From an uncultured Gemmatimonadaceae bacterium (GTDB lineage Bacteria; Gemmatimonadota; Gemmatimonadetes; Gemmatimonadales; Gemmatimonadaceae): DNA of 64,000 bases. This document shows positions 1 through 64,000 of the stretch, piece after piece; positions within the stretch are counted from its first letter, which is position 1, and the number at the start of each line of letters is the position of its first letter. The notes beneath the pieces were generated by a model. The model searched no databases and was not told where the DNA came from. It saw only the letters and a list, made by a program, of their open reading frames with translations. Made by a program: the position numbers and the translations under genes. The DNA lies in NCBI GenBank assembly GCA_963781585.1, contig CAWAGQ010000008.1:64001-128000 (forward strand). The letters are read 5' to 3'.

Positions 1-11
1 TCGCCGATCTG

Positions 12-1454
12 GTGCGCGCGGGACGCGTGTCTCCCCGCGAGCTCGTCTCTGCGGCCATCGAGCACATCGACGCGCGCAATCCCGCGCTGAATGCCGTCAT
101 CCACAAGATGTACGACCGCGCGCTCGCCGACGCCGACGGGGATCTGCCCCACGGGCCGTTCCACGGTGTCCCGATGCTGCTGAAGGACCTCACCTCGCTG
201 TATGCCGGGGAGCCCCTCACCAGCGGGAGCCGGCTGTTTCGCAACTGGATCGCCCCGCACGACAGCGAAATCGTCAGGCGGTACAAGCGCGCGGGCCTGA
301 TCGTCGTCGGCAAGACCAACACGCCTGAATTCGGCCTGGTGCCGTTCACCGAACCGGAGCTGTTCGGGCCGACGCGAAATCCGTGGGATACCACGCGGAC
401 GGCGGGCGGGTCATCCGGCGGATCGGCCGCGGCCGTTGCGAGCGGGATGGTGCCGGTGGCGGGCGGGGGCGACGGCGGCGGATCGATCCGGATCCCCGCG
501 TCGTGCTGCGCACTGTTCGGCCTCAAGCCGACGCGTGGCCGGAACCCCACCGGGCCGGATCAGGGCGAATTGTGGCGCGGCGCCGCGGTGGAGCACGTCC
601 TCACCCGCACGGTGCGCGACAGCGCCGCGATGCTCGACGTGCTGGCCGGGCCGGACGCCGGCGCTCCGTACTTCGCGGCGCCCCCCGACCGCCCATTTGC
701 GCAGGAGGTGGGTGCGCCACCCGGACGTCTTCGCATCGCGTTCACCACGCACCCGTTCCTCGGGCACAGCGTCCACGACGATTGCAAACGCGCTGTCGCC
801 GACGCGGCGCAGGTGCTGGAGTCGTTAGGCCACGAACTGGTCGAATCGGCGCCGGTGGTGAGCCGCGAGGAGTTCAACCTGGCGTTCCTCACGCTGGTCT
901 GCGCCGAGGTGCGCGCCGACTTCTCCGACGCACGCGTGGCGCTCGGCCATCCGGTGCATCGGACCGAGGTCGAAGCCCCCACCTGGGCGCTGGCACTCCT
1001 CGGCAAGCAGATCACCAGCGGCGACTACGCGTCAGCACTGCGCTATCTGCAGCGCACCGGCCGCCGCATCGGCGAGTTCTTCGAGCGCGTGCACGTGTTG
1101 CTCACACCGACCGTGGCCACCCCGCCATTCCGGCACGGCGCCCTGCAACCCCCGGCCAGCGAACTCGCGCTCATGCGGACGCTCGGCGCGGTGCACGCCG
1201 GCGTGGTGCTGCGCCTGATGGGGGCGCTCAAGCGCGCGGCCGACACGGTCTTCGACTGGATTCCGTGGCCTCCGCTCGCCAACATCACCGGCCAGCCCGC
1301 CATGTCGCTGCCGCTGTCATGGAATGCCGAGGGACTTCCAATCGGCGTACACTTCATGGGCCGCTACGGCGACGAGGCAACGCTGCTGCGTCTGGCGGCA
1401 CAGCTCGAAGACGCGGTGCCGTGGAGGGACCGCCATCCTCCAGTGTGGTCGTAG
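12..1454 (+). CDS. Amidase-signature family amidase (5' end probably outside the window)
   Basis: Motifs [23 protein letters not shown] and [11 protein letters not shown]. Confidence 0.92.
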
Positions 1455-1487
1455 TGCCGGGAACCCGAATCGAACGAGGTCCCCCCC

Positions 1488-1976
1488 ATGCATCCCTTGA
1501 GTACGTCGATCGGTCTGAGCGACATCGTGCTGCGGCTTGGCGCGGCGATGCTGATTGGTGCGGTGCTCGGCATCAATCGCGAGCTGCACGAGAAGCCGGC
1601 CGGCCTCAAGACGATGACGCTGGTGTCGCTGAGCACGGCCCTGCTCACGATGGTCAGCATCTCGTTCGCCACCATGACCGGCGTGGTCGAGGGGACGGCG
1701 GTGGCGCGCGTTGTACAGGGCGTGTTGACGGGGATCGGGTTTCTCGGCGCCGGCGTGATTCTGCGTGGTGACACGGTACGTGACATCGCCGGGCTGACCA
1801 CGGCGGCGCTGATCTGGCTCGCCGCCGCGCTCGGCATCGCCTGCGGCGCAGGTCAGTGGGAGCTCACCCTCTCGGCGCTCGTGGCCATGCTGATCGTGCT
1901 GCTGGCGGGCGGGCCGCTCGAGCGCGCGATTCACCGTCGCCGGCATGGCGACACGGACGGGATCAATGGCCGATGA
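1488..1976 (+). CDS. MgtC/SapB family membrane protein
   Basis: Motifs IGAVLGINRE..KPAGLKT, GIGFLGAGVI and GLTTAALIW. Confidence 0.9.
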   Translation: MHPLSTSIGLSDIVLRLGAAMLIGAVLGINRELHEKPAGLKTMTLVSLSTALLTMVSISFATMTGVVEGTAVARVVQGVLTGIGFLGAGVILRGDTVRDIAGLTTAALIWLAAALGIACGAGQWELTLSALVAMLIVLLAGGPLERAIHRRRHGDTDGINGR

Positions 1977-1978
1977 TT

Positions 1979-4378
1979 CTACTCCTGACGCAAGGACTGC
2001 ACCGGGTCCACGCGACTGGCCCGCCGAGCGGGCCAGAGGCTGGCGGCGGTGCTCACGACCACCAGGATGGTGATCGCGGCGACCAGCGACTCCGTATCGC
2101 TTGGGGAGACGCCGGCCAGCAGTGGGGTGAGCGTGCCGGCCAGCCAGACCGCCGCCACTCCTCCCGCCACCAGTGCCGCCGCGGTGGTCCGCAGGTTGGT
2201 CCGGAGCACGTCGCCCAGAATCATCGACGGCGTGGCGCCTAACGCCATTCGCACGCCGAACTCGCGGGTGCGCTGGGCGACGGTGTAGCTCTGGAGTCCG
2301 TAGACGCCGATGATCGCCAGCACCAGCGCCAGCCCGGAAAAGATGCCGATCACCGCGGCATTGAACCGCGGCCGGATGAGCTGACGCTGCGCACGGGCGG
2401 CGAGCGTGGCGAACGACGAGACCTGCAGATCCGGATCGAGTGTTCGAAGGAATGCGCCAACCTCGCGCGCAATCGCCGGCGTGCCGCTGGTTCGGATCAC
2501 CAGGTACGTCGCCCACCGCGGTCGTTGCCGGTTGGACCAGTAGATCTGCGGCTCGACGGGGGCATTCGGGTTGGCGGCGGGGACGTCCTTCACCACACCA
2601 ACGATTTCGAACGTCACGCTGTCGTCGGGCAGCCGCAGCCGCCGGCCCACCGGATCGGCGTTGGGCCAGAATCGGGCCGCGAGCCGCTCGTTGATCACCG
2701 CGACCAGCGTGCCACCCGCCAGATCGGTGGCCGCGATGTCCCGGCCGTGCACGACCGGCACGCCGAGAGTGGCGAAGTAGCCGGGTCCCACATCGAACCA
2801 GCGCACCGTGCCGCGCACCTGCTCGGCCGGTTGCCCGCCGTCGGCGATCGCCAGGGCCGTTTCGGTGCCGCCGAAGAGCGGACCGGCGGAGGCTTCTCCG
2901 GCAGCCTCGACTCCGGGCAGCGTGGCGACTCCGTCACGCGCGCGCGCGAACAACTGCGCCACGTCGGCCGGTGTCGGATACTTGCTCTGCGACGCAAGCA
3001 GCCAGGTCGTGGTCACCCGGTCGAGCGGAATGCCCGGCGCCCATCCGCTGAGCGTCGCCAGGGAGCGGACCAGCAGGCCGGCCCCGGTCACCAGCACGAC
3101 CGCGAGCGCGATCTCCAGCGCCACCAGCGATCGGCCGAGGGGGACGCCCCGCATCGACGACGTGCGGACCCCGTCGCCGAGCTGCGACCGCACGTCGGCG
3201 CGCCCGCTGCGGATGGCCGGTACCACGCCGACCAGCAGTCCGGTCAGCAGCGACAGCCCGATCACGAACACGGTCACGCGGGCATCGAGGTGCACGGCGT
3301 CGAGGCGGGGAATGTCGCGGGGCGCGAGCGCCACGAACAGGCGGCTGAGCCACGTGCCGGCCAGCAGTCCGAGGGCGCCGCCGACCACGGCGATCACCAG
3401 GCTCTCGACCAGCACACCACGGGCGAGCACCCACCGCGGAGCGCCGAGGGCAGCCCGGAGCGCGTATTCGCGCGCCCGGGTCGCGTTTCGCGCGAGATAG
3501 AGATTGGCCAGATTCGCGCAGCCGATGAGCAGCACGAAGGTCACGGCGCCGAGGAAGGTCAGCAGCGTGCCCCGGGCGGAACCGATGATCAGGTCCTGCA
3601 CCGGGCGCACTTCGATCCGCCAGTCGGGCTTGTCGGCAAAGTGGGTGGCCCGCAGTCCGCCGCCGAGCCGCGACACGTCGCGACGCGCCTCGTCGATGGT
3701 CGCGGACGCGTTCAGCCGCGCAAACGCCCGGAATCCACGCCAAGTGCGGTTCTCCTCGCTGGCCGGAGCGAACGGAATCGGCAGCCAGACGTCGACGTCC
3801 TCCATGGTCGGAATCCGCACGTCGGGGTCGAGGACGCCGACGATGGTACGCGACTCGTCGTTGAGGATCACCGGTTGCTCGAGCGCGTCGGCACGCCCGC
3901 CGAGCTGTTCCTGCCAGAAGCGGTGGCTCACGAGTGCCACCTTCGCGCCGGCTCCGACCTCGTCCGGCGCGAACGCGCGGCCACGTTCGACCCGCACGCC
4001 GAGCAGCGTGAACAGCGACGGTGTCGCCAGTCCGCCGGTCGCGCTGACCGCCCCGTCGCGCCCGCGCATCACCACCGGCCAGTCGCGGCCAAGCCCGACC
4101 GCAGAGAGGGTCCCAGTCTCCCTTCCGAGGTCAGTCGCGTTAGGCGGTGACGTGACGCAGAACGAATCGCGTTCCCGCTCCGGAAACTCGCAGAGCGCCA
4201 CCAGCTGTGACGGTCTCGGGAAGGGGAGCGGCCGCAGCAGGATGCCGTTGACGACGTTGAACACGCCGGCGTTGGCACCGATGATCAGCGCGACGGTCGC
4301 GACCGCGGCGAGCGAGAAGGCGCGGTGGCGGGCGAGGCCTCGCCAGGCGGCACGAAAGTCGGCACGGATCGAGAACAC
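1979..4378 (-). CDS. Orphan duplicated ABC permease (MacB/FtsX, ADOP type)
   Basis: Motifs LLRPLPF, VLLIGCANLANL..AR, RTREFGVRMALGA and PARRASRVDP; GTG start at 4378 inferred; no adjacent ATPase. Confidence 0.9.
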   Translation of the reverse strand: MFSIRADFRAAWRGLARHRAFSLAAVATVALIIGANAGVFNVVNGILLRPLPFPRPSQLVALCEFPERERDSFCVTSPPNATDLGRETGTLSAVGLGRDWPVVMRGRDGAVSATGGLATPSLFTLLGVRVERGRAFAPDEVGAGAKVALVSHRFWQEQLGGRADALEQPVILNDESRTIVGVLDPDVRIPTMEDVDVWLPIPFAPASEENRTWRGFRAFARLNASATIDEARRDVSRLGGGLRATHFADKPDWRIEVRPVQDLIIGSARGTLLTFLGAVTFVLLIGCANLANLYLARNATRAREYALRAALGAPRWVLARGVLVESLVIAVVGGALGLLAGTWLSRLFVALAPRDIPRLDAVHLDARVTVFVIGLSLLTGLLVGVVPAIRSGRADVRSQLGDGVRTSSMRGVPLGRSLVALEIALAVVLVTGAGLLVRSLATLSGWAPGIPLDRVTTTWLLASQSKYPTPADVAQLFARARDGVATLPGVEAAGEASAGPLFGGTETALAIADGGQPAEQVRGTVRWFDVGPGYFATLGVPVVHGRDIAATDLAGGTLVAVINERLAARFWPNADPVGRRLRLPDDSVTFEIVGVVKDVPAANPNAPVEPQIYWSNRQRPRWATYLVIRTSGTPAIAREVGAFLRTLDPDLQVSSFATLAARAQRQLIRPRFNAAVIGIFSGLALVLAIIGVYGLQSYTVAQRTREFGVRMALGATPSMILGDVLRTNLRTTAAALVAGGVAAVWLAGTLTPLLAGVSPSDTESLVAAITILVVVSTAASLWPARRASRVDPVQSLRQE

Positions 4379-4601
4379 GGAAGAACCCCCGCGTTTGGGC
4401 AAGAACGGGCACCTTGTCGAATGCTTCGAGCGCATGCCGCGCCCGGTATCAGGGATTCTCCTGACACGCACTTCCGTGGATACCGATAGGTGGAGGCCGC
4501 CCTGCGTCCTCTGCGGCCTCCGTGGTTCAAATCATTCTCTGCCACAGAGGGCTCATGATGCCTGGCCCGCGGTCGCAGCGTCCTCTGCGGTGCCTGAATG
4601 C

Positions 4602-5798
4602 CTAACGCCTTTGCTTGACGTCGATTACCACGTTGCTGTCGGCGGTGAAGACGTGCAGCGTCCCCTTCGGCATCGCCCCTGCGTCGGTCCACATCACCAC
4701 CCGCCGCCCCTCAACCTCGGCGGCCTGCGAACCGCCGATCGCCGGCCGCGGCACCAAAAGAGCGAGCGATGCCAGTGCGGCCAGCCAGGACGCGTGCACC
4801 GCAGGACTGCGAACCGGAGACCCGGATTGCTCCGGCATCGTCAGTCGCCGCACCCGAACCAGCAGCGATGAACGTGGATGCTCGAGCATCGCCGGCACTG
4901 TCATACCCACTCCCGTCACCGTCCATTCCGCGACTCGCGCCAGGCACCGCGCGAGCGTTACCGGCTGCGAGGTGAGCGCCACCGCCCACTCATCGGCCGC
5001 CAGCTCCGTGGCGTCGAGCATGCGGCGGCGCGCCAGACGATTCAGTGGCTGGAAGAAGAACGCGACCTCCACCAGCCGCGCCAGCATCAGCCAGGCACCG
5101 TCGCGGCGCTCGAGGTGCGCCAGTTCGTGCGCCAGAATGCTCTCAAGCTGCGCGAGATCGAATTCGGTCAGCGCTCTCTGCGGTACGTAGATCTCGCTCG
5201 CCCCCACCGCAACGGGACTGGGGAGGTTCCGCACTACGACCGCGTGCACGGGGCGTTCGATCCCGGCGCGACGGCGGAGATCCCGCAGAGCAGCCGACAG
5301 GATCGTGTGCTCGCCCGGCACCGGGGAGGCCAGGGCGCGCCTGAGACGTCGCCTCGCCAGCGCGAACAGCCCGAGACCAAGCGCCACGCCCCCCATCCAG
5401 CAGAGCGCGACCCACAACGGCCACCCCGGCGCGATCGCGACGCGCGCCACCATGGAGCGCGGCGCCGGAACTCCCGTCGTCGCCTCGGCGTTCACCATCA
5501 GACGAATCGCACGCCCCGCCTCGCGCATCACCGGAACCGAGCCGGAGAGCGGGGCCAGCACGCGCGCGGACTGGAGGGTCGCGGTCGCGATGCCGCCCAC
5601 CAGCGCCACCCGCCACAGGGTCGCCATTCGCGCGACGCCAAGCCGGCTGCCTAACGGCGACCGGGCCACCAGCCACACCCCACCGATCAGCAGCGTGCTC
5701 TGGACCAGATAGGTCGCCAGCCAGCCCGTCACCCACGCCGAGCCGAGAAGCACCGGCGGGGCGAACCGGAGCAGCGTCTCAACGAGTGCCGGGTACAT
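4602..5798 (-). CDS. M56 family metallopeptidase (BlaR1/MecR1-like sensor)
   Basis: ILAHELAHLERRD zinc motif, FFQPL..LARRR..E..AD, N-terminal TM segments; overlaps the upstream BlaI-like gene. Confidence 0.9.
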   Translation of the reverse strand: MYPALVETLLRFAPPVLLGSAWVTGWLATYLVQSTLLIGGVWLVARSPLGSRLGVARMATLWRVALVGGIATATLQSARVLAPLSGSVPVMREAGRAIRLMVNAEATTGVPAPRSMVARVAIAPGWPLWVALCWMGGVALGLGLFALARRRLRRALASPVPGEHTILSAALRDLRRRAGIERPVHAVVVRNLPSPVAVGASEIYVPQRALTEFDLAQLESILAHELAHLERRDGAWLMLARLVEVAFFFQPLNRLARRRMLDATELAADEWAVALTSQPVTLARCLARVAEWTVTGVGMTVPAMLEHPRSSLLVRVRRLTMPEQSGSPVRSPAVHASWLAALASLALLVPRPAIGGSQAAEVEGRRVVMWTDAGAMPKGTLHVFTADSNVVIDVKQRR

Positions 5799-6177
5799 CG
5801 GCGGTGCGCTCGGCCTGCGCGATCAGCTTCTTGACCTCGTCGAGATCCCGCGTGGCGATCTCGCGGTCGGCCAGCAGATGGCTGATGAGGGCCGCCGGGC
5901 TTCCGTCGAACAGCAGCGCGGTGAGTTCCGCGACCATCGAACGCCGCACCTGCGGCTCCGTGACCCTGGCGCGATAGATGAACTGCCGTCCGTCCGGACG
6001 ATGGTTCACCAGCCCGCGCTTCTCCAGGCGGCTCAGAATCGTCGCGACGGTGGTCAGCGCCAGGCGGCGCCCGGGCAGGAGCGAATCCTGCACCTCCAGC
6101 ACCGTGCACTCGCCACGCTCCCAGAGGGTGCGCACCACCGCGAGTTGAAGGTCGGTGAGATGGACTTCAGTGGCCAT
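5779..6177 (-). CDS. BlaI/MecI/CopY family repressor
   Basis: LTDLQLAVVRTLW..GECTV..V and LALTTVATILSRLEKRG pattern. Confidence 0.92.
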   Translation of the reverse strand: MATEVHLTDLQLAVVRTLWERGECTVLEVQDSLLPGRRLALTTVATILSRLEKRGLVNHRPDGRQFIYRARVTEPQVRRSMVAELTALLFDGSPAALISHLLADREIATRDLDEVKKLIAQAERTADVPGTR

Positions 6178-6287
6178 GTGACGCTCTTCAGCCGAGGACG
6201 GGATACATCGACGCGTGTCGTTTCAATGAGACACGGCTCACCCGTCCACGGTTTACGCCCCCACGGGCCGGCTGCCGCGGCCGGGCG

Positions 6288-9065
6288 TCAGCGCATCGCC
6301 CCCGCGAACACCGCGTTGAACAGCAGCTTGAACGTGCCGTGCGGCTGCGCGCGCTGGAGAATCTCGGGCCCGTATAGCACCACCCGTCCCTTCCCGAGCG
6401 GTGCGTCGATCGCCACCACTCCGTTCTCGAGATACTGCTGTCCCCACGACCATCCGCTGTGGAGCGGCGCCGCGGTGTCGAACCATCCCACCCGGTTCAC
6501 GCCTGACGACGACGCGTCGGGCGCGAGGTCGAACACCGGGCTGTTGTCGAAGAACACGTCGGTGTGCTCGGCCATCCCCCAGGTGAGCGGACTCGACGTG
6601 TCGAACCGCGCGGTGAGCACCGACCCGGGCGTGTAGAATTTCGTCTGCGGCAGCGGCCGGCCGTCCTCCACGAGATGATTGCTCACCGGGAGGTGGAGCT
6701 GCGCGGCGAGGTTGGCCGCCGAACTGCCGATGGCGATGATCGTCCCCCCGTTTTCCACGAACGCGCGGAGCTGTGGAATGGTCTTGCCGGCGGTCACGCT
6801 CCCCAGCTGCCCCCGGTACTCCTCCGGGATGTCCGCCGCGTCAGGCGCGCCCCCGCCCCGGCCACCTCGACCGCCGGCCGTCCCCGGGATCGCACCGCCC
6901 ACGAATAGCAGGACGTCGTACCGGTCATTCAGCCTGCCGGCGTCCAGCGTCGGGGCAAACACCCGCTCGAACGGGAACTCGAACTGCTCCAGGATCCACC
7001 GTGCCCACCCCGCGTCGATCGATCCGCCATACTGATCCCACAGTCCGATCCGCGGCGCGCGCAGCTTCGTGATGTCCTTCGCCTGCGGCATGCCGGCGCC
7101 GTCGAAGCTCACCCCCAGCTCGAGCGCGTCGAGCTCCACTTCGCGGCGCGTCGATCCCCGCGACCGCGCGAAAAACGTGCCCGCCGGATACACCGTGCCC
7201 TTCACCGTCACCGGGGAGCGCAGCGCGTACACGTCGTTGCCCGCCTTGAGCAGCCGATTCACCGCGATCACCGCGTTGTTCACCTTGCGACTGACGAAGA
7301 AGCCCGCGGCGCCCTGCGCGTTCGTCACGTGTCCCGACAGCGGCTTGATGTTCCACTCGGTGATCCGCTCGCATGGACAGGTGAATCCCTCAAGGATCCG
7401 GTCGAACTGCACCCCCATCTGGAACGCCAGCGTCCAGCCGGCATTGTCGTAAGGCGGCGTCGGCGGACCGCCCGGGATGGGGAAGACGTCCGGATGCACC
7501 TGCGGTTCGAACATATCCATCACATGCGGACGAAACGCCTGCGCGGTCATCACCACGAACGAACCCGCGGGGTACCGCTTCCCGTTGACCGAGAATTCGC
7601 GCGTGGAGCGCTGCACGGCAATCCCCGTCTCGCGCAGCGCATCGATGAACGTCGTGGCGGTGGGAAAGTCCGGCTGATCGGCGGAGAGGATGTATCCCCT
7701 CGGGTCGCGCAGCTCCGGCTTGTGCAGCTCGGCCCAGAACGCCATGTCGCTTTCGGCGGATCCGCCGCCCCGTCCTCCCCCGCCACCGCCACCACCACCC
7801 CGGCCGCCCCTGGCGGCGGCCATCTCCTCGGCCACCGCGGCGTAGCGGCGCGGATTCGGCGTCCAGGTGTCGGTGCTCCCCCGTTCGATCGAGTGCTTCC
7901 CCATCGTATAGATGTTGAACAGCAGGTTCTCGCGCAGTCGCGACGCGTAGTCGAGGATCGCCCGGTCGGCGGAGATCGAGTAGTCGATCGACTGGCGGAA
8001 GTGCCACTCCTGCGGCGGCACCGGAAACACCTCGTCGGCCGTCGGCAGCTGTCGCTGCATCACCAGCGGGATCCGCATCGGCGTGGGGCTCCCCACCATC
8101 TCGGTGAGGATGGCGATGACGTTGTGGAACGCGGCGGTGTTCCGGATGCCGCCGTTCCACCAGCCGTCGTACGGACCACCCGACCGCATGGTGGCGCCGG
8201 GCTTCCCCTCCACCGCCATCCGCGTGTGCAGCCACGCGCCTAACGTCTGGAAGCCGAGAACCAGGATCGGGTCGAGATTGTAGTTGTTGGGGTCGCGGAA
8301 CGGCGGCGAGTAGAAGATCGTCCCGGCCGGTCCGCTCTGATGATGGTTGTAGAGGATCTGCGGAAACCACTGGTGATACAGCACGCGATTGATGTTCTCG
8401 GTCTCGGCCTGCGTGGACATGAAGAAGTCGCGATTGTTGTCGTGGCCGATGTACTTCTGGTACAGCACCGGCAGCCCCGACATGGTACGCTGCTCGGGGA
8501 CCGGGTTCCGCATGTACCAGTTGGCCACCAGATCGTTTCCGTCGGGGTTGGCGTGGACGAACAGGATGATGCAGTCGTTCAGGAAGCGGAGCGTCTCCTC
8601 GTCGGTCCGGCTCACCATCTGGTAGACCATCTCGGCCAGCTGCTGGGCGCCCAGCACCTCGGTGGCGTGCAAACCGCCGTCGATCCAGACCACCGCCTTC
8701 CCTTCCTTCGCCAGCGCGCGCGCATCGTCGTCGGTGAGACCTTCGGCAAGCGCCAGGCGGCGCGAGATCTCCTGATAGCGCGCGAGCCGCCGCTGATTCT
8801 CCGGCGCCGTGACGATCGCCATGAGTTGCGTCCGCCCCTCGGCCGTACGACCGATGTCCCGCAGCACCAGCCGGTCGGATTCGTCGTCGAGCTTGTGCCA
8901 GTAGGCGGCGATCTGCTGGTAGTTCGCCAGCCAGTAGTCGTCACCGAAGTCGTGGCCGAACTGCTCCTTCGGCGTGGTGATGTGTCCCTGCGCGCGGACG
9001 ACTCCGGTCGGCGCGATGCACAGAAGGGCGAGGACGATCCCGACGGCGCTGCTCCTGGACCTCAT
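6288..9065 (-). CDS. M14 family zinc carboxypeptidase, secreted
   Basis: IDGGLHATE, NPDG, GHDNNRD and NHHQ motifs; signal peptide after ATG at 9065. Confidence 0.88.
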   Translation of the reverse strand: MRSRSSAVGIVLALLCIAPTGVVRAQGHITTPKEQFGHDFGDDYWLANYQQIAAYWHKLDDESDRLVLRDIGRTAEGRTQLMAIVTAPENQRRLARYQEISRRLALAEGLTDDDARALAKEGKAVVWIDGGLHATEVLGAQQLAEMVYQMVSRTDEETLRFLNDCIILFVHANPDGNDLVANWYMRNPVPEQRTMSGLPVLYQKYIGHDNNRDFFMSTQAETENINRVLYHQWFPQILYNHHQSGPAGTIFYSPPFRDPNNYNLDPILVLGFQTLGAWLHTRMAVEGKPGATMRSGGPYDGWWNGGIRNTAAFHNVIAILTEMVGSPTPMRIPLVMQRQLPTADEVFPVPPQEWHFRQSIDYSISADRAILDYASRLRENLLFNIYTMGKHSIERGSTDTWTPNPRRYAAVAEEMAAARGGRGGGGGGGGGRGGGSAESDMAFWAELHKPELRDPRGYILSADQPDFPTATTFIDALRETGIAVQRSTREFSVNGKRYPAGSFVVMTAQAFRPHVMDMFEPQVHPDVFPIPGGPPTPPYDNAGWTLAFQMGVQFDRILEGFTCPCERITEWNIKPLSGHVTNAQGAAGFFVSRKVNNAVIAVNRLLKAGNDVYALRSPVTVKGTVYPAGTFFARSRGSTRREVELDALELGVSFDGAGMPQAKDITKLRAPRIGLWDQYGGSIDAGWARWILEQFEFPFERVFAPTLDAGRLNDRYDVLLFVGGAIPGTAGGRGGRGGGAPDAADIPEEYRGQLGSVTAGKTIPQLRAFVENGGTIIAIGSSAANLAAQLHLPVSNHLVEDGRPLPQTKFYTPGSVLTARFDTSSPLTWGMAEHTDVFFDNSPVFDLAPDASSSGVNRVGWFDTAAPLHSGWSWGQQYLENGVVAIDAPLGKGRVVLYGPEILQRAQPHGTFKLLFNAVFAGAMR

Positions 9066-9145
9066 GGCGATTCTCCCTGGTGAGCCGCGATGCGGTGAGA
9101 GATACGCCCGCGCGGCACCTGCCGGGAGGGGAGCGCGACTCCGGT

Positions 9146-9307
9146 CTACTCGAAGTAGTCCCTGGCGATCCGCGCCCCGGCGTACATCCCCACGCCGGTG
9201 CCTACCATGCTCACGAAAAACGCAGTCATGACACCGACGAACGCGCCGAGCCACCAGCCGACCCAGCCCAGCACGGTCGCGCCGAGGAACGCGAAGAGCT
9301 TTCTCAT
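9146..9307 (-). CDS. Small 53-aa two-TM membrane protein (below the ORF-track cutoff)
   Basis: My translation: MRKLFAFLGATVLGWVGWWLGAFVGVMTAFFVSMVGTGVGMYAGARIARDYFE*; co-directional with neighbours. Confidence 0.7.
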   Translation of the reverse strand: MRKLFAFLGATVLGWVGWWLGAFVGVMTAFFVSMVGTGVGMYAGARIARDYFE

Positions 9308-9344
9308 CGCGCGCAGTCCGTGGCTTCGTTCCGCATACCTGTCG

Positions 9345-10676
9345 TCATGCCACCAGTCCTCGCTCCGCGAAGTCCTTGTAGAGGGCGTTCACCCTGATTG
9401 CCAGCTCGCGTTGCCGCGTGCGCAGGCTCTGCACCAGTTCCCGTCGTGATCGCAGCAGCATGAATCGCCGCATGTCGTTCCAGGCGGCGTGCCACCGCTC
9501 GCGTATGTACTGGGCCGAGATGCCGACGGATGGGACGAGAATCAGGACCGCGAGTCCGGTCCACACGCCGCCCACGAGCCAGGCCACCGTCACAAGGACG
9601 ATCGTCCAGACCAGATAGAACAGCGCCCCCACCAACAGCTTGAAGGTCGACCGGACGTCTTCGGGGACGCGCGCACGCGCCGCGAGAAACCCGGTCAGCC
9701 GGTACGGCAGCCAGAAGATGGCGACCCCCGCCAGTGCGAGGGCGAGCGCCGCCGGAATCGCCAGGTGGAGCCGGCGGACTGCCCAGAGCAGACCACGGGA
9801 AAGTCCCACATCGGCCCCAAGATCCGACGGCCGGAGTCCCAGGCGCGCGAGGCGGCGCCGGTGGGACTCGATTTCCCCGGCCAGTGCGAGCGCCTTGGCC
9901 TGCTCGCTGCGCCGCACCTCGGCCAGGATCCGCGTGGTCACGTCCAGGCGCGCCAGCCGATCCGCCGGATCGCGACCCGCCTCGAACTCCAGTTCCCAGA
10001 TCCGCTCGGCGAACTCCACCAGCGGGCGATCCTCCCAGCGCTCGAGATTGAGCGTTACCTGGCGGAGCGATTCGGCGATGCGGTCGGTGAGCTCGCGCAC
10101 CGCCTCGGTGTCGTCCACGCCACGAAGCGCCAGATCCTCCCAGGCCACCGGCCGCCCGGTGAAGACGAGCACTTCGGAGCGGAAGACGTCCTTCTGCCTG
10201 AGGACGAGTCCTACCGGGACGATGGGGAACGCCGCACCCGTCAGGGGATACGCGCCTAACGCGATGCGCGCGGCCCCGGTCCGCAGGGGGGCCAGTGACG
10301 GCTCGCTGTGGCTGATGCCTTCGGGGAAGATGCCGACCGCCGCGTCATCGGCGAGCGCCTGATGGACGGCGCGGAAGGTGTCCTCGTTGCGCGCCATCTG
10401 GGTGGGATCATCGACCTTGCGGTACACCGGAATCGCGCCCGCGCCCCGCACCAGCCAGCCCACGCCGCGATCGGAGAAGAGCGGGGCCTTGGCGAGGAAC
10501 CGCACCGGCCGGCGCGCCGCAGCCACCACCAGCATCGGATCGAGCAGCGAGTTCGGGTGGTTCGCGACCAGCAGCACCGCACCCGCGCGCGGAACGGGCT
10601 CGCCGGCGTACCGCACTCTGTAATAGATGGTCGCCGCGATGCGGGCGACCCGCGGGAACAGCGGAAGGAGCCACAT
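9345..10676 (-). CDS. Lysophospholipid/glycerol acyltransferase with C-terminal TM region
   Basis: NHPNSLLD (HX4D-type) and IFPEGISH motifs. Confidence 0.9.
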   Translation of the reverse strand: MWLLPLFPRVARIAATIYYRVRYAGEPVPRAGAVLLVANHPNSLLDPMLVVAAARRPVRFLAKAPLFSDRGVGWLVRGAGAIPVYRKVDDPTQMARNEDTFRAVHQALADDAAVGIFPEGISHSEPSLAPLRTGAARIALGAYPLTGAAFPIVPVGLVLRQKDVFRSEVLVFTGRPVAWEDLALRGVDDTEAVRELTDRIAESLRQVTLNLERWEDRPLVEFAERIWELEFEAGRDPADRLARLDVTTRILAEVRRSEQAKALALAGEIESHRRRLARLGLRPSDLGADVGLSRGLLWAVRRLHLAIPAALALALAGVAIFWLPYRLTGFLAARARVPEDVRSTFKLLVGALFYLVWTIVLVTVAWLVGGVWTGLAVLILVPSVGISAQYIRERWHAAWNDMRRFMLLRSRRELVQSLRTRQRELAIRVNALYKDFAERGLVA

Positions 10677-10688
10677 CCTGTCCGGGAC

Positions 10689-11252
10689 TCACGGCCTCCG
10701 CATGGTGTGCGTGCAGGCATCGCTTCCCGCCGGATCGGAGGCGCCGTACGAGGCACGGATCAGTCGTGGCGACCTGCTCGCGGGAAGTTCCAGCACGAAG
10801 AGCGAGGAATACTGCTGGTCGCAAAGATCGGCGAACCGCGGACCACCGAGCGCCTCGATGATCGCGGGGATGGTATTGGAGTGACCCACGACGAGCACTG
10901 TCTCGCCTGCAGGCCGTGCGCGCACCGCAGCGGCGACGGCTTCGGCGTGGGCGTGCACGTCAGCGCCCGCTGCCACGACGATGGGCTCGCGGCCGATTGC
11001 GTGCGCCAGCGGTGCGGCTGTCGCGCGGGTCCGGAGAAACTGGGTGGTCACGATCGCGTCCACCCCGGCATCGGCGAGGGCGGCCGCCAGGTCGCGCGCC
11101 CGCTGGCTCCCCGCCGCGCTGAGCGCCGGATCGTCGGCCGGTGCGGCTGCCTTCTCGGCGTGGCGCACGAGGATGACCGTCGCCGGCTGCGGCGACGCGA
11201 CGCTGGTACATATTGCCAGCGCCAGAATGCCTGACGACAGATGACGCATCAC
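10689..11252 (-). CDS. Histidine phosphatase (SixA/PGM-like), secreted
   Basis: VILVRHAEK and VVGHSNT motifs. Confidence 0.88.
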   Translation of the reverse strand: MMRHLSSGILALAICTSVASPQPATVILVRHAEKAAAPADDPALSAAGSQRARDLAAALADAGVDAIVTTQFLRTRATAAPLAHAIGREPIVVAAGADVHAHAEAVAAAVRARPAGETVLVVGHSNTIPAIIEALGGPRFADLCDQQYSSLFVLELPASRSPRLIRASYGASDPAGSDACTHTMRRP

Positions 11253-11418
11253 GCCTCCCGCTCCAGATCTGCCTGCCGCCGTTCACATGGGTCGCAATCG
11301 CGAAGCGGCGGATACCTGGCATCCCACCCGCGCAGCCCACCTGCCGAGCGAGCCGGGTGAAACGTACGGCGCGCTCCGTATCCCGGAAGCGCCGCAGGGC
11401 GCTACGCGGCGGGACGCC

Positions 11419-12361
11419 TCAGGGGCAGCGACCCGGCGGTCCCGCGTACTGCATGCCAAAACGCTTGAGATACTCGGCTAGCGGTTCGAGGCCAACCGTC
11501 GCGCGACGCTTGTCGACGCAGGCTTCGTCGAGCACCGGGTCGAGCGTGGGTGGGCCGCCGTGCTCCGGCGATCGCGTCTGCGATCCATAGCGTTGCGGTT
11601 TCCCGTCGGCCACGAGTACGCGGTCCTCGAGCAGCGCGCCGTCTCCGGCGCGCGCTTCACCCGCGCGTACCGCAGCCAGCACCAGCGGCAGGACCTCGCG
11701 CTGGTACTCAGCCGGCGCGTGCTGGGCGATCAGCCAGGCCGCGTGCGCGCCATCGTCGCCCACCACGCTGCGGACGGGCCACCCGTGGGCAATGACGATC
11801 TCCTTGAGTCGCGCGAGCGGCGGCGCGTCGGCGGTGGTCATCGCTTTCATCGCCGAGTCGCCTTCGTGCGAGTCGATCCCGAAGCGGGTGATGACCGCTT
11901 CGATGCCGGCGCGATTCTGCTGATCCTTTTCGGCCAGTGCCAGCAGCTCCGCGCGCAGCGTGGTATCGAGGGCTGCATTACGACGATGGGCGAGCTGACA
12001 GCGATCGCATGAAGCGCGGATCGGCCCGAATGCGGGCGAACGCGCTGTCGCCTTCCAGGTAGTGCAGGAAATCGGCGCGGAGGAATCCCTGCTCGATCGC
12101 GCGCCGGAGGTCGGCCAGAGCGAGACTGTCCTGGCCGGCCTTTGCGGCGCTCATCGCGGCCAATGCGAGACTCGTGGGGTCGAAGCCCGACATAGCGTAG
12201 GCGCGTTCGTACAGACGCGCGGCCTCGGCGAAGTGGCCCGCGGAGTCGGCCGCGTTGGCGCGGATGATCCACTCGTCGAATCCCTGACTTTTCGCACGCG
12301 GCGCGATCAGAAGGCTCGCGCCGAGGGCGAAGGGAGTCAGATGGCGTATGACGGGACGCAT
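11419..12361 (-). CDS. Secreted TPR-like plus DUF6624-like protein, frameshifted near 12000
   Basis: N-terminal ORF 11978-12361 joins a frame reading ..LRAELLALAEKDQQNR..GWP....VG.DGAHAAWLIAQHA..LEDRVLV..GKPQRYGSQ. Confidence 0.75.
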
Positions 12362-12479
12362 TCCGACAATATGCCGGTGGTCCGGCGCGCGCGGCTATCG
12401 TTCAGCTCGATGCGGCCGCAGGGGCACCAGGGAATGCTTCGGTGTAGCACTCCGGCGACTCACTTCCGTGGATATCCCG

Positions 12480-12734
12480 ATGCGCTCGAACGGCGACGAA
12501 GACGAATTCGATCTCGACCGGGACTTTCCGCTCGGCGACGGCACCGCGGACATGGACGCCACCGTGGAGTGTCCGTCTTGCGGTGCGCCCGTCGAGATCG
12601 CGCTCGATCCGGGGAGCGGCGCGGTGCAGGAGTACGTCGAGGACTGTCAGGTCTGCTGCCAGCCATGGCGGGTCAGCGTGCGGTACGATCGGTCGGGGCA
12701 CGCCGAGGTGCGGGTGAGCGCGCTGAACGAGTAG
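12480..12734 (+). CDS. CPXCG-motif cysteine-rich protein
   Basis: CPSCG...QEYVEDCQVCCQPW. Confidence 0.88.
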   Translation: MRSNGDEDEFDLDRDFPLGDGTADMDATVECPSCGAPVEIALDPGSGAVQEYVEDCQVCCQPWRVSVRYDRSGHAEVRVSALNE

Positions 12735-12795
12735 GACATTAGACACCCCACCACTTCTGGCGTAGTTTTCAGGTGACCGTCACCGGAAGGCAAGC

Positions 12796-13020
12796 ATGAC
12801 CGTCGAGCATCTCCCGATCCACACCGACCCCGAGATCATGGGCGGCACTCCCGTCTTTGTCGGCACGCGCGTGCCCGTTCAGACATTGCTGGATTACCTG
12901 GAGGCTGGCGATCCACTCGACGAGTTCCTTGAGGATTTCCCAAGCGTCACACGGGAACAGGCGATTGCAGTCCTCGAACTAGCGAAGGAGATGCTTCTCA
13001 AGCGGGCCAGCGCCGCCTGA
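12796..13020 (+). CDS. DUF433 family antitoxin
   Basis: DPEIMGGTPVFVGTRVPV..LLDYL..G....EFLEDFP. Confidence 0.92.
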   Translation: MTVEHLPIHTDPEIMGGTPVFVGTRVPVQTLLDYLEAGDPLDEFLEDFPSVTREQAIAVLELAKEMLLKRASAA

Positions 13021-13026
13021 CTCAGG

Positions 13027-13341
13027 TTGCGCATTCTCCTCGACGAATGCGTGCCACGCCGGCTCGGGCGTGACCTCGTGGGCCACGACGTATCTCACGT
13101 TACATCCCAAGGGTGGGCTGGGAAGCGAAACGGGGCGCTCCTGGACGTCATGCGAACGCAGATGTTCGAGGTTCTCATCACCGTGGACCGAAATCTCGCG
13201 TTCCAGCAAGACTTGCCCAGGTTCGTGGTCGCGGTGATGGTACTTCGCGCTCGCTCGAATCGCATCACCGATCTCCGACCTCTTGTACCGGCGATCCTCG
13301 CCGCGCTACCCAGTCTCGCGCAGGGCAGATCACTTGGGTAG
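13027..13341 (+). CDS. DUF5615/PIN-like toxin
   Basis: MRILLDECVP..GWAGKRNGALL..LITVDRNL..QQ; directly follows the DUF433 gene. Confidence 0.88.
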   Translation: MRILLDECVPRRLGRDLVGHDVSHVTSQGWAGKRNGALLDVMRTQMFEVLITVDRNLAFQQDLPRFVVAVMVLRARSNRITDLRPLVPAILAALPSLAQGRSLG

Positions 13342-13550
13342 GCGTCTAAGAAAGGTCGGATCCATCCGCGTGGGCTTCTGTCGAACGCATAGTCTCTGCT
13401 CAACCGGCGACAATGATCGCCCTATCGTGCCAATGTCACCGCGCCCTCAGCCGCCCCTATCGGCCGTCCACTCTGCCACGGTGGCGCCACCGGGGACGCC
13501 TGTCGTAGAATCGCGGCATCCTCATTGTCGCCCGTCATCCGGAGTTGCGC

Positions 13551-15948
<2,398 letters not shown>

Positions 15949-16200
15949 ATCCTGCTGGTATCTGCCGATTCCCAACGGAGGGCCAGCAGGACGGCAGACA
16001 GCGGATTCGTCGAACTGGCGCATCACCGTGGAGCCGGCTCGTATCGGCTCCATCGAGCGGGAGCGACGCTGCGGAGGCTTCCCAACGTGGTGGCCTGTGC
16101 CGAGATGAGGAATTGGGGATCGGAGTGAGACACCGTCTGCAGTCCAATTGCGCCAATCCGCCGCACGCGCCAGCGTTCGCGTGCGGTGACGTATCCGACC

Positions 16201-16234
16201 TTTACTAGTCAGTTGTATATGACTATAATGGTCA
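16201..16234 (+). promoter_or_regulatory. Sigma70-like promoter and palindromic operator of the Phd-VapC pair, likely leaderless
   Basis: TTTACT(16201)-17 bp-TATAAT(16224-16229), 6 bp before ATG 16236; TGAC-N7-GTCA palindrome (16220-16234) spans the -10 box. Confidence 0.7.
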
Positions 16235-16235
16235 C

Positions 16236-16526
16236 ATGAAGAAGGCGTCCGTCTCCGAACTCAAGGCGCGGCTCAGCGCGTACCTCGACGTCGTGCGCCG
16301 CGGAGACGAAGTGCTCGTGACCGACCGCGGCCGGCCCATCGCCCGCCTCGCTCCGGTCAGTGGCGTCTCCCACGCCACGGGCCGCCGCGAATTGCTCGTC
16401 CGGAGCGGGCAGCTCAAACCGCCCACCGCTCCCCTGCCACGCGACTTCTGGAAGCGTCCCCGCGCGAAGGACCCGAAGGGCCGATCGTTGGCGCTGCTGC
16501 TCGGTGAACGGGAAGAAGGCTGGTGA
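16236..16526 (+). CDS. Phd/YefM family antitoxin
   Basis: SVSELKARLSAYL..VRRGDEVLVTDRGRPIARL. Confidence 0.92.
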   Translation: MKKASVSELKARLSAYLDVVRRGDEVLVTDRGRPIARLAPVSGVSHATGRRELLVRSGQLKPPTAPLPRDFWKRPRAKDPKGRSLALLLGEREEGW

Positions 16527-16939
16527 GGTTCTGGGATTCATCGGCGCTCGTACCGCTCGTGCTCGAACAGCCCCTGTCCGCGCGCGCGCGCGCCTTCCAC
16601 GACGAGGATCCCGAACTGGTCGTCTGGTGGGGCTCAGTCGTCGAGTGTGCCTCGGCCATCAGCCGGCTGCACCGCGATGGCGGGTTGACCGACGGCCAGG
16701 AGGAGGCGGCGCGATCGCTTCTCGCGACGCTCCGAAGCAGCTGGTTCGAGATCCAGGCGGGAGACGCGGTGCGGGAGCAGGCCCTCCGGCTTCTTCGCCT
16801 GCATCCCCTACGCGCGGCGGATTCGTTGCAGCTGGCGGCCGGCGTGGAATGGGCCGGCTCGCCGCCAGTGGGCGACTTCGTGTCGTTCGACAATCGCCTC
16901 CGCGCCGCCGCGCAACGGGAGGGATTCCGCGCGCCGTGA
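16523..16939 (+). CDS. vapC: VapC-type PIN toxin
   Basis: FWDSSALVPL, LRAADSLQLA and SFDNRL..AA..EGF; GTGA overlap with the antitoxin. Confidence 0.9.
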   Translation: MRFWDSSALVPLVLEQPLSARARAFHDEDPELVVWWGSVVECASAISRLHRDGGLTDGQEEAARSLLATLRSSWFEIQAGDAVREQALRLLRLHPLRAADSLQLAAGVEWAGSPPVGDFVSFDNRLRAAAQREGFRAP

Positions 16940-17023
16940 GAACCGGGCCGTGTCCTCGCCGGCGCTCTTTCCCTCACTCGCCCCGCCGCCACTTTCCCGG
17001 CGTCTCCCGCATCGATCCGGCCA

Positions 17024-18655
17024 TTGGGCGAAACGCGCGTTGACCTGTTCCACCTGCTCGAGGATCTCGCCGGTGCGTATCCCGGCGAGCTGGGAGACAC
17101 CATCCTCACGGAGATCGTCGCCAACGCGCTCGACTCGGGCGCGTCGACCATCGCTGTTTCGGCCGACACCGCGAACTCCACGCTCACGGTGGTCGACAAT
17201 GGAGCCGGCATGCGCCGAGCGGAGCTGCGCCGGTTCCACGACATCGCCGCGACCACGAAGGAGCGCGGCCAGGGCATAGGCTTCGCAGGCGTCGGAATCA
17301 AGCTCGGACTGCTCGTAAGCGACGAGGTGGTGACCGAAACCGGGCGCGGCAAGGATCACGCCTGTACCACGTGGGCGTTCGCCAACCGGAAGCGCGCCCT
17401 CTGGCAGTGGGTTCCCCCAAGGGACCTGGTGACCGGCACGGGTACCGCCGTGCAGTTGCGCCTCCAGAATCCGCTTTCTCCCCTGCTCGACGGAGCGCTT
17501 CTCGAGGCACGCCTTGCCCGCCACTTCGAGCCGCTGTTCGATTCGTTCTTCGACGAGGTGCTCCGCGGCCAGTATCCGAAGGGCGTCCGCTTCACGGTCA
17601 ACGGCCGGACGCTCGAACGACGCACCGGGCCGGTCGGCGAGATGGCGCGGGTGGCGGTCCACCTCGCCCGGAAACGCAAGCCGGCGGCCACGGGCTATCT
17701 CGTCAGGCACGCCATGCGCCTTGCCGACGATCAGCGCGGCGTCGCGATCAGCACCTTCGGCAAGGTGATCAAGCGCGGCTGGGACTGGCTCGGCCTCAGT
17801 CCCGCGAATCCGGAATTCGTGAACGGCCTCGTCGAAGCACCGGCGCTTGCGATGAGCCTCACGCTGAACAAGGCGGACTTTCTGCGAACGGGTCCGCGCG
17901 GCGCCGTCTATCTCGCGTATCGCAAGGCCATGCAGGAGGCGCTCGCGCAGCAGCTCGCGGCGTGGGGCAACGCGCACAACGCGCACGAACGCACGCGGCG
18001 CCGCGCGGCCCGCCCGGTGGAGCGCGACGTCGAAACCGTCCTGCTCGATCTGGCCGACGCGTTTCCCATGATCGCGATGCTCGTGGAACGCCGGAGCGGA
18101 GGACAGCGAAAGCTGCTGATGGGCCGCGGCGATGGCACCGGCGCGCCGCAACCCATGCTGCTGCCGCCGGAGACAGCGGAAGGCGCGCCGATCGTCGCGC
18201 CCCCGGAAGAAGCGCCCGAAGCCGAGTCGCCCGCCGCCGGCGAGGCGGCGCCTGACGAGCGGGACGCGGAGCCGGAGCTGCCGAGCACACGGGCGGAGCC
18301 TCCGGGCAGCCCCGACCTGCCCGGCACCGCGCCGCTCCAGCTGCCGCAGCGGAAAGGCCGGCGCCGGCCGACACGACTCGGCCTAACGATTCAGTTCGAG
18401 TCCCGCCCTGACGATCCGGAGATCGGGCGCCTTGTGGAGACGACCGTGTGGGTGAATGACGCGCACCCCGCCTACGTGCGCGCCGCCGCATCGCGCGCGG
18501 AGTCGTATCACCTGGCGCTTTCGGTGGCCATGGCGCTGGCGCGGGTGGCGGTCGAGCCCGCGCAGGAACATGAATTCGTCTCCGCATTTCTCGGACGGTG
18601 GGGCGAAGCCGCCGTGGGTGCGCGCACGGCGAGGCGGCGGACACGGAAGGGATGA
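17024..18655 (+). CDS. GHKL (HSP90/MutL/MORC-like) ATP-binding protein
   Basis: EIVANALD, VVDNGAGM and GIGFAGVGIK Bergerat-fold boxes; Pro/Glu-rich linker near the C terminus. Confidence 0.8.
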   Translation: MGETRVDLFHLLEDLAGAYPGELGDTILTEIVANALDSGASTIAVSADTANSTLTVVDNGAGMRRAELRRFHDIAATTKERGQGIGFAGVGIKLGLLVSDEVVTETGRGKDHACTTWAFANRKRALWQWVPPRDLVTGTGTAVQLRLQNPLSPLLDGALLEARLARHFEPLFDSFFDEVLRGQYPKGVRFTVNGRTLERRTGPVGEMARVAVHLARKRKPAATGYLVRHAMRLADDQRGVAISTFGKVIKRGWDWLGLSPANPEFVNGLVEAPALAMSLTLNKADFLRTGPRGAVYLAYRKAMQEALAQQLAAWGNAHNAHERTRRRAARPVERDVETVLLDLADAFPMIAMLVERRSGGQRKLLMGRGDGTGAPQPMLLPPETAEGAPIVAPPEEAPEAESPAAGEAAPDERDAEPELPSTRAEPPGSPDLPGTAPLQLPQRKGRRRPTRLGLTIQFESRPDDPEIGRLVETTVWVNDAHPAYVRAAASRAESYHLALSVAMALARVAVEPAQEHEFVSAFLGRWGEAAVGARTARRRTRKG

Positions 18656-18724
18656 CTCCGGACGGAGGTTGTACCGTTGACGCCCTGGCGTGCTTCCCTG
18701 GACGTCATGGCTTGAGTCCGACCG

Positions 18725-18825
18725 ATGCCCACCCTCGACACCGACTGGCGGCTTCGCCTCGCAATGCGGAGCATCCGAACCGCGAGTTCCTCGCCGAGCG
18801 CTTCGAGCGGTTCCGGGCCGCGTAG
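18725..18825 (+). pseudogene. Probable internally deleted HNH restriction endonuclease scar
   Basis: MPTLDTDWRLRLA joins out of frame to PRNAEHPNREFLAERFERFRAA*, resembling both termini of COG3440-like HNH proteins (from memory). Confidence 0.4.
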
Positions 18826-18931
18826 AGTCCGGTCCGTACGTCGCTTGGGCAGGGAATCCGGCCGCACGGTGCTTGTGCGGGCAGGACTTCTTAGTTAAAC
18901 TTAGGCCGTATTCTTTAATAGTGCCGCACGC

Positions 18932-18951
18932 TATTCAAACCGACTTGAATA
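18932..18951. promoter_or_regulatory. Palindrome upstream of the Fic gene (possible autoregulatory operator)
   Basis: TATTCAA-accgac-TTGAATA within an AT-rich stretch (about 18890-18955). Confidence 0.5.
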
Positions 18952-19924
18952 AGCGCCAAGCCACCGCATGAAGCGGGCTCAGTCGGGGCGATACGAGATC
19001 ACCTCGGCCGGCGGTGAGCGCGTGCGCGCGTTCGTGCCGGATCCCCTTCCTCCACGGCCGCCGCTCGCTCTCACTGGCCGGTTGCAGCAATCGCTCGAGG
19101 CCGCAGTCCTGGCCACTGGCCGTCTCGATGGGGTCTCCACGTTGCTGCCCGATAGGTCACTCTTCCTTTACACCTACGTGCGAAAGGAGGCAGTGCTCTC
19201 ATCACAGATTGAAGGGACGCAGTCGTCTCTGTCCGACCTGCTGCTCTTCGAGCTTGACGAAGCTCCTGGTGTGCCCGTGGACGATGTCGCGGAAGTATCC
19301 AACTACGTGGCGGCGCTGGATCACGGGCTCGCCCGCATGCGTGGTGGATTCCCGCTGACCAATCGGCTGATCCGTGAAATCCACGGCGTGCTGTTGTCCC
19401 GTGGGCGCGGGGCCGGCAGGGCTCCCGGTGCATTTCGACGGTCGCAGAACTGGATCGGAGGCACGCGCCCCGGCAACGCCGCATTCGTGCCCCCGCCGGC
19501 GCACGCCGTGCAGGATTGCATGTCCGCGCTCGAGCGTTTTCTCCATGCCACCGACGACGGCCTGCCGCTGCTCGTACGAGCCGGACTTGCGCACGTTCAG
19601 TTCGAGACGATTCATCCGTTTCTTGACGGCAACGGACGGGTAGGCCGCTTGCTTGTCACACTGCTTCTGGTGCATGCCGGCATGCTTCACGAGCCACTGC
19701 TCTATCCCAGCCTGTACCTCAAGCAACACCGGAATGCGTATTACGATTTGCTCACGCGGGTCAGAGAGAAGGGAGACTGGGAAGCCTGGCTGTCCTTCTT
19801 TCTCGTCGGGGTCACGGAGACGGCGGAAAGCGCGGCCATGACCGCGAACCGTTTGACGCAGCTGTTCAGTGAAGACCGCGCAAGGATCGAGACGTTGCGT
19901 ATTTCGCCACATCTCGTTCACCGA

Positions 19925-20015
19925 TTTCGCTCCAAGCCGTTCACCCATTTCGGTCCAAGCCGTTCAGTCGTTTCGCTCCAAGCCGTTCGCTCATTTCGGC
20001 CCATGCCGGTCACCC
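19925..20015 (+). repeat. IS21 left-end tandem repeats of about 23 bp (transposase-binding sites)
   Basis: TTTCGCTCCAAGCCGTTCA-like units; inverted related units at about 22585-22653. Confidence 0.8.
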
Positions 20016-20116
20016 GTGCCGGTCCAAGGCGATCGGGCGTGATGCGATGAGTTGAGGGCCGCGGGATCCCGTCCACTGCCAGCGATCCTTCCGGGAACTC
20101 TTTCCGGAGCGACGCC

Positions 20117-21778
20117 GTGGCAGCTGTGAGGGTATCCATGCGGAAGGTCCTTGACGTCGTGCGGCTCCGCTTCGAGGCGGGCCGCAGCCAGCATGAGATC
20201 GGGCTCGCCCTGGGGCTGGCGCAGAGCACCGTCGGCGAGTACCTGCGCCGCTTTCAGGCGAGCGGGCTCGCGTGGCCGCTCGCCGCGGACCTCGACGAGG
20301 CGGTGCTCGAGGCGCGGCTCTTTGCTCGTCCCGCTGCGCCGGCGGCCGAGGCGAGACCGCTCCCCGACTGGCCGACTGTTCACCGCGAGCTCCGGCGCAA
20401 GGGGGTGACGCTCCAGCTCCTGTGGCACGAGTACAAACAGGGCGAAGCGGACGGCGCGGCGTGCTATCAGTACACTCAGTTCTGCCGCCACTACCACGCG
20501 TGGGCCGCCCAGCTCGATCCGGTGCTCCGGCAGCAGCACACAGCGGGCGAGCGCACCTTCGTGGACTATGCGGGCCAGACCATCGACGTCGTCGACACGA
20601 CGACGGGCGAGGTCCGCGCGGCGCAGCTCTTCCTCGGCGTGCTCGGCGCAAGCAACTACTTCTTCGCGGAGGCAACGTGGACGCAGACGCTGCCGGACTG
20701 GATCGCGTCGCATGTGCGCATGGTCGAGTATTTCGGGGGCGTCAGCGCCTTGATCGTGCCCGACAATTTGCGGAGCGGCGTGACGCACGCCTCGTTCTAC
20801 GAGCCGACCGTCAACGCGACCTATCAAGACTTCGCCACCCATTACGGCACGGCGATTCTACCCACGCGGGCCGCGCGGCCCCGCGACAAGGCGAAAGCGG
20901 AGTCGGGCGTGCTGGTCGCCGAGCGCTGGCTCCTGGCCCCCCTGCGCCATCACACCTTTACGTCGCTCGCGGAGCTCAATGGCGCGATTGCGCAGTTGCG
21001 GGAGGTTGCGAACGACCGGCCGTTCCAGAAGCTCGCCGGCTCGCGCCGCTCGCTCTTCGAGACGCTCGACCAACCGGCGCTCCGCCCGCTGCCCGCCACG
21101 CGCTACGAGCTGGCGGAATGGCGCACGGCGAAGGTGAACATCGATTATCACATCGCGGTCGACGGCCACTTCTATAGTGTGCCGTATGCCCTGGTGCGCG
21201 CGGCGGTCCGTGTCCGCCTCACCGCGTCGATGATCGAGGTGCTGCATGAGGGCAAGCGGGTGGCGACCCATGCGCGGAGCGCGCAGCGCGGGTGCTTCAC
21301 GACCGAGCCCGCGCATCGGCCCAAGTCGCATCAGGCGCACCTCGAGTGGACGCCCTCCCGTCTGGTCCACTGGGGCGCCAGCATTGGCCCGTCGACCGGG
21401 GCGCTCGTGACGAGGATCCTCGAGCGCTGGCCGCATCCCGAGCAGGGGTACCGCGCGTGTCTCGGCCTCTTGTCCCTGCGCAAACGCTACCCCGACGCGC
21501 GGCTGGAAGCCGCGTGTGTCCGCGCGCTCACCACCGGCGCGACGAGTTACAAGTCGGTGAAGTCGATCCTCGCCGCCGGGCTCGATCAGGTCGCCCCGGA
21601 GGAGCCACCACCCCTGCGGCTGCCGGCGACGCACGCCCACATCCGCGGCGCCGACTACTACGCCGACTCCCCGGCTCCGGAGTCCGCGCTGGAACTCCCC
21701 CGGTCGTCTTCGGCCTCCTTGTCCTCCTCCTCCTCCTCCTCCTCCTCCTCCTCTACGTCTGGAGACCGCTCATGCTGA
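20117..21778 (+). CDS. istA: IS21 transposase IstA
   Basis: FVDYAG, IVPDNL and PRDKAKAE DDE motifs; HAHIRGADYY near the C terminus. Confidence 0.95.
   Translation: MAAVRVSMRKVLDVVRLRFEAGRSQHEIGLALGLAQSTVGEYLRRFQASGLAWPLAADLDEAVLEARLFARPAAPAAEARPLPDWPTVHRELRRKGVTLQLLWHEYKQGEADGAACYQYTQFCRHYHAWAAQLDPVLRQQHTAGERTFVDYAGQTIDVVDTTTGEVRAAQLFLGVLGASNYFFAEATWTQTLPDWIASHVRMVEYFGGVSALIVPDNLRSGVTHASFYEPTVNATYQDFATHYGTAILPTRAARPRDKAKAESGVLVAERWLLAPLRHHTFTSLAELNGAIAQLREVANDRPFQKLAGSRRSLFETLDQPALRPLPATRYELAEWRTAKVNIDYHIAVDGHFYSVPYALVRAAVRVRLTASMIEVLHEGKRVATHARSAQRGCFTTEPAHRPKSHQAHLEWTPSRLVHWGASIGPSTGALVTRILERWPHPEQGYRACLGLLSLRKRYPDARLEAACVRALTTGATSYKSVKSILAAGLDQVAPEEPPPLRLPATHAHIRGADYYADSPAPESALELPRSSSASLSSSSSSSSSSSTSGDRSC
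21722..21751 (+). repeat. (TCC)10 microsatellite encoding a poly-Ser tail in IstA
   Basis: Ten perfect TCC units. Confidence 0.9.
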
Positions 21779-22590
21779 TGCAACAAACGCTCGACCTCCT
21801 GCACACGCTGCGGCTCCCCGGAATGGCCCAAGCGCTCGAAGAACAGCAGGGTGTGCCGGATCTCGCGAGTCTCGCTTTTGAAGACCGCCTCGCGCTCCTC
21901 CTTGAACGGGAGCGCCTCGGCCGCGACGATCGGCGACTCACGCGGCTGCTCCAGATCGCACGCTTTCGCGAGGCGGCCTGTCTGGAGGACGTGAACTTCC
22001 GCGTGAAGCGCGGCCTCGACCGGAACATCTTCCTCCGGCTCGGTACCGGCGACTGGATCCGGCACCATGACGTGATTCTCATGGTCGGTCCCACTGGAAC
22101 GGGGAAGACCTGGCTGGCCTGTGCGCTCGGCCACAGTGCGTGCCGCCAAGGGCACGTGGTCCGCTACGTCCGTCTGCCGCGACTCCTCAGCGAGCTGGCG
22201 ATTGCGCGCGGTGATGGATCGTACGGACGGCTCCTGCAACAACTCGCCAAGACCGACCTGCTCATCCTGGATGACTGGGGGCTCGCCCCGCTCGGCGATC
22301 GCGAACGCCGCGATCTCCTCGAAGTGATCGAAGATCGATCCGGTCGGCGCTCGACTCTCGTAACCAGCCAAGTGCCCGTGGACCACTGGCACGAACTCGT
22401 CGGCGACGCCACGTTTGGCGACGCCATCCTCGATCGCCTCGTCCATCACGCGCACCGCATCACGCTGACCGGAGGCTCGCTCCGGAAACTCAAACGGCCC
22501 AGGCCGTGTCCCCTACCACCGAATAACCGTGACTCCACCGATCCCGTGTCTCTCCGCTCGTCGCTGAACGCGATCGTCCGAACCCCGTGA
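21772..22590 (+). CDS. istB: IS21 helper ATPase IstB
   Basis: GPTGTGKTWLACA Walker A, LLILDDWG Walker B, DAILDRLVH. Confidence 0.95.
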   Translation: MLMQQTLDLLHTLRLPGMAQALEEQQGVPDLASLAFEDRLALLLERERLGRDDRRLTRLLQIARFREAACLEDVNFRVKRGLDRNIFLRLGTGDWIRHHDVILMVGPTGTGKTWLACALGHSACRQGHVVRYVRLPRLLSELAIARGDGSYGRLLQQLAKTDLLILDDWGLAPLGDRERRDLLEVIEDRSGRRSTLVTSQVPVDHWHELVGDATFGDAILDRLVHHAHRITLTGGSLRKLKRPRPCPLPPNNRDSTDPVSLRSSLNAIVRTP

Positions 22591-23130
22591 ACGCTTTGGA
22601 GCGAAACGGCTGACCGGCTTCACGCGAAACGCGTGACCGACTTGAGCGAAATACGAGACGTCAGGACGTCGTGCCGGTTCGGCGCTCAGGGTTCACGATG
22701 CGCTCAAGGCCCGCCCCATACTCTCGATGCCGGAAATCGCCAGACGGACCAGGCTGGGCTTCCCGACCGCCTCTTCGGCAATGGAGCGCCTTGTCTCGTC
22801 AGGCATAGCCCGCGAGCTCACCGGCAGGAGACGAAACCGGTTGTTTGTCTACACGCGCTACCTGGCCGTACTGAATGAAGGAACGGAGCCCATTCTTCCT
22901 TCCGGGACAAGGCGCACATGACGTCAGACGCCGCCCTTTCCACCGGGTTGGCTTCGACGGCCCAACAGGCACATTCATCGGCTGGTAAGCGCGGGAGCGC
23001 GGCTTTCCACACGGCCTCCGCACAGAGCGTCCGCCTAACCATCCGGCGCATGACGTGGCCACGACCGGGTCCCGCCGCCGCACGGCTCCGCTCTGGACGT
23101 GAGGAAAAGCTCGAATCGCCGTGACCCCGA

Positions 23131-23453
23131 CGGTGAGCTACGCGGGGTGTCTCGACAACTGGATGGACACGATGTGGTGGAACGAGCAGTGGATGGGGTG
23201 GCCCACTGGGCCGAAGTCCTCGGTGTGGTCGAACCTTGGCCAAAGCGGACCCGGCCGCCAAGGGATGGTGCTGCCGGTAGTGGGGAGCTCGACACCAACG
23301 TCGATCCGTCGTCAACCATGCAAGCGGTGAACGCGCTGATCAAGGCGAACAAGACGTTCGATCTCCTGGTGGTGCCGGGAGAGGGCTCATGGGGCCGGGC
23401 GGCGCGGGATCACGGCGGCGTACGGGGAGCACGAGCGGTGAGACTATTTTGTG
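23131..23453 (+). repeat. Degenerate direct copy of the S9 peptidase 3' end (15548-15867)
   Basis: Long identical runs such as TGGTGGAACGAGCAGTGGATGGGGTGGCCCA and GAGCTCGACACCAACGTCGATCCGTCGTC, with indels and a stop. Confidence 0.92.
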
Positions 23454-23469
23454 TGGGCCATGGCCACGG

Positions 23470-23522
23470 TTGACCGCGCCCAGTCGACGTGCTAGGTTCC
23501 ATTCTGCTTCCATTATGGAACC
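23470..23522 (+). promoter_or_regulatory. Promoter and operator of the RHH-VapC pair
   Basis: TTGACC(23470)-17 bp-TAGGTT; inverted repeat GGTTCCAT(23495-23502)...ATGGAACC(23515-23522). Confidence 0.55.
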
Positions 23523-23531
23523 CGCCGACCC

Positions 23532-23774
23532 ATGGCTACCCTTACCATCAAGAGCATCCCGGACCCGCTCTATCGCCAGCTCAAGGAACGGGCCGCGGAG
23601 CATCGACGCAGTCTCAACAGCGAGGTCATCGTTTGCCTGGAGCAGGCCGTCGCCGGCAACGTTCCTGATCCTGTCACCACGCTGGCAAAGGCCGACGCCC
23701 TTCGGGCCAAGCTTCGCGTGCCGCGGTTGACCGAGGCTCGGCTCCGGACCGCCAAGTCCGCCGGACGACCGTGA
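23532..23774 (+). CDS. Arc/FitA-like ribbon-helix-helix antitoxin
   Basis: MATLTIKSIPDPLYRQLKERAAEHRRSLNSEVI. Confidence 0.9.
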   Translation: MATLTIKSIPDPLYRQLKERAAEHRRSLNSEVIVCLEQAVAGNVPDPVTTLAKADALRAKLRVPRLTEARLRTAKSAGRP

Positions 23775-24187
23775 TCGTCGTTGACACCAACGTCATCGCG
23801 TACCTGCTCCTCCCCGGTGATCAGACGGAGGCTGCGCGGGGCGCCCTCGCGCGGGACGCGGCGTGGGCCGCGCCGATCCTCTGGCGCAGTGAGCTCCGCA
23901 ATGTGCTTCGCGGCTACATGCGGCAGCGTCACCTCACCTTGGCGCGGGCGCGCGAGGTGCAGGGCACGGCGGAGGAGCTGATGGTCGGCCGCGAGTTTCA
24001 GGTGGAGAGCCCCGCGGTTCTGGACCTCGCTGCAGCGAGTGGTCTGAGCGCGTACGACTGCGAGTTCGTCGCGCTGGCGCGCGCGCTTGAAGTGCCGCTG
24101 GTTACGTCCGATCGGGATGTCCTGGCGAGCTTTCCCAGGGACACGGTCTCGCTGACGCTCTTCGGGTCCGGTGCGCCGGGCGCCTAA
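23771..24187 (+). CDS. vapC: VapC-type PIN toxin
   Basis: MIVVDTNVIAY and SAYDCEFVALA..L.VPLVTSD. Confidence 0.92.
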   Translation: MIVVDTNVIAYLLLPGDQTEAARGALARDAAWAAPILWRSELRNVLRGYMRQRHLTLARAREVQGTAEELMVGREFQVESPAVLDLAAASGLSAYDCEFVALARALEVPLVTSDRDVLASFPRDTVSLTLFGSGAPGA

Positions 24188-24376
24188 CGTTGCTTACTCG
24201 GGGCGGTTTTCGGTCGCGCGGCGTGAGGCGTAGCTCCCATTTGAGCCAGCCCTGGCGGAAGTGCGTGCGTCAATACGCAATGGGCACCGATAAGTTGGCT
24301 GAACGAGCGAAGTGAGGCGGCCGGGCTGTTGGCAACATCGACCATGCGCCTTGGTGATATGCACGGTTGACCAACT

Positions 24377-24450
24377 GAACGCATGCATCGGACCCTCAAG
24401 CGCGCGATCGCCCCGCCGCCGCCCGGACACGGCACAGTCAGCAGCAGCCG
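24377..24450 (+). mobile_element. IS481-like transposase remnant
   Basis: Translates ERMHRTLKRAIAPPP then ARTRHSQQQ, like the HERMHRTLK..PPA....QQ motif of IS481-type transposases. Confidence 0.5.
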
Positions 24451-24497
24451 TACCCCGTTGTGCAGCCTACCTTAGGAGTGATGCCGCGCCAGACAAA

Positions 24498-25367
24498 ATG
24501 CTGACACCATTAGAGACTCTCCGACCGACAGCCCGACCTCGACTCATGGATCTCGTTCGCGACGCAGGGATCGACGTCTCGGACTGAGCGCAGTATGAGG
24601 GTGGGATCGCCCGCGCGGCTGCCAACCCGAAGTACTGCTATCAATGGGAGTTTGAGAATCCGGCAAAGATCGTAGTGCTGAGCATCTGGCACGCCCAACT
24701 TCGCCATGCCCATGGTGAGGTCACAATTGAAGACAACCTTCGTGACACGAGTAACTTCTACAAGAACGTGCCGGGGAAATCCCTTTGGAGGAAGCGTGCA
24801 GAGTCGTTTGATCGGGCCGTCGCGACAGCTGCGCAATCGGGCCTTGCGGTGCGCGCAATCATCTGCGACGGCGAAATGCGAGCTAAGTTCGACCTGAAGG
24901 CGCGAGCGTCACACGTCCATGCCAGGATGCTCGACAAGGCACCGTGGGCAGTGGTTAGGTACGAGCGGCAAAACGGTCGCTTCATCCTTCGGCGTGGGGC
25001 ATCGCCGAACCGGCTAAAGGACCAGTTCTCGGTCGATCAGTTTCCGAGCGCGCCGACGGAAACTCGATCTGTTTCAGGTGAAGTATTCGTCCGCTCAGCG
25101 GCTGTCCGAAGCCAAGCGCTGAAACGAGCCAATGGGCGGTGTGAATGGTGCGGGGAATTGGGTTTCGTCACGGACGACGGATCAATCTTCCTGGAGACGC
25201 ACCACGTAGTACCGCTCAGCGAACGAGGATCCGACACGCTCCTTAACGTGGTTGCCCTATGCGCAAATCATCATCGTGAGGCGCACTTGGGCTCGTCGCG
25301 GGTCAGCATCCGCAACCGCCTGCTGCAGTTTCTAAGGCCGCGGGTGCCCAAGCGGGGCACAGTTTGA
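24498..25367 (+). pseudogene. McrA-like HNH endonuclease with in-frame TGA at 24585-24587
   Basis: Frame continues across the stop (DVSD*AQYEGG..AANPKYCYQW); C-terminal RANGRCEWCG..LETHHVVPL..GSDT..NVVALCANHHREAH. Confidence 0.8.
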
Positions 25368-25453
25368 GAGCCGTTGCAGCTGCCACACTGGGCGAGTGGC
25401 CGCGGAGGCCGGCGGTCTAACTTAGGACCACACAACCTTCCTCTGGAACTCCG

Positions 25454-26233
25454 ATGCCGGACATGCCATGGCGTGACGCAATCGTTGAGGTGCTGCGCCG
25501 AGAGGGCGCAGCAATGCACTACACTGCGATCGCCGAGCATGTGGTCGCTGATGGACTCAGGAAGGCAGTCGGGGCAACCCCCGCATCAACGGTGAACGCG
25601 GTCATCACCACGTCTTTGAACGCCGAGGGGTCAAAGTCTCCATTTCAGCGAGTTGCCCGTGGCGAGTACGTCCTCGCATCTGCAACCAACATCGCGCCTC
25701 ATTCTGAGGTGGAGGCCGCGGCGCGCGCCGATGCCGAAGATGAGGTAGAAGGACCAGTTCACGCCTTTGGAATGTTCTGGGACAGAGACCGCGTCCGTTG
25801 GACAAATACTCCGTCACTCCTCGGAAGACAGCAGATAGGCGCCGACGCCGTGGAGATGACTGATCAGAGGGGCATCTACTTGCTGTACGACGGGCGTGAG
25901 GTCGTGTACGTAGGAAGAAGCACGGATCGCTCCCTTGGCACTCGGCTCTACGAGCACACCTATGACCGGCTGCGCACTCGTTGGAACCGGTTTTCATGGT
26001 TTGGGCTCTGCCCGGTGGAGGAAGATGGCAGTCTGGCAAGACCTGCAGGGGGCCAGAGCGCCGAGCAGTTTATTGCGGCAATGGAGGCCTTGCTCATCGA
26101 AGCCCTTGAGCCCGCGCAGAATCGCCGCCGAGGCGATGGGTTCACCGCGGTCGAATTCATTCAGGCCGATGACCCAGAACTTCACAAAGCCCAACTCAAG
26201 GCGGCAATTGCCCAACTTCAGTCCAAGCTATAG
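25454..26233 (+). CDS. HARE-HTH plus GIY-YIG nuclease-domain protein
   Basis: N-terminal DAIVEVL....AMHY..IAE..GATP..TV; GIYLLYDGREVVYVGRS; ME..LIE...P..N. Confidence 0.8.
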   Translation: MPDMPWRDAIVEVLRREGAAMHYTAIAEHVVADGLRKAVGATPASTVNAVITTSLNAEGSKSPFQRVARGEYVLASATNIAPHSEVEAAARADAEDEVEGPVHAFGMFWDRDRVRWTNTPSLLGRQQIGADAVEMTDQRGIYLLYDGREVVYVGRSTDRSLGTRLYEHTYDRLRTRWNRFSWFGLCPVEEDGSLARPAGGQSAEQFIAAMEALLIEALEPAQNRRRGDGFTAVEFIQADDPELHKAQLKAAIAQLQSKL

Positions 26234-26289
26234 CTCTTCCTCTCAAACGAGCAATAACTGCCGACGGCACCTCTTTCGGAAGCGGTCGG

Positions 26290-26471
26290 CCCGAACTTCT
26301 CCCGCGAAATCCCGAGTCGCCGACTCAGCTCGGCCGTCTTGGCTCCGGCCGCACGCTCCTGCAGGAAAGGATCCCGATGATTTGTTCTTCTGTGAAGCGG
26401 CCCGTGCGCATCGATCCTCCGTCGTGAGGATCGGCAAGAATGACCGGATCAGATTCCCGAGGGTAACGTCA
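26290..26471 (-). mobile_element. IS3-family left-end remnant with truncated orfA
   Basis: End TGACGTTACCCTCGGGAATCTGATCC at 26471; GGAGG RBS; ATG 26411 gives MRTGRFTEEQIIGIL, then shifts to QERAAGAKTAELSRRLGISRE. Confidence 0.75.
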
Positions 26472-26520
26472 GTACTGGATCCCGTTGCGGCGGATCACTA
26501 GCCCACGTACGATATCTGTT

Positions 26521-26667
26521 GGAGGTGGGTCAACACACCAATTGTCTCTCGTTGCGTTCTCGCAACGTGTGCTCATGACGCCATGCCTTACGCCACGCTC
26601 CATGTTTGCCTGAGTAGTCGACTGGGAGCGCTCGGAAAAGCGAGAATTACCGGTTGACTCCACCTCC
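26521..26667 (+). ncRNA. Putative retron msr-msd RNA
   Basis: a1/a2-like inverted repeat GGAGGTGGGTCAAC (26521-26534) and GTTGAC(T)CCACCTCC (26653-26667); hairpin CGTTGCG-ttct-CGCAACG (26550-26567); CGCTCC/GGAGCG stem (26596-26630); lies directly upstream of the retron RT. Confidence 0.7.
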
Positions 26668-28285
26668 TCTGCCCACGCGTGCGATTGGCGCCTGCCTTCG
26701 CGCACCCCCAGAGACGTTTCGCGACAACTTCCTTCGGTTGGGTAGTCGACGAGCACTCGCACGTCTGCTCGAGGTTCCGGGTTCCTACCTTATATGGCAC
26801 CTCTACCGCTTCCCGGCTCATCGAAGGTATCGCACGTTCCAGCTTCTCAAGCGAAATGGCAAGCAGCGCACCATTTTCGCGCCCGCTTCCAAGATCCGCA
26901 TTCTCCAGCAGAAGCTGTCGCAGGTTCTGTACGAGGTGTATGTCCCGAATCTCGTGGCGCACGGTTTTGTCCGCGAGCGCAATATTCGAACAAACGCCGA
27001 GTTTCACCGTAATCGCGAATGGGTTCTCCGACTCGATCTTGAGGACTTCTTTCCTGCGATAAACTTCGGAAGAGTACGGGGAATGTTCATGCGCCGGCCG
27101 TACAACCTGCCTGCGCCCGTCGCGACAGTCTTGGCGCAGCTGTGCTGCTTCGAGGGCTCGCTCCCGCAGGGGGCGCCGACATCGCCGATCATTTCCAATA
27201 TGATCTGCTCAAGACTAGATAATGAACTTCGGCGACTTGCAGCAGATCATCGATGTACGGTAACGCGATACGCGGAACACCTCACTAGCTCGACGAACAG
27301 AGCATTTCCGAAGTCTATCGCCTCTCGCGACCTCACACCGAACGGCTTCATAACGTCGAACGGCCCGGGCCTGGTTCACGTAATCGATTCGAATGGGTTC
27401 AGAGTTCACCCGACTAAGTCTCGTCTCCTCTGGAGGCACCAGCGGCAGGATGTTACGGGCGTGGTCATCAACGAGAAAGCTAATGTGCCAAGACGGTTTC
27501 GAGACCAGATCAGGAGCATGCTTCATGCCTGGGAGGACTTTGGGCTGGATGCCGCAGCCGCACAGCACGATCGATATGACAAGAAGCGTCGAACTGGTAC
27601 ACAGAGGCCATCGTATCGACGAGTGCTGGCGGGAAAGCTTGCGCACTTGAGGATGATCAAGGGTCCCGAAGATCCGACCTACCGTCGACTATGGCAGAGA
27701 TACGAGCGTCTGGCTGGCCATCCAACGGTGGACGACGCGATATGGATTCTACGAAGGACCAGAAGCTTCTGGGACAGCGTTCATGCTGAAAGGGACCGGT
27801 CTCGTCACTTGTTTCCATGTGGTTGCAGCCAAGGGCGTGGATGCGTTCCGCCCTCTGGCACCATCTGCGAGATTCCAGGTCGTCGTTAAGCACGCATTGA
27901 ACGAAATCGATCTTGCGTTTGCGATCTCACCCGCGCCGAAGTGTCATTCCCTCCACCGCGACCTACAAACCCTTTGTCAGTCGGTGCGAAGGTGAGAATA
28001 CTCGGGTATCCGGATTGGAATCGCGGCAATAGCATTTTTGACGCGACCGGCGAAATCGTCCTGGTCAGACGGCACTTCGGCGCGCCCTATGCCCTCGTAA
28101 GCGTGTCTACGCGCGCTGGCAACAGTGGCGGACCCGTGCTAGATGAATCGGGCAGAGTCATCGGCGTCGTCAGGACTGGAGAGCGCTGGCATGGTGACGA
28201 GGAAGGGAAAGAGCACGGCATACTGGGGATTACGGCACTGGAGATCGTTAGCGGCGCCGGAGCTGACGGGTCACGCATGCTCTGA
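26654..28285 (+). pseudogene. Retron reverse transcriptase fused to a trypsin-like serine protease (YADD to YAEH; frameshifts near 27752 and 27950)
   Basis: AHGF, NAEFH (region X), DLEDFFP, LPQGAPTSP, VTG (region Y); then AIWIL/EGPEASGTAF..LVTCFHVV..IDLA../..LGYP..GNSGGPV. Confidence 0.88.
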
Positions 28286-28406
28286 CGTGCTCTCGGGTAA
28301 GTCCAATAACTGCCGTCGGCTAACGGGTGCGTCTTCCATCTGAAGGCATCTGGCGCGTCGGACTCCGCGGTAGATACGTATTCTCTGAGTGACCGGCGCG
28401 CCGGAT

Positions 28407-29540
28407 TCACGGTCGCTCGTCGCCGCGGGCCCGCCCCTCCATCCGCCCAGTCAACATCTCCGGCCAGACCGCCAGCGAATCCCCATTCACCCAGTTCCGC
28501 GCACGAGCCGCCGCGTTGTAGGCCCGCAGGAACGCCGCCGCGTCGCACTCCGTCGCGATGAGACGCGGCCGGCCGTACGCGCGCTCAACGGTCACGGCCA
28601 TCTTCCACCCCACCGTGTACCACGGGCCCTGCACACCGAAGAAGCTCATCCCCGCGGCAGTCACTGAATCGTCAGGCACCGTGGGATCGAGCGCGCGACA
28701 GCAGAACTTCGTCAGCTCCGACACATCGGCGTTGAAGTGGCTCACGTCCCGGTCCCAGCGCGCCCGCGTGGCGCTGTCGCTCTGTGCATGCGGATGCACG
28801 TCGGGCCCGCCGGCGGCAGCAAGCATCGCGAGCCCCTCGCCCAACGCGCTCGCCCAGTTCCGGGCGCGCGCCACCGGCGCCGGCACGCCACTGGCGCCCG
28901 CCGCACCGCATGCCGCCGAGAGCCCGATGTGGTGCAGCTCGTGCGCGACGGTGTTGTCCGGTTCCGCCCGCGACTTCGCCGGATCCACGTACAGCATGAT
29001 CACGCGCCGACCCGCGAAGTCGAAGACGAAGCTGTTCGTCTGCGGCTTGATCGCCAGAAACACCGTTGTCTGGAGCGGCGTGCCCGCCGGCAGATACGCC
29101 AGCGCCCGCCGCGCCGCGGCCGAGACGTCAAGCGCGCGCCAGGCGGCGAGGGTCCGGTCGAGCGCCGCCCACCGCGCAACAAGGGTGTCCGAGAGCAGAA
29201 ACGCACGGAACGATGAGTCGGCGAACGCCCGGCCCATCACTGCCTGACGTTGCTGGAGCGCGCGAAAGCCGAGGCTCCCGAACAAGCGCGCCCAGTCGCC
29301 CGTGGTAGGGTCGCGCCCGTCATGACGCGCCCGCACGATCGCGAGCGCCGCGTCCGCCTCGTCGGTCACGAACACGAGGCCGCCCGCCTGCCCGGCGCGG
29401 ACGACCGGGATGCCGGGCGCCCGCACGCTCACAGTGGCCGGACCGGGCACGCGCGAAGATCGGACCGCGCGCCACGGCGGTGACACGGCCCCTGACACGA
29501 GGACGCCAGACGACAGCAGAACAGGCAACACGACCCGCAT
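28407..29540 (-). CDS. Putative zinc-dependent protease (DUF5700-like)
   Basis: VAHELHHIG, GEGLAMLAAAG and QGPWYTVG; start at 29540 inferred. Confidence 0.72.
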   Translation of the reverse strand: MRVVLPVLLSSGVLVSGAVSPPWRAVRSSRVPGPATVSVRAPGIPVVRAGQAGGLVFVTDEADAALAIVRARHDGRDPTTGDWARLFGSLGFRALQQRQAVMGRAFADSSFRAFLLSDTLVARWAALDRTLAAWRALDVSAAARRALAYLPAGTPLQTTVFLAIKPQTNSFVFDFAGRRVIMLYVDPAKSRAEPDNTVAHELHHIGLSAACGAAGASGVPAPVARARNWASALGEGLAMLAAAGGPDVHPHAQSDSATRARWDRDVSHFNADVSELTKFCCRALDPTVPDDSVTAAGMSFFGVQGPWYTVGWKMAVTVERAYGRPRLIATECDAAAFLRAYNAAARARNWVNGDSLAVWPEMLTGRMEGRARGDERP

Positions 29541-29862
29541 CCCGACGGACACTGCGCGCTCACTCCGTAACGGCATGCCACGCGTTCGACACGCGCGCCC
29601 CACGCCGCGGTTGCGCGAGAATGCGCCCACTCCCCACTTGTCGGTTCGCCGAGGAGGCCGTCGCTCCACACGACCATCTTCCCGCGGCCCCCGCGCCCAG
29701 TGCAAATAGATGGGCCTTTCCCTCGCAAGCCCCGAATCCGGCCGGTCAGCCCCCGACGGGGGTCGCCATGTCGTGCAAGAGTGTCGCGCGGTTGCCCGCG
29801 CATTCCTCCGGCCGCATACTCTCCCCATCCGGTCGTCCCTCCACCTCGCCGCGAGCCCTCCC

Positions 29863-32181
29863 ATGTCCGCCCACTCGGTCCGCCCGGCCGTCCCCTCCGC
29901 CCTCCGCGCCCTCGCCTGGTCGGCATTCGCTCTCGTCGCGTTCAGCACGCGCGTCCCTGCGCAGCAGACGAACGGCCGCGCCTACACCATCGACGACAAC
30001 CTCAACCTGCGATCGGTGCGCATCGAGGACGTCAGCAGCGACGGCCGGTGGGTGGCCATCACGGTGCGCGTGCGACGCGACGCGCTCGGCGTGGACAACG
30101 CCCGCTTCGGCGACCCGACCTACGTCACGCCGTCGATCGCCGAGTTCCAGTTGATCGACGCGACCACCGGGCAGGCGCGCGCGATCCTCCCCGGCAAGGT
30201 GCAGGTGCGCGGCGCGACATTCACGAAGGACGGGAGCAAGCTCGCCTTCTACCTCATGAAGGGCGACGACTGGGTGCTCGAGGTGACCGACGTCGCGGCC
30301 AACCGCACCCGGGCGATCGCCGTCCGTACCACGAAGCAGATCGCATCCAGCGCGCCGCTCGAGTGGGCACCCGACGGCAACTCGATGCTGATTACGCTCC
30401 GCCCCGACGGCTGGGCAGCCGAGGCGCGCGCGGCATTCCTGCACCTGACCGAAGGACCGATCGTCGTGCAGGACGCGAAGGAACCGTTCCTCTCCTGGGA
30501 CGCGGTGCGCAACCTCGGCGACCGGCAGATTCCGGCCATCGTCACCCTGGGCGACGGCGCCGTGCGCGAGATCCTGCCCGAGACGCCGATCCGCGGCGCG
30601 CAATTCTCCACGGACGGCTCGTACCTCGCCTACTCCACCGCCGAACCGAAGAAGACGTCGTACGACAACAACTCGGGAACGGCCTACGGCGTCTTCAAGC
30701 TCGCGCTCGCCGCCGGCGCACGGCCCGACACGCTGGTGAAGCCCGCCCAGCACCGGCTGATGCCGCGATGGAACGACAGCGCGACCGCGTTCGCCTGGGC
30801 CGACAAGGGCAACGTATTCGTCCGCTGGCTGGGCGCCGACAGCGCCCGAAACCTCACGGCGAAGTACCGGAAGGCGGAGCCGAAGACCGACACCGCGGGG
30901 ACCGACGCCGCGAAGACCGACAGCGCGAAGACCGACACCACCAGGACACCGTACTCGCTGGTCAGCTGGCGGCCCGACGGTGGCGCACTGCTCGTGAGCG
31001 CGAAGGACGGCTACCACCTCCTCGACGCGCGCACGGATTCGATGACGCTCGTCTATCCGTTCGAGGCCGACACGGCCACCCGGCCCACACGCGGTTTCGC
31101 CGGATGGAGCCGCGACGGGCGCTACCTGTTCGTCTCCCGTTCGGCGAAGGACCGCTGGGCGCGCGGACTCGAGCGCTACGACCTCACTACTCGGCAGGCG
31201 ACCGACCTCGCGATCGACACCAATCTCTACTCCAGCTGGCACGTGTCCGACGACGGATCGCGCTTCGTGTTCGAGCGGTCCGACGGCGACCGTCCGAACG
31301 AGGTGTACACAGCCGGCCGTGACCTCGCCGACGCGCACGCGATCACGAGGCTTAACCCGCAGCTCGACGGCGTGGCGCTCACGCACTCGCAGCTGGTGAG
31401 CTATCGCGACGCGGACGGGAAGAAGCTCTACGGCGTGCTGTACTATCCGTACGGCTACCAGCCCGGAACGAAGTACCCGCTCGTCGCGGAGATCTACGAG
31501 ACATTCTTCGACAACGGATTCAACGAGAACATGAACCTGCTCGCCGCGCGCGGGTGGTTCGTGTTCCACCCGTCGGTGGACCTGCAGATTGGCTACCCCG
31601 GCGAGGCGTGGGTAAAGGGCGTGACCGACGCGATCAACACGCTCGAGGACCGTGGCCTGGTGGACGGCACCAGGCTTGGCGTCGAGGGGACGAGCTACGG
31701 CGGGTACGCCACCAACCTGCTCATCACGCAGACCGACCGGTTCGCCGCCGCGGTGAACATCTCCGGTAAGGTGAACATCATCTCCTTCCTCGGCGACAGC
31801 CCGAAGATCGGGACGCGCAACTACAGCGCCGCGGAGAACGGGCAGGACCGCATCGGCGCGACGCTGTGGGAGGCGCCGCTCAAGTACATCCAGCACTCGG
31901 CCGTCATGTTCGCCGACCGCATCCACACGCCGCTGCTCATGCTCACCGGCAAGCAGGACTGGAACGTGCCGGACACCAACGAGCGCGAGATGTACTACGC
32001 GCTCCGCCGGCTGGGGAAGGAAGCGGTGTGGGTGCAGTACGCCGACGCCGGGCATGGCGCGGGCCGGGCCGGGAACGAGCCGGACTTCCGGGACCACTGG
32101 ACGCGGATGTTCGACTGGTTCGGGACGCACTTCGAAAAGTCTGCGGAGAAGAAGAAGGCGGCGACGTCCGGAGCGCGGTGA
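29863..32181 (+). CDS. S9 prolyl oligopeptidase family peptidase
   Basis: GTSYGG, GKQDWNV and AGHG; propeller repeats. Confidence 0.9.
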   Translation: MSAHSVRPAVPSALRALAWSAFALVAFSTRVPAQQTNGRAYTIDDNLNLRSVRIEDVSSDGRWVAITVRVRRDALGVDNARFGDPTYVTPSIAEFQLIDATTGQARAILPGKVQVRGATFTKDGSKLAFYLMKGDDWVLEVTDVAANRTRAIAVRTTKQIASSAPLEWAPDGNSMLITLRPDGWAAEARAAFLHLTEGPIVVQDAKEPFLSWDAVRNLGDRQIPAIVTLGDGAVREILPETPIRGAQFSTDGSYLAYSTAEPKKTSYDNNSGTAYGVFKLALAAGARPDTLVKPAQHRLMPRWNDSATAFAWADKGNVFVRWLGADSARNLTAKYRKAEPKTDTAGTDAAKTDSAKTDTTRTPYSLVSWRPDGGALLVSAKDGYHLLDARTDSMTLVYPFEADTATRPTRGFAGWSRDGRYLFVSRSAKDRWARGLERYDLTTRQATDLAIDTNLYSSWHVSDDGSRFVFERSDGDRPNEVYTAGRDLADAHAITRLNPQLDGVALTHSQLVSYRDADGKKLYGVLYYPYGYQPGTKYPLVAEIYETFFDNGFNENMNLLAARGWFVFHPSVDLQIGYPGEAWVKGVTDAINTLEDRGLVDGTRLGVEGTSYGGYATNLLITQTDRFAAAVNISGKVNIISFLGDSPKIGTRNYSAAENGQDRIGATLWEAPLKYIQHSAVMFADRIHTPLLMLTGKQDWNVPDTNEREMYYALRRLGKEAVWVQYADAGHGAGRAGNEPDFRDHWTRMFDWFGTHFEKSAEKKKAATSGAR

Positions 32182-32253
32182 CGCTGACGCTCGCGTGACG
32201 CGTGCGCTCGGAATTGACTCCCCATGTCCACCGCCCGGCCGTACCTTCGGCAC

Positions 32254-32451
32254 ATGTCGTCAGACGTCCTCGTCACCGCAGACGAGCTGCTGAAGCTCGA
32301 CATCGCGGGTAAGCAGGCGGAACTCGTTCGGGGGCGGCTGATCATGAGCGAGCCGCGAGGCGCTCGGCATGGTGCCACGGCGCTGGAGCTGGCGTATCTG
32401 GTCGCGAGCTACCACCCACAACCAGCCAAGAATTCTCCCTGTGCACCATGA
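32254..32451 (+). pseudogene. Uma2 endonuclease N-terminal fragment
   Basis: VTADELL....ELVRGRLIMSEP.G..HG, then the similarity is lost. Confidence 0.65.
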
Positions 32452-33328
32452 CCGCCTGGGATGGTTCGCGCTGACCGCCGCCGCCGCGGCGATCACCGGC
32501 GCCGCCGCGCCGCGTGCCGCCGCGCCGGTGACGTACGACGTGTACGCCGTGCGATACGGCACGATCAAGGATTTCCCCCTCGCCTCATTGATCGCCGGCG
32601 CCGACCGCGCCCAGCGCACCGACATCGCGATGATGGTCTGGCTCGTCGAGGGATCCGATGGCCGCAGACTGCTCGTCGACGCCGGCTTTCACCGCGCCGA
32701 CTTCGTGAGTCGCTGGAAACCCGTCGACTTCGTCCCGCCTGACGAGGCGGTCGCGCGCGCCGGCGTCCCCGCCGACAGCATCACGGACCTCATCATCACC
32801 CACATCCACTGGGACCACCTGGACGGCATCGACCTCTTCCCGCACGCGCACATCTGGATCCAGCGGGAAGAATACGAGCACTATATAGATGCGGACGGAC
32901 ACCGGCTCGCGTCCGCGATCGACACCGGCGACGCGCGGTTGCTCGCCGAGGCCAAGGCGTCGGGGCGCGTGACGCTGGTCGACGGCGACGGCCGCGAGAT
33001 TTTCCCCGGAGTCACGGTCTACACCGGCGGGAAGCACACCTTTGCGTCGCAGTACGCCGGCGTGCGCACCACGTTCGGCACCGTGGTGGTGGCATCGGAC
33101 AACGCGTATCTCTACGCCAACCTCGACGAGCATCGCCCCATCGCGCAGACGCTCGACAGCCTGTCGAACCTCCGCGCGCAGCAGCGCATGCGCGAGCTCG
33201 CGAGCGACCCGCAACTCATCGTCCCGGGCCACGATCCCGCCGTGTTCGACCGGTTCCCCGCCCCGGGAAATGGCGTGGCGCACATTCTCCCACCGCGCGG
33301 CGCGGGCCGCGGGGCGTCCATCGATTGA
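32441..33328 (+). CDS. AHL-lactonase family metallo-beta-lactamase-fold protein
   Basis: THIHWDHLDG, GKHT, ASDNAY and PGHDP. Confidence 0.88.
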   Translation: MHHDRLGWFALTAAAAAITGAAAPRAAAPVTYDVYAVRYGTIKDFPLASLIAGADRAQRTDIAMMVWLVEGSDGRRLLVDAGFHRADFVSRWKPVDFVPPDEAVARAGVPADSITDLIITHIHWDHLDGIDLFPHAHIWIQREEYEHYIDADGHRLASAIDTGDARLLAEAKASGRVTLVDGDGREIFPGVTVYTGGKHTFASQYAGVRTTFGTVVVASDNAYLYANLDEHRPIAQTLDSLSNLRAQQRMRELASDPQLIVPGHDPAVFDRFPAPGNGVAHILPPRGAGRGASID

Positions 33329-33547
33329 ACCCGCGTCGCGGGATGACGCGGCAGACCGACCACCCTTTCGAGCGATCGCGGCAATGTCTACTATGGGGGC
33401 GGGAACGGCCGCTTCGAAGCACGCGAATTCCCTGCGGCAGCGCCCCACGAATTGCTGATCGCGACGCAGCCGATGCCGCGCGTTGGACCGGCAACAGGAT
33501 CAGCCGGAGTGGTCTCGAGCACCCTCGCGGTTCCCTGGCGGTGGATC

Positions 33548-34762
33548 ATGATGTTTCCTCCTTCCAGCCGACGGTTTTCGCCGTTCTTCCTTCTCGCCCT
33601 CGCCGCGGGGTGTGCCGGCAGCGGGGAGCGAACAGGAAGCAGCACGATCACTGATTCCGCCGGGGTTCGCATCGTCACGAGCACCGGTAGCGTCTGGGGT
33701 GCACAGGGGCTGCGTGTCGATTCCATTCCCCTGGTCCGAATCGGGTCGGAGGAAGCGGGCCCGTATCAGTTCAGCTTCATCTGGCAGGGCCTCCTGCTGG
33801 ATGGCGGCGGGTTTGCCGTGGCGGAGGCAGCGACGAACGAGGTGCGCCTGTTCGACGCTGATGGTCGGCATCTCAGGAGCTTCGGCCGCCGCGGCAGAGG
33901 ACCAGGCGAATTCCAGGCCATCTCGGGGCTGTTCCGATATCCGGGCGATTCTCTGGCAGCGTACGATCAGATCGAACGCCGGGCAACGATCTTCCCGTTG
34001 TCGAACGGCGAGCCGAGGCTGGTGCGCACCCAGGCGCCGGGCAACCTCAACGCCTTCGGTGCGCTTGGCAGCGGCGGCCTCCTGTTGTACAACCCCGGCT
34101 CTTCGTACCACCCGGAGAAGAGCCCCGGCCTGCAGTGGGACACGACGGACGTTGTCGTCCTCGACCCGGCCGACGGCGCGGCCCAGACCATCATGCGGCT
34201 CCCCTCACGTCAGCAGTTCGTCGAGCCGGATGGCAACACGCGACGCCTCGCGCCGGCCCACAACACGATCAAGGCAGCAACCGATAGCGGGTTTTTCTGG
34301 GCGACGTCGGATCGTTATGAGATCCGGTTCTTCGACCAGGACGGCAGGCTGCGCCGTATCCTGAAGCGCCCGGTCGAGCCGGAATCGGTCGTGCCGTCCA
34401 TGATAGACGCCTGGATCGCCGCCACCCTGGAGGACGTGGCCCGGACCGAGGGCGCGGCGGCCATTCCCAGGGTTCGGCAGGCCCTCCTCGCCGAGGCGTC
34501 GTATGGGACTCAGGTGCCCCTGTTCGATCGGGCATTCGTGGATGGAGAGGGCAGGCTGTGGTTGGGCGCGTCAATCTGGCCCGACCTTCAGGGCACGACC
34601 CGCCGATGGAGCCTCTTTGCTTCAGAGGGTGCGTGGCTCGGCGACCTGGACGCACCCGCACATTTGCAGATTCTCGACTGCCGGGACAATCTCATCCTCG
34701 GGATCCGGCAGGAGGAGGGCGAGGCACCTCATGTGCAGGTGCATCGGCTCCTGAGTCCGTAG
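33548..34762 (+). CDS. 6-bladed beta-propeller lipoprotein
   Basis: Lipobox-like LAAGC, DSAGVRIV and FGRRGRGPGEF. Confidence 0.78.
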   Translation: MMFPPSSRRFSPFFLLALAAGCAGSGERTGSSTITDSAGVRIVTSTGSVWGAQGLRVDSIPLVRIGSEEAGPYQFSFIWQGLLLDGGGFAVAEAATNEVRLFDADGRHLRSFGRRGRGPGEFQAISGLFRYPGDSLAAYDQIERRATIFPLSNGEPRLVRTQAPGNLNAFGALGSGGLLLYNPGSSYHPEKSPGLQWDTTDVVVLDPADGAAQTIMRLPSRQQFVEPDGNTRRLAPAHNTIKAATDSGFFWATSDRYEIRFFDQDGRLRRILKRPVEPESVVPSMIDAWIAATLEDVARTEGAAAIPRVRQALLAEASYGTQVPLFDRAFVDGEGRLWLGASIWPDLQGTTRRWSLFASEGAWLGDLDAPAHLQILDCRDNLILGIRQEEGEAPHVQVHRLLSP

Positions 34763-34871
34763 CCGAACCGCAGATCGCGTCCAGGGGCGCTCTGTGCAAT
34801 CGCGAACATCGATGCATCTTTCGCGAACCCAGGGAGCGCCCACTCATTTCCACCCGCGCGGAGCCGGGGCC

Positions 34872-35729
34872 ATGCACATGCGCAACGTCTGTCTGACATC
34901 GTCAGGTCTCGTCGCGGTCGCGGTGCTTCACTCCGCCTGCACGTCCGAGCTGCCGGAACACCCGGTCGAATACCGCTCCCCGGCCGGCGTCGATTACGTG
35001 GCCCTGTCGGACACCGGAGCCGTGGCGCACGCGGACTCCACCCTGGCGGCGGACCCGGGCAACGTCGGGAAGATCCTCCAGCTCGGCCTCGCCCAGGCCG
35101 GCATCCGCCGTTACCGCGAGGCGATCGCGACCTTCACCCGGGCCATTGCCATCGCGCCCGACAGCGGCATCCTCTACCGCTGGCGCGGCCACCGCTATCT
35201 CTCGGTGCGGCAACTGGACAGCGCGCGCGCCGACCTGGAACACGGGCTCGCCCTCGATTCCACGCTGTACGGCTGCTGGTATCACCTGGGTGTGGTGAAG
35301 TACGTGAGCGGGGACTTCGCCGGTGCCGCCGACGCCTTCGCCCACGCGCTGCCGCTCGCGCCTAACGCCGAAGAGCACGCCGGCTCGATCGACTGGGGCT
35401 GGATGTCCCTGTCACGGGCCGGGCGCTCCGCCGATGCCCAGGCCTGGCTCGACCGCAACAGCGATTCGATCCCGGCGGTGAATGCCTACACGCGGCGGCT
35501 GCAGCTCTATCGCGGCCAGATTCCGCCGGAGCAGCTGATCACGCCGGCCGACACGGACAATATCCAGGTGGCGACGCTGAAATACGGACTGGGCAACTGG
35601 TACCTGCTGCACGGCGACACGGCCCAGGCTCGTGCCGCTTTCGAGCAGTCGGTCGCGTCCGGCGGCTGGCCGGCATTCGGGTTCATTGCATCAGAGGCGG
35701 AGTTGCGGCGCCTGGGCGGCGCGAAGTAG
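34872..35729 (+). CDS. Tetratricopeptide repeat protein
   Basis: TPR-like helices (YREAIATFTRAI, LYRWRGHRY, WYHLGVVKY). Confidence 0.8.
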   Translation: MHMRNVCLTSSGLVAVAVLHSACTSELPEHPVEYRSPAGVDYVALSDTGAVAHADSTLAADPGNVGKILQLGLAQAGIRRYREAIATFTRAIAIAPDSGILYRWRGHRYLSVRQLDSARADLEHGLALDSTLYGCWYHLGVVKYVSGDFAGAADAFAHALPLAPNAEEHAGSIDWGWMSLSRAGRSADAQAWLDRNSDSIPAVNAYTRRLQLYRGQIPPEQLITPADTDNIQVATLKYGLGNWYLLHGDTAQARAAFEQSVASGGWPAFGFIASEAELRRLGGAK

Positions 35730-35782
35730 GTCTCCGGTCCGCCGGCGCCGCTCGTCGCCGGACTGATCAGGCCATCAGAGCC

Positions 35783-36268
35783 TCAGCGGGCGACTCCGGC
35801 CGGCGCGAGGCGCTGGCGGATCGCGCCCAGATGATAGGTCGCGTGCGCGATCGCGCCGACCGCGGCGCCCAACGCGTCCTCGTTCCAGTCGTCGCGACTC
35901 CGCACCACCACGACCAGGCTTTCGTACTCCCGCCGCAGCTGGGCCTGCAGCGCGGCCCACGCGGCGTCGTCCACCACCGACACCGTCCAGCTCTGGCTGC
36001 GATCGCGCGAGGTCCGCTCACCGCGCACCTCCCGCGTGGCGAGCGCGAGGCTGGCCGCCACGTGATGCACGTGTCCGGCGATGCTCGTCTGACCGGGGCC
36101 GCCCTCCTGCGAGGCCTGGGCGAGGCTCAGGCGACTGATCGTCCCCAGTAATCCGGTCCCGGGGCCCGTGTCGCTGAAATAGGTCCAGGGGCCGGGAGGC
36201 CCCTCGAACGCTTCACGCAGCATTCGCAGCAGAAGACCAACCGTTACCGCGCTCGGTGTACCGCTCAT
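35783..36268 (-). CDS. DinB-like protein
   Basis: SIAGHVHH and IAHATYHLGAIRQ. Confidence 0.8.
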   Translation of the reverse strand: MSGTPSAVTVGLLLRMLREAFEGPPGPWTYFSDTGPGTGLLGTISRLSLAQASQEGGPGQTSIAGHVHHVAASLALATREVRGERTSRDRSQSWTVSVVDDAAWAALQAQLRREYESLVVVVRSRDDWNEDALGAAVGAIAHATYHLGAIRQRLAPAGVAR

Positions 36269-36304
36269 CGCCCCTCGTCCTCCCCGTTAGGCAGCATCCC
36301 GTTG

Positions 36305-37633
36305 CTACATCGCCAGCGCCATCCCCACGAATCCTACCACACTCACGATCAGCGCGCCGGGCACCGCGAAGCGCAGCCATCGGCCGAGCGGCACGCCCGC
36401 GGCCAGCAGCATCGCCAGCAACGCGCCGTTGCTCGGTGTGATCATGTCCATCATCGTCCCGCCGGTGAGATAGGCCATCACCGCCACCTGACGCGGGATC
36501 GACAGCAGGTCGGCCACCGGCGCCATGATCGGCATGGTGAGCACAGCCTGCCCGCTGTTGGACACGACCGCCACGTGCAGCAGCGCCTGAATCGGCACCA
36601 TCATCCCGGCCGCGAGCAGTCGCGGCATGTGATGGAGCGGCTGCGCGAGCCCGTGCACGATGGTGTCGATCACCCGCCCGTCGGTGAGCACCACCGAGAT
36701 GGCGCGAGAGACGCCGACGAACAGCGCCGCAGCCAGCATCGTCTCCATCGATTTCAGGAATTCCACCGCCGTTCCACGCAGTCCCATGCCCGCCACCAGA
36801 CCGACCGCGAACCCGGCCACGAGAAAGAGCGCCGACAGCTCGTTGAATCCCCAGTCGAGAGCGAGCACGCCGTAGACGTACGGACCGAACGGCACGATGA
36901 CCAGCGCCAGCAGCACCCAGTCGCGGGCGCGCACGCCCTGGTGCGAGAGCGCCTCGATCTCCGGACGCACGTCGTCACGCTTCGTCTGGGATGCCGTCCA
37001 CGCGATCCAGAGCGCGACCGCCGCCACCAGCATCGCGAACCGCAGCCCGCCCGACGTCAGCGGCGGAAGCTCCGAGTACCGCAGCGCGACCCCGGACGCG
37101 AACGGATTCGTCGGCCCGAACGATGCCCCCACCACCGCCGACCCGACGCTCATCGCGAGCGCCGTCACTGCCCCGAATCCGAGTCCGCGACTCAACACCA
37201 GCATCACCGGAACGAGCGCAATGATCTCCTCGTGCATGTTCTCGAGCGCGCCGAGTGACGCAAACAGCGAGCAGACGATCGCCATCACGACGACCGGCCG
37301 CCCCGACCGGCCCACCAGTGCGCCGACCAGGCGACCCAGGGCGCCGGTGCGGTCGAGGAGCGCGAACGCGCCGCCGACAAAGAGGATCACGCAGATCACG
37401 TCGGCGCCGTCGACGATTCCTCTCGGCACGGCAATCACCGCGGCCATCGGTCGCACGGCCGCCGGCGGCACGGCGTGATAGGTTCCCGCCTGGACGATGC
37501 GCCGTCCGGTCTGTGGATCCTCGCGGCGATCGTACTGGCCGGCCGGAAGCACCCACGTGAGCACGGCGGCGACCGCGACGCCACCGAGCAGGAGGACGAG
37601 TGGGTGGGGAAGCGACAGGCGGAACCGCGCCAT
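36305..37633 (-). CDS. YfcC/DcuC-like C4-dicarboxylate carrier family membrane protein
   Basis: PHPLVLL..LTWVLPAGQY, NPF, SGQAVLTMPIMAP.ADL and ITPSNG. Confidence 0.85.
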   Translation of the reverse strand: MARFRLSLPHPLVLLLGGVAVAAVLTWVLPAGQYDRREDPQTGRRIVQAGTYHAVPPAAVRPMAAVIAVPRGIVDGADVICVILFVGGAFALLDRTGALGRLVGALVGRSGRPVVVMAIVCSLFASLGALENMHEEIIALVPVMLVLSRGLGFGAVTALAMSVGSAVVGASFGPTNPFASGVALRYSELPPLTSGGLRFAMLVAAVALWIAWTASQTKRDDVRPEIEALSHQGVRARDWVLLALVIVPFGPYVYGVLALDWGFNELSALFLVAGFAVGLVAGMGLRGTAVEFLKSMETMLAAALFVGVSRAISVVLTDGRVIDTIVHGLAQPLHHMPRLLAAGMMVPIQALLHVAVVSNSGQAVLTMPIMAPVADLLSIPRQVAVMAYLTGGTMMDMITPSNGALLAMLLAAGVPLGRWLRFAVPGALIVSVVGFVGMALAM

Positions 37634-37835
37634 CAACGCACTGCGCCGTGGCTCAACGCTTCATCGCCTCGGCCATCTGCAGATCATCGTGGGGCATGAG
37701 CCGTTATCCGGGAGCGGGGCACGCGAAGCGGGGAAGCGGAGGGACAGGGATGCCGTCGGCGCGTAGGAGGATGCACGCCGATCCGGTGAGCAGCAAGATG
37801 GCAGGCATCGCTCGCGAGCGACCAGGCAGTCGCGG

Positions 37836-38140
37836 TCAGCCGTGGAATCTTGCGGGCAGATAGTTCCATCGAATGAGGAACGCGACGATCAACACCGCCA
37901 GCAGCGCGGTCGCCGAGAACAGCGAGCGCCGCGCCGGATCCCACCATCGTCGTCGCCAGGAGACGATCGCACCCACGACCACGACCACCGCGAGTGCCGT
38001 CAGCGCCCACGGCACCAGCGCCAATGCGCGCCACGCCGGCGTAACGCCGAATACCAAACCCGTGGCGCGCTCGAACATCCGCACCGACCGCGCGATGAAC
38101 CCGAAGGCGAAGACAGGCCAGCCCAGCGCCAGCAGGTGAC
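37836..38140 (-). pseudogene. Probable C-terminal TM fragment of a membrane protein
   Basis: Two or three hydrophobic helices ending ..IRWNYLPARF; no convincing start. Confidence 0.35.
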
Positions 38141-38250
38141 CGGCCGCAATGCCGGGAAGCGGTAACCCGGTGTGACGTCGCCCTCGCGGAGGCTGTCCGC
38201 CATCCCCGATGCCGGGTTATGATTGCGGCACCCGATCCAGAGGACCGCCA

Positions 38251-39648
38251 GTGTCTTCCATCATACGCGTGCTCGTGGCCAGCGGCGTCCTGCTCCGCGG
38301 CGTCGCCGGCCTGGCGGCGCAGGAACCATCTCGCACCGCCCTGGTCGCACGCCTCGACTCGATCGCCGGGGCACCGGTGAAAGGCGGCGCTGTGGCCGGG
38401 ATGGCGGTCGCGGTGGTCAAGGGCCGCGACACGCTCCTGTTCAAGGGCTACGGCCTGTCCGATCTGGAGAATCAGGTCCCGGTGACGCCGCAGACTGTAT
38501 TCCGCATCGGCTCCATCACCAAGCAGTTCACCTCCTCGGCGGTGATGCAGCTTGTGGAGCAGGGCAGGATCGGACTGGACGACGAGATCACGAGATACCT
38601 GCCGACGTTTCCGACCCACGGGCACCGGATTCTGGTGCGACACCTGCTGAATCACACGTCGGGTATTCCGAGCTACACCGACATCGGCCCGAGCTTCGGC
38701 CGCGTCGCGCGCCTCGACCTGGCGCATGATTCGCTTCTCGCCATCGTCGCGCCGGACTCCCTGATGTTCGAGCCGGGAACGCACTTCTACTACAACAACA
38801 CCGGCTACTTCATGCTCGGCATGATTCTCGAGCACGTCACCGGTCAGAAGTACGGCGACTATCTCGCGGAGCGGTTGTTCACGCCGAACGGGCTGACGCA
38901 GACGACGTACTGCGATACGCGGAAGCTCATTCCGCATCGCGCGCAGGGTTACGATCGCACCCCGGCCGGTCCCGTGAATACCGGCTTCCTGAGCATGGAT
39001 CTGCCGTTTGCCGCCGGGTCACTGTGTTCGACGGTCGGAGATCTCGTGTCGTGGACGCGGCTGCTGTCGTCGGGCGCCATCGTCGGCGCTGCGTCGTACC
39101 GGCAGATGACGACGCCCGTGGCGTTACCCAGCGGCCGGCCGATGAACTACGGATTCGGCCTCACGTCCGACTCGGTCGGTGACCACCGCATGATCGCGCA
39201 TGGCGGGGGAATCAATGGCTTCATCTCGCAGCTGGCGTATTTCCCGCAGGATTCGCTGACCATTGCCGTACTCGCCAACACATCGCCCGCGCCATCGGGC
39301 GCTGTCGCCGAGGCGATCGCGCGGACCGTGCTTGGCGTGCCGCCGCCCGCGCCGACGCCGCCGAAGGACCTTCCGGTCACGCCGGAGGACCGGGCGCGGT
39401 ACGCGGGCGACTACGCGATGACGCGACCCGACGGATCGAAGCAGGCCGTTCGCGTCTTCGACGACAACGGCCAGCTCATGTTCCAGCCCAATGGACAACG
39501 AGCGGTGAAGTTGACCAGCCAGGGTGGCACCGTGTTCCTGGCCGTCGGCGCGGGCCGGGTGGCGTTCGACGTCGTCGACGGCCGGGCGGTCGGCTTCGTC
39601 TTCGGCGGCGGCGCGCGCGCGCTCGAGGCGACCCGGCGTTCCCCCTAG
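38251..39648 (+). CDS. Serine hydrolase (beta-lactamase class C-like)
   Basis: GSITK (SxxK), LLNHTSG, YNN and HGGGING. Confidence 0.92.
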   Translation: MSSIIRVLVASGVLLRGVAGLAAQEPSRTALVARLDSIAGAPVKGGAVAGMAVAVVKGRDTLLFKGYGLSDLENQVPVTPQTVFRIGSITKQFTSSAVMQLVEQGRIGLDDEITRYLPTFPTHGHRILVRHLLNHTSGIPSYTDIGPSFGRVARLDLAHDSLLAIVAPDSLMFEPGTHFYYNNTGYFMLGMILEHVTGQKYGDYLAERLFTPNGLTQTTYCDTRKLIPHRAQGYDRTPAGPVNTGFLSMDLPFAAGSLCSTVGDLVSWTRLLSSGAIVGAASYRQMTTPVALPSGRPMNYGFGLTSDSVGDHRMIAHGGGINGFISQLAYFPQDSLTIAVLANTSPAPSGAVAEAIARTVLGVPPPAPTPPKDLPVTPEDRARYAGDYAMTRPDGSKQAVRVFDDNGQLMFQPNGQRAVKLTSQGGTVFLAVGAGRVAFDVVDGRAVGFVFGGGARALEATRRSP

Positions 39649-40613
39649 CCTAACGATACCACCGCTTTCCCCCGGGCGTGGCCTTCCTCGAGCCAGCGGA
39701 TGGCGTGGGAGACCTGCATCAGCGTGTAGCGCCTGCCAATGACCGGCCTGACCTTGTTCGCCTCCATCAACTCAGCGAGGGCGACCAGGTCGTCCTTCTT
39801 CATCGACGCCGCGCCCAGGACCAGAGTCCGGCTCACGAATCGCGACAACACCAGTGTCTTGAGCGCGCCGGCCAGCGGTCCAATCCAGCGCCCGGCAGGA
39901 CCTCCGATCCAGACAAAGGTCCCGCCGAGGTTCATCACGCGGCGGTAGGCCGACCACGCGCGGTTCCCCGCGGTGGTGAAGATCAGGTCGTATCGCTCAC
40001 TGCTCCGCGTGAAATCTTCCCGGGTGTAGTCGATGACATGGTCCGCGCCGATCGATCGCACGTGGTCCACGTTCGCGGTGCTGCACACCCCGGTGACCTG
40101 CGCGCCGACCGACTTGGCGATCTGCACGGCGAAATGGCCGATCCCTCCCGCCGCACCGGTGATCAGGACCTTCTGTCCCGACTGAAGCCGCCCTTTGTCG
40201 CGAAGCCCCTGCAGCGCGGTCACCCCCGCGGTGGGTGCGGCCGCCGCCTGCTCGAATGTGACGTTGGCGGGCTTCATCGCCAGATGGTGCTCGCGGGCAC
40301 AGACGTACTCTGCACAGGCGCCCCGGCCGGCGCCGAAGACCGCAGCACCCGGTTGAAACTGCTTGACGTTCCTGCCGACGCCTTCGACCTCGCCGGCCAG
40401 ATCGACTCCGAACCGCGTCGTCTTCGGCCTGCGCAGCCCGGTCATGACGCGAATCGGATACGGTTCCCCTCGCATGAAGTGACAATCCATTTGATTGACG
40501 GAAGCCGCCCGAACCCTCACCAGGACGTCATCGTCACCGGGCGTGGGCTTGTCGATTTCCTCACAACAGAGAACATCGGGCGGGCCATACCCGTGATAGA
40601 CGATGGCTTTCAT
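39645..40613 (-). CDS. NAD(P)-dependent MDR-family oxidoreductase
   Basis: GAAGGIGHFAVQIAK and GHARGKAV. Confidence 0.9.
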   Translation of the reverse strand: MKAIVYHGYGPPDVLCCEEIDKPTPGDDDVLVRVRAASVNQMDCHFMRGEPYPIRVMTGLRRPKTTRFGVDLAGEVEGVGRNVKQFQPGAAVFGAGRGACAEYVCAREHHLAMKPANVTFEQAAAAPTAGVTALQGLRDKGRLQSGQKVLITGAAGGIGHFAVQIAKSVGAQVTGVCSTANVDHVRSIGADHVIDYTREDFTRSSERYDLIFTTAGNRAWSAYRRVMNLGGTFVWIGGPAGRWIGPLAGALKTLVLSRFVSRTLVLGAASMKKDDLVALAELMEANKVRPVIGRRYTLMQVSHAIRWLEEGHARGKAVVSLG

Positions 40614-40815
40614 TCGTCAGGCAGAGTCTCCCGCACGCCCTTGATCAGCATCCAGCCCATGAACCCGCCCTCTCCAGCAGCTGGGCGGGAACCAGGCCTC
40701 GGTGAACAGCGCGTCCTGTCTCGTGGCGTATCCGGATCCCGCGTCGTTTTTCTCGCGCGTTCAAGCGGTGGACGGGCGCAGTCCGCGCGCGGCACTACGC
40801 CCGTCCTGGCCGCTT

Positions 40816-41319
40816 CTAGCCCTTCGCCGCCGGCGCCGGTCCGTCGGCGTTGACCTCATATGTCACCCGCCACGCACCGTCAGAACCCTTCTTCCAGCTG
40901 TCGGCGAACGGGTTCATTCGGCTCTCGGGCTTCTTCCCCTTTACGGTCATCGTATAAGCGCCGTGGGAGAACGTGACGGCCTCGGAGTCGCTGACCACGA
41001 TCAGCTTGTCGATGACCACCTGACTGTACGTGAACGACTCGAAGCTCCCGAAGAAAGCCTTCGCCCCGGCCGCGATGTTGGCGCGCCCCGTAAAGGTGCT
41101 GGCGTCCGGAAGGATCCACGTCGCGTCCTCGGTGAAGATATTGGCTATGGCGGCCGCGTCCTTGGAGGCGATGGCAGGGGCAAACTTCCCGAGCGCGTCG
41201 GTGAGCGCGGCCCGGATCGCGCTCTCATCGGGCGGCGGCGGCGGCGGTGCGGGCGTCGGGGCACATGCGGTGACCACTGCGGCGAGGACGGCCAGGCGCA
41301 GGGCGGCTGAGGCGTTCAT
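40816..41319 (-). CDS. NTF2/SnoaL-like (DUF4440) lipoprotein
   Basis: Lipobox VTAC, Pro-rich linker, DAAAIANIFTEDA and WKKGSDGAWR. Confidence 0.8.
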   Translation of the reverse strand: MNASAALRLAVLAAVVTACAPTPAPPPPPPDESAIRAALTDALGKFAPAIASKDAAAIANIFTEDATWILPDASTFTGRANIAAGAKAFFGSFESFTYSQVVIDKLIVVSDSEAVTFSHGAYTMTVKGKKPESRMNPFADSWKKGSDGAWRVTYEVNADGPAPAAKG

Positions 41320-41525
41320 GGGTGTCTCTGGTCGGGGTGAGCGTGAAATCGGGGGAGACTATCCTACGGCAACCCGGTGGCGGGCACAACGCGGGTGGCG
41401 ACGGCCGTTCGCACCGGGTGCGACGGAAACGGTGTCAGGGTTCGCCGGATAGTGCCCGGGTGCGATGAGCCCCACGCTGTGAACGGTGGCCTGGAACTTC
41501 GTGTCTCACTTACGACCCTGATGCG

Positions 41526-43961
41526 ATGCGCCCCGTGACTCCGCTCACCCTCCTCATCCGCGACTTCGTCCACGATATCCGCCACGCCGTGCGCACGATG
41601 CGTGTGCGCCCCGGATTCGTCGCAGTCGTCGTACTCACGCTCGCCCTGGGAATCGGCGCCACCACGTCCATCTTCTCGGTGGTCAACGGGGTCATCCTTC
41701 ACCCACTCGGCTTCCCCAACGAAGGCCGCCTGTTCACGCTGTGCGAGCAGTATCCGGGCTCGCCTGCCGACTGGTGCTCGATCTCTCCGCCGAACGTCAG
41801 CGAGATTGCCGAGCGCGCGACTTCGATCGAGACCATCGGCTTCGGTCGCTCGTGGGAATCGCACATGACCACTGCCGGCGGCGAGCTCGCCGTTCGCAGC
41901 GGAATCGCGACGCCCGGCCTCTTCCGCGCGCTGGGCGTGCGGGTGGTGCGCGGGCGGATGATCGACTCCACCGACCTGCTCGGCCGCGAAAGCGACGTCG
42001 CGCTGCTCACGTACGAGATGTGGCAGGGGCGGTTCAACGCAGACCCGGCCGTCGTCGGCAGCCTCGTCACCCTCGACAAGCATTCCGTGCAAATCGTCGG
42101 CATCCTGCAGCCGGGGTTTCACCTGCCGCTCTTCGAGACGATCGAGCTCTGGCGCCCCGTTCACGTGCTGCCGCGGGACGAGCGGAACCGCGAGTGGCGC
42201 GGCTTCGTCGCCTACGGACTGCTGAAGCCGGGACGAACGATCGCACAGTTGCGGGCCGAGCTGGCGGGGATCACGTCCACGATCCGAAAGGAGCACTTCG
42301 CCGCCGTCCCGGTCTGGGGCGTCACGCCGATGCCGATGCGTGACCTCGTGATCCGCCACGTCCGCCCGATGCTCCTCCTCTTTCTCGGCGCGGTGTCGCT
42401 GGTGCTGCTCATCGCCTGTGCCAACGTGAGCAACCTCCTGCTCGCGCGCTCTGCAGAACGTGGCCGCGAGATGGCCATGCGCGCCGCGCTCGGTGCCGGG
42501 AAGGGACGGATCGTGCGCGCTCTGCTCGCCGAGAGTCTCGTGATGGCCGTCGCCGGAGCCGCGGCCGGCCTGGCGATCGCTGAGGGAGGTGTGCGTGCCT
42601 TCCGTGCGCTCGCGCCGCAGGGAATCCCGCGTGTATCGGAGGTCGGGATCGATGGCGCGGTCCTGGCGTTCGTGACCGCGCTTGCAGTGGTCACCGCGGT
42701 GCTCACCGGGTTCGTCCCCGCGCTGCGCGCAGGCCGTGTGGACCTCGCGCAGATGCTGCGCGAGGGCGGACGATCCGGCCCGGCGGCGCGCTCGCGGCTC
42801 AGCACGGCGCTGGTGGTGGCCGAGCTCGCGATGGCAGTGGTGATCATCGCCTGTGCCGGAACGCTGGCGCGGAGCTTCGCGCGATTCGTCTCCTGGGATC
42901 CCGGGTTCGATCGCGAACACGTCGTGCTGTTCTCGCTCTCGCCGCCCACGGCCACCTACGGCACGAAAGAGAAGCTCGACCTCCTCTGGGATCGCACCGA
43001 GTCGGCCGTCGGCGCGATTCCGGGCGTGCGCGCGGTGGGAACGGCCAGTGCCGGACCGCTGTTCGGAGGGCGCGAGACATGGGAGATGGAGGTCGAAGGG
43101 CGGGCGCCGGACCAGCGGGAGTCGGTGCGGTGGTACGATGCGAGTCCCGGGTTCTCTGCGGCGGTGGGCGTACCACTGGTGACCGGGCGTCCGCTCGACG
43201 GGCACGATACTCCCAACTCGCCGCTCGTCGCGCTGGCGAACCAGACCCTCGCTCGTCGCTTCTGGCCCAGCTCGAGCTCGATCGGCAAGCACCTCGTCTT
43301 CGCGATCGGTCAGGAGCGCGCGGAATTCACGATCGTGGGAGTGGTTGCCGACGTGCCGCCGGTGCAGCCGGGCACCCTGCCGGAGCCAGAACTGTACTGG
43401 TCGAACCGTCAGATTCCGCGTCCCTTCACCTGGGTCTGGGTGCGGACCACCGTGCCCCCGGCAACGGTGACCGGGGCCATCACGAGCGCGGTGCAGTCGA
43501 TCGACCGTGACCTCGTTCCGAGCACCTTCCGCACGCTTCCCGAGCTCCTCGACCGCGAGCTCGCGTCGCCGCGCTTTGCGTCGTTGCTGTTCGCCAGTCT
43601 GAGCGGCGTGGCGCTGCTGCTCTCGGCAATCGGGACGTACGGACTGCTCGCGTACGTCGTGACGCGGCGGCAGCGGGAATTCGGGATCCGGCTGGCAGTC
43701 GGCGCACAGCGTGGCGACGTGATGCGCGACGTCCTGTTGCGCGGCCTCGGCATGGCCGGCGCCGGGCTGGTCATCGGGCTGATCGCGTTCGTCGCGCTCG
43801 CTTCGACGCTCGCGGCGTTTGCTCCAGGCGTGCCCCCCCGCGATCCGCGCATACTCGCGTTGGCCAGTACGGTGCTGCTCGTCGTGGTCGTACTCGCCTG
43901 CGTCCTGCCGGCTTGGCGCGCGGGACGGGTGGACCCCGCGCTCACGCTCGCCGCCGAGTAG
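41526..43961 (+). CDS. Orphan duplicated ABC permease (paralog of 1979-4378)
   Basis: LALGIGATT, LLIACANVSNLLLAR and REFGIRLAVGA; shares LCE..C..SPPN and WRGF motifs with the first permease. Confidence 0.9.
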   Translation: MRPVTPLTLLIRDFVHDIRHAVRTMRVRPGFVAVVVLTLALGIGATTSIFSVVNGVILHPLGFPNEGRLFTLCEQYPGSPADWCSISPPNVSEIAERATSIETIGFGRSWESHMTTAGGELAVRSGIATPGLFRALGVRVVRGRMIDSTDLLGRESDVALLTYEMWQGRFNADPAVVGSLVTLDKHSVQIVGILQPGFHLPLFETIELWRPVHVLPRDERNREWRGFVAYGLLKPGRTIAQLRAELAGITSTIRKEHFAAVPVWGVTPMPMRDLVIRHVRPMLLLFLGAVSLVLLIACANVSNLLLARSAERGREMAMRAALGAGKGRIVRALLAESLVMAVAGAAAGLAIAEGGVRAFRALAPQGIPRVSEVGIDGAVLAFVTALAVVTAVLTGFVPALRAGRVDLAQMLREGGRSGPAARSRLSTALVVAELAMAVVIIACAGTLARSFARFVSWDPGFDREHVVLFSLSPPTATYGTKEKLDLLWDRTESAVGAIPGVRAVGTASAGPLFGGRETWEMEVEGRAPDQRESVRWYDASPGFSAAVGVPLVTGRPLDGHDTPNSPLVALANQTLARRFWPSSSSIGKHLVFAIGQERAEFTIVGVVADVPPVQPGTLPEPELYWSNRQIPRPFTWVWVRTTVPPATVTGAITSAVQSIDRDLVPSTFRTLPELLDRELASPRFASLLFASLSGVALLLSAIGTYGLLAYVVTRRQREFGIRLAVGAQRGDVMRDVLLRGLGMAGAGLVIGLIAFVALASTLAAFAPGVPPRDPRILALASTVLLVVVVLACVLPAWRAGRVDPALTLAAE

Positions 43962-44019
43962 CTGCGCTCGTCAGGCAGGCGGATTCGCCGTCCGGCCACC
44001 CCACAGGGGGAGCGCGCGC

Positions 44020-46728
44020 CTACTCGGCGCGCAACGCCGCCGCCGGATCGACCCGCGCCGCGCGAGCGGCCGGGAGCCAGCAAGCGGCCACCCCCACCAC
44101 CGCGAGCATGAAAGCGACGCCGACCAGCGTGGTTGGATCGTGCGGCGTGACTCCGAACAGGAGGCCGCGCAACAGCCGGGCCGCGGCCAGCGCACCGGTC
44201 GCGCCGACCGCCAGCCCCGCCGCGAGCAGCACGCCTCCCTCGCCGAGTACCATGCGATGGACGCGTCCCGCGCCCGCCCCGAGACTCATCCGGATGCCGA
44301 TCTCCGCGGTGCGTGAGCTCACCGAGAACGCCAGCACGCCGGCGATGCCGACCATCGCAATTACGAACGCCAGCGTGCCGAACGACGTGATGAACAGCGC
44401 ATTCAGGCGGCGCGGCGCCACCGACTGGTCGCGAATCTGCTCGAGCGTCTCCACGTGCTCGATCAATTGCAGCGGATACATCTCGTGAATCGCTGCGACA
44501 ATCGCCGGACCGATCAGCGCCGGATCCGACGTCGTTCTCACAACCAGCGCGCCGTTGACAATCATCTCCTGCGCGAACGGCAGGTACACCGCGGGTGTCG
44601 GATCGCTGTCGAGGCCCGCGTCGCGGGTGTCACCCACGACGCCCACCACCGTGCGCCAGTCATCGGTGAACGGAGTGAACCTCAACACCGCGCCCGTCCA
44701 GGCGATGTGACGGCCGATCGGATCCTGGTCGCCGAAGAGTTGTCTGGCGAAGGACTGGCTCAGCACAGCGACCAGCTCCGTACCGCGCCGGTCGGTCGTC
44801 CCGAATCCATGGCCTTCGACCAGCGGAATGCCGGCCGCCGTGAAGTAGTCGGGATCGACCATCTTCATGTCGGCGTGGGGTGTCGGCCGGTTCGGGGGAA
44901 CGGTGCGGCCTTCGGCCTTTACGTCGAAGCCGACCATCGAATTGCGGAGCGGCACACCGGTCCCGATCGCCGCCAGACGGACACCGGGTAGTGCGGCCAC
45001 GCGGTCCCGGATGCGGTCGTACTTCGCGAGGTTCTCGGGTTGCTTCAATATTTCGCGGAGCAGATCTCCCTGGAGCGGGAGATCGAGCGTCAGCACATGA
45101 TTGACGCGCACGCCCGCGTCCACCGCCTGCAGCTTGTCCAGCGTGCGCATCAGGAGTCCTGCGCCGGTGAGCAGCACCATGCAGAGGGCGACTTGCGCGA
45201 CGACCAGCGACCGCTGAACGCGCTGTCGCCCGCGGCCCAGCGTCGTACGGCGGCCTCCGCCCGTGGGAGTCAGAGACGCGGCGACCACGCGCTCTCCGCC
45301 AATACGGGGAACGAACGACAGCGCGACCGCCACCACCACGCTCGTGGCCAGTCCGACCGCGAGCACGACGCCGTCGACCCGAATCTCGCTGGCGCGCGGC
45401 GAGAACTGCCCGGCGAACGCCACCAGCAGCTTGAGCCCGGCGAGCGCCACCAGCACTCCCAGCGCAGCACCGATCAATGCGAGCACGAGGTTCTCGACCA
45501 GCAACAGGCGCCGCAGCCGTCCCCTCCCCGCACCGAGGGCCGCGCGCAGGTGCATCTCGCGCTCGCGGCCCACGCCGCGCATCAGTGTGAGGTTGGAGAC
45601 GTTGGCGCATGCAATCAGGAGCACGAATGCCGCCGCGCCCATCAGCAGCCAGAAGGTGAGCGACGCGCGCTCGTTCTCCGCCTCCTTGAGCGGTGACAGG
45701 CTGATCTCGTAGTGCGCCGCCTTCTCGTACGCGTCCGGGTGATCGCGGAACACGTTCGACGCGAGGCGGCTGATCTCCTCACGCGCCTGCTCGACCGCCG
45801 TGTTCGGGGCGAGGCGCGCGAAGACCTCGGTCATGCGATGGCTGCGGTCGGTGACCATCGTCGCGCTGAGATGGTGCGGGCTCGTCACGGTGTTCACGAA
45901 CACGTCGGTGGCCTGCGGATACTGCGGCGCCGGCTGCATCACGCCGATGATCGTGGAGATCTGATCGTTCATGCGGACCGTGCTGCCGAGGATGCCGGAG
46001 TCTCCACCGAAGTGCTCCATCCAGTACTGAAATGACAGGACGGAAACGGACGCCGCGGCCGCGCCGTCGTCACGGGGAGTCGTGAGCCGGCCCAGCACCG
46101 GCTCGAGGCCCATCACGTCGAAGTAGTTGCCGCTCACGACCGCGGCCCGCACGCGCACCGGATACCCGTCGCTGCCCACGAGGGTGAACGGCATGACGTT
46201 GGAATACTCGGCGATGGCCGAAAGCGTCTTCGAGCCCGTTCGGTAGTCGGCGATCTCGGGAATGGAGAAGAGGACGTTGTGTTCCTTCGCCCCAGGCGCC
46301 GATTGTCGCAGGTACACGAGCCGCTGGCCATCGCGATTGGGCAACGGCCGCAGGAGCGTGCCACGCAGCAGCGTGAACATCGCCGTGTTCGCCCCGATTC
46401 CGAGCGCGAGCGTCAGGACGACCGTCGTCGTGAAGCCCTTTGCGCGCCGGAGACTGCGCAAGGCGAAGGCGATGTCGCGAGCCAGTTCCTCGAGCCACCG
46501 GGTGCCGCGGGTGTCGCGCACCCGCTCCTTCTGGAGCTCGAGTCCGCCCAGGGCGCGCATCGCGGCGTACCGTGCTGCTTCAGCCGGCATGCCGCGGGCG
46601 ATGTTCTCGGCGATCTGACGTTCCAGGTGGTACCGCAGCTCCTCGTCCAGCTCGCGCTCCACGGTGGCTCGCCGAAACAGCGAACGAAGACGGAGGGGCA
46701 CAACGCTCAGCAACCGGTCGAGGCTCAT
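44020..46728 (-). CDS. Orphan duplicated ABC permease with permease prefix domain
   Basis: ERELDEELRYHLE..GM..EAAR, LLIACANVSNL and EIGIRMSLGA; directly downstream of PadR. Confidence 0.92.
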   Translation of the reverse strand: MSLDRLLSVVPLRLRSLFRRATVERELDEELRYHLERQIAENIARGMPAEAARYAAMRALGGLELQKERVRDTRGTRWLEELARDIAFALRSLRRAKGFTTTVVLTLALGIGANTAMFTLLRGTLLRPLPNRDGQRLVYLRQSAPGAKEHNVLFSIPEIADYRTGSKTLSAIAEYSNVMPFTLVGSDGYPVRVRAAVVSGNYFDVMGLEPVLGRLTTPRDDGAAAASVSVLSFQYWMEHFGGDSGILGSTVRMNDQISTIIGVMQPAPQYPQATDVFVNTVTSPHHLSATMVTDRSHRMTEVFARLAPNTAVEQAREEISRLASNVFRDHPDAYEKAAHYEISLSPLKEAENERASLTFWLLMGAAAFVLLIACANVSNLTLMRGVGREREMHLRAALGAGRGRLRRLLLVENLVLALIGAALGVLVALAGLKLLVAFAGQFSPRASEIRVDGVVLAVGLATSVVVAVALSFVPRIGGERVVAASLTPTGGGRRTTLGRGRQRVQRSLVVAQVALCMVLLTGAGLLMRTLDKLQAVDAGVRVNHVLTLDLPLQGDLLREILKQPENLAKYDRIRDRVAALPGVRLAAIGTGVPLRNSMVGFDVKAEGRTVPPNRPTPHADMKMVDPDYFTAAGIPLVEGHGFGTTDRRGTELVAVLSQSFARQLFGDQDPIGRHIAWTGAVLRFTPFTDDWRTVVGVVGDTRDAGLDSDPTPAVYLPFAQEMIVNGALVVRTTSDPALIGPAIVAAIHEMYPLQLIEHVETLEQIRDQSVAPRRLNALFITSFGTLAFVIAMVGIAGVLAFSVSSRTAEIGIRMSLGAGAGRVHRMVLGEGGVLLAAGLAVGATGALAAARLLRGLLFGVTPHDPTTLVGVAFMLAVVGVAACWLPAARAARVDPAAALRAE

Positions 46729-46729
46729 C

Positions 46730-47065
46730 TCAGACCTCCTGGAGACGCAGCAGCGCGGTGATGGCGCCGGCGAGCCGGTCCCAGTTGCCCGATTCGACCT
46801 GCAGCTGCCTTCGTCCGGCACGCGTGAGGGAGTAGAACTTGGCGCGCCGGTTGTTCTCGCTTTGCCGCCACTCCGAGGTGATCCATCCTTCCTGCTCCAG
46901 CTTGTGGAGCGCCGGATAGAGCGATCCGTCGCTGACCTGCAGCACGTCCGAGGACAACCGCGTCAGCCGTTGCCCGATCGCCCATCCGTTCATCGGCTTG
47001 AGCGCCAGCATCTTGAGAACGAGCAGATCCAGCGTGCCCTGCACCAGGTCTGTCGGCTTGCTCAT
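46730..47065 (-). CDS. PadR family regulator (acidobacterial type)
   Basis: QGTLDLLVLK, GSLYPALHKLE and SENNRRAKFY. Confidence 0.93.
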   Translation of the reverse strand: MSKPTDLVQGTLDLLVLKMLALKPMNGWAIGQRLTRLSSDVLQVSDGSLYPALHKLEQEGWITSEWRQSENNRRAKFYSLTRAGRRQLQVESGNWDRLAGAITALLRLQEV

Positions 47066-47074
47066 GGTTCCTCA

Positions 47075-47120
47075 CTCGGTTACCGAGATGAGGATACCAT
47101 CGCTCCACTCGGTAAGCAAG
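47075..47120. promoter_or_regulatory. Putative PadR operators
   Basis: Palindrome CTCGGT-T-ACCGAG (47075-47087) and related CTCGGTAAGCAAG (47108-47120) just upstream of padR. Confidence 0.6.
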
Positions 47121-47174
47121 GGGGGACTGCTGGGGCGCAACCGGTCAGGGAGGGGCTGCCGGCCCTTCCGGCAC

Positions 47175-47660
47175 TCAGAGGTTCGGGAGCACGTCGAGTG
47201 CGAGCGCCTTCTCCATGTCCATTTGACTGGCCTGACCCCGGACGCCATAGAGGCGAACGACGAAGGCGACGCTCCCCTTCTTCACGGACAGGGTCGTCAG
47301 GCTGCCGACCGTGGCGTAGACCGCGTCTTCCCCGATACCGCTGGCGGCCGTCTTCGTGACTCCAGGGAGTGGAGTCTGGAAATCCGTAAACGCCTGCGCG
47401 TCCCAGAGCTGGAGCGTGACCCTCGGGACCGTAGTGTTCGGCTTGGGTGCCGCAGCCCACTGGCACCCCGACGTGCCAATTGGCTCTCCTGCCCCGACGG
47501 TCATCCCGACTATGCCGCTGATCTGGGCCTGCGTGAGCATCGCACAGGGATCGGTGGCGGCCCGGGCGAACGCGGTGCGAGCGCTGGCCGCGTCGAGCAC
47601 GAAGACGATACCGGTGCAGACGGTGGCGACAATCAGGATCCTGCAGTGTTTCGACCTCAT
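47175..47660 (-). CDS. Secreted hypothetical protein (DUF3558-like)
   Basis: Signal peptide, DPCAMLT..I, CQW and GIGEDA. Confidence 0.6.
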   Translation of the reverse strand: MRSKHCRILIVATVCTGIVFVLDAASARTAFARAATDPCAMLTQAQISGIVGMTVGAGEPIGTSGCQWAAAPKPNTTVPRVTLQLWDAQAFTDFQTPLPGVTKTAASGIGEDAVYATVGSLTTLSVKKGSVAFVVRLYGVRGQASQMDMEKALALDVLPNL

Positions 47661-47905
47661 CGGTCAGCCTCCTTCCATCAGCGGACGCATCCCCTACCGC
47701 GCTCCAACACCTCTGCCCGTCGCGAGGCCGGCTGCCTGTTCGCGGTGCTCAAACATGGCCCCTCACTGAACGGACGCAAGCGAGCGCAGGGCGCGGCATG
47801 AGAAGGTCCGGCCGCCGTCCGCCACTCCGGATCCTGGTCAGCAGGTTTGTCCCCGGCCGGCGGAGCGAATCTCTTCCGCGTTTGACAGCGTCATCCACAT
47901 GCCGC

Positions 47906-50881
47906 ATGATCCCCGTCAACGTGCTGCGCCTGTTGACCTTCGGAGGGCTCGCCCTCGACCGACCCGGGGGGCCGCTGCCGCCGCGGCTGCGCCCGCAGCG
48001 GCTGGCGATTCTCGCTGTGCTCGCTTCCGCCGCTGACCGTGGCATGTCGCGCGAGCGCATGGCCGGCCTCTTCTGGCCGGAAGCAGAGGAGGAGCGGGCC
48101 CGTCACTCGCTTCGCCAGGCGCTGTATGCGCTGCGTCAGGAGCTGGGCGCCGACGTGATCCGGTCCGGCGCGCTCCTGTCGCTCGACGGTTCGGCACTGA
48201 GCTCCGACGTCGGTGACTTCCGGGCGGCTCTGGCCGCGGGGGACCGCGCGCGTGCCGCGGCACTCGCGACCGGACCGTTCCTCCTGGGATTCTACCTCGC
48301 GGACAGCCCCGAATTCGAGCGCTGGGTGGAGGAAGAGCGGGCCGCCCTCGCCGTCGACGCCACCCGCGTCGTCCTCGCGCTCACGAAGGAGGCCGAGGCC
48401 GGCGGCGACCAGGACGCCGCCGCCGAGTGGTGGCGCCGGCTCACCATGCTCGACCCGCTGAGCGGCCGCTTCGCGTTAGGCTATCTGAAGGCACTGGCTG
48501 GTCGCGGCGACCGGGCCGGTGCGCTGGCCTTCGCCAGGGCGCACGAGAGCATCGTGCGCCGCGAGCTGGAGGCCGACTCCGATCCGGAGATCCGTCGACT
48601 TGAGGCGGAGTTGCGCGCCATCCCGTCGCCCGCCGTGGTCCGCGTCGCCCCGCCACGCGCGCCCGACGCCGGCGTCGCGGTCGATGGGGCGCCCGCCGCC
48701 ACACCTGACGAGGCAGGGCTCGACGCGAAGCCATCCAGCGTACCGATGCCAGCCCACGGCCCGAATGCCCCACGTGACACCGGTGCGGATGCAACGCCAT
48801 CGCGCGCCGACGCCATCCCGCCGGCGCGCTCACGGAAGCGACCCTGGCTCATCCCGAGCGTGGCAACCGCGGGCGTGTTGGTCGTCGTGTCCATCCTGAC
48901 CGCCGACCGGTGGGGCCCGCCGCTGGGCCTCGGCGTTCATCGTAGTTCACCGACGTTTGCGGTCGGGATGATCCGCGAGGAAGGCGTCCCCGACAGCCTG
49001 CGCATCGGCGGTGTGCTCACCGACATGCTCGCGACCAATCTGGCGCGCGTGGGCGGGCTCTCGGTGCTCTCCAACGCGCGGCTCTTCGAGTTGATGCTCC
49101 CTGGTCAGGATACGCTCGCCACCGGATACCTCGAGGCGGCACGGCGGGCCGGCGCCACCGAGATCTTTCAGGGGCGTTTGCTCTCCGGCCCGCAGTGGAG
49201 CCTGGCAATGGAGATCCAGCGCGTGGATCTCGCGACCGGCCTTGTTCGGAGCGGTTATCGCGTCGCCGCCAGCGACCGCTATGCGCTGATCGACAGCATG
49301 ACGGCGGCGATCGCACGCGACTTGCACGTCGGACTACCCAGCAGCTCGGTAGCCGACGCGACGACCGATTCGCCAATGGCATATCGCCTCTACGAGGAGG
49401 GACTCCGCGCCTACTATCAGTACGACGATCCTGCCGCTCGGCGCCTGATGCAGGCGGCGCTCCAGGAAGACTCGAGCTTCGCCATGGCGGCCTACTACGA
49501 CGCACTGCTCGCTCCGGGTGGAGGCGCTGAGGAGGTCGACACCCGCCGACGGGCGTTGCGGCTCGCCGCCCGCGCGCCCGAACGCGAACGCCTGACGATC
49601 ACGGCCGATTTGCTCACACTGAACATGGAACCGGCGGCGCTCGCCGTCGCCGACTCCTTGACCACCAGATATCCCACCAACCCGCGCGCGTTCGCGGTGG
49701 ATGCAACAGCCCTGTACATTGCCGGCGAATGGCGCGACGCCGTGACGGCGATCGAGCGTGCGATCGCGCTGGACTCGGCGTCGGAGCCCGTAGAGCGACG
49801 CAATTGCAGGCTCTGCTCGGACCTCGGGCAGCTTGCCGAGGTCTACTTCTGGTGGGATTCGCTGCCCGCGGCGGAGCGCACCGCGCAGCGCTTCCTCCGG
49901 CTTCGGCCGGGCTCGCACTATCCGTGGCATCTCCTGGTCCGTTCGGCGGCCGCGCGCGGGGACCTGAGCGCCTTCCGCGAGTACCTGCGACGCTTCGACG
50001 AGGCGAATCCGTCGATCACGTCGGCGAACTACCTGCTCCACTTCGTGACGCTCGCCGAGGATTACGACGAGGTCGAACGGAGCGTGCAGAAGGCCCTGGA
50101 CTCTCCGAGAGCGGACGACGCCGGCGAGGCCCGGTGGTTTCGCTCCATTTCGCTCCGGAACGAGGGACGACTGGAGGAAGCTCTCAGGCTGGCGCGCGTG
50201 CGTCCGAACCCTAACGACCTGGCCGAAGGATTGATCGCGCTCGAACGTGGGGATCCCCGTACCGCCGTCTCGATCTTTCGTGCGCGGGCTCGCGTGAGTC
50301 AGTCCATGTGGCCATCCGGGATCCGAGCACGGCATGAGGCCTGGGACAGGACGCTCCTGGGCATGGCACTGGCCTCCGCGGGGGACACGATTGCCCTCCG
50401 CGCTCTCGCCGATACCGTGGAGAACCTGGGACGCCGGAGCATCTACGGACGCGACCGGCGCGCGCATCACTACTTGCGTGGGATGCTGCTGGTGGCCGAG
50501 CACCGGGACCCGGAAGCGGTTGAGGAGCTGCGCCAGGCGATTCACTCATCGACCAACGGCTTCACGCGGGTCAACTACGAGCTGGGGAAGACGCTCATGC
50601 GGCTGGGTCGCCCTGCCGAGGCCGCACCGATCGTGCGGTCCGCCCTGCACGGCGACATCGATGGATCGAATCTGTATGTCACACGAACCGACCTCCACGA
50701 GCTCCTCGCACAGGTATTCGATCGACTGGGGAGTCGCGACAGCGCAGCCGTGCACTACCGGGCAGTAGTCAAGGCCTGGGAGCACGCCGACCCGCTCTAC
50801 CAGGCGCGGCGCGAGGCGGCACGCGCGTGGCTCGCTCGGCATCCAGAGCCGCAGACCACCGGTACAGCCAAGGACCGTTAG
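47906..50881 (+). CDS. SARP/BTAD-domain regulator with TM and TPR region
   Basis: LRLLTFGGL, FWPE.EEERARHSLRQALY, GPFL.GF...EFERW and DPLS; C-terminal TPRs. Confidence 0.85.
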   Translation: MIPVNVLRLLTFGGLALDRPGGPLPPRLRPQRLAILAVLASAADRGMSRERMAGLFWPEAEEERARHSLRQALYALRQELGADVIRSGALLSLDGSALSSDVGDFRAALAAGDRARAAALATGPFLLGFYLADSPEFERWVEEERAALAVDATRVVLALTKEAEAGGDQDAAAEWWRRLTMLDPLSGRFALGYLKALAGRGDRAGALAFARAHESIVRRELEADSDPEIRRLEAELRAIPSPAVVRVAPPRAPDAGVAVDGAPAATPDEAGLDAKPSSVPMPAHGPNAPRDTGADATPSRADAIPPARSRKRPWLIPSVATAGVLVVVSILTADRWGPPLGLGVHRSSPTFAVGMIREEGVPDSLRIGGVLTDMLATNLARVGGLSVLSNARLFELMLPGQDTLATGYLEAARRAGATEIFQGRLLSGPQWSLAMEIQRVDLATGLVRSGYRVAASDRYALIDSMTAAIARDLHVGLPSSSVADATTDSPMAYRLYEEGLRAYYQYDDPAARRLMQAALQEDSSFAMAAYYDALLAPGGGAEEVDTRRRALRLAARAPERERLTITADLLTLNMEPAALAVADSLTTRYPTNPRAFAVDATALYIAGEWRDAVTAIERAIALDSASEPVERRNCRLCSDLGQLAEVYFWWDSLPAAERTAQRFLRLRPGSHYPWHLLVRSAAARGDLSAFREYLRRFDEANPSITSANYLLHFVTLAEDYDEVERSVQKALDSPRADDAGEARWFRSISLRNEGRLEEALRLARVRPNPNDLAEGLIALERGDPRTAVSIFRARARVSQSMWPSGIRARHEAWDRTLLGMALASAGDTIALRALADTVENLGRRSIYGRDRRAHHYLRGMLLVAEHRDPEAVEELRQAIHSSTNGFTRVNYELGKTLMRLGRPAEAAPIVRSALHGDIDGSNLYVTRTDLHELLAQVFDRLGSRDSAAVHYRAVVKAWEHADPLYQARREAARAWLARHPEPQTTGTAKDR

Positions 50882-50950
50882 GCTGTTGCCGCGCAGGGCG
50901 TGTTCCTCGAGGGGGCGGCCCGCCCTGGGAGCCCGGGAACACCGCACGCC

Positions 50951-51628
50951 CTATTGGCTCGATTCGCTCGTCTCGATCCACCGCTCCAGCAGGGCGAGAT
51001 GCCGCGTCATGACGGCCTCGGCATCGAGGACGCCCTGGTCCGATGGATCACGCGGTCCCGTTCGCTGCATCGCGAGGTCCGCATCCATGAAGAACGCCGC
51101 ACCGTCCGCCCTGCCCTCGGTGTCCACGCCTGGCATGTCATCGACGCCGCCCGGAGCGCGTTCGTCGAGAAGCCTGCGATACATCGCGTAGTACCGGTCA
51201 GCGGCAGCGATGTACGGCTCCACCGCCTGTGACTCGAGGTAGTCGCCCACGGTCCCGTCCGCGCCGTACACTCCTTCTGTCTCGGGGTGCGGTTCGTTCT
51301 CGACGAACGATTCGCTTCCATCGGCCTGCACGATCCGGCCGAGGGGGTAGAGGCGGCAGACGAGCGGACGGTCGGCGTGGACGCTGCAGCCATGCGGTCC
51401 GAGAAAGACGCACGCACTGTCCGGACGCGAGGCCAGTGCGACGCCGCCGTCCACGGTGAAATGTGCGATTACCTCCGTGGTCGTTGTGCCGAGATACCGC
51501 GCCAGTCGTGCGAGCTCGTATGGATTGACCTGGATGCGCTTGCCGTAGCAGCACCGGCTGCACGCGCGGCACCGATACGCGAACGCCGATGATCGCGCGT
51601 GCAGCACGGGCAGGGGCGCTGCCGCCAC
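50951..51628 (-). CDS. YkgJ family CxxCxxCC cysteine-cluster protein
   Basis: CRACSRCC and CVFL..GCSVHADRPLVCRLYP. Confidence 0.9.
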   Translation of the reverse strand: MAAAPLPVLHARSSAFAYRCRACSRCCYGKRIQVNPYELARLARYLGTTTTEVIAHFTVDGGVALASRPDSACVFLGPHGCSVHADRPLVCRLYPLGRIVQADGSESFVENEPHPETEGVYGADGTVGDYLESQAVEPYIAAADRYYAMYRRLLDERAPGGVDDMPGVDTEGRADGAAFFMDADLAMQRTGPRDPSDQGVLDAEAVMTRHLALLERWIETSESSQ

Positions 51629-51991
51629 TCAGTCTCCCGGCGCTGACATCACGGCGCGCACCTTGTCCTGGATCATCGACGGAATGCCCATCGTGCCCAG
51701 CTCACGCGACAGCGAGTCGTACCACTTGACCTGCGTGCGGGCTCCGGCGGGTGATCCCACAAACATGCTGACCGCGTCCGTGAGGTCGAAGCCGCCCACG
51801 AGGGCACCGCCATCCCCCGGTGCCTTGTAGAACTTGATCTGCAGTCGCACGGCGCTGGGCGCCGCGGCCAGGAGTTCCGCCGGCACGCCCAGGCCCGCTC
51901 CCAGTGCCAGGGCCGCGGCCAGCCGGACGCTGTCACGTCGGGAGACGGCAGGAGCGTCGTCGCGCTTTGGTCCGATCTTCTCGTCAGGCAT
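51629..51991 (-). CDS. Small protein with Tat-like signal
   Basis: SRRDSVRLAAALALGAGLG; start at 51991 inferred. Confidence 0.6.
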   Translation of the reverse strand: MPDEKIGPKRDDAPAVSRRDSVRLAAALALGAGLGVPAELLAAAPSAVRLQIKFYKAPGDGGALVGGFDLTDAVSMFVGSPAGARTQVKWYDSLSRELGTMGIPSMIQDKVRAVMSAPGD

Positions 51992-52129
51992 GACCGCCTC
52001 CATGTGCGGGTTGCTGTGAAACGCCGTCGTGCGTCCCGGCCAGACGTCCAGGTCGTGCTCGCACCGCATCGTGACGCCCGCACCTGGGGGGCTGTGGAGC
52101 CCGCAATGAACGACTTCCCGTCCGTGGCG

Positions 52130-52969
52130 TCATGGCTTCTTCGCGCTGTCGGGGTCGGGAGGGCGGCGGGTGCGGTAGCCGTCGGCCGCCTTCGTCAGGA
52201 AGTAGTTCACCGCATCGTAGCCGGCAGTCGACTGGAACTCGGATGCGGCGTCACCCATCACCATGACCATCTGCTGGACGCTGGCCCGCTCATACTCTTC
52301 GAGCTTGGGAACGACGTTCGTCCTGAGGTATTCTCCGTAGGCGCTCAGCCAGGTCTGGAGCCTGCCCTCCGGACCCAGATATCCCATGCAGGCCTTGTCG
52401 TACTCCGTCTTCAGCTGCGCCAGCAGCGTGTCGTACTTCTTCTGATCGGCCGCATCCGGAAAATAGAACTCGGCTTCGGCGGGCTTCGACCTGGTATCGA
52501 TGAGCTGTTTTATCGCCTGCTGGACCGGTACCTGCGCCTTCTTGGTCGCCGCGCCGAACTCCTCCAGCAGTCCCTTGAATTCCTCATCCTTGTACACATC
52601 CTTCCCGCCAAAGAGTGATGTGATGTCCGCCGACGCGGTTTTCGCGGCCTGCATGGCCTTCATGGCCTCCTGCGGGTTCTTCATCATGTACGCTTGCATG
52701 TTCTGCGCCTTGGTGGCGCCATCTATTGAACCGAACCGCTCTCTGACGTCGCCGTTGATTTTCTCCTGCTTCGCTTCGTCCGCCTTGTTGGCCTCGATGG
52801 CCTTGTCCAACCGGTCGGCGATGTCGTTGGCCGGATCGCACGTCTTCGGAAGGTCCGGGACGACCCGCCACGGATCAGCCTTCGTCCCGGACTGCGCGCC
52901 GAGCGTGCCGTGCAGCAACGGCAGGGCGGCGAGCACACAGGTGGCGATGCGAGACGCGAGTCTTGTCAT
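52130..52969 (-). CDS. Secreted helical hypothetical protein
   Basis: Signal peptide; host-like codon use; start at 52969 inferred. Confidence 0.65.
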   Translation of the reverse strand: MTRLASRIATCVLAALPLLHGTLGAQSGTKADPWRVVPDLPKTCDPANDIADRLDKAIEANKADEAKQEKINGDVRERFGSIDGATKAQNMQAYMMKNPQEAMKAMQAAKTASADITSLFGGKDVYKDEEFKGLLEEFGAATKKAQVPVQQAIKQLIDTRSKPAEAEFYFPDAADQKKYDTLLAQLKTEYDKACMGYLGPEGRLQTWLSAYGEYLRTNVVPKLEEYERASVQQMVMVMGDAASEFQSTAGYDAVNYFLTKAADGYRTRRPPDPDSAKKP

Positions 52970-53051
52970 GGTGATCCGCTCCGGGGTTGCCGCGCCAGCG
53001 GCGTCGGTGGATTGTTTCGATACTGCGCTCATTCGCTGCGGGGACTCCGGG

Positions 53052-54236
53052 TCACGACCCTGAATACCGCGCCCACGGAGCGGGCCAGAGGCGGCCATCG
53101 AGCCCGACCCCGACCACCTGGTATTCGTAGATCAGGCCGGGGGTTGGAATGGCGTCGACGAAGCCGGGGGTGGGTATCGGCCGCGGCGTGAGCTGCGTCA
53201 GATCAGCGGTCGTTCCGTCTGTTCGCACCGTTCGGCGCCACACGACGTAGCCGGCTACCGCCCAGGCGGCGCACCACGTGACGCCCACCTTGCCGCCGGC
53301 GCCGGCCGCGAGGACATTCCCGGGCGTCGTGTAGGCCGGGGTGAAATACGGGACGTTAGGCGACTTGACAGTCGACATGTCCGGCATCACTGCGGTGACC
53401 GTGTACCCGTACGGTGTCCCTGGCGCGGGGAGCGCGTCGGTGAACGTCAGCGCCGCGAGCGTCCCCTGCGTGAGCATCACTGCGGGGCCCAGTCTGCCCA
53501 TGGCATCGATTGGCGCCCGGGACAGTGAGTAGCCGACCGCGCCGGCGGTGGCCGTCCAGCTGAGCGTTGCCTTGTCGCCCGCGCCGACGACCGTCACCAC
53601 CGGCGGGGTCGCCGCTGCCGGAGCGGAGTAGCGCACCCAAGTCGACGGGTACGTCGCACCGGAGGGATCGGCGGAGACTACCTGATACTCGTAGGTCGTG
53701 CCCAGCGCCGGGAGTGCGTCGGCAAAACTGGTTGCCGCGATCGGCGCCGGCGTGCGTTGACTGAGATCGGCCACGCTGCCGTCGGTCTTCACGGTGCGCC
53801 GCCAGACGTTGTAGCCGGTCACGCTCATCGCCGCGGCCCACGAAACGGTCGCCTGGCTGCTGGCGCCGCTGACCGCGACGTTCGTGGCGGTCGTGAACGC
53901 CGGAGTCGCATACCGAACCGGCGCACTCGACACCGTCCCCGTCCGTGCTGTCGCGTCGATGCGGTATTCATAGAGTGCGGACGGCTTCGGCAGCACATCG
54001 GAGTACGTTCCAATGGTGAGCGTGGCGACCGACGCCCAGTCGGTCAGGCTCCGCACCATCCCTCTCGGATCGACGCTGATTTCGTGCCGCATCACTGCAT
54101 ACCGCGTCGGACCCGCGAGCTGACTCCAGCTGAGGGTGGCCTGGTTCGCGGTGCCGTTGACCGTGACGCTGATCGTGGGGGTCTGCGCCGCGAGGGGAGC
54201 GGCAAGGAAGGCCGCCAGCAGTACAGCGTGCGTCAT
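53052..54236 (-). CDS. Secreted fibronectin type III-like repeat protein
   Basis: Four units of LSW..GY.V.R..F.D.LP..G..YEY.V. Confidence 0.75.
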   Translation of the reverse strand: MTHAVLLAAFLAAPLAAQTPTISVTVNGTANQATLSWSQLAGPTRYAVMRHEISVDPRGMVRSLTDWASVATLTIGTYSDVLPKPSALYEYRIDATARTGTVSSAPVRYATPAFTTATNVAVSGASSQATVSWAAAMSVTGYNVWRRTVKTDGSVADLSQRTPAPIAATSFADALPALGTTYEYQVVSADPSGATYPSTWVRYSAPAAATPPVVTVVGAGDKATLSWTATAGAVGYSLSRAPIDAMGRLGPAVMLTQGTLAALTFTDALPAPGTPYGYTVTAVMPDMSTVKSPNVPYFTPAYTTPGNVLAAGAGGKVGVTWCAAWAVAGYVVWRRTVRTDGTTADLTQLTPRPIPTPGFVDAIPTPGLIYEYQVVGVGLDGRLWPAPWARYSGS

Positions 54237-55513
54237 TGCTTCACCACCTCCACCCGGCGATTCTGCGCCCGCCCCGCCGCCGTGGCATTCGGAACGGCCG
54301 GCTTGGTGTCGCCGAATCCCTTCGTCGTGATGCGGTCCGCGTCGGCGCCGAAGTCGGACACCAACGCCGTCTTCACCGCCGCGGCACGCGCGTCACTCAG
54401 TGTGAGATTGTTCGCCGCCGAGCCCACGTTGTCGGTATGCCCTTCGATCAGGATCTTCAGGTCCGCATGCTGCTTCATGGTCGCGGCGATCTCCTTCAGC
54501 ACCGGCCGCGATTCGGGCTCGAGGTCCGCCTTTCCGGTGGCGAACAGAATTCCCTGCGTCACCCACCGGCCCTTGGCCGTGAGCGCGTCGTACAGCACGT
54601 CGGTCTCGCTCTCGGCCACCCGGATGCTGGTGATGAACAGCGCCTGATCCTTCTCCTCGCTCCCGCCCAGCAGCACGCGGATGACGGTGTCGCGCTTGAA
54701 CTGGAGCTCGGGATTGTTGTAGAGGCGCTTTTCGTTCGTGTACATCTTGAAGTACGCGCTGTCCATCAGGATCCGGAGGTGGGCTACCTTGCCGTAGTAC
54801 TGCTCGGCCACTTCGGCCGGGGGATGCAGCTGGCTGGTGCTCATGTTCTGCCCGCCCCCGATGATGAACGCATTATGCGTATGCCAGTTGATTTCGGCCG
54901 AGTTCGGGCTCCGGTCCATCGCCACGCCGCCCTCCACGCTCACCAGCGGCGAGGTGCTCGGATAGACCGACGGGATGAGGACGTCGATCTCCAGGGTGAA
55001 CCGCTGGGGGAGTGTCCGCCCGAGCGGGATCAGGAGTGTCGAGGCTCCGATCGCCCGGAGCATCTTCACGTCATCGCGCTCCACCACGTCCATGGGGCCG
55101 CCCACGTACTTCAACCCGCGGGCGAAGTTCCCGACCTTGTCCTCGGAGAAGTCGGTGTAGAAGAGCACCTTGTTCCCGGGGACGAAGTCGTAGTTCTCCC
55201 AGATCTTCGGATCGGCCTTCGCCGCGGGTTGCGACCCGCCGGGGGTTGCCGCGGTGGGGGCCTGCCCGGACGGCGGCGCCTGTCCGGATGCCGGCGCCGC
55301 TCCTCCCGCCGCGGTAGGCTTCGCGGAATCGGCGGCGGCTTTCGCCTTGGCACTGTCGTCCGCGGACTTCTTGGCCGCGTCGTCGATCTTCTTCTTCGCG
55401 GCTTCGGCCTTCTTCTTCAGCGAACCGAGTCCCTGCGCGGAACCGGCGCCGGGAGATGCGACGGCGAACGCAATCGCCGCCAGACCGATTGCAGACCACC
55501 TCATGACGTGCAT
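54233..55513 (-). CDS. OmpA-family peptidoglycan-binding protein
   Basis: ILFATGKA, IEGHTDNVG..NLTLSDARA and GRAQNRRVE; YDFVPG..LFY.DF domain. Confidence 0.9.
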   Translation of the reverse strand: MHVMRWSAIGLAAIAFAVASPGAGSAQGLGSLKKKAEAAKKKIDDAAKKSADDSAKAKAAADSAKPTAAGGAAPASGQAPPSGQAPTAATPGGSQPAAKADPKIWENYDFVPGNKVLFYTDFSEDKVGNFARGLKYVGGPMDVVERDDVKMLRAIGASTLLIPLGRTLPQRFTLEIDVLIPSVYPSTSPLVSVEGGVAMDRSPNSAEINWHTHNAFIIGGGQNMSTSQLHPPAEVAEQYYGKVAHLRILMDSAYFKMYTNEKRLYNNPELQFKRDTVIRVLLGGSEEKDQALFITSIRVAESETDVLYDALTAKGRWVTQGILFATGKADLEPESRPVLKEIAATMKQHADLKILIEGHTDNVGSAANNLTLSDARAAAVKTALVSDFGADADRITTKGFGDTKPAVPNATAAGRAQNRRVEVVKQ

Positions 55514-55577
55514 CGCTTCCTCCTTGCACCAGTCCCGTCGGGTTGGAGCGATCCTGACCTGCGATTCTGAGCCGCGC

Positions 55578-56609
55578 TCACGGCCGTGCCCCCTCTCCCC
55601 TCAACCGCACCACCTGATTCCGCTTGAACTCCGCACCGCTTACCACCTTCGCCGTGGAGTACCGGGCCTCGACACTCTCGATCACCACCTCGCCCACCAG
55701 CTTGTCCGGTGAACCCAGGTTCCGGCCGGTCTCCGGATCGAGCAGCTCCGGCTGCGGATCGAAGATCTCGAGCGCCATGCCCGGCTGCATCCCGTAGCCC
55801 GCGCCGGCGTTCACGTACACCACGCCGTCACGGAAATCGATCACCCGGGCGCTCCACTTCATCTTCGGGACGCTGGCGATGATCCCGGCGACCGACTTCT
55901 GGATCGCCTCGCGCGAAGCCCTGCCTAACGGCGTGGACAGCGCCACCGAGCCGTCGTAGTGCTTCTCGTCCCTGGTGAGGTCGGCGGTCACGCCCTGCTG
56001 CGCTGCGCTGCCGTCCCCCTTGATCGACGCGATCACCTCGCCCGTCACCGCGTCGATCAGTCGCAGATCGATGCTCACCGACGCCGCAACGCGCTCAATG
56101 CCGGCGTCAAGTCCCTTGATCACGTTGGTGAGCTTCCCGCCGACCGCCGAGCGGTTGAAGGCGAAGCTCGTGATGTCACCGGAGATCAGCACCTGCGCGC
56201 CCATCAGCTTTCCCACTTCGGCCGCCGTCTCCTTGTTCACACGCCCCGAAGCGCCAAGGTCCTGCTCCTGCTGCACCTGCGACAGCGCCTGCCGCTCCAG
56301 CACGATGAAGCGGGAGGTCGCGACCAGCGACGTGGTGAGCGCCTCGGTCAGCGAGCGCGCGAATTCCGCTGGCGCCGGAATCGCGATCGTGGTCTGAGTG
56401 GTCTGCTGGTATCCGCCGCCCGGCGCCATCCCCGGTTGCCCCATCTGCGTCATCTGTATCCGCAGGGCGGTCCCCGACAGGTCCATGACCGCGACCCGCA
56501 GCCGCGGCGTGACCATCGGCGCCGTCGGCGTCGCTGGCACTTGCGCGTTGCCGCTAGCGGGTGGCGCCAGCATCGTCACCAGGGCGAGACCGCGCAGGAC
56601 ATGCCTCAC
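55578..56609 (-). CDS. CsgG/HfaB family protein with FlgT-like C terminus
   Basis: RFIVLERQAL..V.QEQ, GAQVLISGDITSF, DLRLIDAVTGEV and VYVNAG; GTGA overlap with the upstream gene. Confidence 0.82.
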   Translation of the reverse strand: MRHVLRGLALVTMLAPPASGNAQVPATPTAPMVTPRLRVAVMDLSGTALRIQMTQMGQPGMAPGGGYQQTTQTTIAIPAPAEFARSLTEALTTSLVATSRFIVLERQALSQVQQEQDLGASGRVNKETAAEVGKLMGAQVLISGDITSFAFNRSAVGGKLTNVIKGLDAGIERVAASVSIDLRLIDAVTGEVIASIKGDGSAAQQGVTADLTRDEKHYDGSVALSTPLGRASREAIQKSVAGIIASVPKMKWSARVIDFRDGVVYVNAGAGYGMQPGMALEIFDPQPELLDPETGRNLGSPDKLVGEVVIESVEARYSTAKVVSGAEFKRNQVVRLRGEGARP

Positions 56610-57070
56610 GGAATCGTCCTCTCCGCATAGTTGTTTCCCGGTACCGGGTCCGGCGTGCTGCTGTACGTGAACACGCCGAAGCGCTTGCGCAGGCCATCGG
56701 CCGGGAGCGTGGTAGAGACGGCGACCTCGCGGAATCCGCCATTGGGAATGGCACCGAGGTCGCACAGTACCGTGGCGCGTAACGCGGGGACCATGGACGG
56801 ACCGGCCGAGGCCGCGCACCCGGGTCCGAGGCGCTCGATGTCGACGCCCACCGGGAGCAGAAACAGGAGACGCGCATCGCGGGCGTCGTCCTTGTTCTCC
56901 GTATAGATGATCACGCGCGCGCTCATGTTCGTGCGCGTCCGTGTCACCTCGAGTGTGCGGATCTGGATGTCGGCCTGCCACAACTGCGACTGCGGCATGC
57001 CCGACGGCAGGCCGGCACCGAGGGCGACCAGCAGGAGCCCCAGGGCAGTGAAGGTGCGTGCGACTCTCAT
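56606..57070 (-). CDS. Secreted Ig-like (DUF11-like) protein
   Basis: ADIQI, CDLG.I and STPDPVPGNN. Confidence 0.65.
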   Translation of the reverse strand: MRVARTFTALGLLLVALGAGLPSGMPQSQLWQADIQIRTLEVTRTRTNMSARVIIYTENKDDARDARLLFLLPVGVDIERLGPGCAASAGPSMVPALRATVLCDLGAIPNGGFREVAVSTTLPADGLRKRFGVFTYSSTPDPVPGNNYAERTIP

Positions 57071-57222
57071 GGCGGGCGATCTTAGCCTGCGCCTGTCAGC
57101 CGCGCGTCCGGCCTGCGTCAGTGCGGCGTCAACCCCCTCGTGCTAATCGAGTTGGATAGTCGAGACCCCGCGGCGACCACTCCAGTGTCTTCGTCGATCT
57201 GATGGCGCCTGGCCTCGCCGCG

Positions 57223-58392
57223 TCAGTCGCAGTCGAGCGACGGATCGATCTCGCACGCGAGCGGCGACGCATCCCCGGTTGCTGCCCGACGAGGCTCGGT
57301 CGTCACATGAAGCGTCTCGTCCGCCGAGAGCAGATAGTGGCGGTAGTGCGCCATCGCCGTGATCTCGAATCGGCCAGGCGAGAGGAGCGTGTAGCTCATC
57401 GCGGTGGGAAGCGACCATGGCTGCGGGGCGCCGGCCGGCTCCTTGAGATTCACCTCCAACAGACTCCCGCCGTCTTCTGCCGGAGTGCCAGACACGCGAA
57501 TCCGCAGGTCCGGACATGACCGGCGCACTTCGCTTCGCTGAGGCAGGTAGCGCCAGCCCACGTCGACCTCCTGGAGGGACGCCCCCGCCGCGAGGAGACA
57601 GGCGCGCATCCGCTTCATCGCGGGAATCGGGGTTCGGGCAACGCGTGACGGCGCCGAAGCTGAATCCCGGATGCGAAGCAGGTCCCGGCTGTCCAGTTCG
57701 AGGATCGGGCCCGCGCGATTCAGCAGCGGTTCGGGGCGCAACGTGATCAGAAACCCCGGGCCGCCCCAGCGCGACGGGACGTTCGCCGCCGACAGAGTCC
57801 ATCGCCATCCCTTGTCGGCCTCGCGGTGAAAGCGCAGCGGCCACTTTGCGTCGATGTCGCGCGCGTCCCGTCTGAAGCCGCGACAGACATCCGGCTCCGT
57901 CAACTCCATCGCGCCGGGAACGCGACTGCCCGATCCTTCTGCCAACTGCGGTCCGACGCACGTCTCCTCGAACTGCTGCGCTCGAAAGATCGCGGTCTCG
58001 ATGCTGAGCGGTTCATCGCGCCAGGCCGCGAGCCAGGCGCGCTCTTCCTGCGCGTGGCGGCGCGCCATGCGGAGCGGCGCGGTGACCCGCAGAAGGTAGA
58101 ACTGCAACGGCTCCCACCACACCCTGGTGAAGACCCCGCGCTCCGGAAACGTCGCAAGCATCATGACACCGAAGAAGCCGATACTCACCGCGCGTGTGCG
58201 CGGAAGGAGGAGCATCACCGCCGCGACTGCCAACGTGGTCACCACGAAGCCACGCGCCGGCGGTGGGTTGGGCGGCATTCCGGGCATCAGCAGGAGCGTC
58301 AGGCCGAAGCAGGTGACCGCGCCGAGCACGAGGCCAAACGGCCTGGCGAGCAGGAACGTCCACGCCGCGCGGACGACACCTGCGAGACTCAT
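57223..58392 (-). CDS. Hypothetical membrane-anchored protein (paralog 1)
   Basis: N-terminal TM helices; strong similarity to 58427-59596. Confidence 0.75.
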   Translation of the reverse strand: MSLAGVVRAAWTFLLARPFGLVLGAVTCFGLTLLLMPGMPPNPPPARGFVVTTLAVAAVMLLLPRTRAVSIGFFGVMMLATFPERGVFTRVWWEPLQFYLLRVTAPLRMARRHAQEERAWLAAWRDEPLSIETAIFRAQQFEETCVGPQLAEGSGSRVPGAMELTEPDVCRGFRRDARDIDAKWPLRFHREADKGWRWTLSAANVPSRWGGPGFLITLRPEPLLNRAGPILELDSRDLLRIRDSASAPSRVARTPIPAMKRMRACLLAAGASLQEVDVGWRYLPQRSEVRRSCPDLRIRVSGTPAEDGGSLLEVNLKEPAGAPQPWSLPTAMSYTLLSPGRFEITAMAHYRHYLLSADETLHVTTEPRRAATGDASPLACEIDPSLDCD

Positions 58393-58426
58393 GTCGATAC
58401 GGGAGCAATCCCCCGATGCGGGTTCA

Positions 58427-59596
58427 TCACTCGCAGTTGATCTTCGGATCGATCTCGCACGCGAGCGGCGGTGTATCCGTCGTCCGTGCCGGACGATCTT
58501 CGGTGGTGACGTGCAGGGTGCTGTCCGCCGCCAACAGATATCGCCGAAAGTGCTCGGCGCCGTGCAACTCGAAGAGTCCTGGGCCGAGGACGGTGCAGCC
58601 CATCGAAATGGGCCGGGACCAGACCTGCGCCGATCCATCCGGCTCCTTGAAGCTCACCTGGAGTTCCTGGGTGCCCTCGCGCTCCACGGTGCCTGATACG
58701 GTGATGCTCACATCACGGCACGCACGACGTGTTTCGGTGGCGTTCGGCAGGTTCGTCCAGCGTTGCAGATCGTCCGGAATCATCGCTCCGGCCGCAAGCA
58801 GGCATTCGCGCACTCGCTGCATGGCGGGAATCGGCGTGCGTGCGATGCGCCACGGCGCGGAAGACGAATCGCTGATGCGGAGCAGGTCCTGTCCGTCGAG
58901 TTCGAGGATCGGACCGGCCCGGCCGAGGAGCGGCTCGGGCCGGAAGGAGATCAGGAAACCCGGGCCGCCCCAGCGCGACGGCGTGTTCGAGGCAGACAGC
59001 GTCCAGCGCCACCCCTGGTCGCCCCGCTCGCTGAATCGATGCGGCCAGACCATGGGGATGTCGAGCGCATCGTTCCGGAAGCCGCGGTAGTCGTCGGGCT
59101 CGGTGAGCTCCATCGCCGAAGGCACGCCGGGCTGGGTCCGCTGCGCGAGTACCTTGCGTACCACGTCGGATTGCAGCTGGCGCGCCCGGAAGATCCCGGC
59201 GTCGATCGGGAGCGGGGTGTCGCGCCAGCGGGCAAGCCACGCGCGCTGTTCGCGCGAACGCCGCATGGACATCCGGATGGGGGCGGTTGCCACGCCAACG
59301 TAGTGTGCAACCGGCTCTACCCAGATGCGGGTATAGAAGCCGCGTTGGGGAATGGTGGCGATGACCAACGCCCCCAGAAAGCCGAGCGCGAACGCGCGCA
59401 CGAACGGCACGACCAGCAGCGCCGCGACCACGAGCAGCATCGTGAAGATGACGCTGCGTTTGACCCCGTTGCCACCGCTGTCGAACACGTACAGCAGTGG
59501 CGTGAGCACGGCGAACACGAGACCGCCGGCCACGAGGACCGGGCTCCAGTGAAAGAGCCATACCAACGCCAGCTCGAAGACGGACTTGGGCCGCAT
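58427..59596 (-). CDS. Hypothetical membrane-anchored protein (paralog 2)
   Basis: Shares WRWTLSA.N.PSRWGGPGFLI and PLACEIDP with paralog 1. Confidence 0.75.
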   Translation of the reverse strand: MRPKSVFELALVWLFHWSPVLVAGGLVFAVLTPLLYVFDSGGNGVKRSVIFTMLLVVAALLVVPFVRAFALGFLGALVIATIPQRGFYTRIWVEPVAHYVGVATAPIRMSMRRSREQRAWLARWRDTPLPIDAGIFRARQLQSDVVRKVLAQRTQPGVPSAMELTEPDDYRGFRNDALDIPMVWPHRFSERGDQGWRWTLSASNTPSRWGGPGFLISFRPEPLLGRAGPILELDGQDLLRISDSSSAPWRIARTPIPAMQRVRECLLAAGAMIPDDLQRWTNLPNATETRRACRDVSITVSGTVEREGTQELQVSFKEPDGSAQVWSRPISMGCTVLGPGLFELHGAEHFRRYLLAADSTLHVTTEDRPARTTDTPPLACEIDPKINCE

Positions 59597-59737
59597 GGGG
59601 ACAGGAATGAGGTCGTTGTGAGAGACTGGTGGCGCCGTCGCTCCGCAACGCAAACCACGCGACATCGGCCACTGACGTCGGCCACGTCCGATGCTCGATC
59701 GTGCCGGTGCCGGCGCCGCCGGCGTTCGTACGTGACC

Positions 59738-60163
59738 CTATGGGTAGAGGCAGGCGGGCCAGGTCGTCCGTACGCCTCGCCTCAGAGAGAATGGCCCGAA
59801 GGACGTCGCGAGGGACGGCACCGTAACCGTGATCGTCATCTCGCTCGCCAGGACCGTGCCCGAGTACGTCGCGGCGTAGGACACCCGGCCCGGATAGACG
59901 CCGGTGAGTTGTGTGTAGGTGCCGGACAGCTGGAAATGGCCCGATGGGATCGGGACGGGGACGTCACCGTAGGAGCCGTAACAACCGCCACTCGCCAGGA
60001 TCTGCAGGACCGCGCCGTCACCGGTGACGCTGAGGCTCGCCTGTTGCGATCCCCAGACTCCCGCAGCACTGGGCGACGTCGGGGAACAGGACGCGGAGCT
60101 CAAGAGCACAACGCACGGCCACAGTGACATCGCGATCGCACGCACGCGCCGGACGCGGAGCAT
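59738..60163 (-). CDS. Hypothetical lipoprotein
   Basis: SASC lipobox-like, GVWG and C-terminal CL; start uncertain. Confidence 0.55.
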   Translation of the reverse strand: MLRVRRVRAIAMSLWPCVVLLSSASCSPTSPSAAGVWGSQQASLSVTGDGAVLQILASGGCYGSYGDVPVPIPSGHFQLSGTYTQLTGVYPGRVSYAATYSGTVLASEMTITVTVPSLATSFGPFSLRRGVRTTWPACLYP

Positions 60164-60177
60164 CGCCCAGCCTGTCG

Positions 60178-61651
60178 CTATCGCTGCGCCTGGATCTGTT
60201 TCGCTACGCGCTCCGTCTCTTCCATCACCCGCAGCACGTTTCCGCCCCACAGCTTGATGATCTGGTCCTCCGTGTAGCCGCGCCTCACGAGTTCGGCGGT
60301 CACGTTGATCGCCTCGCTCGTGCAGTTGTAGCCGTCGATGCCGCCGCCCCCGTCGAAGTCAGAGCTGATTCCGACATGATCGATGCCGATGAGTTTCACC
60401 GCGTAGTCGATGTGGTTCACGAAGTCCTGCACGTTCGCGCGCACCGGCGGCGGCGGCGGATATTTCGCGTTGATGTCGTCCAGCCGCGACTGAAAACGCG
60501 CCTGGGTGGCGCTATCCATCGCCGCCAGCGGATTACCGCGGCCGCCGCCCCCGCCCCCGCGCGCTCCGCCTCGACCCGCGCGGCCACCACGCGCGCTGCC
60601 TCGGGCGCCACCTGCTGGGGACGCCGCCGCGGCGTAGCCCACACTGCACGCCGCGCTGCGAACAGGGGCAGTACCAGCGCCGCCACGCGCCGCTCCACCG
60701 CCACGACCCACGGCGGCTACCGGCACGTTGAATTCCTGCGCCAGCGCTGCCAGCGCCGCCGTGCGCTCCGCCGACGGCGGCGCCGCGCATTTCACATATC
60801 CCGAGAATGCCACCGTCTGCATCACGCCGCCGTTCTTCTTCAGCGCCAGCAGCTGCTCGTCGTCCAGATCGCGTGACGCAGTGGGGCACAGCGCGCGCAC
60901 CGCCGAGTGTGACGCGATCACCGGCGCCCTGCTGTTGGCCATCACCCACATGTTCGATTCCTTCGACGGATGGGAGATGTCGAGCATGATCCCCCACTTG
61001 TTCGCCTCGGCCACCACCTGCTTGCCGAGCGGACTCACGCCGTGCCACTTCCACTCGTTGTTCGACTCGCCGGTGTTGGAGTCGGAGAGCTGGTTGTGCC
61101 CGTTGTGGGCAAGCGAGAGGTATCGCCCGCCGCGGTCGTAGAACTCCTTGACTCGCGTGATGTCCTCGCCGATGCCGTAGCCGTTCTCGACACCCATCAG
61201 CGCGATGAGCTTCCCCTTGGCGTGGATCCGCCGCACGTCGGCCGCGGTGAGCGCGAGCTCGATCTGGTCCGGCGCCAGCTTCTCCACCAGGTGGTGGACG
61301 GCATCGAACTTCGCGACATCGGTTTCGTACGCCCGCTGGTATCCCTCGGGGGTGAGATCCCCCTGCCCCACGTAGATACTGAAGAAGATCCCGTTCATCC
61401 CGCCGTTCTTCATCTTCACCAGGTCCACCTGGTGCGGATGGCCGGTGCGATAGTTCGGCGCGGTGTCGCCCATGAACGACGGCTCGATGTCGACGTGAGT
61501 GTCGATCTTGATCGCCTTATCATGGATGGCGCGGGCCCGCGCCATCAGGGCGGCATCGGGCTGCTGGGCGCAGAGCGGGAGCGCAAGGAACGCAACCAGG
61601 GGCGCGACCGCCCACTGCGCAACGCGGGGGCAGTTGAGACGTGCGCGTCAT
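60178..61651 (-). CDS. Membrane dipeptidase (M19), frameshift in the G5 run near 61628
   Basis: IDTHVD, LDISH, IASHS and HVGISSDFDG; signal-peptide frame shifts at the homopolymer. Confidence 0.88.
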
Positions 61652-61786
61652 CGGGACCTCGACCGAACGGGTGTAGGAGAGGAGCGCTCGAGGGCGCCCG
61701 CGATAACGTATTCGGTCGCGACAGGTTCGGGGAGGCGGCACCGCCATTCCATTGAATTCGGCTGAGGCGCCGGTGAAATGGGACTG

Positions 61787-62321
61787 TTAGCGGAAGACCT
61801 CCTCGAGGTCGACCGCCAGCGATGTCGCGACGCCCTCCACCGTCCACGTGAGCCGGTCACGGGACTCCCGATCATCCCGTCCCGGGCGCACCGAGGTAAT
61901 GGCGCGCTGCCCGGGATCCACGATCCAGTACTCGGCGACACCCGCATCCATATAGAGGTCTCTCTTCTGCATGCGATCGCGGCGGCGCGTGGAGTCGGAG
62001 AGGACCTCCACGATCAGGATGGGCACGTGGCCAGTCCTCCCAGTCGATGTCAGGGCCCGGTGGCGGCTGACGTACCATGAGGTCGGGCTCCACCTCGGAG
62101 CCTTCGTAGCGCACTACCGCGCGGGGATGGTAGATGAATCCAAGCCCGTGCGTGCGTACGAAGGGTTCGAAGATCCGCGTCAGGCGCGCGAGTACAGTCT
62201 CGTGACCCGTGGTTGGCGTGGGCGTCACGAACAGCTCGCCCCGCACGAGCTCGTACTTGTTGCCGTCGTCGGGGAGGCTGTGCAGTTCCTCGAGCGTCCA
62301 TCTCTTGATCGTCGTGGCCAT
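61787..62321 (-). CDS. Uma2 family endonuclease, frameshift near 62026
   Basis: LPDDGNKYELVRGEL, EVEPDL, VEVLS.ST..D...KR.LY and EYWIVDP. Confidence 0.85.
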
Positions 62322-62727
62322 GTGCATGACGCCTGTCTCCCCGGCCGATTGCCACACGCGCGCATGCGCCGAGGGTAGCAGCGCGCCGGCAGGTCCCCGC
62401 CATCCCTCCGTCGCGCAGCGCATCACCACCCTGCACGATCGGCAAAGGTGAGTCGTGTGCCGAGCGTACGCTCGGCGGCCGTGCCGAGTCAAGACGGCCA
62501 CACGTCCGGAGTTTCGGAGTGCCGCTGCCGGGAGCGCCTCCGGCCGAGACCTCCGGGCGGCTTCCGTCCGTCCGATCGCGACCCACTCGCCTGGGCCGCA
62601 CGCCATCGCTGCGGCGACGCCGGACGTCCGATCACAGTGGCGGTTCGCGCCTCCTCGCCATGTGCGCCTCCGTGTGCTACCGTGAATGCCGTTGGAGCCC
62701 ATCCCCCCAGGTTCACAGGAGTGCCCC

Positions 62728-62937
62728 ATGGACGACGCAACGCGCGCCAGCGCCGGCACGAGGCGCTCGAACGGCGCCATCGCGCTGAGCATCATCGGGT
62801 CCGGCCTGGCCGGTGTGATCGCGATGCTTGCGGTGATCCCGGCCTGGTTCGCCCGCGACTGGATGGCCGTCGGCGTTCTCCTCGGAGCCGCGGGAATTTC
62901 ATTCGGACTGCTCGCCAACGCGCTCCTGCGGCAGTGA
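62728..62937 (+). CDS. Small two-TM membrane protein
   Basis: Two hydrophobic segments; plausible start. Confidence 0.5.
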   Translation: MDDATRASAGTRRSNGAIALSIIGSGLAGVIAMLAVIPAWFARDWMAVGVLLGAAGISFGLLANALLRQ

Positions 62938-63101
62938 TGCTCGTCGCGGTACATCGGCGGAGGAGCCGGGCGGGAGGCGACACGCGGAGCGCATGGCGCC
63001 TCTCCCCTGTGCGCCCCAGACAAGCAGAAGAGTCCGATGGGGATGCGCCGCCGCCCACCCTTGATTCACATCCACCACGTCATCTCCCCCGGAGCATCAC
63101 G

Positions 63102-64000
63102 ATGAATTCGCGTCGTTCGTTGCGTGCCATGAAGTCCTCCCTTCTTGCCGCCTTCAGCTCGGCCGTGCTCGTGCTCCCCGCATTGGCGCAGGGTGCCGGC
63201 GACGATCCACGGCTCGAGAAGCTCAAGGCCGAGGCGCTGACCCGCGTTGACGCGCGCGCGAAGCTGATTCAGGAGATGGTCGACGAGGTGTTTTCATTCG
63301 GCGAGCTCGGATTTCAGGAATTCGAGACGTCGAAGTACCTCACCGGCATCCTCGAGCAGAACGGGTTCACCGTGGAGCGCGGCGTGGCCGGCATTCCCAC
63401 GGCGTGGGTGGCGCGGTGGGGTTCCGGCAAGCCGGTGATCTCGCTCGGATCGGACCTCGACGACATCCCGCAAGCGAGCCAGAAACCGGCCGTCGGCTAT
63501 CACGACCCGATGATCGCGGGCGCGCCGGGGCATGGCGAAGGGACACAACTCGGGCCAGGCGGTGAACATCGCGGCCGCGCTGGTGGTGAAGGAGATCATG
63601 GAGCGCGAGAAGATCCCCGGGACGCTGGTGCTGTGGCCGGGGGTGGCCGAGGAGCAGCTCGGGTCGAAGGCGTATCTCGTTCGCGCCGGGGTCTTCAAGG
63701 ACGTGGACGTGACGCTCTTCTCGCACGTGGACAGCAATCTGGGCGTCTCGGCGGGGCCGTCGGGTCAGCTCGCGCTGCTGTCCGCGCTCTTCAAGTTCCG
63801 CGGTCAGACGGCGCACGCCGCGGCGGCACCGTGGCGCGGCAAGTCGGCCCTCGATGCGGTGATGCTGATGGCCCAGGCGTGGGAGTTCCACCGCGAGCAC
63901 ATGGAGCCGGCGCAGCGATCGCACTACGTGATTCCCGACGGCGGCGATCAGCCTAACGTGGTTCCGGCGACGGCGTCGATCTGGTTCTACTTCCGCAACG
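63102..64000 (+). CDS. M20 amidohydrolase (AbgB-like), frameshift near 63544, runs off the window
   Basis: ELGFQEFETS, GHGEG/HNSG, PGVAEE and HAAAAPWRGKSALDA. Confidence 0.88.

Follow-up and report, generated by a model that had tools for sequence, protein, structure and literature searches.

A strongly over-represented octamer in a group of Gemmatimonadaceae looks like an undescribed self-marking DNA signal and coincides with an integron attC box

Introduction

The closest described counterparts of the DNA word reported here are the uptake sequences of two proteobacterial families, DUS in the Neisseriaceae and USS in the Pasteurellaceae, and to our knowledge these are the only two families in which self-recognition words of this type are backed by functional evidence. 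Both are described as exact, short and non-palindromic words that are specific to their family, recur about once per 1–1.5 kb on both strands and in several coding frames, lack replication polarity and are denser in intergenic DNA. The tripeptides that they can encode are reported to be about doubled, and the words are absent from recently acquired genes and missing from genes without homologues in related genomes (PMC2817400). The cyanobacterial octamer HIP1, a palindrome which contains a methyltransferase site, is described as hyper-abundant, as invading coding sequence and as having more perfect than mismatched copies, with counts of 5648 perfect copies and of 1830 one-off forms compared to 160 expected (PMC1939737). 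Chi (RecBCD/AddAB) and KOPS/AIMS are non-palindromic octamers linked to the core genome, which occur once per few kb. Known Chi and KOPS words show a strong preference for one orientation relative to replication. For Chi of Escherichia coli, 1008 copies in 4.64 Mb are listed, which is an approximately 6.7-fold excess (PMC1939737). In Neisseria, the NTS/dRS3 repeats recognised by Ssn nucleases are words repeated in a clade-specific manner and linked to the traffic of DNA, of which the NTS is given as palindromic, approximately 30 bp long and located in genes in 2% of its copies (PMC11893778). Finally, integrons are reported from many phyla (PMC8618304), and their integrases can use double-stranded genomic sites, attG, with a published consensus GWT and a different hotspot motif (bioRxiv 10.1101/2022.09.11.507474).

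Here, we analyse the octamer CGTTAGGC in a stretch of 64,000 nucleotides from an uncultured Gemmatimonadaceae bacterium, called the window in the following, and in related DNA. A preliminary description made from the letters of the window had noted an excess of this word and had proposed a self-marker comparable to uptake sequences, Chi or HIP1, or a recombination site. We find that CGTTAGGC is about twentyfold too frequent, despite its cost in rare codons and in protein sequence, and that it has the appearance of a DNA signal for self-marking not described before.

Excess of the octamer in the window

Exact matching returned 18 copies of CGTTAGGC, 7 on the plus and 11 on the minus strand, at the same 18 coordinates that had been counted by hand before (Table 1), which corresponds to a density of 1 per 3.6 kb. 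Base composition alone (67.4% GC) predicts approximately 2.4 copies, as roughly estimated earlier (2–3), an order-3 Markov model of the window predicts 0.54, and the word ranks first for over-representation among all 8-mers of the window. Eighteen of the 20 TTAGGC hexamers fall within the octamer. None of 100 dinucleotide-preserving shuffles reached 18 copies (mean 0.96, maximum 3), and the same holds for 200 shuffles of synonymous codons inside the genes as called crudely by ourselves (mean 1.84, maximum 6; mean 1.92, maximum 5 in a second run). An explanation by chance, composition, codon usage or a window-confined repeat family, which could draw on nothing beyond the small sample of 18 copies, is practically negligible considering these shuffles, the unrelated flanks, of which the 20 bases on each side show no conservation between the window copies, and the recurrence of the same excess in three further independent sources.

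Table 1. Copies of CGTTAGGC in the window, with the gene and reading frame in which each is found.
Position	Strand	Location	Frame
823..830	+	amidase gene (3-1454, +)	TCG-TTA-GGC = Ser-Leu-Gly
2237..2244	-	ADOP permease gene (1979-4471, -)	GCG-TTA-GGC = Ala-Leu-Gly
4138..4145	+	antisense to ADOP permease gene (1979-4471, -)	CCG-CCT-AAC-GCG = Pro-Pro-Asn-Ala (gene frame)
4600..4607	-	stop of M56/BlaR1-like peptidase gene (4602-5798, -)	TAG stop (CGT-TAG)
5649..5656	-	M56/BlaR1-like peptidase gene (4602-5798, -)	CCG-TTA-GGC = Pro-Leu-Gly
8238..8245	-	gene 6288-9254 (-)	ACG-TTA-GGC = Thr-Leu-Gly
10254..10261	-	acyltransferase-like gene (9345-10676, -)	GCG-TTA-GGC
15506..15513	+	peptidase gene (13753-15948, +)	TCG-TTA-GGC
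18381..18388	-	antisense in gene 17024-18655 (+)	GGC-CTA-ACG = Gly-Leu-Thr
24182..24189	-	stop of PIN-domain gene (23771-24187, +)	TAA stop (GCC-TAA)
35360..35367	-	TPR gene (34794-35729, +)	GCG-CCT-AAC-GCC = Ala-Pro-Asn-Ala
36285..36292	+	sole intergenic copy; DinB-like gene (35783-36268, -) / gene 36305-37636 (-)	
39648..39655	-	final codons of quinone-oxidoreductase gene (39645-40613, -); adjoins stop codon of convergent gene 38209-39648 (+)	TCG-TTA-GGC
48474..48481	+	TPR-containing gene (47798-50881, +)	GCG-TTA-GGC
50876..50883	+	stop of TPR-containing gene (47798-50881, +)	TAG stop (CGT-TAG)
53354..53361	+	antisense in gene 53052-54236 (-)	TCG-CCT-AAC-GTC = Ser-Pro-Asn-Val
55923..55930	-	gene 55578-56981 (-)	CCG-TTA-GGC
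63951..63958	-	M20-dimerisation-domain frame (63532-63999, +)	CAG-CCT-AAC-GTG = Gln-Pro-Asn-Val

With the same crude gene calls, nine copies read NCG-TTA-GGC, four CCT-AAC and one GGC-CTA-ACG, three supply the stop codon of a gene (4600, 24182 and 50876) and one is intergenic, which reproduces the earlier tally exactly. The rarity of TTA and its concentration in the word, also claimed before, are borne out by the called genes, in which TTA accounts for only 12 of 1868 Leu codons and nine of these 12 sit in CGTTAGGC. The use of four frames, of both strands, of stop codons and of rare codons, together with the codon-aware null model, supports the earlier proposal that the DNA rather than the protein is under selection, or else is subject to a drive. 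We rejected a hidden-stop ("ambush") explanation, as it would need no fixed bases flanking TAG or TAA.

The IS21 element (20117–22590) and the stretch 24,190–35,359 contain no copy of CGTTAGGC. The reported absence from IS21 and from foreign genes is thus literally true, but it does not amount to a significant depletion, since the SoFic-IS21-HNH-retron island (18,968–27,889) contains one copy compared to 2.75 expected (P = 0.24). A second enriched word of the window, GCCTGACGA (13 copies vs. 5.3 in codon shuffles), is far weaker than CGTTAGGC and shows no enrichment in Gemmatirosa, and it was therefore left outside the finding. A search of the window against Rfam gave no matches.

Occurrence in related lineages

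Among 79 related loci (1.29 Mb), CGTTAGGC is enriched in only two, both from Gemmatimonadaceae MAGs (L014, 13 copies in 15.8 kb; L040, 8 copies in 12.5 kb), while the remaining 77 together contain 11 copies in 1.26 Mb. In the cultured Gemmatirosa kalamazoonensis, the 1.1-Mb plasmid 1 carries 777 copies compared to 35.7 expected from base composition, an about 22-fold excess which makes the word the top 8-mer of this replicon, and a segment of plasmid 2 carries 30 copies in 50 kb. These data support CGTTAGGC as a clade-specific word of a Gemmatimonadaceae group comprising the window organism, the two MAGs and G. kalamazoonensis, in line with the lineage specificity suspected before; the excess stands above all null models and extends to other genomes, the two points on which the preliminary description had made its claim depend. 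Searching the literature for the octamer string retrieved primer-like matches only, with no link to Gemmatimonadota, uptake sequences or over-representation.

The best among the matches listed in a search of a contig collection had 44–45% identity, so that the orthologue-level comparison was drawn from the Gemmatirosa plasmid; blastn of L014 and L040 against Gemmatirosa returned paralogue matches only. When conservation at homologous positions was examined, none of eight CGTTAGGC sites was common to the window and Gemmatirosa, so the density is maintained and the individual sites are not. The Gemmatirosa homologue of the peptidase gene 13753–15948 (70% amino acid identity), for example, does not have the word at the position of the copy at 15506.

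Layout on plasmid 1 of Gemmatirosa

The copies on plasmid 1 are divided almost evenly between the strands (403 plus, 374 minus). When GC skew is used to tell the leading from the lagging strand of this 1.1-Mb replicon, 407 of the 777 (52%) fall on the leading one, and the greatest swing in cumulative strand skew is 48 copies. This absence of polarity bears on the analogy to Chi made in the preliminary description, and on the reading of CGTTAGGC as a hotspot of recombination like Chi or a polar signal like KOPS, to which a translocating enzyme would respond. Although the word is a non-palindromic 8-mer depleted in foreign DNA, and although its density in the window is near that of E. coli Chi, we regard this explanation as very improbable and do not uphold the analogy: known words of both kinds follow replication strongly, the excess of CGTTAGGC is far larger than that of Chi (about 22-fold vs. 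approximately 6.7-fold in the published counts), and the word is made of rare and not of common codons.

The gaps between copies are slightly more regular than Poisson (CV 0.88, variance/mean 0.86), with 16 gaps longer than 5 kb compared to 23 expected. The density climbs with local GC content (Spearman 0.22, P = 0.001), opposite to the compositional expectation. The longest stretch free of the word measures 10.9 kb and is found where the plasmid has its parA/parB region and the minimum of its GC skew. Regular spacing, the use of both strands, clade specificity and the depletion in the lowest-GC windows and in integron cassette bodies (see below) would fit a site bound by some abundant protein of chromosome organisation or DNA repair, which would serve as an architectural or self-versus-foreign marker without a role in uptake and would be kept by weak selection on density. 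This is in our view quite unlikely, because such selection, spread over thousands of sites, would be weak per site and yet codon bias is overridden and proteins are changed, because no candidate protein is known, and because it would not account for why the word and the integron box are identical.

According to our own crude gene calls for plasmid 1, the density is 1.21 per kb in intergenic and 0.64 per kb in coding DNA, and about 549 copies (approximately 71%) lie wholly within called genes, 213 of these 549 in antisense orientation. An RNA-level signal was rejected because of these antisense copies. The flanks of the 777 copies are uninformative apart from a purine at +1 (≤0.35 bit per position), and inverted pairs are few; REP, MITE or other dispersed repeats were rejected on account of these flanks and of the unrelated flanks in the window. 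The Ssn single-strand nuclease/NTS system, the subject of the only paper found to mention uptake sequences together with integrons and attC, was also rejected as a match, as it does not resemble the present case, in which, unlike NTS/dRS3, most copies are located in genes.

One-mismatch forms of CGTTAGGC number 1014, where base composition predicts 990 and an order-3 model 779. Perfect copies far exceed this one-mismatch excess, which reaches about 0.3 per perfect copy at the most, and in this ratio the word resembles HIP1. One might accordingly see in CGTTAGGC a word on which a cytosine-5 methyltransferase or sequence-specific mismatch repair acts, in which biased correction would inflate the count as proposed for HIP1. 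The word begins with CpG, and its CpG-to-TpG variant TGTTAGGC is 5-fold enriched (77 vs. 14.7 expected), but the complementary CpG decay product CATTAGGC is unenriched (0 vs. 2.1 expected). Known very-short-patch repair, moreover, yields C:G pairs and not the T:A pairs that define CGTTAGGC. Since m5C is detected poorly by SMRT sequencing, such a mark would be compatible with a methylome that does not list it. The only motifs published for the SMRT methylome of G. kalamazoonensis are RGATCY, ATGCAC and CCAGN7TCA, all m6A (PMC3974934), and CGTTAGGC is not among them; being asymmetric as well, it departs from the HIP1 analogy drawn in the preliminary description. Taken together, we give methylation or repair a low probability.

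The word reshapes the ends and the composition of proteins. Many integron cassettes have the stop codon of the gene within the box, and similarly 103 of 1000 genes of plasmid 1 end inside CGTTAGGC, which embeds 61 of 120 TAA and 42 of 200 TAG stops. Pro-Asn-[VADEG] occurs 404 times compared to 180 for the reverse-order control (ratio 2.24); 47% of these cases are encoded by the word, and the ratio falls to 1.19 after their removal. For [SPTA]-Leu-Gly, 1303 cases were found compared to 906 for the control.

Relation to the integron

The preliminary description had pointed out that CGTTAGGC, which contains GTTAGGC, fits the integron core site GTTRRRY, as by our arithmetic approximately 0.4% of 8-mers do by chance on either strand. 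This fit turned out to be relevant: plasmid 1 contains a complete integron with an integrase at 856,827–857,786 (TIGR02249, 423 bits, cut-off 265) and 84 attC sites, 82 adjoining the integrase and two near 881 kb, identified with a covariance model that we built from 10 Gemmatirosa attC sites. The attC hairpin is backed by nine base pairs with compensatory changes. At both of its ends, the commonest R box is the octamer: read as GCCTAACG, it forms the 5' box of 25 of the 84 sites, and as CGTTAGGC the 3' box of 27. Two other box variants are common in attC sites, CGTTAGAC (13 of 84) and CGTTAGCC (10 of 84), neither of which is enriched genome-wide (35 vs. 25 and 30 vs. 27.5 expected, respectively). 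With its R box at both attC ends, every cassette of the clade's sedentary integron is therefore tagged with CGTTAGGC, and the cassette bodies are not, since they contain only 3 copies in 36.8 kb compared to 25 expected (P = 4e-8). An integron site in the window itself, however, was not recovered: the covariance model gave no match at E ≤ 0.01 in the window, L014 or L040, no two copies in the window lie within 200 nt of each other as paired boxes would, none of the 18 is an attC site, and a scan of 39 large ORFs of the window found no match to an integrase.

These results raise the alternative that CGTTAGGC is a tyrosine-recombinase half-site, in which the integron integrase or a derived protein would bind lone R boxes genome-wide and integron-connected selection would maintain the word, with the lone boxes serving as decoys, as secondary (attG- or attI-like) landing sites for cassettes, e.g., directly after stop codons, or as a source from which new attC sites could form. 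We consider this doubtful, if less so than the other alternatives. The integrase and the 84 attC sites with the octamer as modal box, the compensatory pairs of the hairpin, the low chance of a fit to GTTRRRY, the reported action of integrases on double-stranded attG sites (bioRxiv 10.1101/2022.09.11.507474) and the many genes that terminate within the word all speak for it, as does the avoidance of the word in cassette bodies, which would be expected if internal sites were harmful near an active integrase. On the other hand, 54 of the 777 copies are located in attC sites and 723 (93%) outside, as lone half-sites without partner box, L box or hairpin and with flanks unlike the attC context, and insertion into the majority that lie in genes would be destructive. 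The excess is limited to the exact 8-mer and does not extend to the other attC boxes, the window and both MAG loci are free of attC matches, and selection per decoy would be extremely weak. The attG consensus, as published, is also much shorter than the word. We know of no genome-wide box excess like that of CGTTAGGC in the integrons of other phyla, widespread as integrons are.

Discussion

The excess to be explained is real and clade-wide, acts at the level of DNA, is non-polar, changes the proteome and has no fixed positions; cassette bodies are depleted of the word, which is the same as the attC box. We tentatively favour the reading that CGTTAGGC is a "self" word similar to DUS and USS, which would be held up by copy-number drive and somehow be linked to the integron; this is a possible rather than a probable explanation. 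A force on the DNA sequence itself would keep the word at about one copy per 1.2–3.6 kb. In this proposal, uptake or recombination would involve a DNA-binding component that favours fragments bearing CGTTAGGC, and alleles which gain the word via point mutation would therefore displace word-free alleles wherever the protein tolerates the change, namely in [S/P/T/A]-Leu-Gly, in Pro-Asn, in stop codons and in spacers. The drive would consist in biased uptake or recombination, and we infer that the integron box either seeded its specificity or was the source from which this was co-opted.

The features of DUS and USS set out in the Introduction, from exactness, density and family specificity to non-polarity, use of several coding frames, raised tripeptides, intergenic preference and absence from recently acquired genes, are shared by CGTTAGGC, and its depletion in cassette bodies parallels what is described for uptake sequences, which are missing where a gene has no homologue in related genomes. 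Several observations count against an uptake reading. CGTTAGGC is only 8 bases long without an extended flanking consensus, and its one-mismatch forms are barely enriched, unlike those of a USS of Actinobacillus pleuropneumoniae, for which 947 observed and 86 expected are tabulated (PMC1939737, Table 6). Inverted pairs of the terminator type, as known for the DUS of Neisseria, are few, and the 10.9-kb word-free stretch at parA/parB is not predicted by the model. Uptake alone would also leave unexplained why the word is identical to the integron R box, which distinguishes it from DUS and USS. Furthermore, uptake preference, competence or a receptor are not known for Gemmatimonadota, and a literature search on competence, uptake sequences and natural transformation in this phylum found nothing relevant. 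It is rather unlikely, although conceivable, that the Gemmatimonadaceae group uses the R box of its own attC sites as the word by which DNA that enters or recombines is recognised across the genome, with a tag about every 1.4 kb in native DNA and at each cassette end.

If this last reading is true, CGTTAGGC would extend uptake-type self-recognition sequences beyond the Proteobacteria for the first time. It would also provide the first mechanistic tie of DNA-uptake specificity, or of another form of self-recognition, to integron recombination, and the many genes that terminate within the box would represent standing material for new cassettes. A third, unrelated case of a self-recognition word would make the phenomenon general. 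The host phylum consists of abundant, little-studied soil bacteria, and since G. kalamazoonensis KBS708 is cultured and fully sequenced, the reading is directly testable. For practical purposes, the word offers a cheap marker for binning contigs of Gemmatimonadaceae and for spotting foreign DNA in them. The identity of CGTTAGGC with the attC box was unexpected and bears on the movement of cassettes between cells and on the origin of new cassettes, each a gene plus attC.

Excess of the Octamer in the Window

The window has 18 copies of the octamer CGTTAGGC, seven on the plus and 11 on the minus strand, and the coordinates listed in the preliminary description were all matched exactly. It ranks first among all 8-mers of the window. 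For this word the base composition (67.4% GC) arithmetically predicts approximately 2.4 copies and an order-3 Markov model 0.54, and dinucleotide-preserving shuffles average 0.96 and never exceed 3. The excess also withstood a codon-preserving control: synonymous shuffling within each gene, with genes called by our own crude codon-score caller, left 1.84 copies on average and at most 6, 18 or more being reached in 0 of 200 shuffles, and a second run gave a mean of 1.92. Since the octamer accounts for 18 of the window's 20 TTAGGC hexamers and no conservation was found in the 20 bases on each side of its copies, it is not part of a longer repeat.

The frame usage reported earlier was reproduced: nine copies read NCG-TTA-GGC, four CCT-AAC and one GGC-CTA-ACG, three supply the stop codon of a gene and one is intergenic (Table). 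TTA accounts for just 12 of the 1868 leucine codons of the called window genes, yet for 9 of the 27 NCG-Leu-GGC contexts, and nine of these TTA codons fall in the octamer. The gene content of the window includes three ADOP-family permeases, together with an IS21 element and a defence-type island; this defence or mobile island spans positions 18,968-27,889, within which no Rfam non-coding RNA reached the gathering score. The statement that the octamer is absent from the foreign genes is literally true, but the depletion is not significant (one copy in the island versus 2.75 expected, P = 0.24). At about 63,270-63,999 an M20/amidohydrolase gene is seemingly split over two reading frames: the N-terminal match follows that of ORF 62448-63956 and the dimerisation domain that of 63532-63999. 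Either a frameshift or a sequencing error could account for this.

Distribution in Related Genomes

The three ADOP paralogues were aligned, and a scan of species-representative genomes with this alignment returned at least 79 loci (1,287,419 bases); the 79 listed stem from Acidobacteriota, Gemmatimonadota and others, and the window's own genome is not among them. Among the loci listed only L014 (13 copies in 15.8 kb) and L040 (8 in 12.5 kb), both labelled as Gemmatimonadaceae MAGs, are rich in the octamer, codon shuffles predicting 0.58 and 0.34 copies, respectively. The remaining 77 listed loci together contain 11 copies over 1.26 Mb, and the 10 further Gemmatimonadota loci among them have 0 or 1 copy apiece. 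Octamers in L014 and L040 are dispersed as in the window and occupy several frames, and their flanks are unrelated. At L014 2074-2081 a single octamer ends two convergent genes, one strand reading CGT-TAG and the opposite one GCC-TAA. Three loci of other phyla, L051, L023 and L053, have highly repeated short words of their own, e.g., approximately 30 occurrences of AACCCTGAAC in L051 and approximately 20 of ACAGCGAACA-type words in L023; these are likely to be CRISPR or tandem arrays.

Searching a plasmid collection by tblastn led to Gemmatirosa kalamazoonensis KBS708, a cultured type strain with two megaplasmids, 50-kb samples of which contain 33 and 30 octamers. The enrichment is hence not confined to the window, as a refutation of the original claim would have it. 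Homologous genes of the window and of plasmid 1 (NZ_CP007129.1) share 64-76% nucleotide identity, so that the window derives from a relative of Gemmatirosa and not from Gemmatirosa itself.

Whole-Replicon Pattern on Gemmatirosa Plasmid 1

Plasmid 1 was analysed in full (1,106,233 bases). The octamer is its top 8-mer, with 777 copies (403 on the plus and 374 on the minus strand), i.e., one per 1.42 kb, where base composition predicts 35.7; a 52.6-kb tandem duplication contributes 31 of these through its second copy. The copies are spaced slightly more regularly than a Poisson process would give (CV 0.88; variance/mean 0.86 for 5-kb windows), the flanks are uninformative apart from a purine at +1, and the density climbs with local GC, opposite to compositional expectation (Spearman 0.22, P = 0.001). 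The octamer sites common to the window and Gemmatirosa are 0 of 8 in four homologous gene pairs, so that what is kept up is the octamer load and not the individual site.

Relative to 1000 gene calls of our own, which are crude (the authors' annotation has 1,026), 312 copies read NCG-TTA-GGC, 190 CCT-AAC, 24 GTT-AGG and 23 CTA-ACG, while 87 lie across a gene end and 141 are intergenic; the density is 1.21 per kb between genes versus 0.64 per kb within. The octamer contains 61 of the 120 TAA and 42 of the 200 TAG stops, and thus approximately one in ten genes of plasmid 1 ends in it. Protein sequence is affected as well: Pro-Asn-[VADEG] occurs 404 times versus 180 for the reverse-order control, 190 of the 404 being encoded by the octamer, and [SPTA]-Leu-Gly 1303 times versus 906, with 312 encoded by it; after subtraction of these cases the ratios drop to 1.19 and 1.09, respectively. 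One-mismatch forms are hardly enriched as a class (1014 versus 990 by composition or 779 by the order-3 model); enriched transition variants are TGTTAGGC (77 versus 14.7), CGTTGGGC (151 versus 32) and CGTCAGGC (132 versus 55).

The longest octamer-free stretch, 1,021,207-1,032,069 (10.9 kb, 74% GC, in segment L101), is probably the replication and partition region, because the GC-skew minimum and ParA-/ParB-like genes fall there. Octamer-poor stretches of lower GC at 176-184 kb (L085) and 304-311 kb (L088) encode SusC/SusD-type outer-membrane pairs and glycoside hydrolases and may be acquired polysaccharide-utilisation loci. Further over-represented words (in segments L080 and L081 and throughout NZ_CP007129.1), namely a GGACTCGGGACTC-like family, e.g., ACTCGGGACT with 7-13 copies per 50 kb, and GGACTGAA/TTCAGTCC with 120 copies versus 6.5, look like REP-type repeats.

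The Octamer as an Integron attC End Box

A search of plasmid 1 for box pairs in attC order revealed a run of imperfect palindromes of approximately 100 bp, ten of which align with 84% mean column identity and are predicted to fold into a long hairpin. Its outer stem of 8 bp consists of GCCTAACG and CGTTAGGC, followed inward by unpaired spacers, a bulged inner stem and a variable tip, and compensatory changes occur at nine pairs of the alignment. A covariance model built from these ten palindromes identified, at E below 1e-5, 84 attC sites on plasmid 1, all on the same strand (Table). The integrase adjoins the array on the opposite strand with its 3' end toward it, and 810,836-857,786 is a complete sedentary integron, most cassette ORFs of which gave no family match.

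The octamer is the modal end box of these sites (5' end 25/84, 3' end 27/84), the other end boxes being mostly one-base variants of it, which bears out the suggested fit to the integron core GTTRRRY. Approximately 0.4% of 8-mers fit this core on either strand by arithmetic, so that a purely coincidental match of such a hyper-abundant word is unlikely. Only 54 of the 777 octamers lie inside attC sites, and cassette bodies contain 3 in 36.8 kb versus 25 expected (P = 4e-8). Applied to the window, L014, L040, the sample of plasmid 2 and eight other Gemmatimonadota loci, the covariance model gave no attC site; the 18 octamers of the window are therefore lone words and not attC sites. In the literature searched the octamer is not mentioned as a self-word or in an integron context, and the parts of a review that list integrons in Gemmatimonadota mention no genome-wide box excess (PMC8618304).

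A second dispersed word enriched in the window, GCCTGACGA (often TGCCTGACGA), is separated from GCCTAACG by one transition. It has 13 copies versus 1.1 (order-3 Markov) and 5.3 (codon shuffles), on both strands and in several frames, at approximately 10 times the density of the 79 listed loci; Gemmatirosa shows no enrichment of it. This second word may represent a dialect or else a signal of its own.

Table. Positions of octamers, island genes and integron components in the window and on plasmid 1 (NZ_CP007129.1).
Feature	Replicon	Position	Strand	Remark
Octamers supplying a stop codon	window	4600, 24182, 50876		
Sole intergenic octamer	window	36285		
SoFic-type Fic protein	window	18968-20050		island
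IS21 istA/istB	window	20117-22590		island
PIN-domain gene	window	23771-24187		island
HNH protein resembling type IV restriction enzymes	window	24675-25367		island
Retron-type reverse transcriptase	window	26654-27889		island, 59% GC stretch
GCCTGACGA sites	window	271, 6501, 11229, 17700, 18250, 22796, 28669, 32737, 40614, 43968, 47294, 49590, 51981		
attC array, 82 sites	plasmid 1	810,836-856,171 (L097:10836 onward)		median spacing 523 bp
Two further attC sites	plasmid 1	near 881 kb		
Integron integrase	plasmid 1	856,827-857,786 (to L098:7786)	minus	TIGR02249, 423 bits, cut-off 265

Possible Mechanisms Maintaining the Octamer

The force behind this pattern acts at the DNA level, irrespective of strand and in all open frames, overriding codon bias and altering protein sequence; it upholds octamer density and not particular sites, and leaves out DNA of the mobile cassette pool. 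Excerpts of earlier work describe uptake sequences as doubling tripeptides, occurring in several frames and missing where a gene has no homologue in related genomes (PMC2817400), and, in a further excerpt, as showing no orientation bias (PMC1939737). The octamer resembles them in its several frames, raised tripeptides, lack of strand bias and scarcity in cassette bodies. Because of these shared properties we rank first, though tentatively, a copy-number drive similar to that of the DNA uptake sequences (DUS/USS) of Neisseriaceae and Pasteurellaceae, of which we infer the uptake step itself. The literature searched yielded no competence data for Gemmatimonadota; a soil study describes, in the sections available, low linkage together with ComEC loci among abundant soil bacteria, and these sections do not name the Gemmatirosa clade (PMC7305173). 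Against an uptake-type drive speak the scarcity of one-mismatch forms, which for the USS of A. pleuropneumoniae are given in part of one study as 947 observed versus 86 expected (PMC1939737), the lack of an extended consensus, and the identity with the integron box, which it leaves unexplained.

This identity touches the main rival, a rather improbable one in our estimate, in which an integrase-type protein reads lone boxes. Integrases are, according to part of a preprint, able to use double-stranded genomic attG sites with the consensus GWT (bioRxiv 10.1101/2022.09.11.507474). However, most octamers lie within genes, where insertion would be harmful, and the box variants frequent in attC sites are not enriched genome-wide.

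Other candidates rank lower. The polarity of Chi or KOPS is not seen, as 407 of the 777 octamers (52%) are on the leading strand, determined for the plasmid 1 megaplasmid only, with replichores delimited by the GC-skew minimum near 1,023 kb and the maximum near 349 kb. The octamer also lacks HIP1-type palindromy and m6A methylation: the SMRT methylome of KBS708 comprises three m6A motifs, RGATCY, ATGCAC and CCAGN7TCA, and the octamer is not among them (PMC3974934). Architectural binding of the octamer, or an m5C or repair drive inflating its numbers, is possible and ranks below both the uptake and the integrase readings.

One study reports, in a portion of its text, that the shuffling of cassettes in chromosomal integrons is driven by natural transformation (PMC12614218). 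One idea that would bridge the DUS/USS-like drive and the integron is that a specificity for uptake or self-recognition was seeded on the attC box.

Follow-up and report, generated by a model that had tools for sequence, protein, structure and literature searches.

The stretch 26521-28285 of the window (the whole 64,000-nucleotide segment of Gemmatimonadaceae DNA that was analysed) raises the question of whether it encodes a working retron with a protease fused to its reverse transcriptase (RT), or only the remains of one. The initial annotation had proposed an msDNA-gated protease defence system. Comparison with homologous loci makes it quite probable that the stretch is instead a pseudogenised type XI retron, composed of a non-coding RNA (ncRNA) gene and a once-single RT-protease gene. 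The ancestral product would have been about 545 aa long, joining a retron RT to a serine protease of HtrA/MarP-like type at its C-terminus. The copy is probably dead in its host genome. Its features are as follows.

26521-26534, plus strand: a1, 5' inverted-repeat arm closing the retron ncRNA (GGAGGTGGGTCAAC); fold and anchored duplex test.
26537-26573, plus strand: conserved msr-like 5' motif, with ATTG at 26541-26544 and stem-loop SL1 (stem within 26550-26568); match to covariance model R1.
26574-26637, plus strand: putative msd region (template), which includes a hairpin of about 36 nt; MFE fold, position by analogy with retron ncRNAs.
26638-26647, plus strand: conserved purine-rich motif AAGCGAGAAT, a short way 5' of a2; comparison by eye.
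26653-26667, plus strand: a2, the 3' arm (GTTGAC-T-CCACCTCC, with T26659 bulged); fold and anchored duplex test.
26654-28285, plus strand: RT-protease gene, spread over three reading frames.
26654-27751, plus strand: RT domain and helical linker, 366 codons, frame 2; PADLOC, Pfam RVT_1 and tree.
26993-27007, plus strand: NAEFH motif (NAxxH); RT-frame translation.
27269-27307, plus strand: degenerate catalytic box, YAEH at 27269-27280 followed by a scrambled patch; alignment to the nearest relative.
27452-27460, plus strand: VTG motif; RT-frame translation.
27751-27752, plus strand: frameshift 1, a single additional base separating the ..WIL and EGP.. codons (ATT CTA, C, GAA GGA); by eye and frameshift-aware alignment.
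27753-27962, plus strand: N-terminal half of the protease, frame 0, reading EGPEASGTAFMLKGTGLVTCFHVV..EIDLA; PADLOC and 91% identity to P0121.
27816-27818, plus strand: catalytic His codon (TCFHVV); column invariant in 28/28 homologues.
27887-27889, plus strand: TAA closing the RT-frame ORF of 411 codons; ORF translation.
27909-27911, plus strand: catalytic Asp codon (EIDLA); column invariant in 28/28 homologues.
27918-27929, plus strand: second scrambled patch, 3' of the catalytic Asp; alignment to the nearest relative.
About 27957-27964, plus strand: frameshift 2, +2 nt compared with the nearest relative, where the RT frame is regained; frameshift-aware alignment, the exact base not fixed.
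27965-28285, plus strand: C-terminal half of the protease, frame 2, from about 27965, reading PLSVGAKVRILGYPDWN..GNSGGPV; Trypsin_2 and PADLOC.
28124-28126, plus strand: catalytic Ser codon (GNSGGP); column invariant in 28/28 homologues.
28283-28285, plus strand: stop codon of the C-terminal half of the protease; translation.

The RT frame corresponds to the ORF 26654-27889, which opens with a TTG codon overlapped by a2 and reads ..DDAIWIL as far as 27751. The extra base that the initial annotation had placed near 27752 was found at 27751/27752, and the compensating shift it had placed near 27950 lies slightly further downstream, at about 27957-27964. The second shift, of +2 nt, equals -1 in frame terms, and the frame returns to that of the RT because the two shifts sum to +3. 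Read-through across all three frames gives about 542 codons. The His, Asp and Ser codons of a full trypsin triad are present, as had been claimed; the single polypeptide that would unite them is a reconstruction, since the gene uses three frames. What is encoded is an RT-like protein of 411 codons with neither catalytic aspartates nor a protease, the +1 and +2 insertions having shifted the protease's His/Asp half into another frame. The ORF 27941-28285 starts with its own GTG. A promoter and terminator consensus scan of 26100-28600 gave counts at the level of shuffled sequence and no usefully placed site.

The lesions are best seen against the nearest relative, P0001/P0121. The RT is 97% identical to P0001, and the N-terminal half of the protease is 91% identical to P0121. 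Where the relative has YADD, the window reads YAEH, and the adjoining patch reads AEHLTSSTNRA in the window versus ADDITISSNTST in the relative, the window being one codon short; this patch would need five transversions, assuming guessed codons for the relative. The second patch, also one codon short, reads FA-IS versus VCDLA in the relative, and, like the relative, P0002-P0004, which are the closest three of the full-length fusions, have IDLAICS.. here. P0121 runs through WILEGPEAS unbroken at the site of frameshift 1. The initial annotation had missed both YAEH at 27269-27280 and the patch at 27918-27929. The relative carries its protease in one frame but is itself broken at three other sites, its RT-protease junction being lost and its linker scrambled. 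In total, at least seven frame-changing or codon-indel sites separate the window from its 97% relative, versus five isolated amino-acid changes. So many indels and clustered changes are not what ordinary neutral decay would usually leave, and a consensus artefact could have produced them too. A templated or quasi-palindromic origin of the scrambled patches was considered and rejected; no match to them elsewhere in the window exceeded 10-11 nt, a length judged, with no control, to be chance level for 128 kb.

The strongest alternative is that the gene is intact in the organism, where it would form a working type XI retron, and that the frameshifts and YAEH are assembly or consensus errors, arising for example in a strain-variable island. 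Most of the lesions are small indels and tight clusters of changes relative to an otherwise 97-99% identical sequence; the two frameshifts restore the frame, as a few local miscalls could; and the ncRNA elements look intact. The lesions are read from the assembly alone, and local misassembly or errors confined to the island are possible. Against this, the long uninterrupted multi-domain ORFs in the rest of the window imply a very low general indel error rate, and five or more events within 1.6 kb would require a strictly local cause. MacB-like permeases (811, 830 and 933 aa) are among these ORFs, as are an M14 peptidase 988 aa long and a BTAD/TPR protein of 1027 aa. Moreover, the independently assembled relative is broken too, in three different places, which points to real relaxed selection in the lineage. 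The flanking protein P0122 is in the database, but no protein 100% identical to the window RT is among the matches listed, an absence that fits a source annotation in which the RT was not called as a protein. Because the long multi-domain genes of the window are intact and its contig extends over 433,755 nt, the lesions are probably real, and an intact gene spoiled in the assembly is unlikely, although it retains some weight.

It is far less probable that the gene functions as encoded, whether through programmed ribosomal frameshifting (+1/-1) or because a catalytically inert RT scaffold and a separate protease fragment act together as a split system. The frames do compensate one another, and ORF 27941-28285 could be initiated at its GTG. 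However, a single unbroken RT plus protease frame of 520-627 codons is present at 19/20 homologous loci, where no frameshift is needed, and no slippery heptamer or stop-codon context was seen by eye at 27745-27760. The product of 27941-28285 alone would lack the His and Asp of the triad. The YADD (as RYADD), His, Asp and Ser columns are invariant in 28/28 RT-protease homologues, so that an inert RT is no family trait.

The pseudogenised type XI retron thus remains the preferred reading, and its family assignment draws on both domains. The three pieces match the PADLOC RT-Protease_XI profile (models PDLC02959/02960) collinearly, covering profile positions 4 to 502 overall: the RT piece matches positions 4-325 (E 3.4e-117, 390.5 bits), the N-terminal protease piece 348-400/407 (E 1.5e-9) and the C-terminal protease piece 415-502 (E 1.3e-15). 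Judged by these profile positions, the match is no chance event. Pfam RVT_1 was found in the RT (9.9e-13), and Pfam Trypsin_2 matched in two segments, profile 1-56 at 0.0087, which is under the Pfam cut-off, and profile 68-144 at 3.8e-10. The top-scoring HMMs for the RT are retron clade-8 models. RT-TIR_XII (3.2e-119, 397 bits, PADLOC) scores marginally above RT-Protease_XI for the RT part.

In a FastTree phylogeny of 121 rows, built from RT homologues rather than from a reference set of all 13 types and so showing neighbours rather than a clade number, the window and P0001 fall in a starred 5-row clade with three protease fusions and in a starred 8-row clade with six. Every other full-length row of the latter (6/6) is a protease fusion. 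Trypsin_2 is present in 34 of the best 120 RT homologues, including every full-length one with at least 47% identity (P0002-P0006 and P0008), and at least six different C-terminal domain types occur among the protein matches of the RT lineage. The NAEFH and VTG motifs to which the initial annotation had pointed are both present, and NAxxH and VTG are named in PMC13712802 as characteristic of retron RTs.

These features support a retron-derived locus of the RT-protease (type XI) kind, as first proposed. A non-retron RT (Abi/UG/DRT, group II intron or DGR) next to the remnant of an unrelated protease gene is very improbable, since the weak tails in its favour (a group II intron RT model at 1.4e-11 for the window RT; Drt2 and Drt3a models at 6e-6 and 4e-5 for the homologue P0002) contrast with retron models at 300-400 bits versus 44 bits for group II, with NAxxH and VTG, with an upstream a1/a2 ncRNA of retron type, with protease pieces that match specifically the C-terminal part of the fused profile, and with one frame shared by RT and protease in 19/20 relatives. 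Neither outcome that had been named as a possible refutation was observed: the RT showed no clustering with the Abi, UG, group II or DGR classes, and in the homologues the protease was not a separate gene. The protease domain lies directly C-terminal to the RT and is collinear with the fused profile, but RT and protease do not share one uninterrupted ORF. The locus is filed as a remnant of the family, and not as a functional member, because the ORF is interrupted.

A retron-type ncRNA gene adjoins the RT upstream on the same strand, closed by a1/a2. The predicted fold pairs 26521-26534 with 26653-26658 plus 26660-26667 (z -2.47). The anchored a1/a2 duplex has a dG of -26.5 kcal/mol, a value matched by 0/300 random window segments; the window is among the 24/34 entries in which no control (0/300) reached the observed duplex. 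A cruder, ungapped inverted-repeat score near the RT start was dropped as evidence because it did not exceed chance (40/40 random positions scored at least as high as the window, and 204/840 controls reached the observed score over 21 sequences), and the anchored duplex test was used in its place.

The covariance model R1, which was built without the window sequence and covers the 5' motif only, yields one match (14.6 bits, E 0.57) when both strands of the entire window (128 kb) are searched. This match is weak when taken alone. In other loci, 35/42 R1 matches sit upstream of an RT, and SL1 shows covariation at 6/6 pairs in the model-fitted alignment. The model missed 5/19 of its training loci (L012, L025, L027, L029 and L067) at the expected place with E <= 5. 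A uAAG..GAAu-like string lies 5' of a2 in most of 31 loci (by eye, unscored), and in homologous loci the end of a2 falls between -16 and +55 nt of the approximate start of the RT. The signature of a1/a2, ATTG, SL1 and uAAG..GAAu before a2 is covariance-supported and occurs 5' of RTs of the clade with and without a protease. G26544 might, speculatively, be the branching G. In a MAFFT alignment of the whole ncRNA candidates, a1 and a2 were out of register, and no full-length covariance model was obtained. An Rfam gathering scan of the whole window gave no matches, and a tRNA scan found none.

At the structural level, comparisons were made with the intact homologue P0002. Its nearest solved structure by sequence is Retron Ec67/Eco2 (phmmer, E 1.4e-49). 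The RT part of its AlphaFold model (pLDDT 89.2) matches Eco2 with a Foldseek E of 5e-28 and 31% identity over about 351 columns, and the C-terminal domain matches Rv3671c/MarP, MucD, DegS and HtrA1 (TM relative to the target 0.50-0.69). The NCBIfam model MarP_fam_protase gave 1.7e-13, well under family cut-offs. The protease resembles HtrA/MarP at the level of the fold only. It shares with HtrA, DegS and MarP (Rv3671c) the chymotrypsin fold and the conserved His-Asp-Ser triad columns, but no PDZ domain or membrane anchor was detected, and it is fused to an RT.

Among retrons, Retron-Eco2 (Ec67; type I-C RT-TOPRIM; PDB 9i2f, 9lm3 and 9s1f) likewise consists of no more than an ncRNA and one fused RT-effector gene; its effector, however, is a TOPRIM nuclease and that of type XI a chymotrypsin-fold protease. 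The RT part also scores comparably with the type XII RT-TIR retron (PADLOC RT-TIR_XII; NCBIfam NF042941, score 337 versus a cut-off of 600), although no TIR homology was found and the C-terminal pieces match the protease profile only. The upstream RNA motif is also found at RT loci of the same clade that lack a protease.

RT-protease retrons are type XI in Table 1 of Mestre 2020 (PMC7736814), and the window locus agrees with the type described there in domain order, single-gene make-up and protease-fused RT clade. For type XI, the account in Mestre 2020 (PMC7736814) gives no ncRNA, unlike the window locus, which has one upstream, as in Khan et al. 2024, whose Discussion refers to validated ncRNAs for clade 8, type XI, and to RT-DNA production (10.1101/2024.01.25.577267). 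The class is already described and catalogued, and the present copy is a further, broken example, differing from a working type XI retron in the absence of YADD, two frameshifts and two scrambled patches. In the literature searched, no experimental defence data for type XI, no direct evidence of msDNA gating in any type XI retron and no test of what the fused protease cuts were found.

The locus lies at the right edge of a lower-GC island of defence and mobile-element genes in a Gemmatimonadaceae chromosome. The host proposed at the outset, a member of the Gemmatimonadota, agrees with the flanking genes, for which 8/8 organism-bearing match names are Gemmatimonadaceae or Gemmatimonadetes. SoFic and an HNH gene resembling a type IV REase are present in the same island, a context that lends support to a putative anti-phage role of the type XI locus. 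The HNH and HARE-HTH neighbours of the window are encoded at 0/80 related loci, and among 366 neighbour ORFs at 20 RT-protease loci the only shared cluster covers two loci. The RT-protease retron thus appears to be a single-gene, stand-alone unit with no conserved accessory gene. The HARE-HTH neighbour (25454-26233) belongs to no PADLOC or NCBIfam family; by eye, its C-terminus is GIY-YIG-like.

How intact members might work can be proposed from Retron-Eco2, the sole mechanistic template for type XI. The available account of that system (PMC12916289) describes an msDNA scaffold that cages the effector domains, degradation of the msDNA by phage DenB, and cleavage of tRNAs by the freed nuclease. 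By analogy with this sister-clade TOPRIM caging, we infer that the protease of type XI may be gated by msDNA. In intact members, the RT would reverse-transcribe the msd part of the ncRNA, priming at the branching G beside the a1/a2 stem. The msDNA-RNA hybrid would remain bound and keep the fused protease inactive, until a phage factor releases it by damaging or displacing the msDNA. The released protease would then cleave host or phage proteins, and the infection would be aborted. The window copy reads as a pseudogene, with YAEH for YADD and broken frames, rather than as the working defence system that the initial proposal would require. Because YADD is lost, no msDNA would be expected from it even with the frames mended, and the copy is expected to provide no msDNA, no protease and no defence.

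In itself the copy carries little weight, given that type XI is catalogued, that standard defence-finder profiles find it and that the copy is broken. Its modest value lies in documenting a type XI retron, clearly decayed, from a Gemmatimonadaceae genome. The ncRNA signature may help in annotating the ncRNAs of this RT clade, canonical type XI ones included; Mestre 2020 had no model for the latter. The intact close homologues (P0002-P0006, L001 and L011) are usable for testing the targets of the protease. A more far-reaching conjecture, which we regard as rather doubtful, is that two near-identical Gemmatimonadaceae lineages broke one RT-protease retron independently, at different sites, leaving a possible record of toxin-antitoxin logic: a failure or misfire of the msDNA would make the fused protease a liability, soon to be knocked out. 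If the lesions are real, they could constitute indirect in vivo evidence for toxicity of a protease that msDNA does not restrain.

The RT-protease retron at window positions 26521-28285 is read in three pieces. According to the ORF list and three-frame translations, the RT-frame ORF (26654-27889, window frame 2, TTG start) holds NAEFH (26993-27007) and VTG (27452-27460), runs ..HPTVDDAIWIL as far as 27751, and is terminated as encoded by TAA at 27887-89. From 27753 window frame 0 reads EGPEASGTAFMLKGTGLVTCFHVV...EIDLA, and the original RT frame resumes at ~27965 with PLSVGAKVRILGYPDWN...GNSGGPV, up to a stop at 28283-85. Pfam identifies RVT_1 on the first piece and Trypsin_2 on the other two (positions 1-56, weakly, on the middle piece and 68-144 on the last). 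The PADLOC RT-Protease_XI profile is collinear over all three (4-325, E 3e-117; 348-400/407, 1.5e-9; 415-502, 1.3e-15). The RT motifs and split protease frames of the initial annotation are thus present, with Pfam and PADLOC in agreement, and the RT-protease match is far beyond chance.

The RT part scores about equally with the PADLOC models RT-TIR_XII (397 bits) and RT-Protease_XI (390.5), followed by RT-Toprim_I-C (346); of these three, the protease model alone matches the downstream pieces. NCBIfam holds no RT-protease model; its Retron_TIR_antiphage and retron_Ec67_fus both match the RT under cut-off, and the group II intron RT model reaches merely 44 bits. PF13365 (Trypsin_2) is present on 34 of the best 120 protein matches, including all full-length homologues of at least 47% identity (P0002-P0006 and P0008). 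In a FastTree phylogeny of RT parts (121 rows, SH-like support values only), the window and P0001, the RT-side piece of its nearest relative, group together (100*) and nest in starred sets of five rows (three protease fusions) and eight rows (six protease fusions); the blastp-based labels caught only 24 protease fusions, so rows labeled "other" include some fusions. Among solved structures, Retron Ec67/Eco2 is nearest in sequence (E 1.4e-49). For the intact homologue P0002, an AlphaFold model calculated from a 28-row alignment (mean pLDDT 89.2, pTM 0.74) matches Eco2 over residues ~1-350 (Foldseek, E 5e-28), and its C-terminal domain matches Rv3671c/MarP, MucD, DegS, DegP and HtrA1. The proposed retron class stands: the best PADLOC models for the RT are retron models, the tree puts it among protease fusions, and 19 of 20 RT-protease loci from other genomes encode the protease in one frame with the RT.

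Other C-terminal Pfam domains occur among the matches P0028-P0115: PF13676/PF01582 (4 proteins), PF04471 (2), PF00211 (3), PF14491 (2), PF13271 (1) and PF19960 (1), a list that we take to comprise TIR, Mrr_cat, guanylate cyclase, DUF4435 and DUF4062. Many RT homologues of 515-590 aa in this range have no annotated C-terminal domain. The variety suggests that effectors are widely swapped on one RT chassis.

Frameshift-aware protein-to-DNA alignment of the window with its nearest relative (P0001 and the protease-side piece P0121) located lesions in both copies.

Lesions in the two copies, in window coordinates
27269-27307, window-specific: YADD patch
27752, window-specific: +1 nt
27918-29, window-specific: scrambled patch, one codon short (FA-IS vs VCDLA in the relative)
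~27963, window-specific: +2 nt
27638, relative-specific: 1-nt loss after ..AGK
27716 and 27742, relative-specific: -2/-1 pair

P0001 (332 aa) shares 319 of 330 residues with the window RT, and 9 of the 11 differences fall inside the catalytic patch alone, where P0001 has YADDITISSNTSTFPK and the window, shorter by one codon, has YAEHLTSSTNRA-FPK. Alignment with homologues shows the catalytic box of the window to be YAEH (27269-80), which the initial annotation overlooked. All 28 full-length RT-protease homologues keep R-Y-A-D-D, and the His, Asp and Ser columns of their protease are likewise invariant. If the relative uses the codons that we guess for it, 27269-27307 differs from P0001, within 45 nt, by five transversions and by deletions of 1 nt and 2 nt; the window yielded no copy that could have templated this patch. 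P0121 (209 aa, 91% identical), recovered by searching with the middle piece and encoded on a contig equal in length to that of P0001, reads WILEGPEAS..IDLAVCDLAP..HSLHASSNPLSVGAK in a single frame, and the three closest full-length fusions (P0002-P0004) have IDLAICS, which is relative-like at the 27918-29 patch. At the relative's own lesion sites the window retains the homologue-like state LAGHPTVDDAIWIL. Where one copy is broken, the other keeps the ancestral state; the ancestor they share was therefore intact, and each has since been interrupted. The 19 uninterrupted loci of other genomes have open frames of 520-627 codons; the sole interrupted frame is that of L022 (Parcubacteria-group), with a stop at 5969.

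The window retron is probably a true pseudogene. Window and relative differ mostly by small indels and by changes packed into tight clusters, a pattern unusual for neutral decay that would favor an artefact. However, ORFs elsewhere in the window are long and domain-complete (811-1027 aa), so a general indel error rate fails to account for at least five events in 1.6 kb, and the interruption of an independent relative likewise counts in favor of real lesions.

Upstream of the RT, the fold of 26510-26680 is closed by pairing of a1 (26521-34) with a2 (26653-58 and 26660-67, overlapping the TTG start) around internal hairpins (-60.3 kcal/mol, z -2.47; 3 of 200 shuffles equal or better). In 19 of the 20 RT-protease loci a similar inverted repeat occupies the corresponding position, with inner distances of 87-141 nt. 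About half of the loci have an ungapped repeat score clearly over chance, but several high-GC loci do not, nor does the window, where 40 of 40 controls scored as high or higher. A covariance model, R1, was therefore built for the conserved 5' motif (ATTG and a stem-loop) from the 19 loci with a convincing repeat, leaving out L060 and the window. Searched against both strands of the window, R1 has a single match, weak alone (14.6 bits, E 0.57), at 26537-73, directly 3' of a1. The 80 fetched RT loci yield 42 matches at E ≤ 5, of which 35 precede the RT match on its own strand by no more than ~330 nt, including at least 19 loci outside the training set (best E ~1e-4), and 7 lie elsewhere; five training loci were not recovered. 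L022 has a second, weaker match 3.2 kb downstream (8232-8269, E 0.12).

In the model-fitted alignment of R1 matches, all six stem pairs change on both sides, with 63 both-side-change cells vs 19.7 in shuffles (0 of 500 as high), and the paired fraction is 92.7% for the structure vs 30-72% in slid controls. When the 24 nt at the R1 match start were paired with the 160 nt downstream, with 160-nt segments drawn at random from the same sequence as controls, the window gave -26.5 kcal/mol, equaled by 0 of 300 controls. The same 0 of 300 was obtained in 24 of 34 entries (window plus 33 loci), including 13 of 19 non-training loci; in the remaining ten, 2 to 246 controls were as good. The R1 match start lies 107-170 nt from the a2 end among tested entries (131 nt in the window). 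By eye, most loci carry a purine-rich uAAG..GAAu string 5' of a2, which in the window is AAGCGAGAAT (26638-47). We conclude that the window bears the ncRNA typical of its RT clade, apparently intact; G26544 is our guess for the branching G. The R1 motif, together with an a1/a2 closure of fixed spacing, is likewise present ~100-300 nt 5' of the match in clade-8 RTs for which that match stops short of any protease (L002, L005, L010, L026, L004, L015, L020, L050 and others, including Nostoc and Microcoleus), so the ncRNA architecture seems common to different effector types of this clade.

An island of defense and mobile-element genes (16236-26233) lies upstream of the retron.

Genes near the retron
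13753-15948: full-length S9 peptidase
16236-16939: PIN toxin-antitoxin pair, Phd/YefM and PIN
17024-18655: GHKL-type ATPase, no PADLOC match
18968-20050: SoFic (PADLOC 5.7e-102)
20117-21778: IS21 istA (IstA)
within 21292-22590: IS21 istB (IstB)
23099-23473: 124-aa ORF, Peptidase_S9 fragment, matching profile 152-194 of 213 only (C-terminal part)
23532-24187: PIN toxin-antitoxin pair, FitA/VapB and VapC
24675-25367: HNH protein resembling type IV methyl-directed restriction enzymes
25454-26233: HARE-HTH protein, C-terminus GIY-YIG-like by eye, no family match
29710-32181: full-length S9 peptidase

The 23099-23473 ORF, next to the IS21 element, appears to be a gene fragment. GC is 0.56-0.60 over 24.2-28.3 kb vs 0.67-0.73 from ~28.5 kb onward. 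The flanking S9 peptidase is at most 86% identical to other database proteins, and all eight organism-named matches are from Gemmatimonadaceae or Gemmatimonadetes; the copy in the window lies on a contig of 433,755 nt. None of the 80 loci has the island neighbors beside its RT, and no neighbor family is common to the 20 RT-protease loci, which fits a single-gene system. Farther away, on the minus strand (50951-52069), two same-frame ORFs, one of 225 aa bearing a CxxCxxCC domain and one of 146 aa matching no family, have only a stop codon between them; they may be separate genes or a single gene interrupted by an in-frame stop.

Type XI was described by Mestre 2020 as clade 8 RTs fused to a trypsin-like protease, without recognizable ncRNA modules in that description (PMC7736814), where target-peptide cleavage is put forward as hypothesis only. 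Toro 2026 restates the canonical single RT-protease ORF and, where type XI-like systems are treated, gives ncRNA candidates for two protease-less lineages only (PMC13712802); the Discussion of Khan 2024 counts clade 8, type XI among validated ncRNAs (10.1101/2024.01.25.577267). The present analysis establishes the parts list, family-conserved RT and protease catalytic residues, a conserved ncRNA, no partner genes and structural kinship of the RT with Eco2. In Retron-Eco2, TOPRIM domains are reported to be caged by a branched msDNA scaffold; once phage DenB has degraded the msDNA, the released nuclease cuts tRNAs (PMC12916289). On this model, a type XI RT would produce msDNA from the msd (template part), the msDNA-RT assembly would hold back the fused protease, and a phage-caused change in the msDNA would free it to cleave its targets. 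The window allele is expected to yield nothing. Full-text searches found no paper on defense by type XI retrons or on what their protease cleaves. The class itself is known, and the window locus adds a new, though degenerate, member to it.
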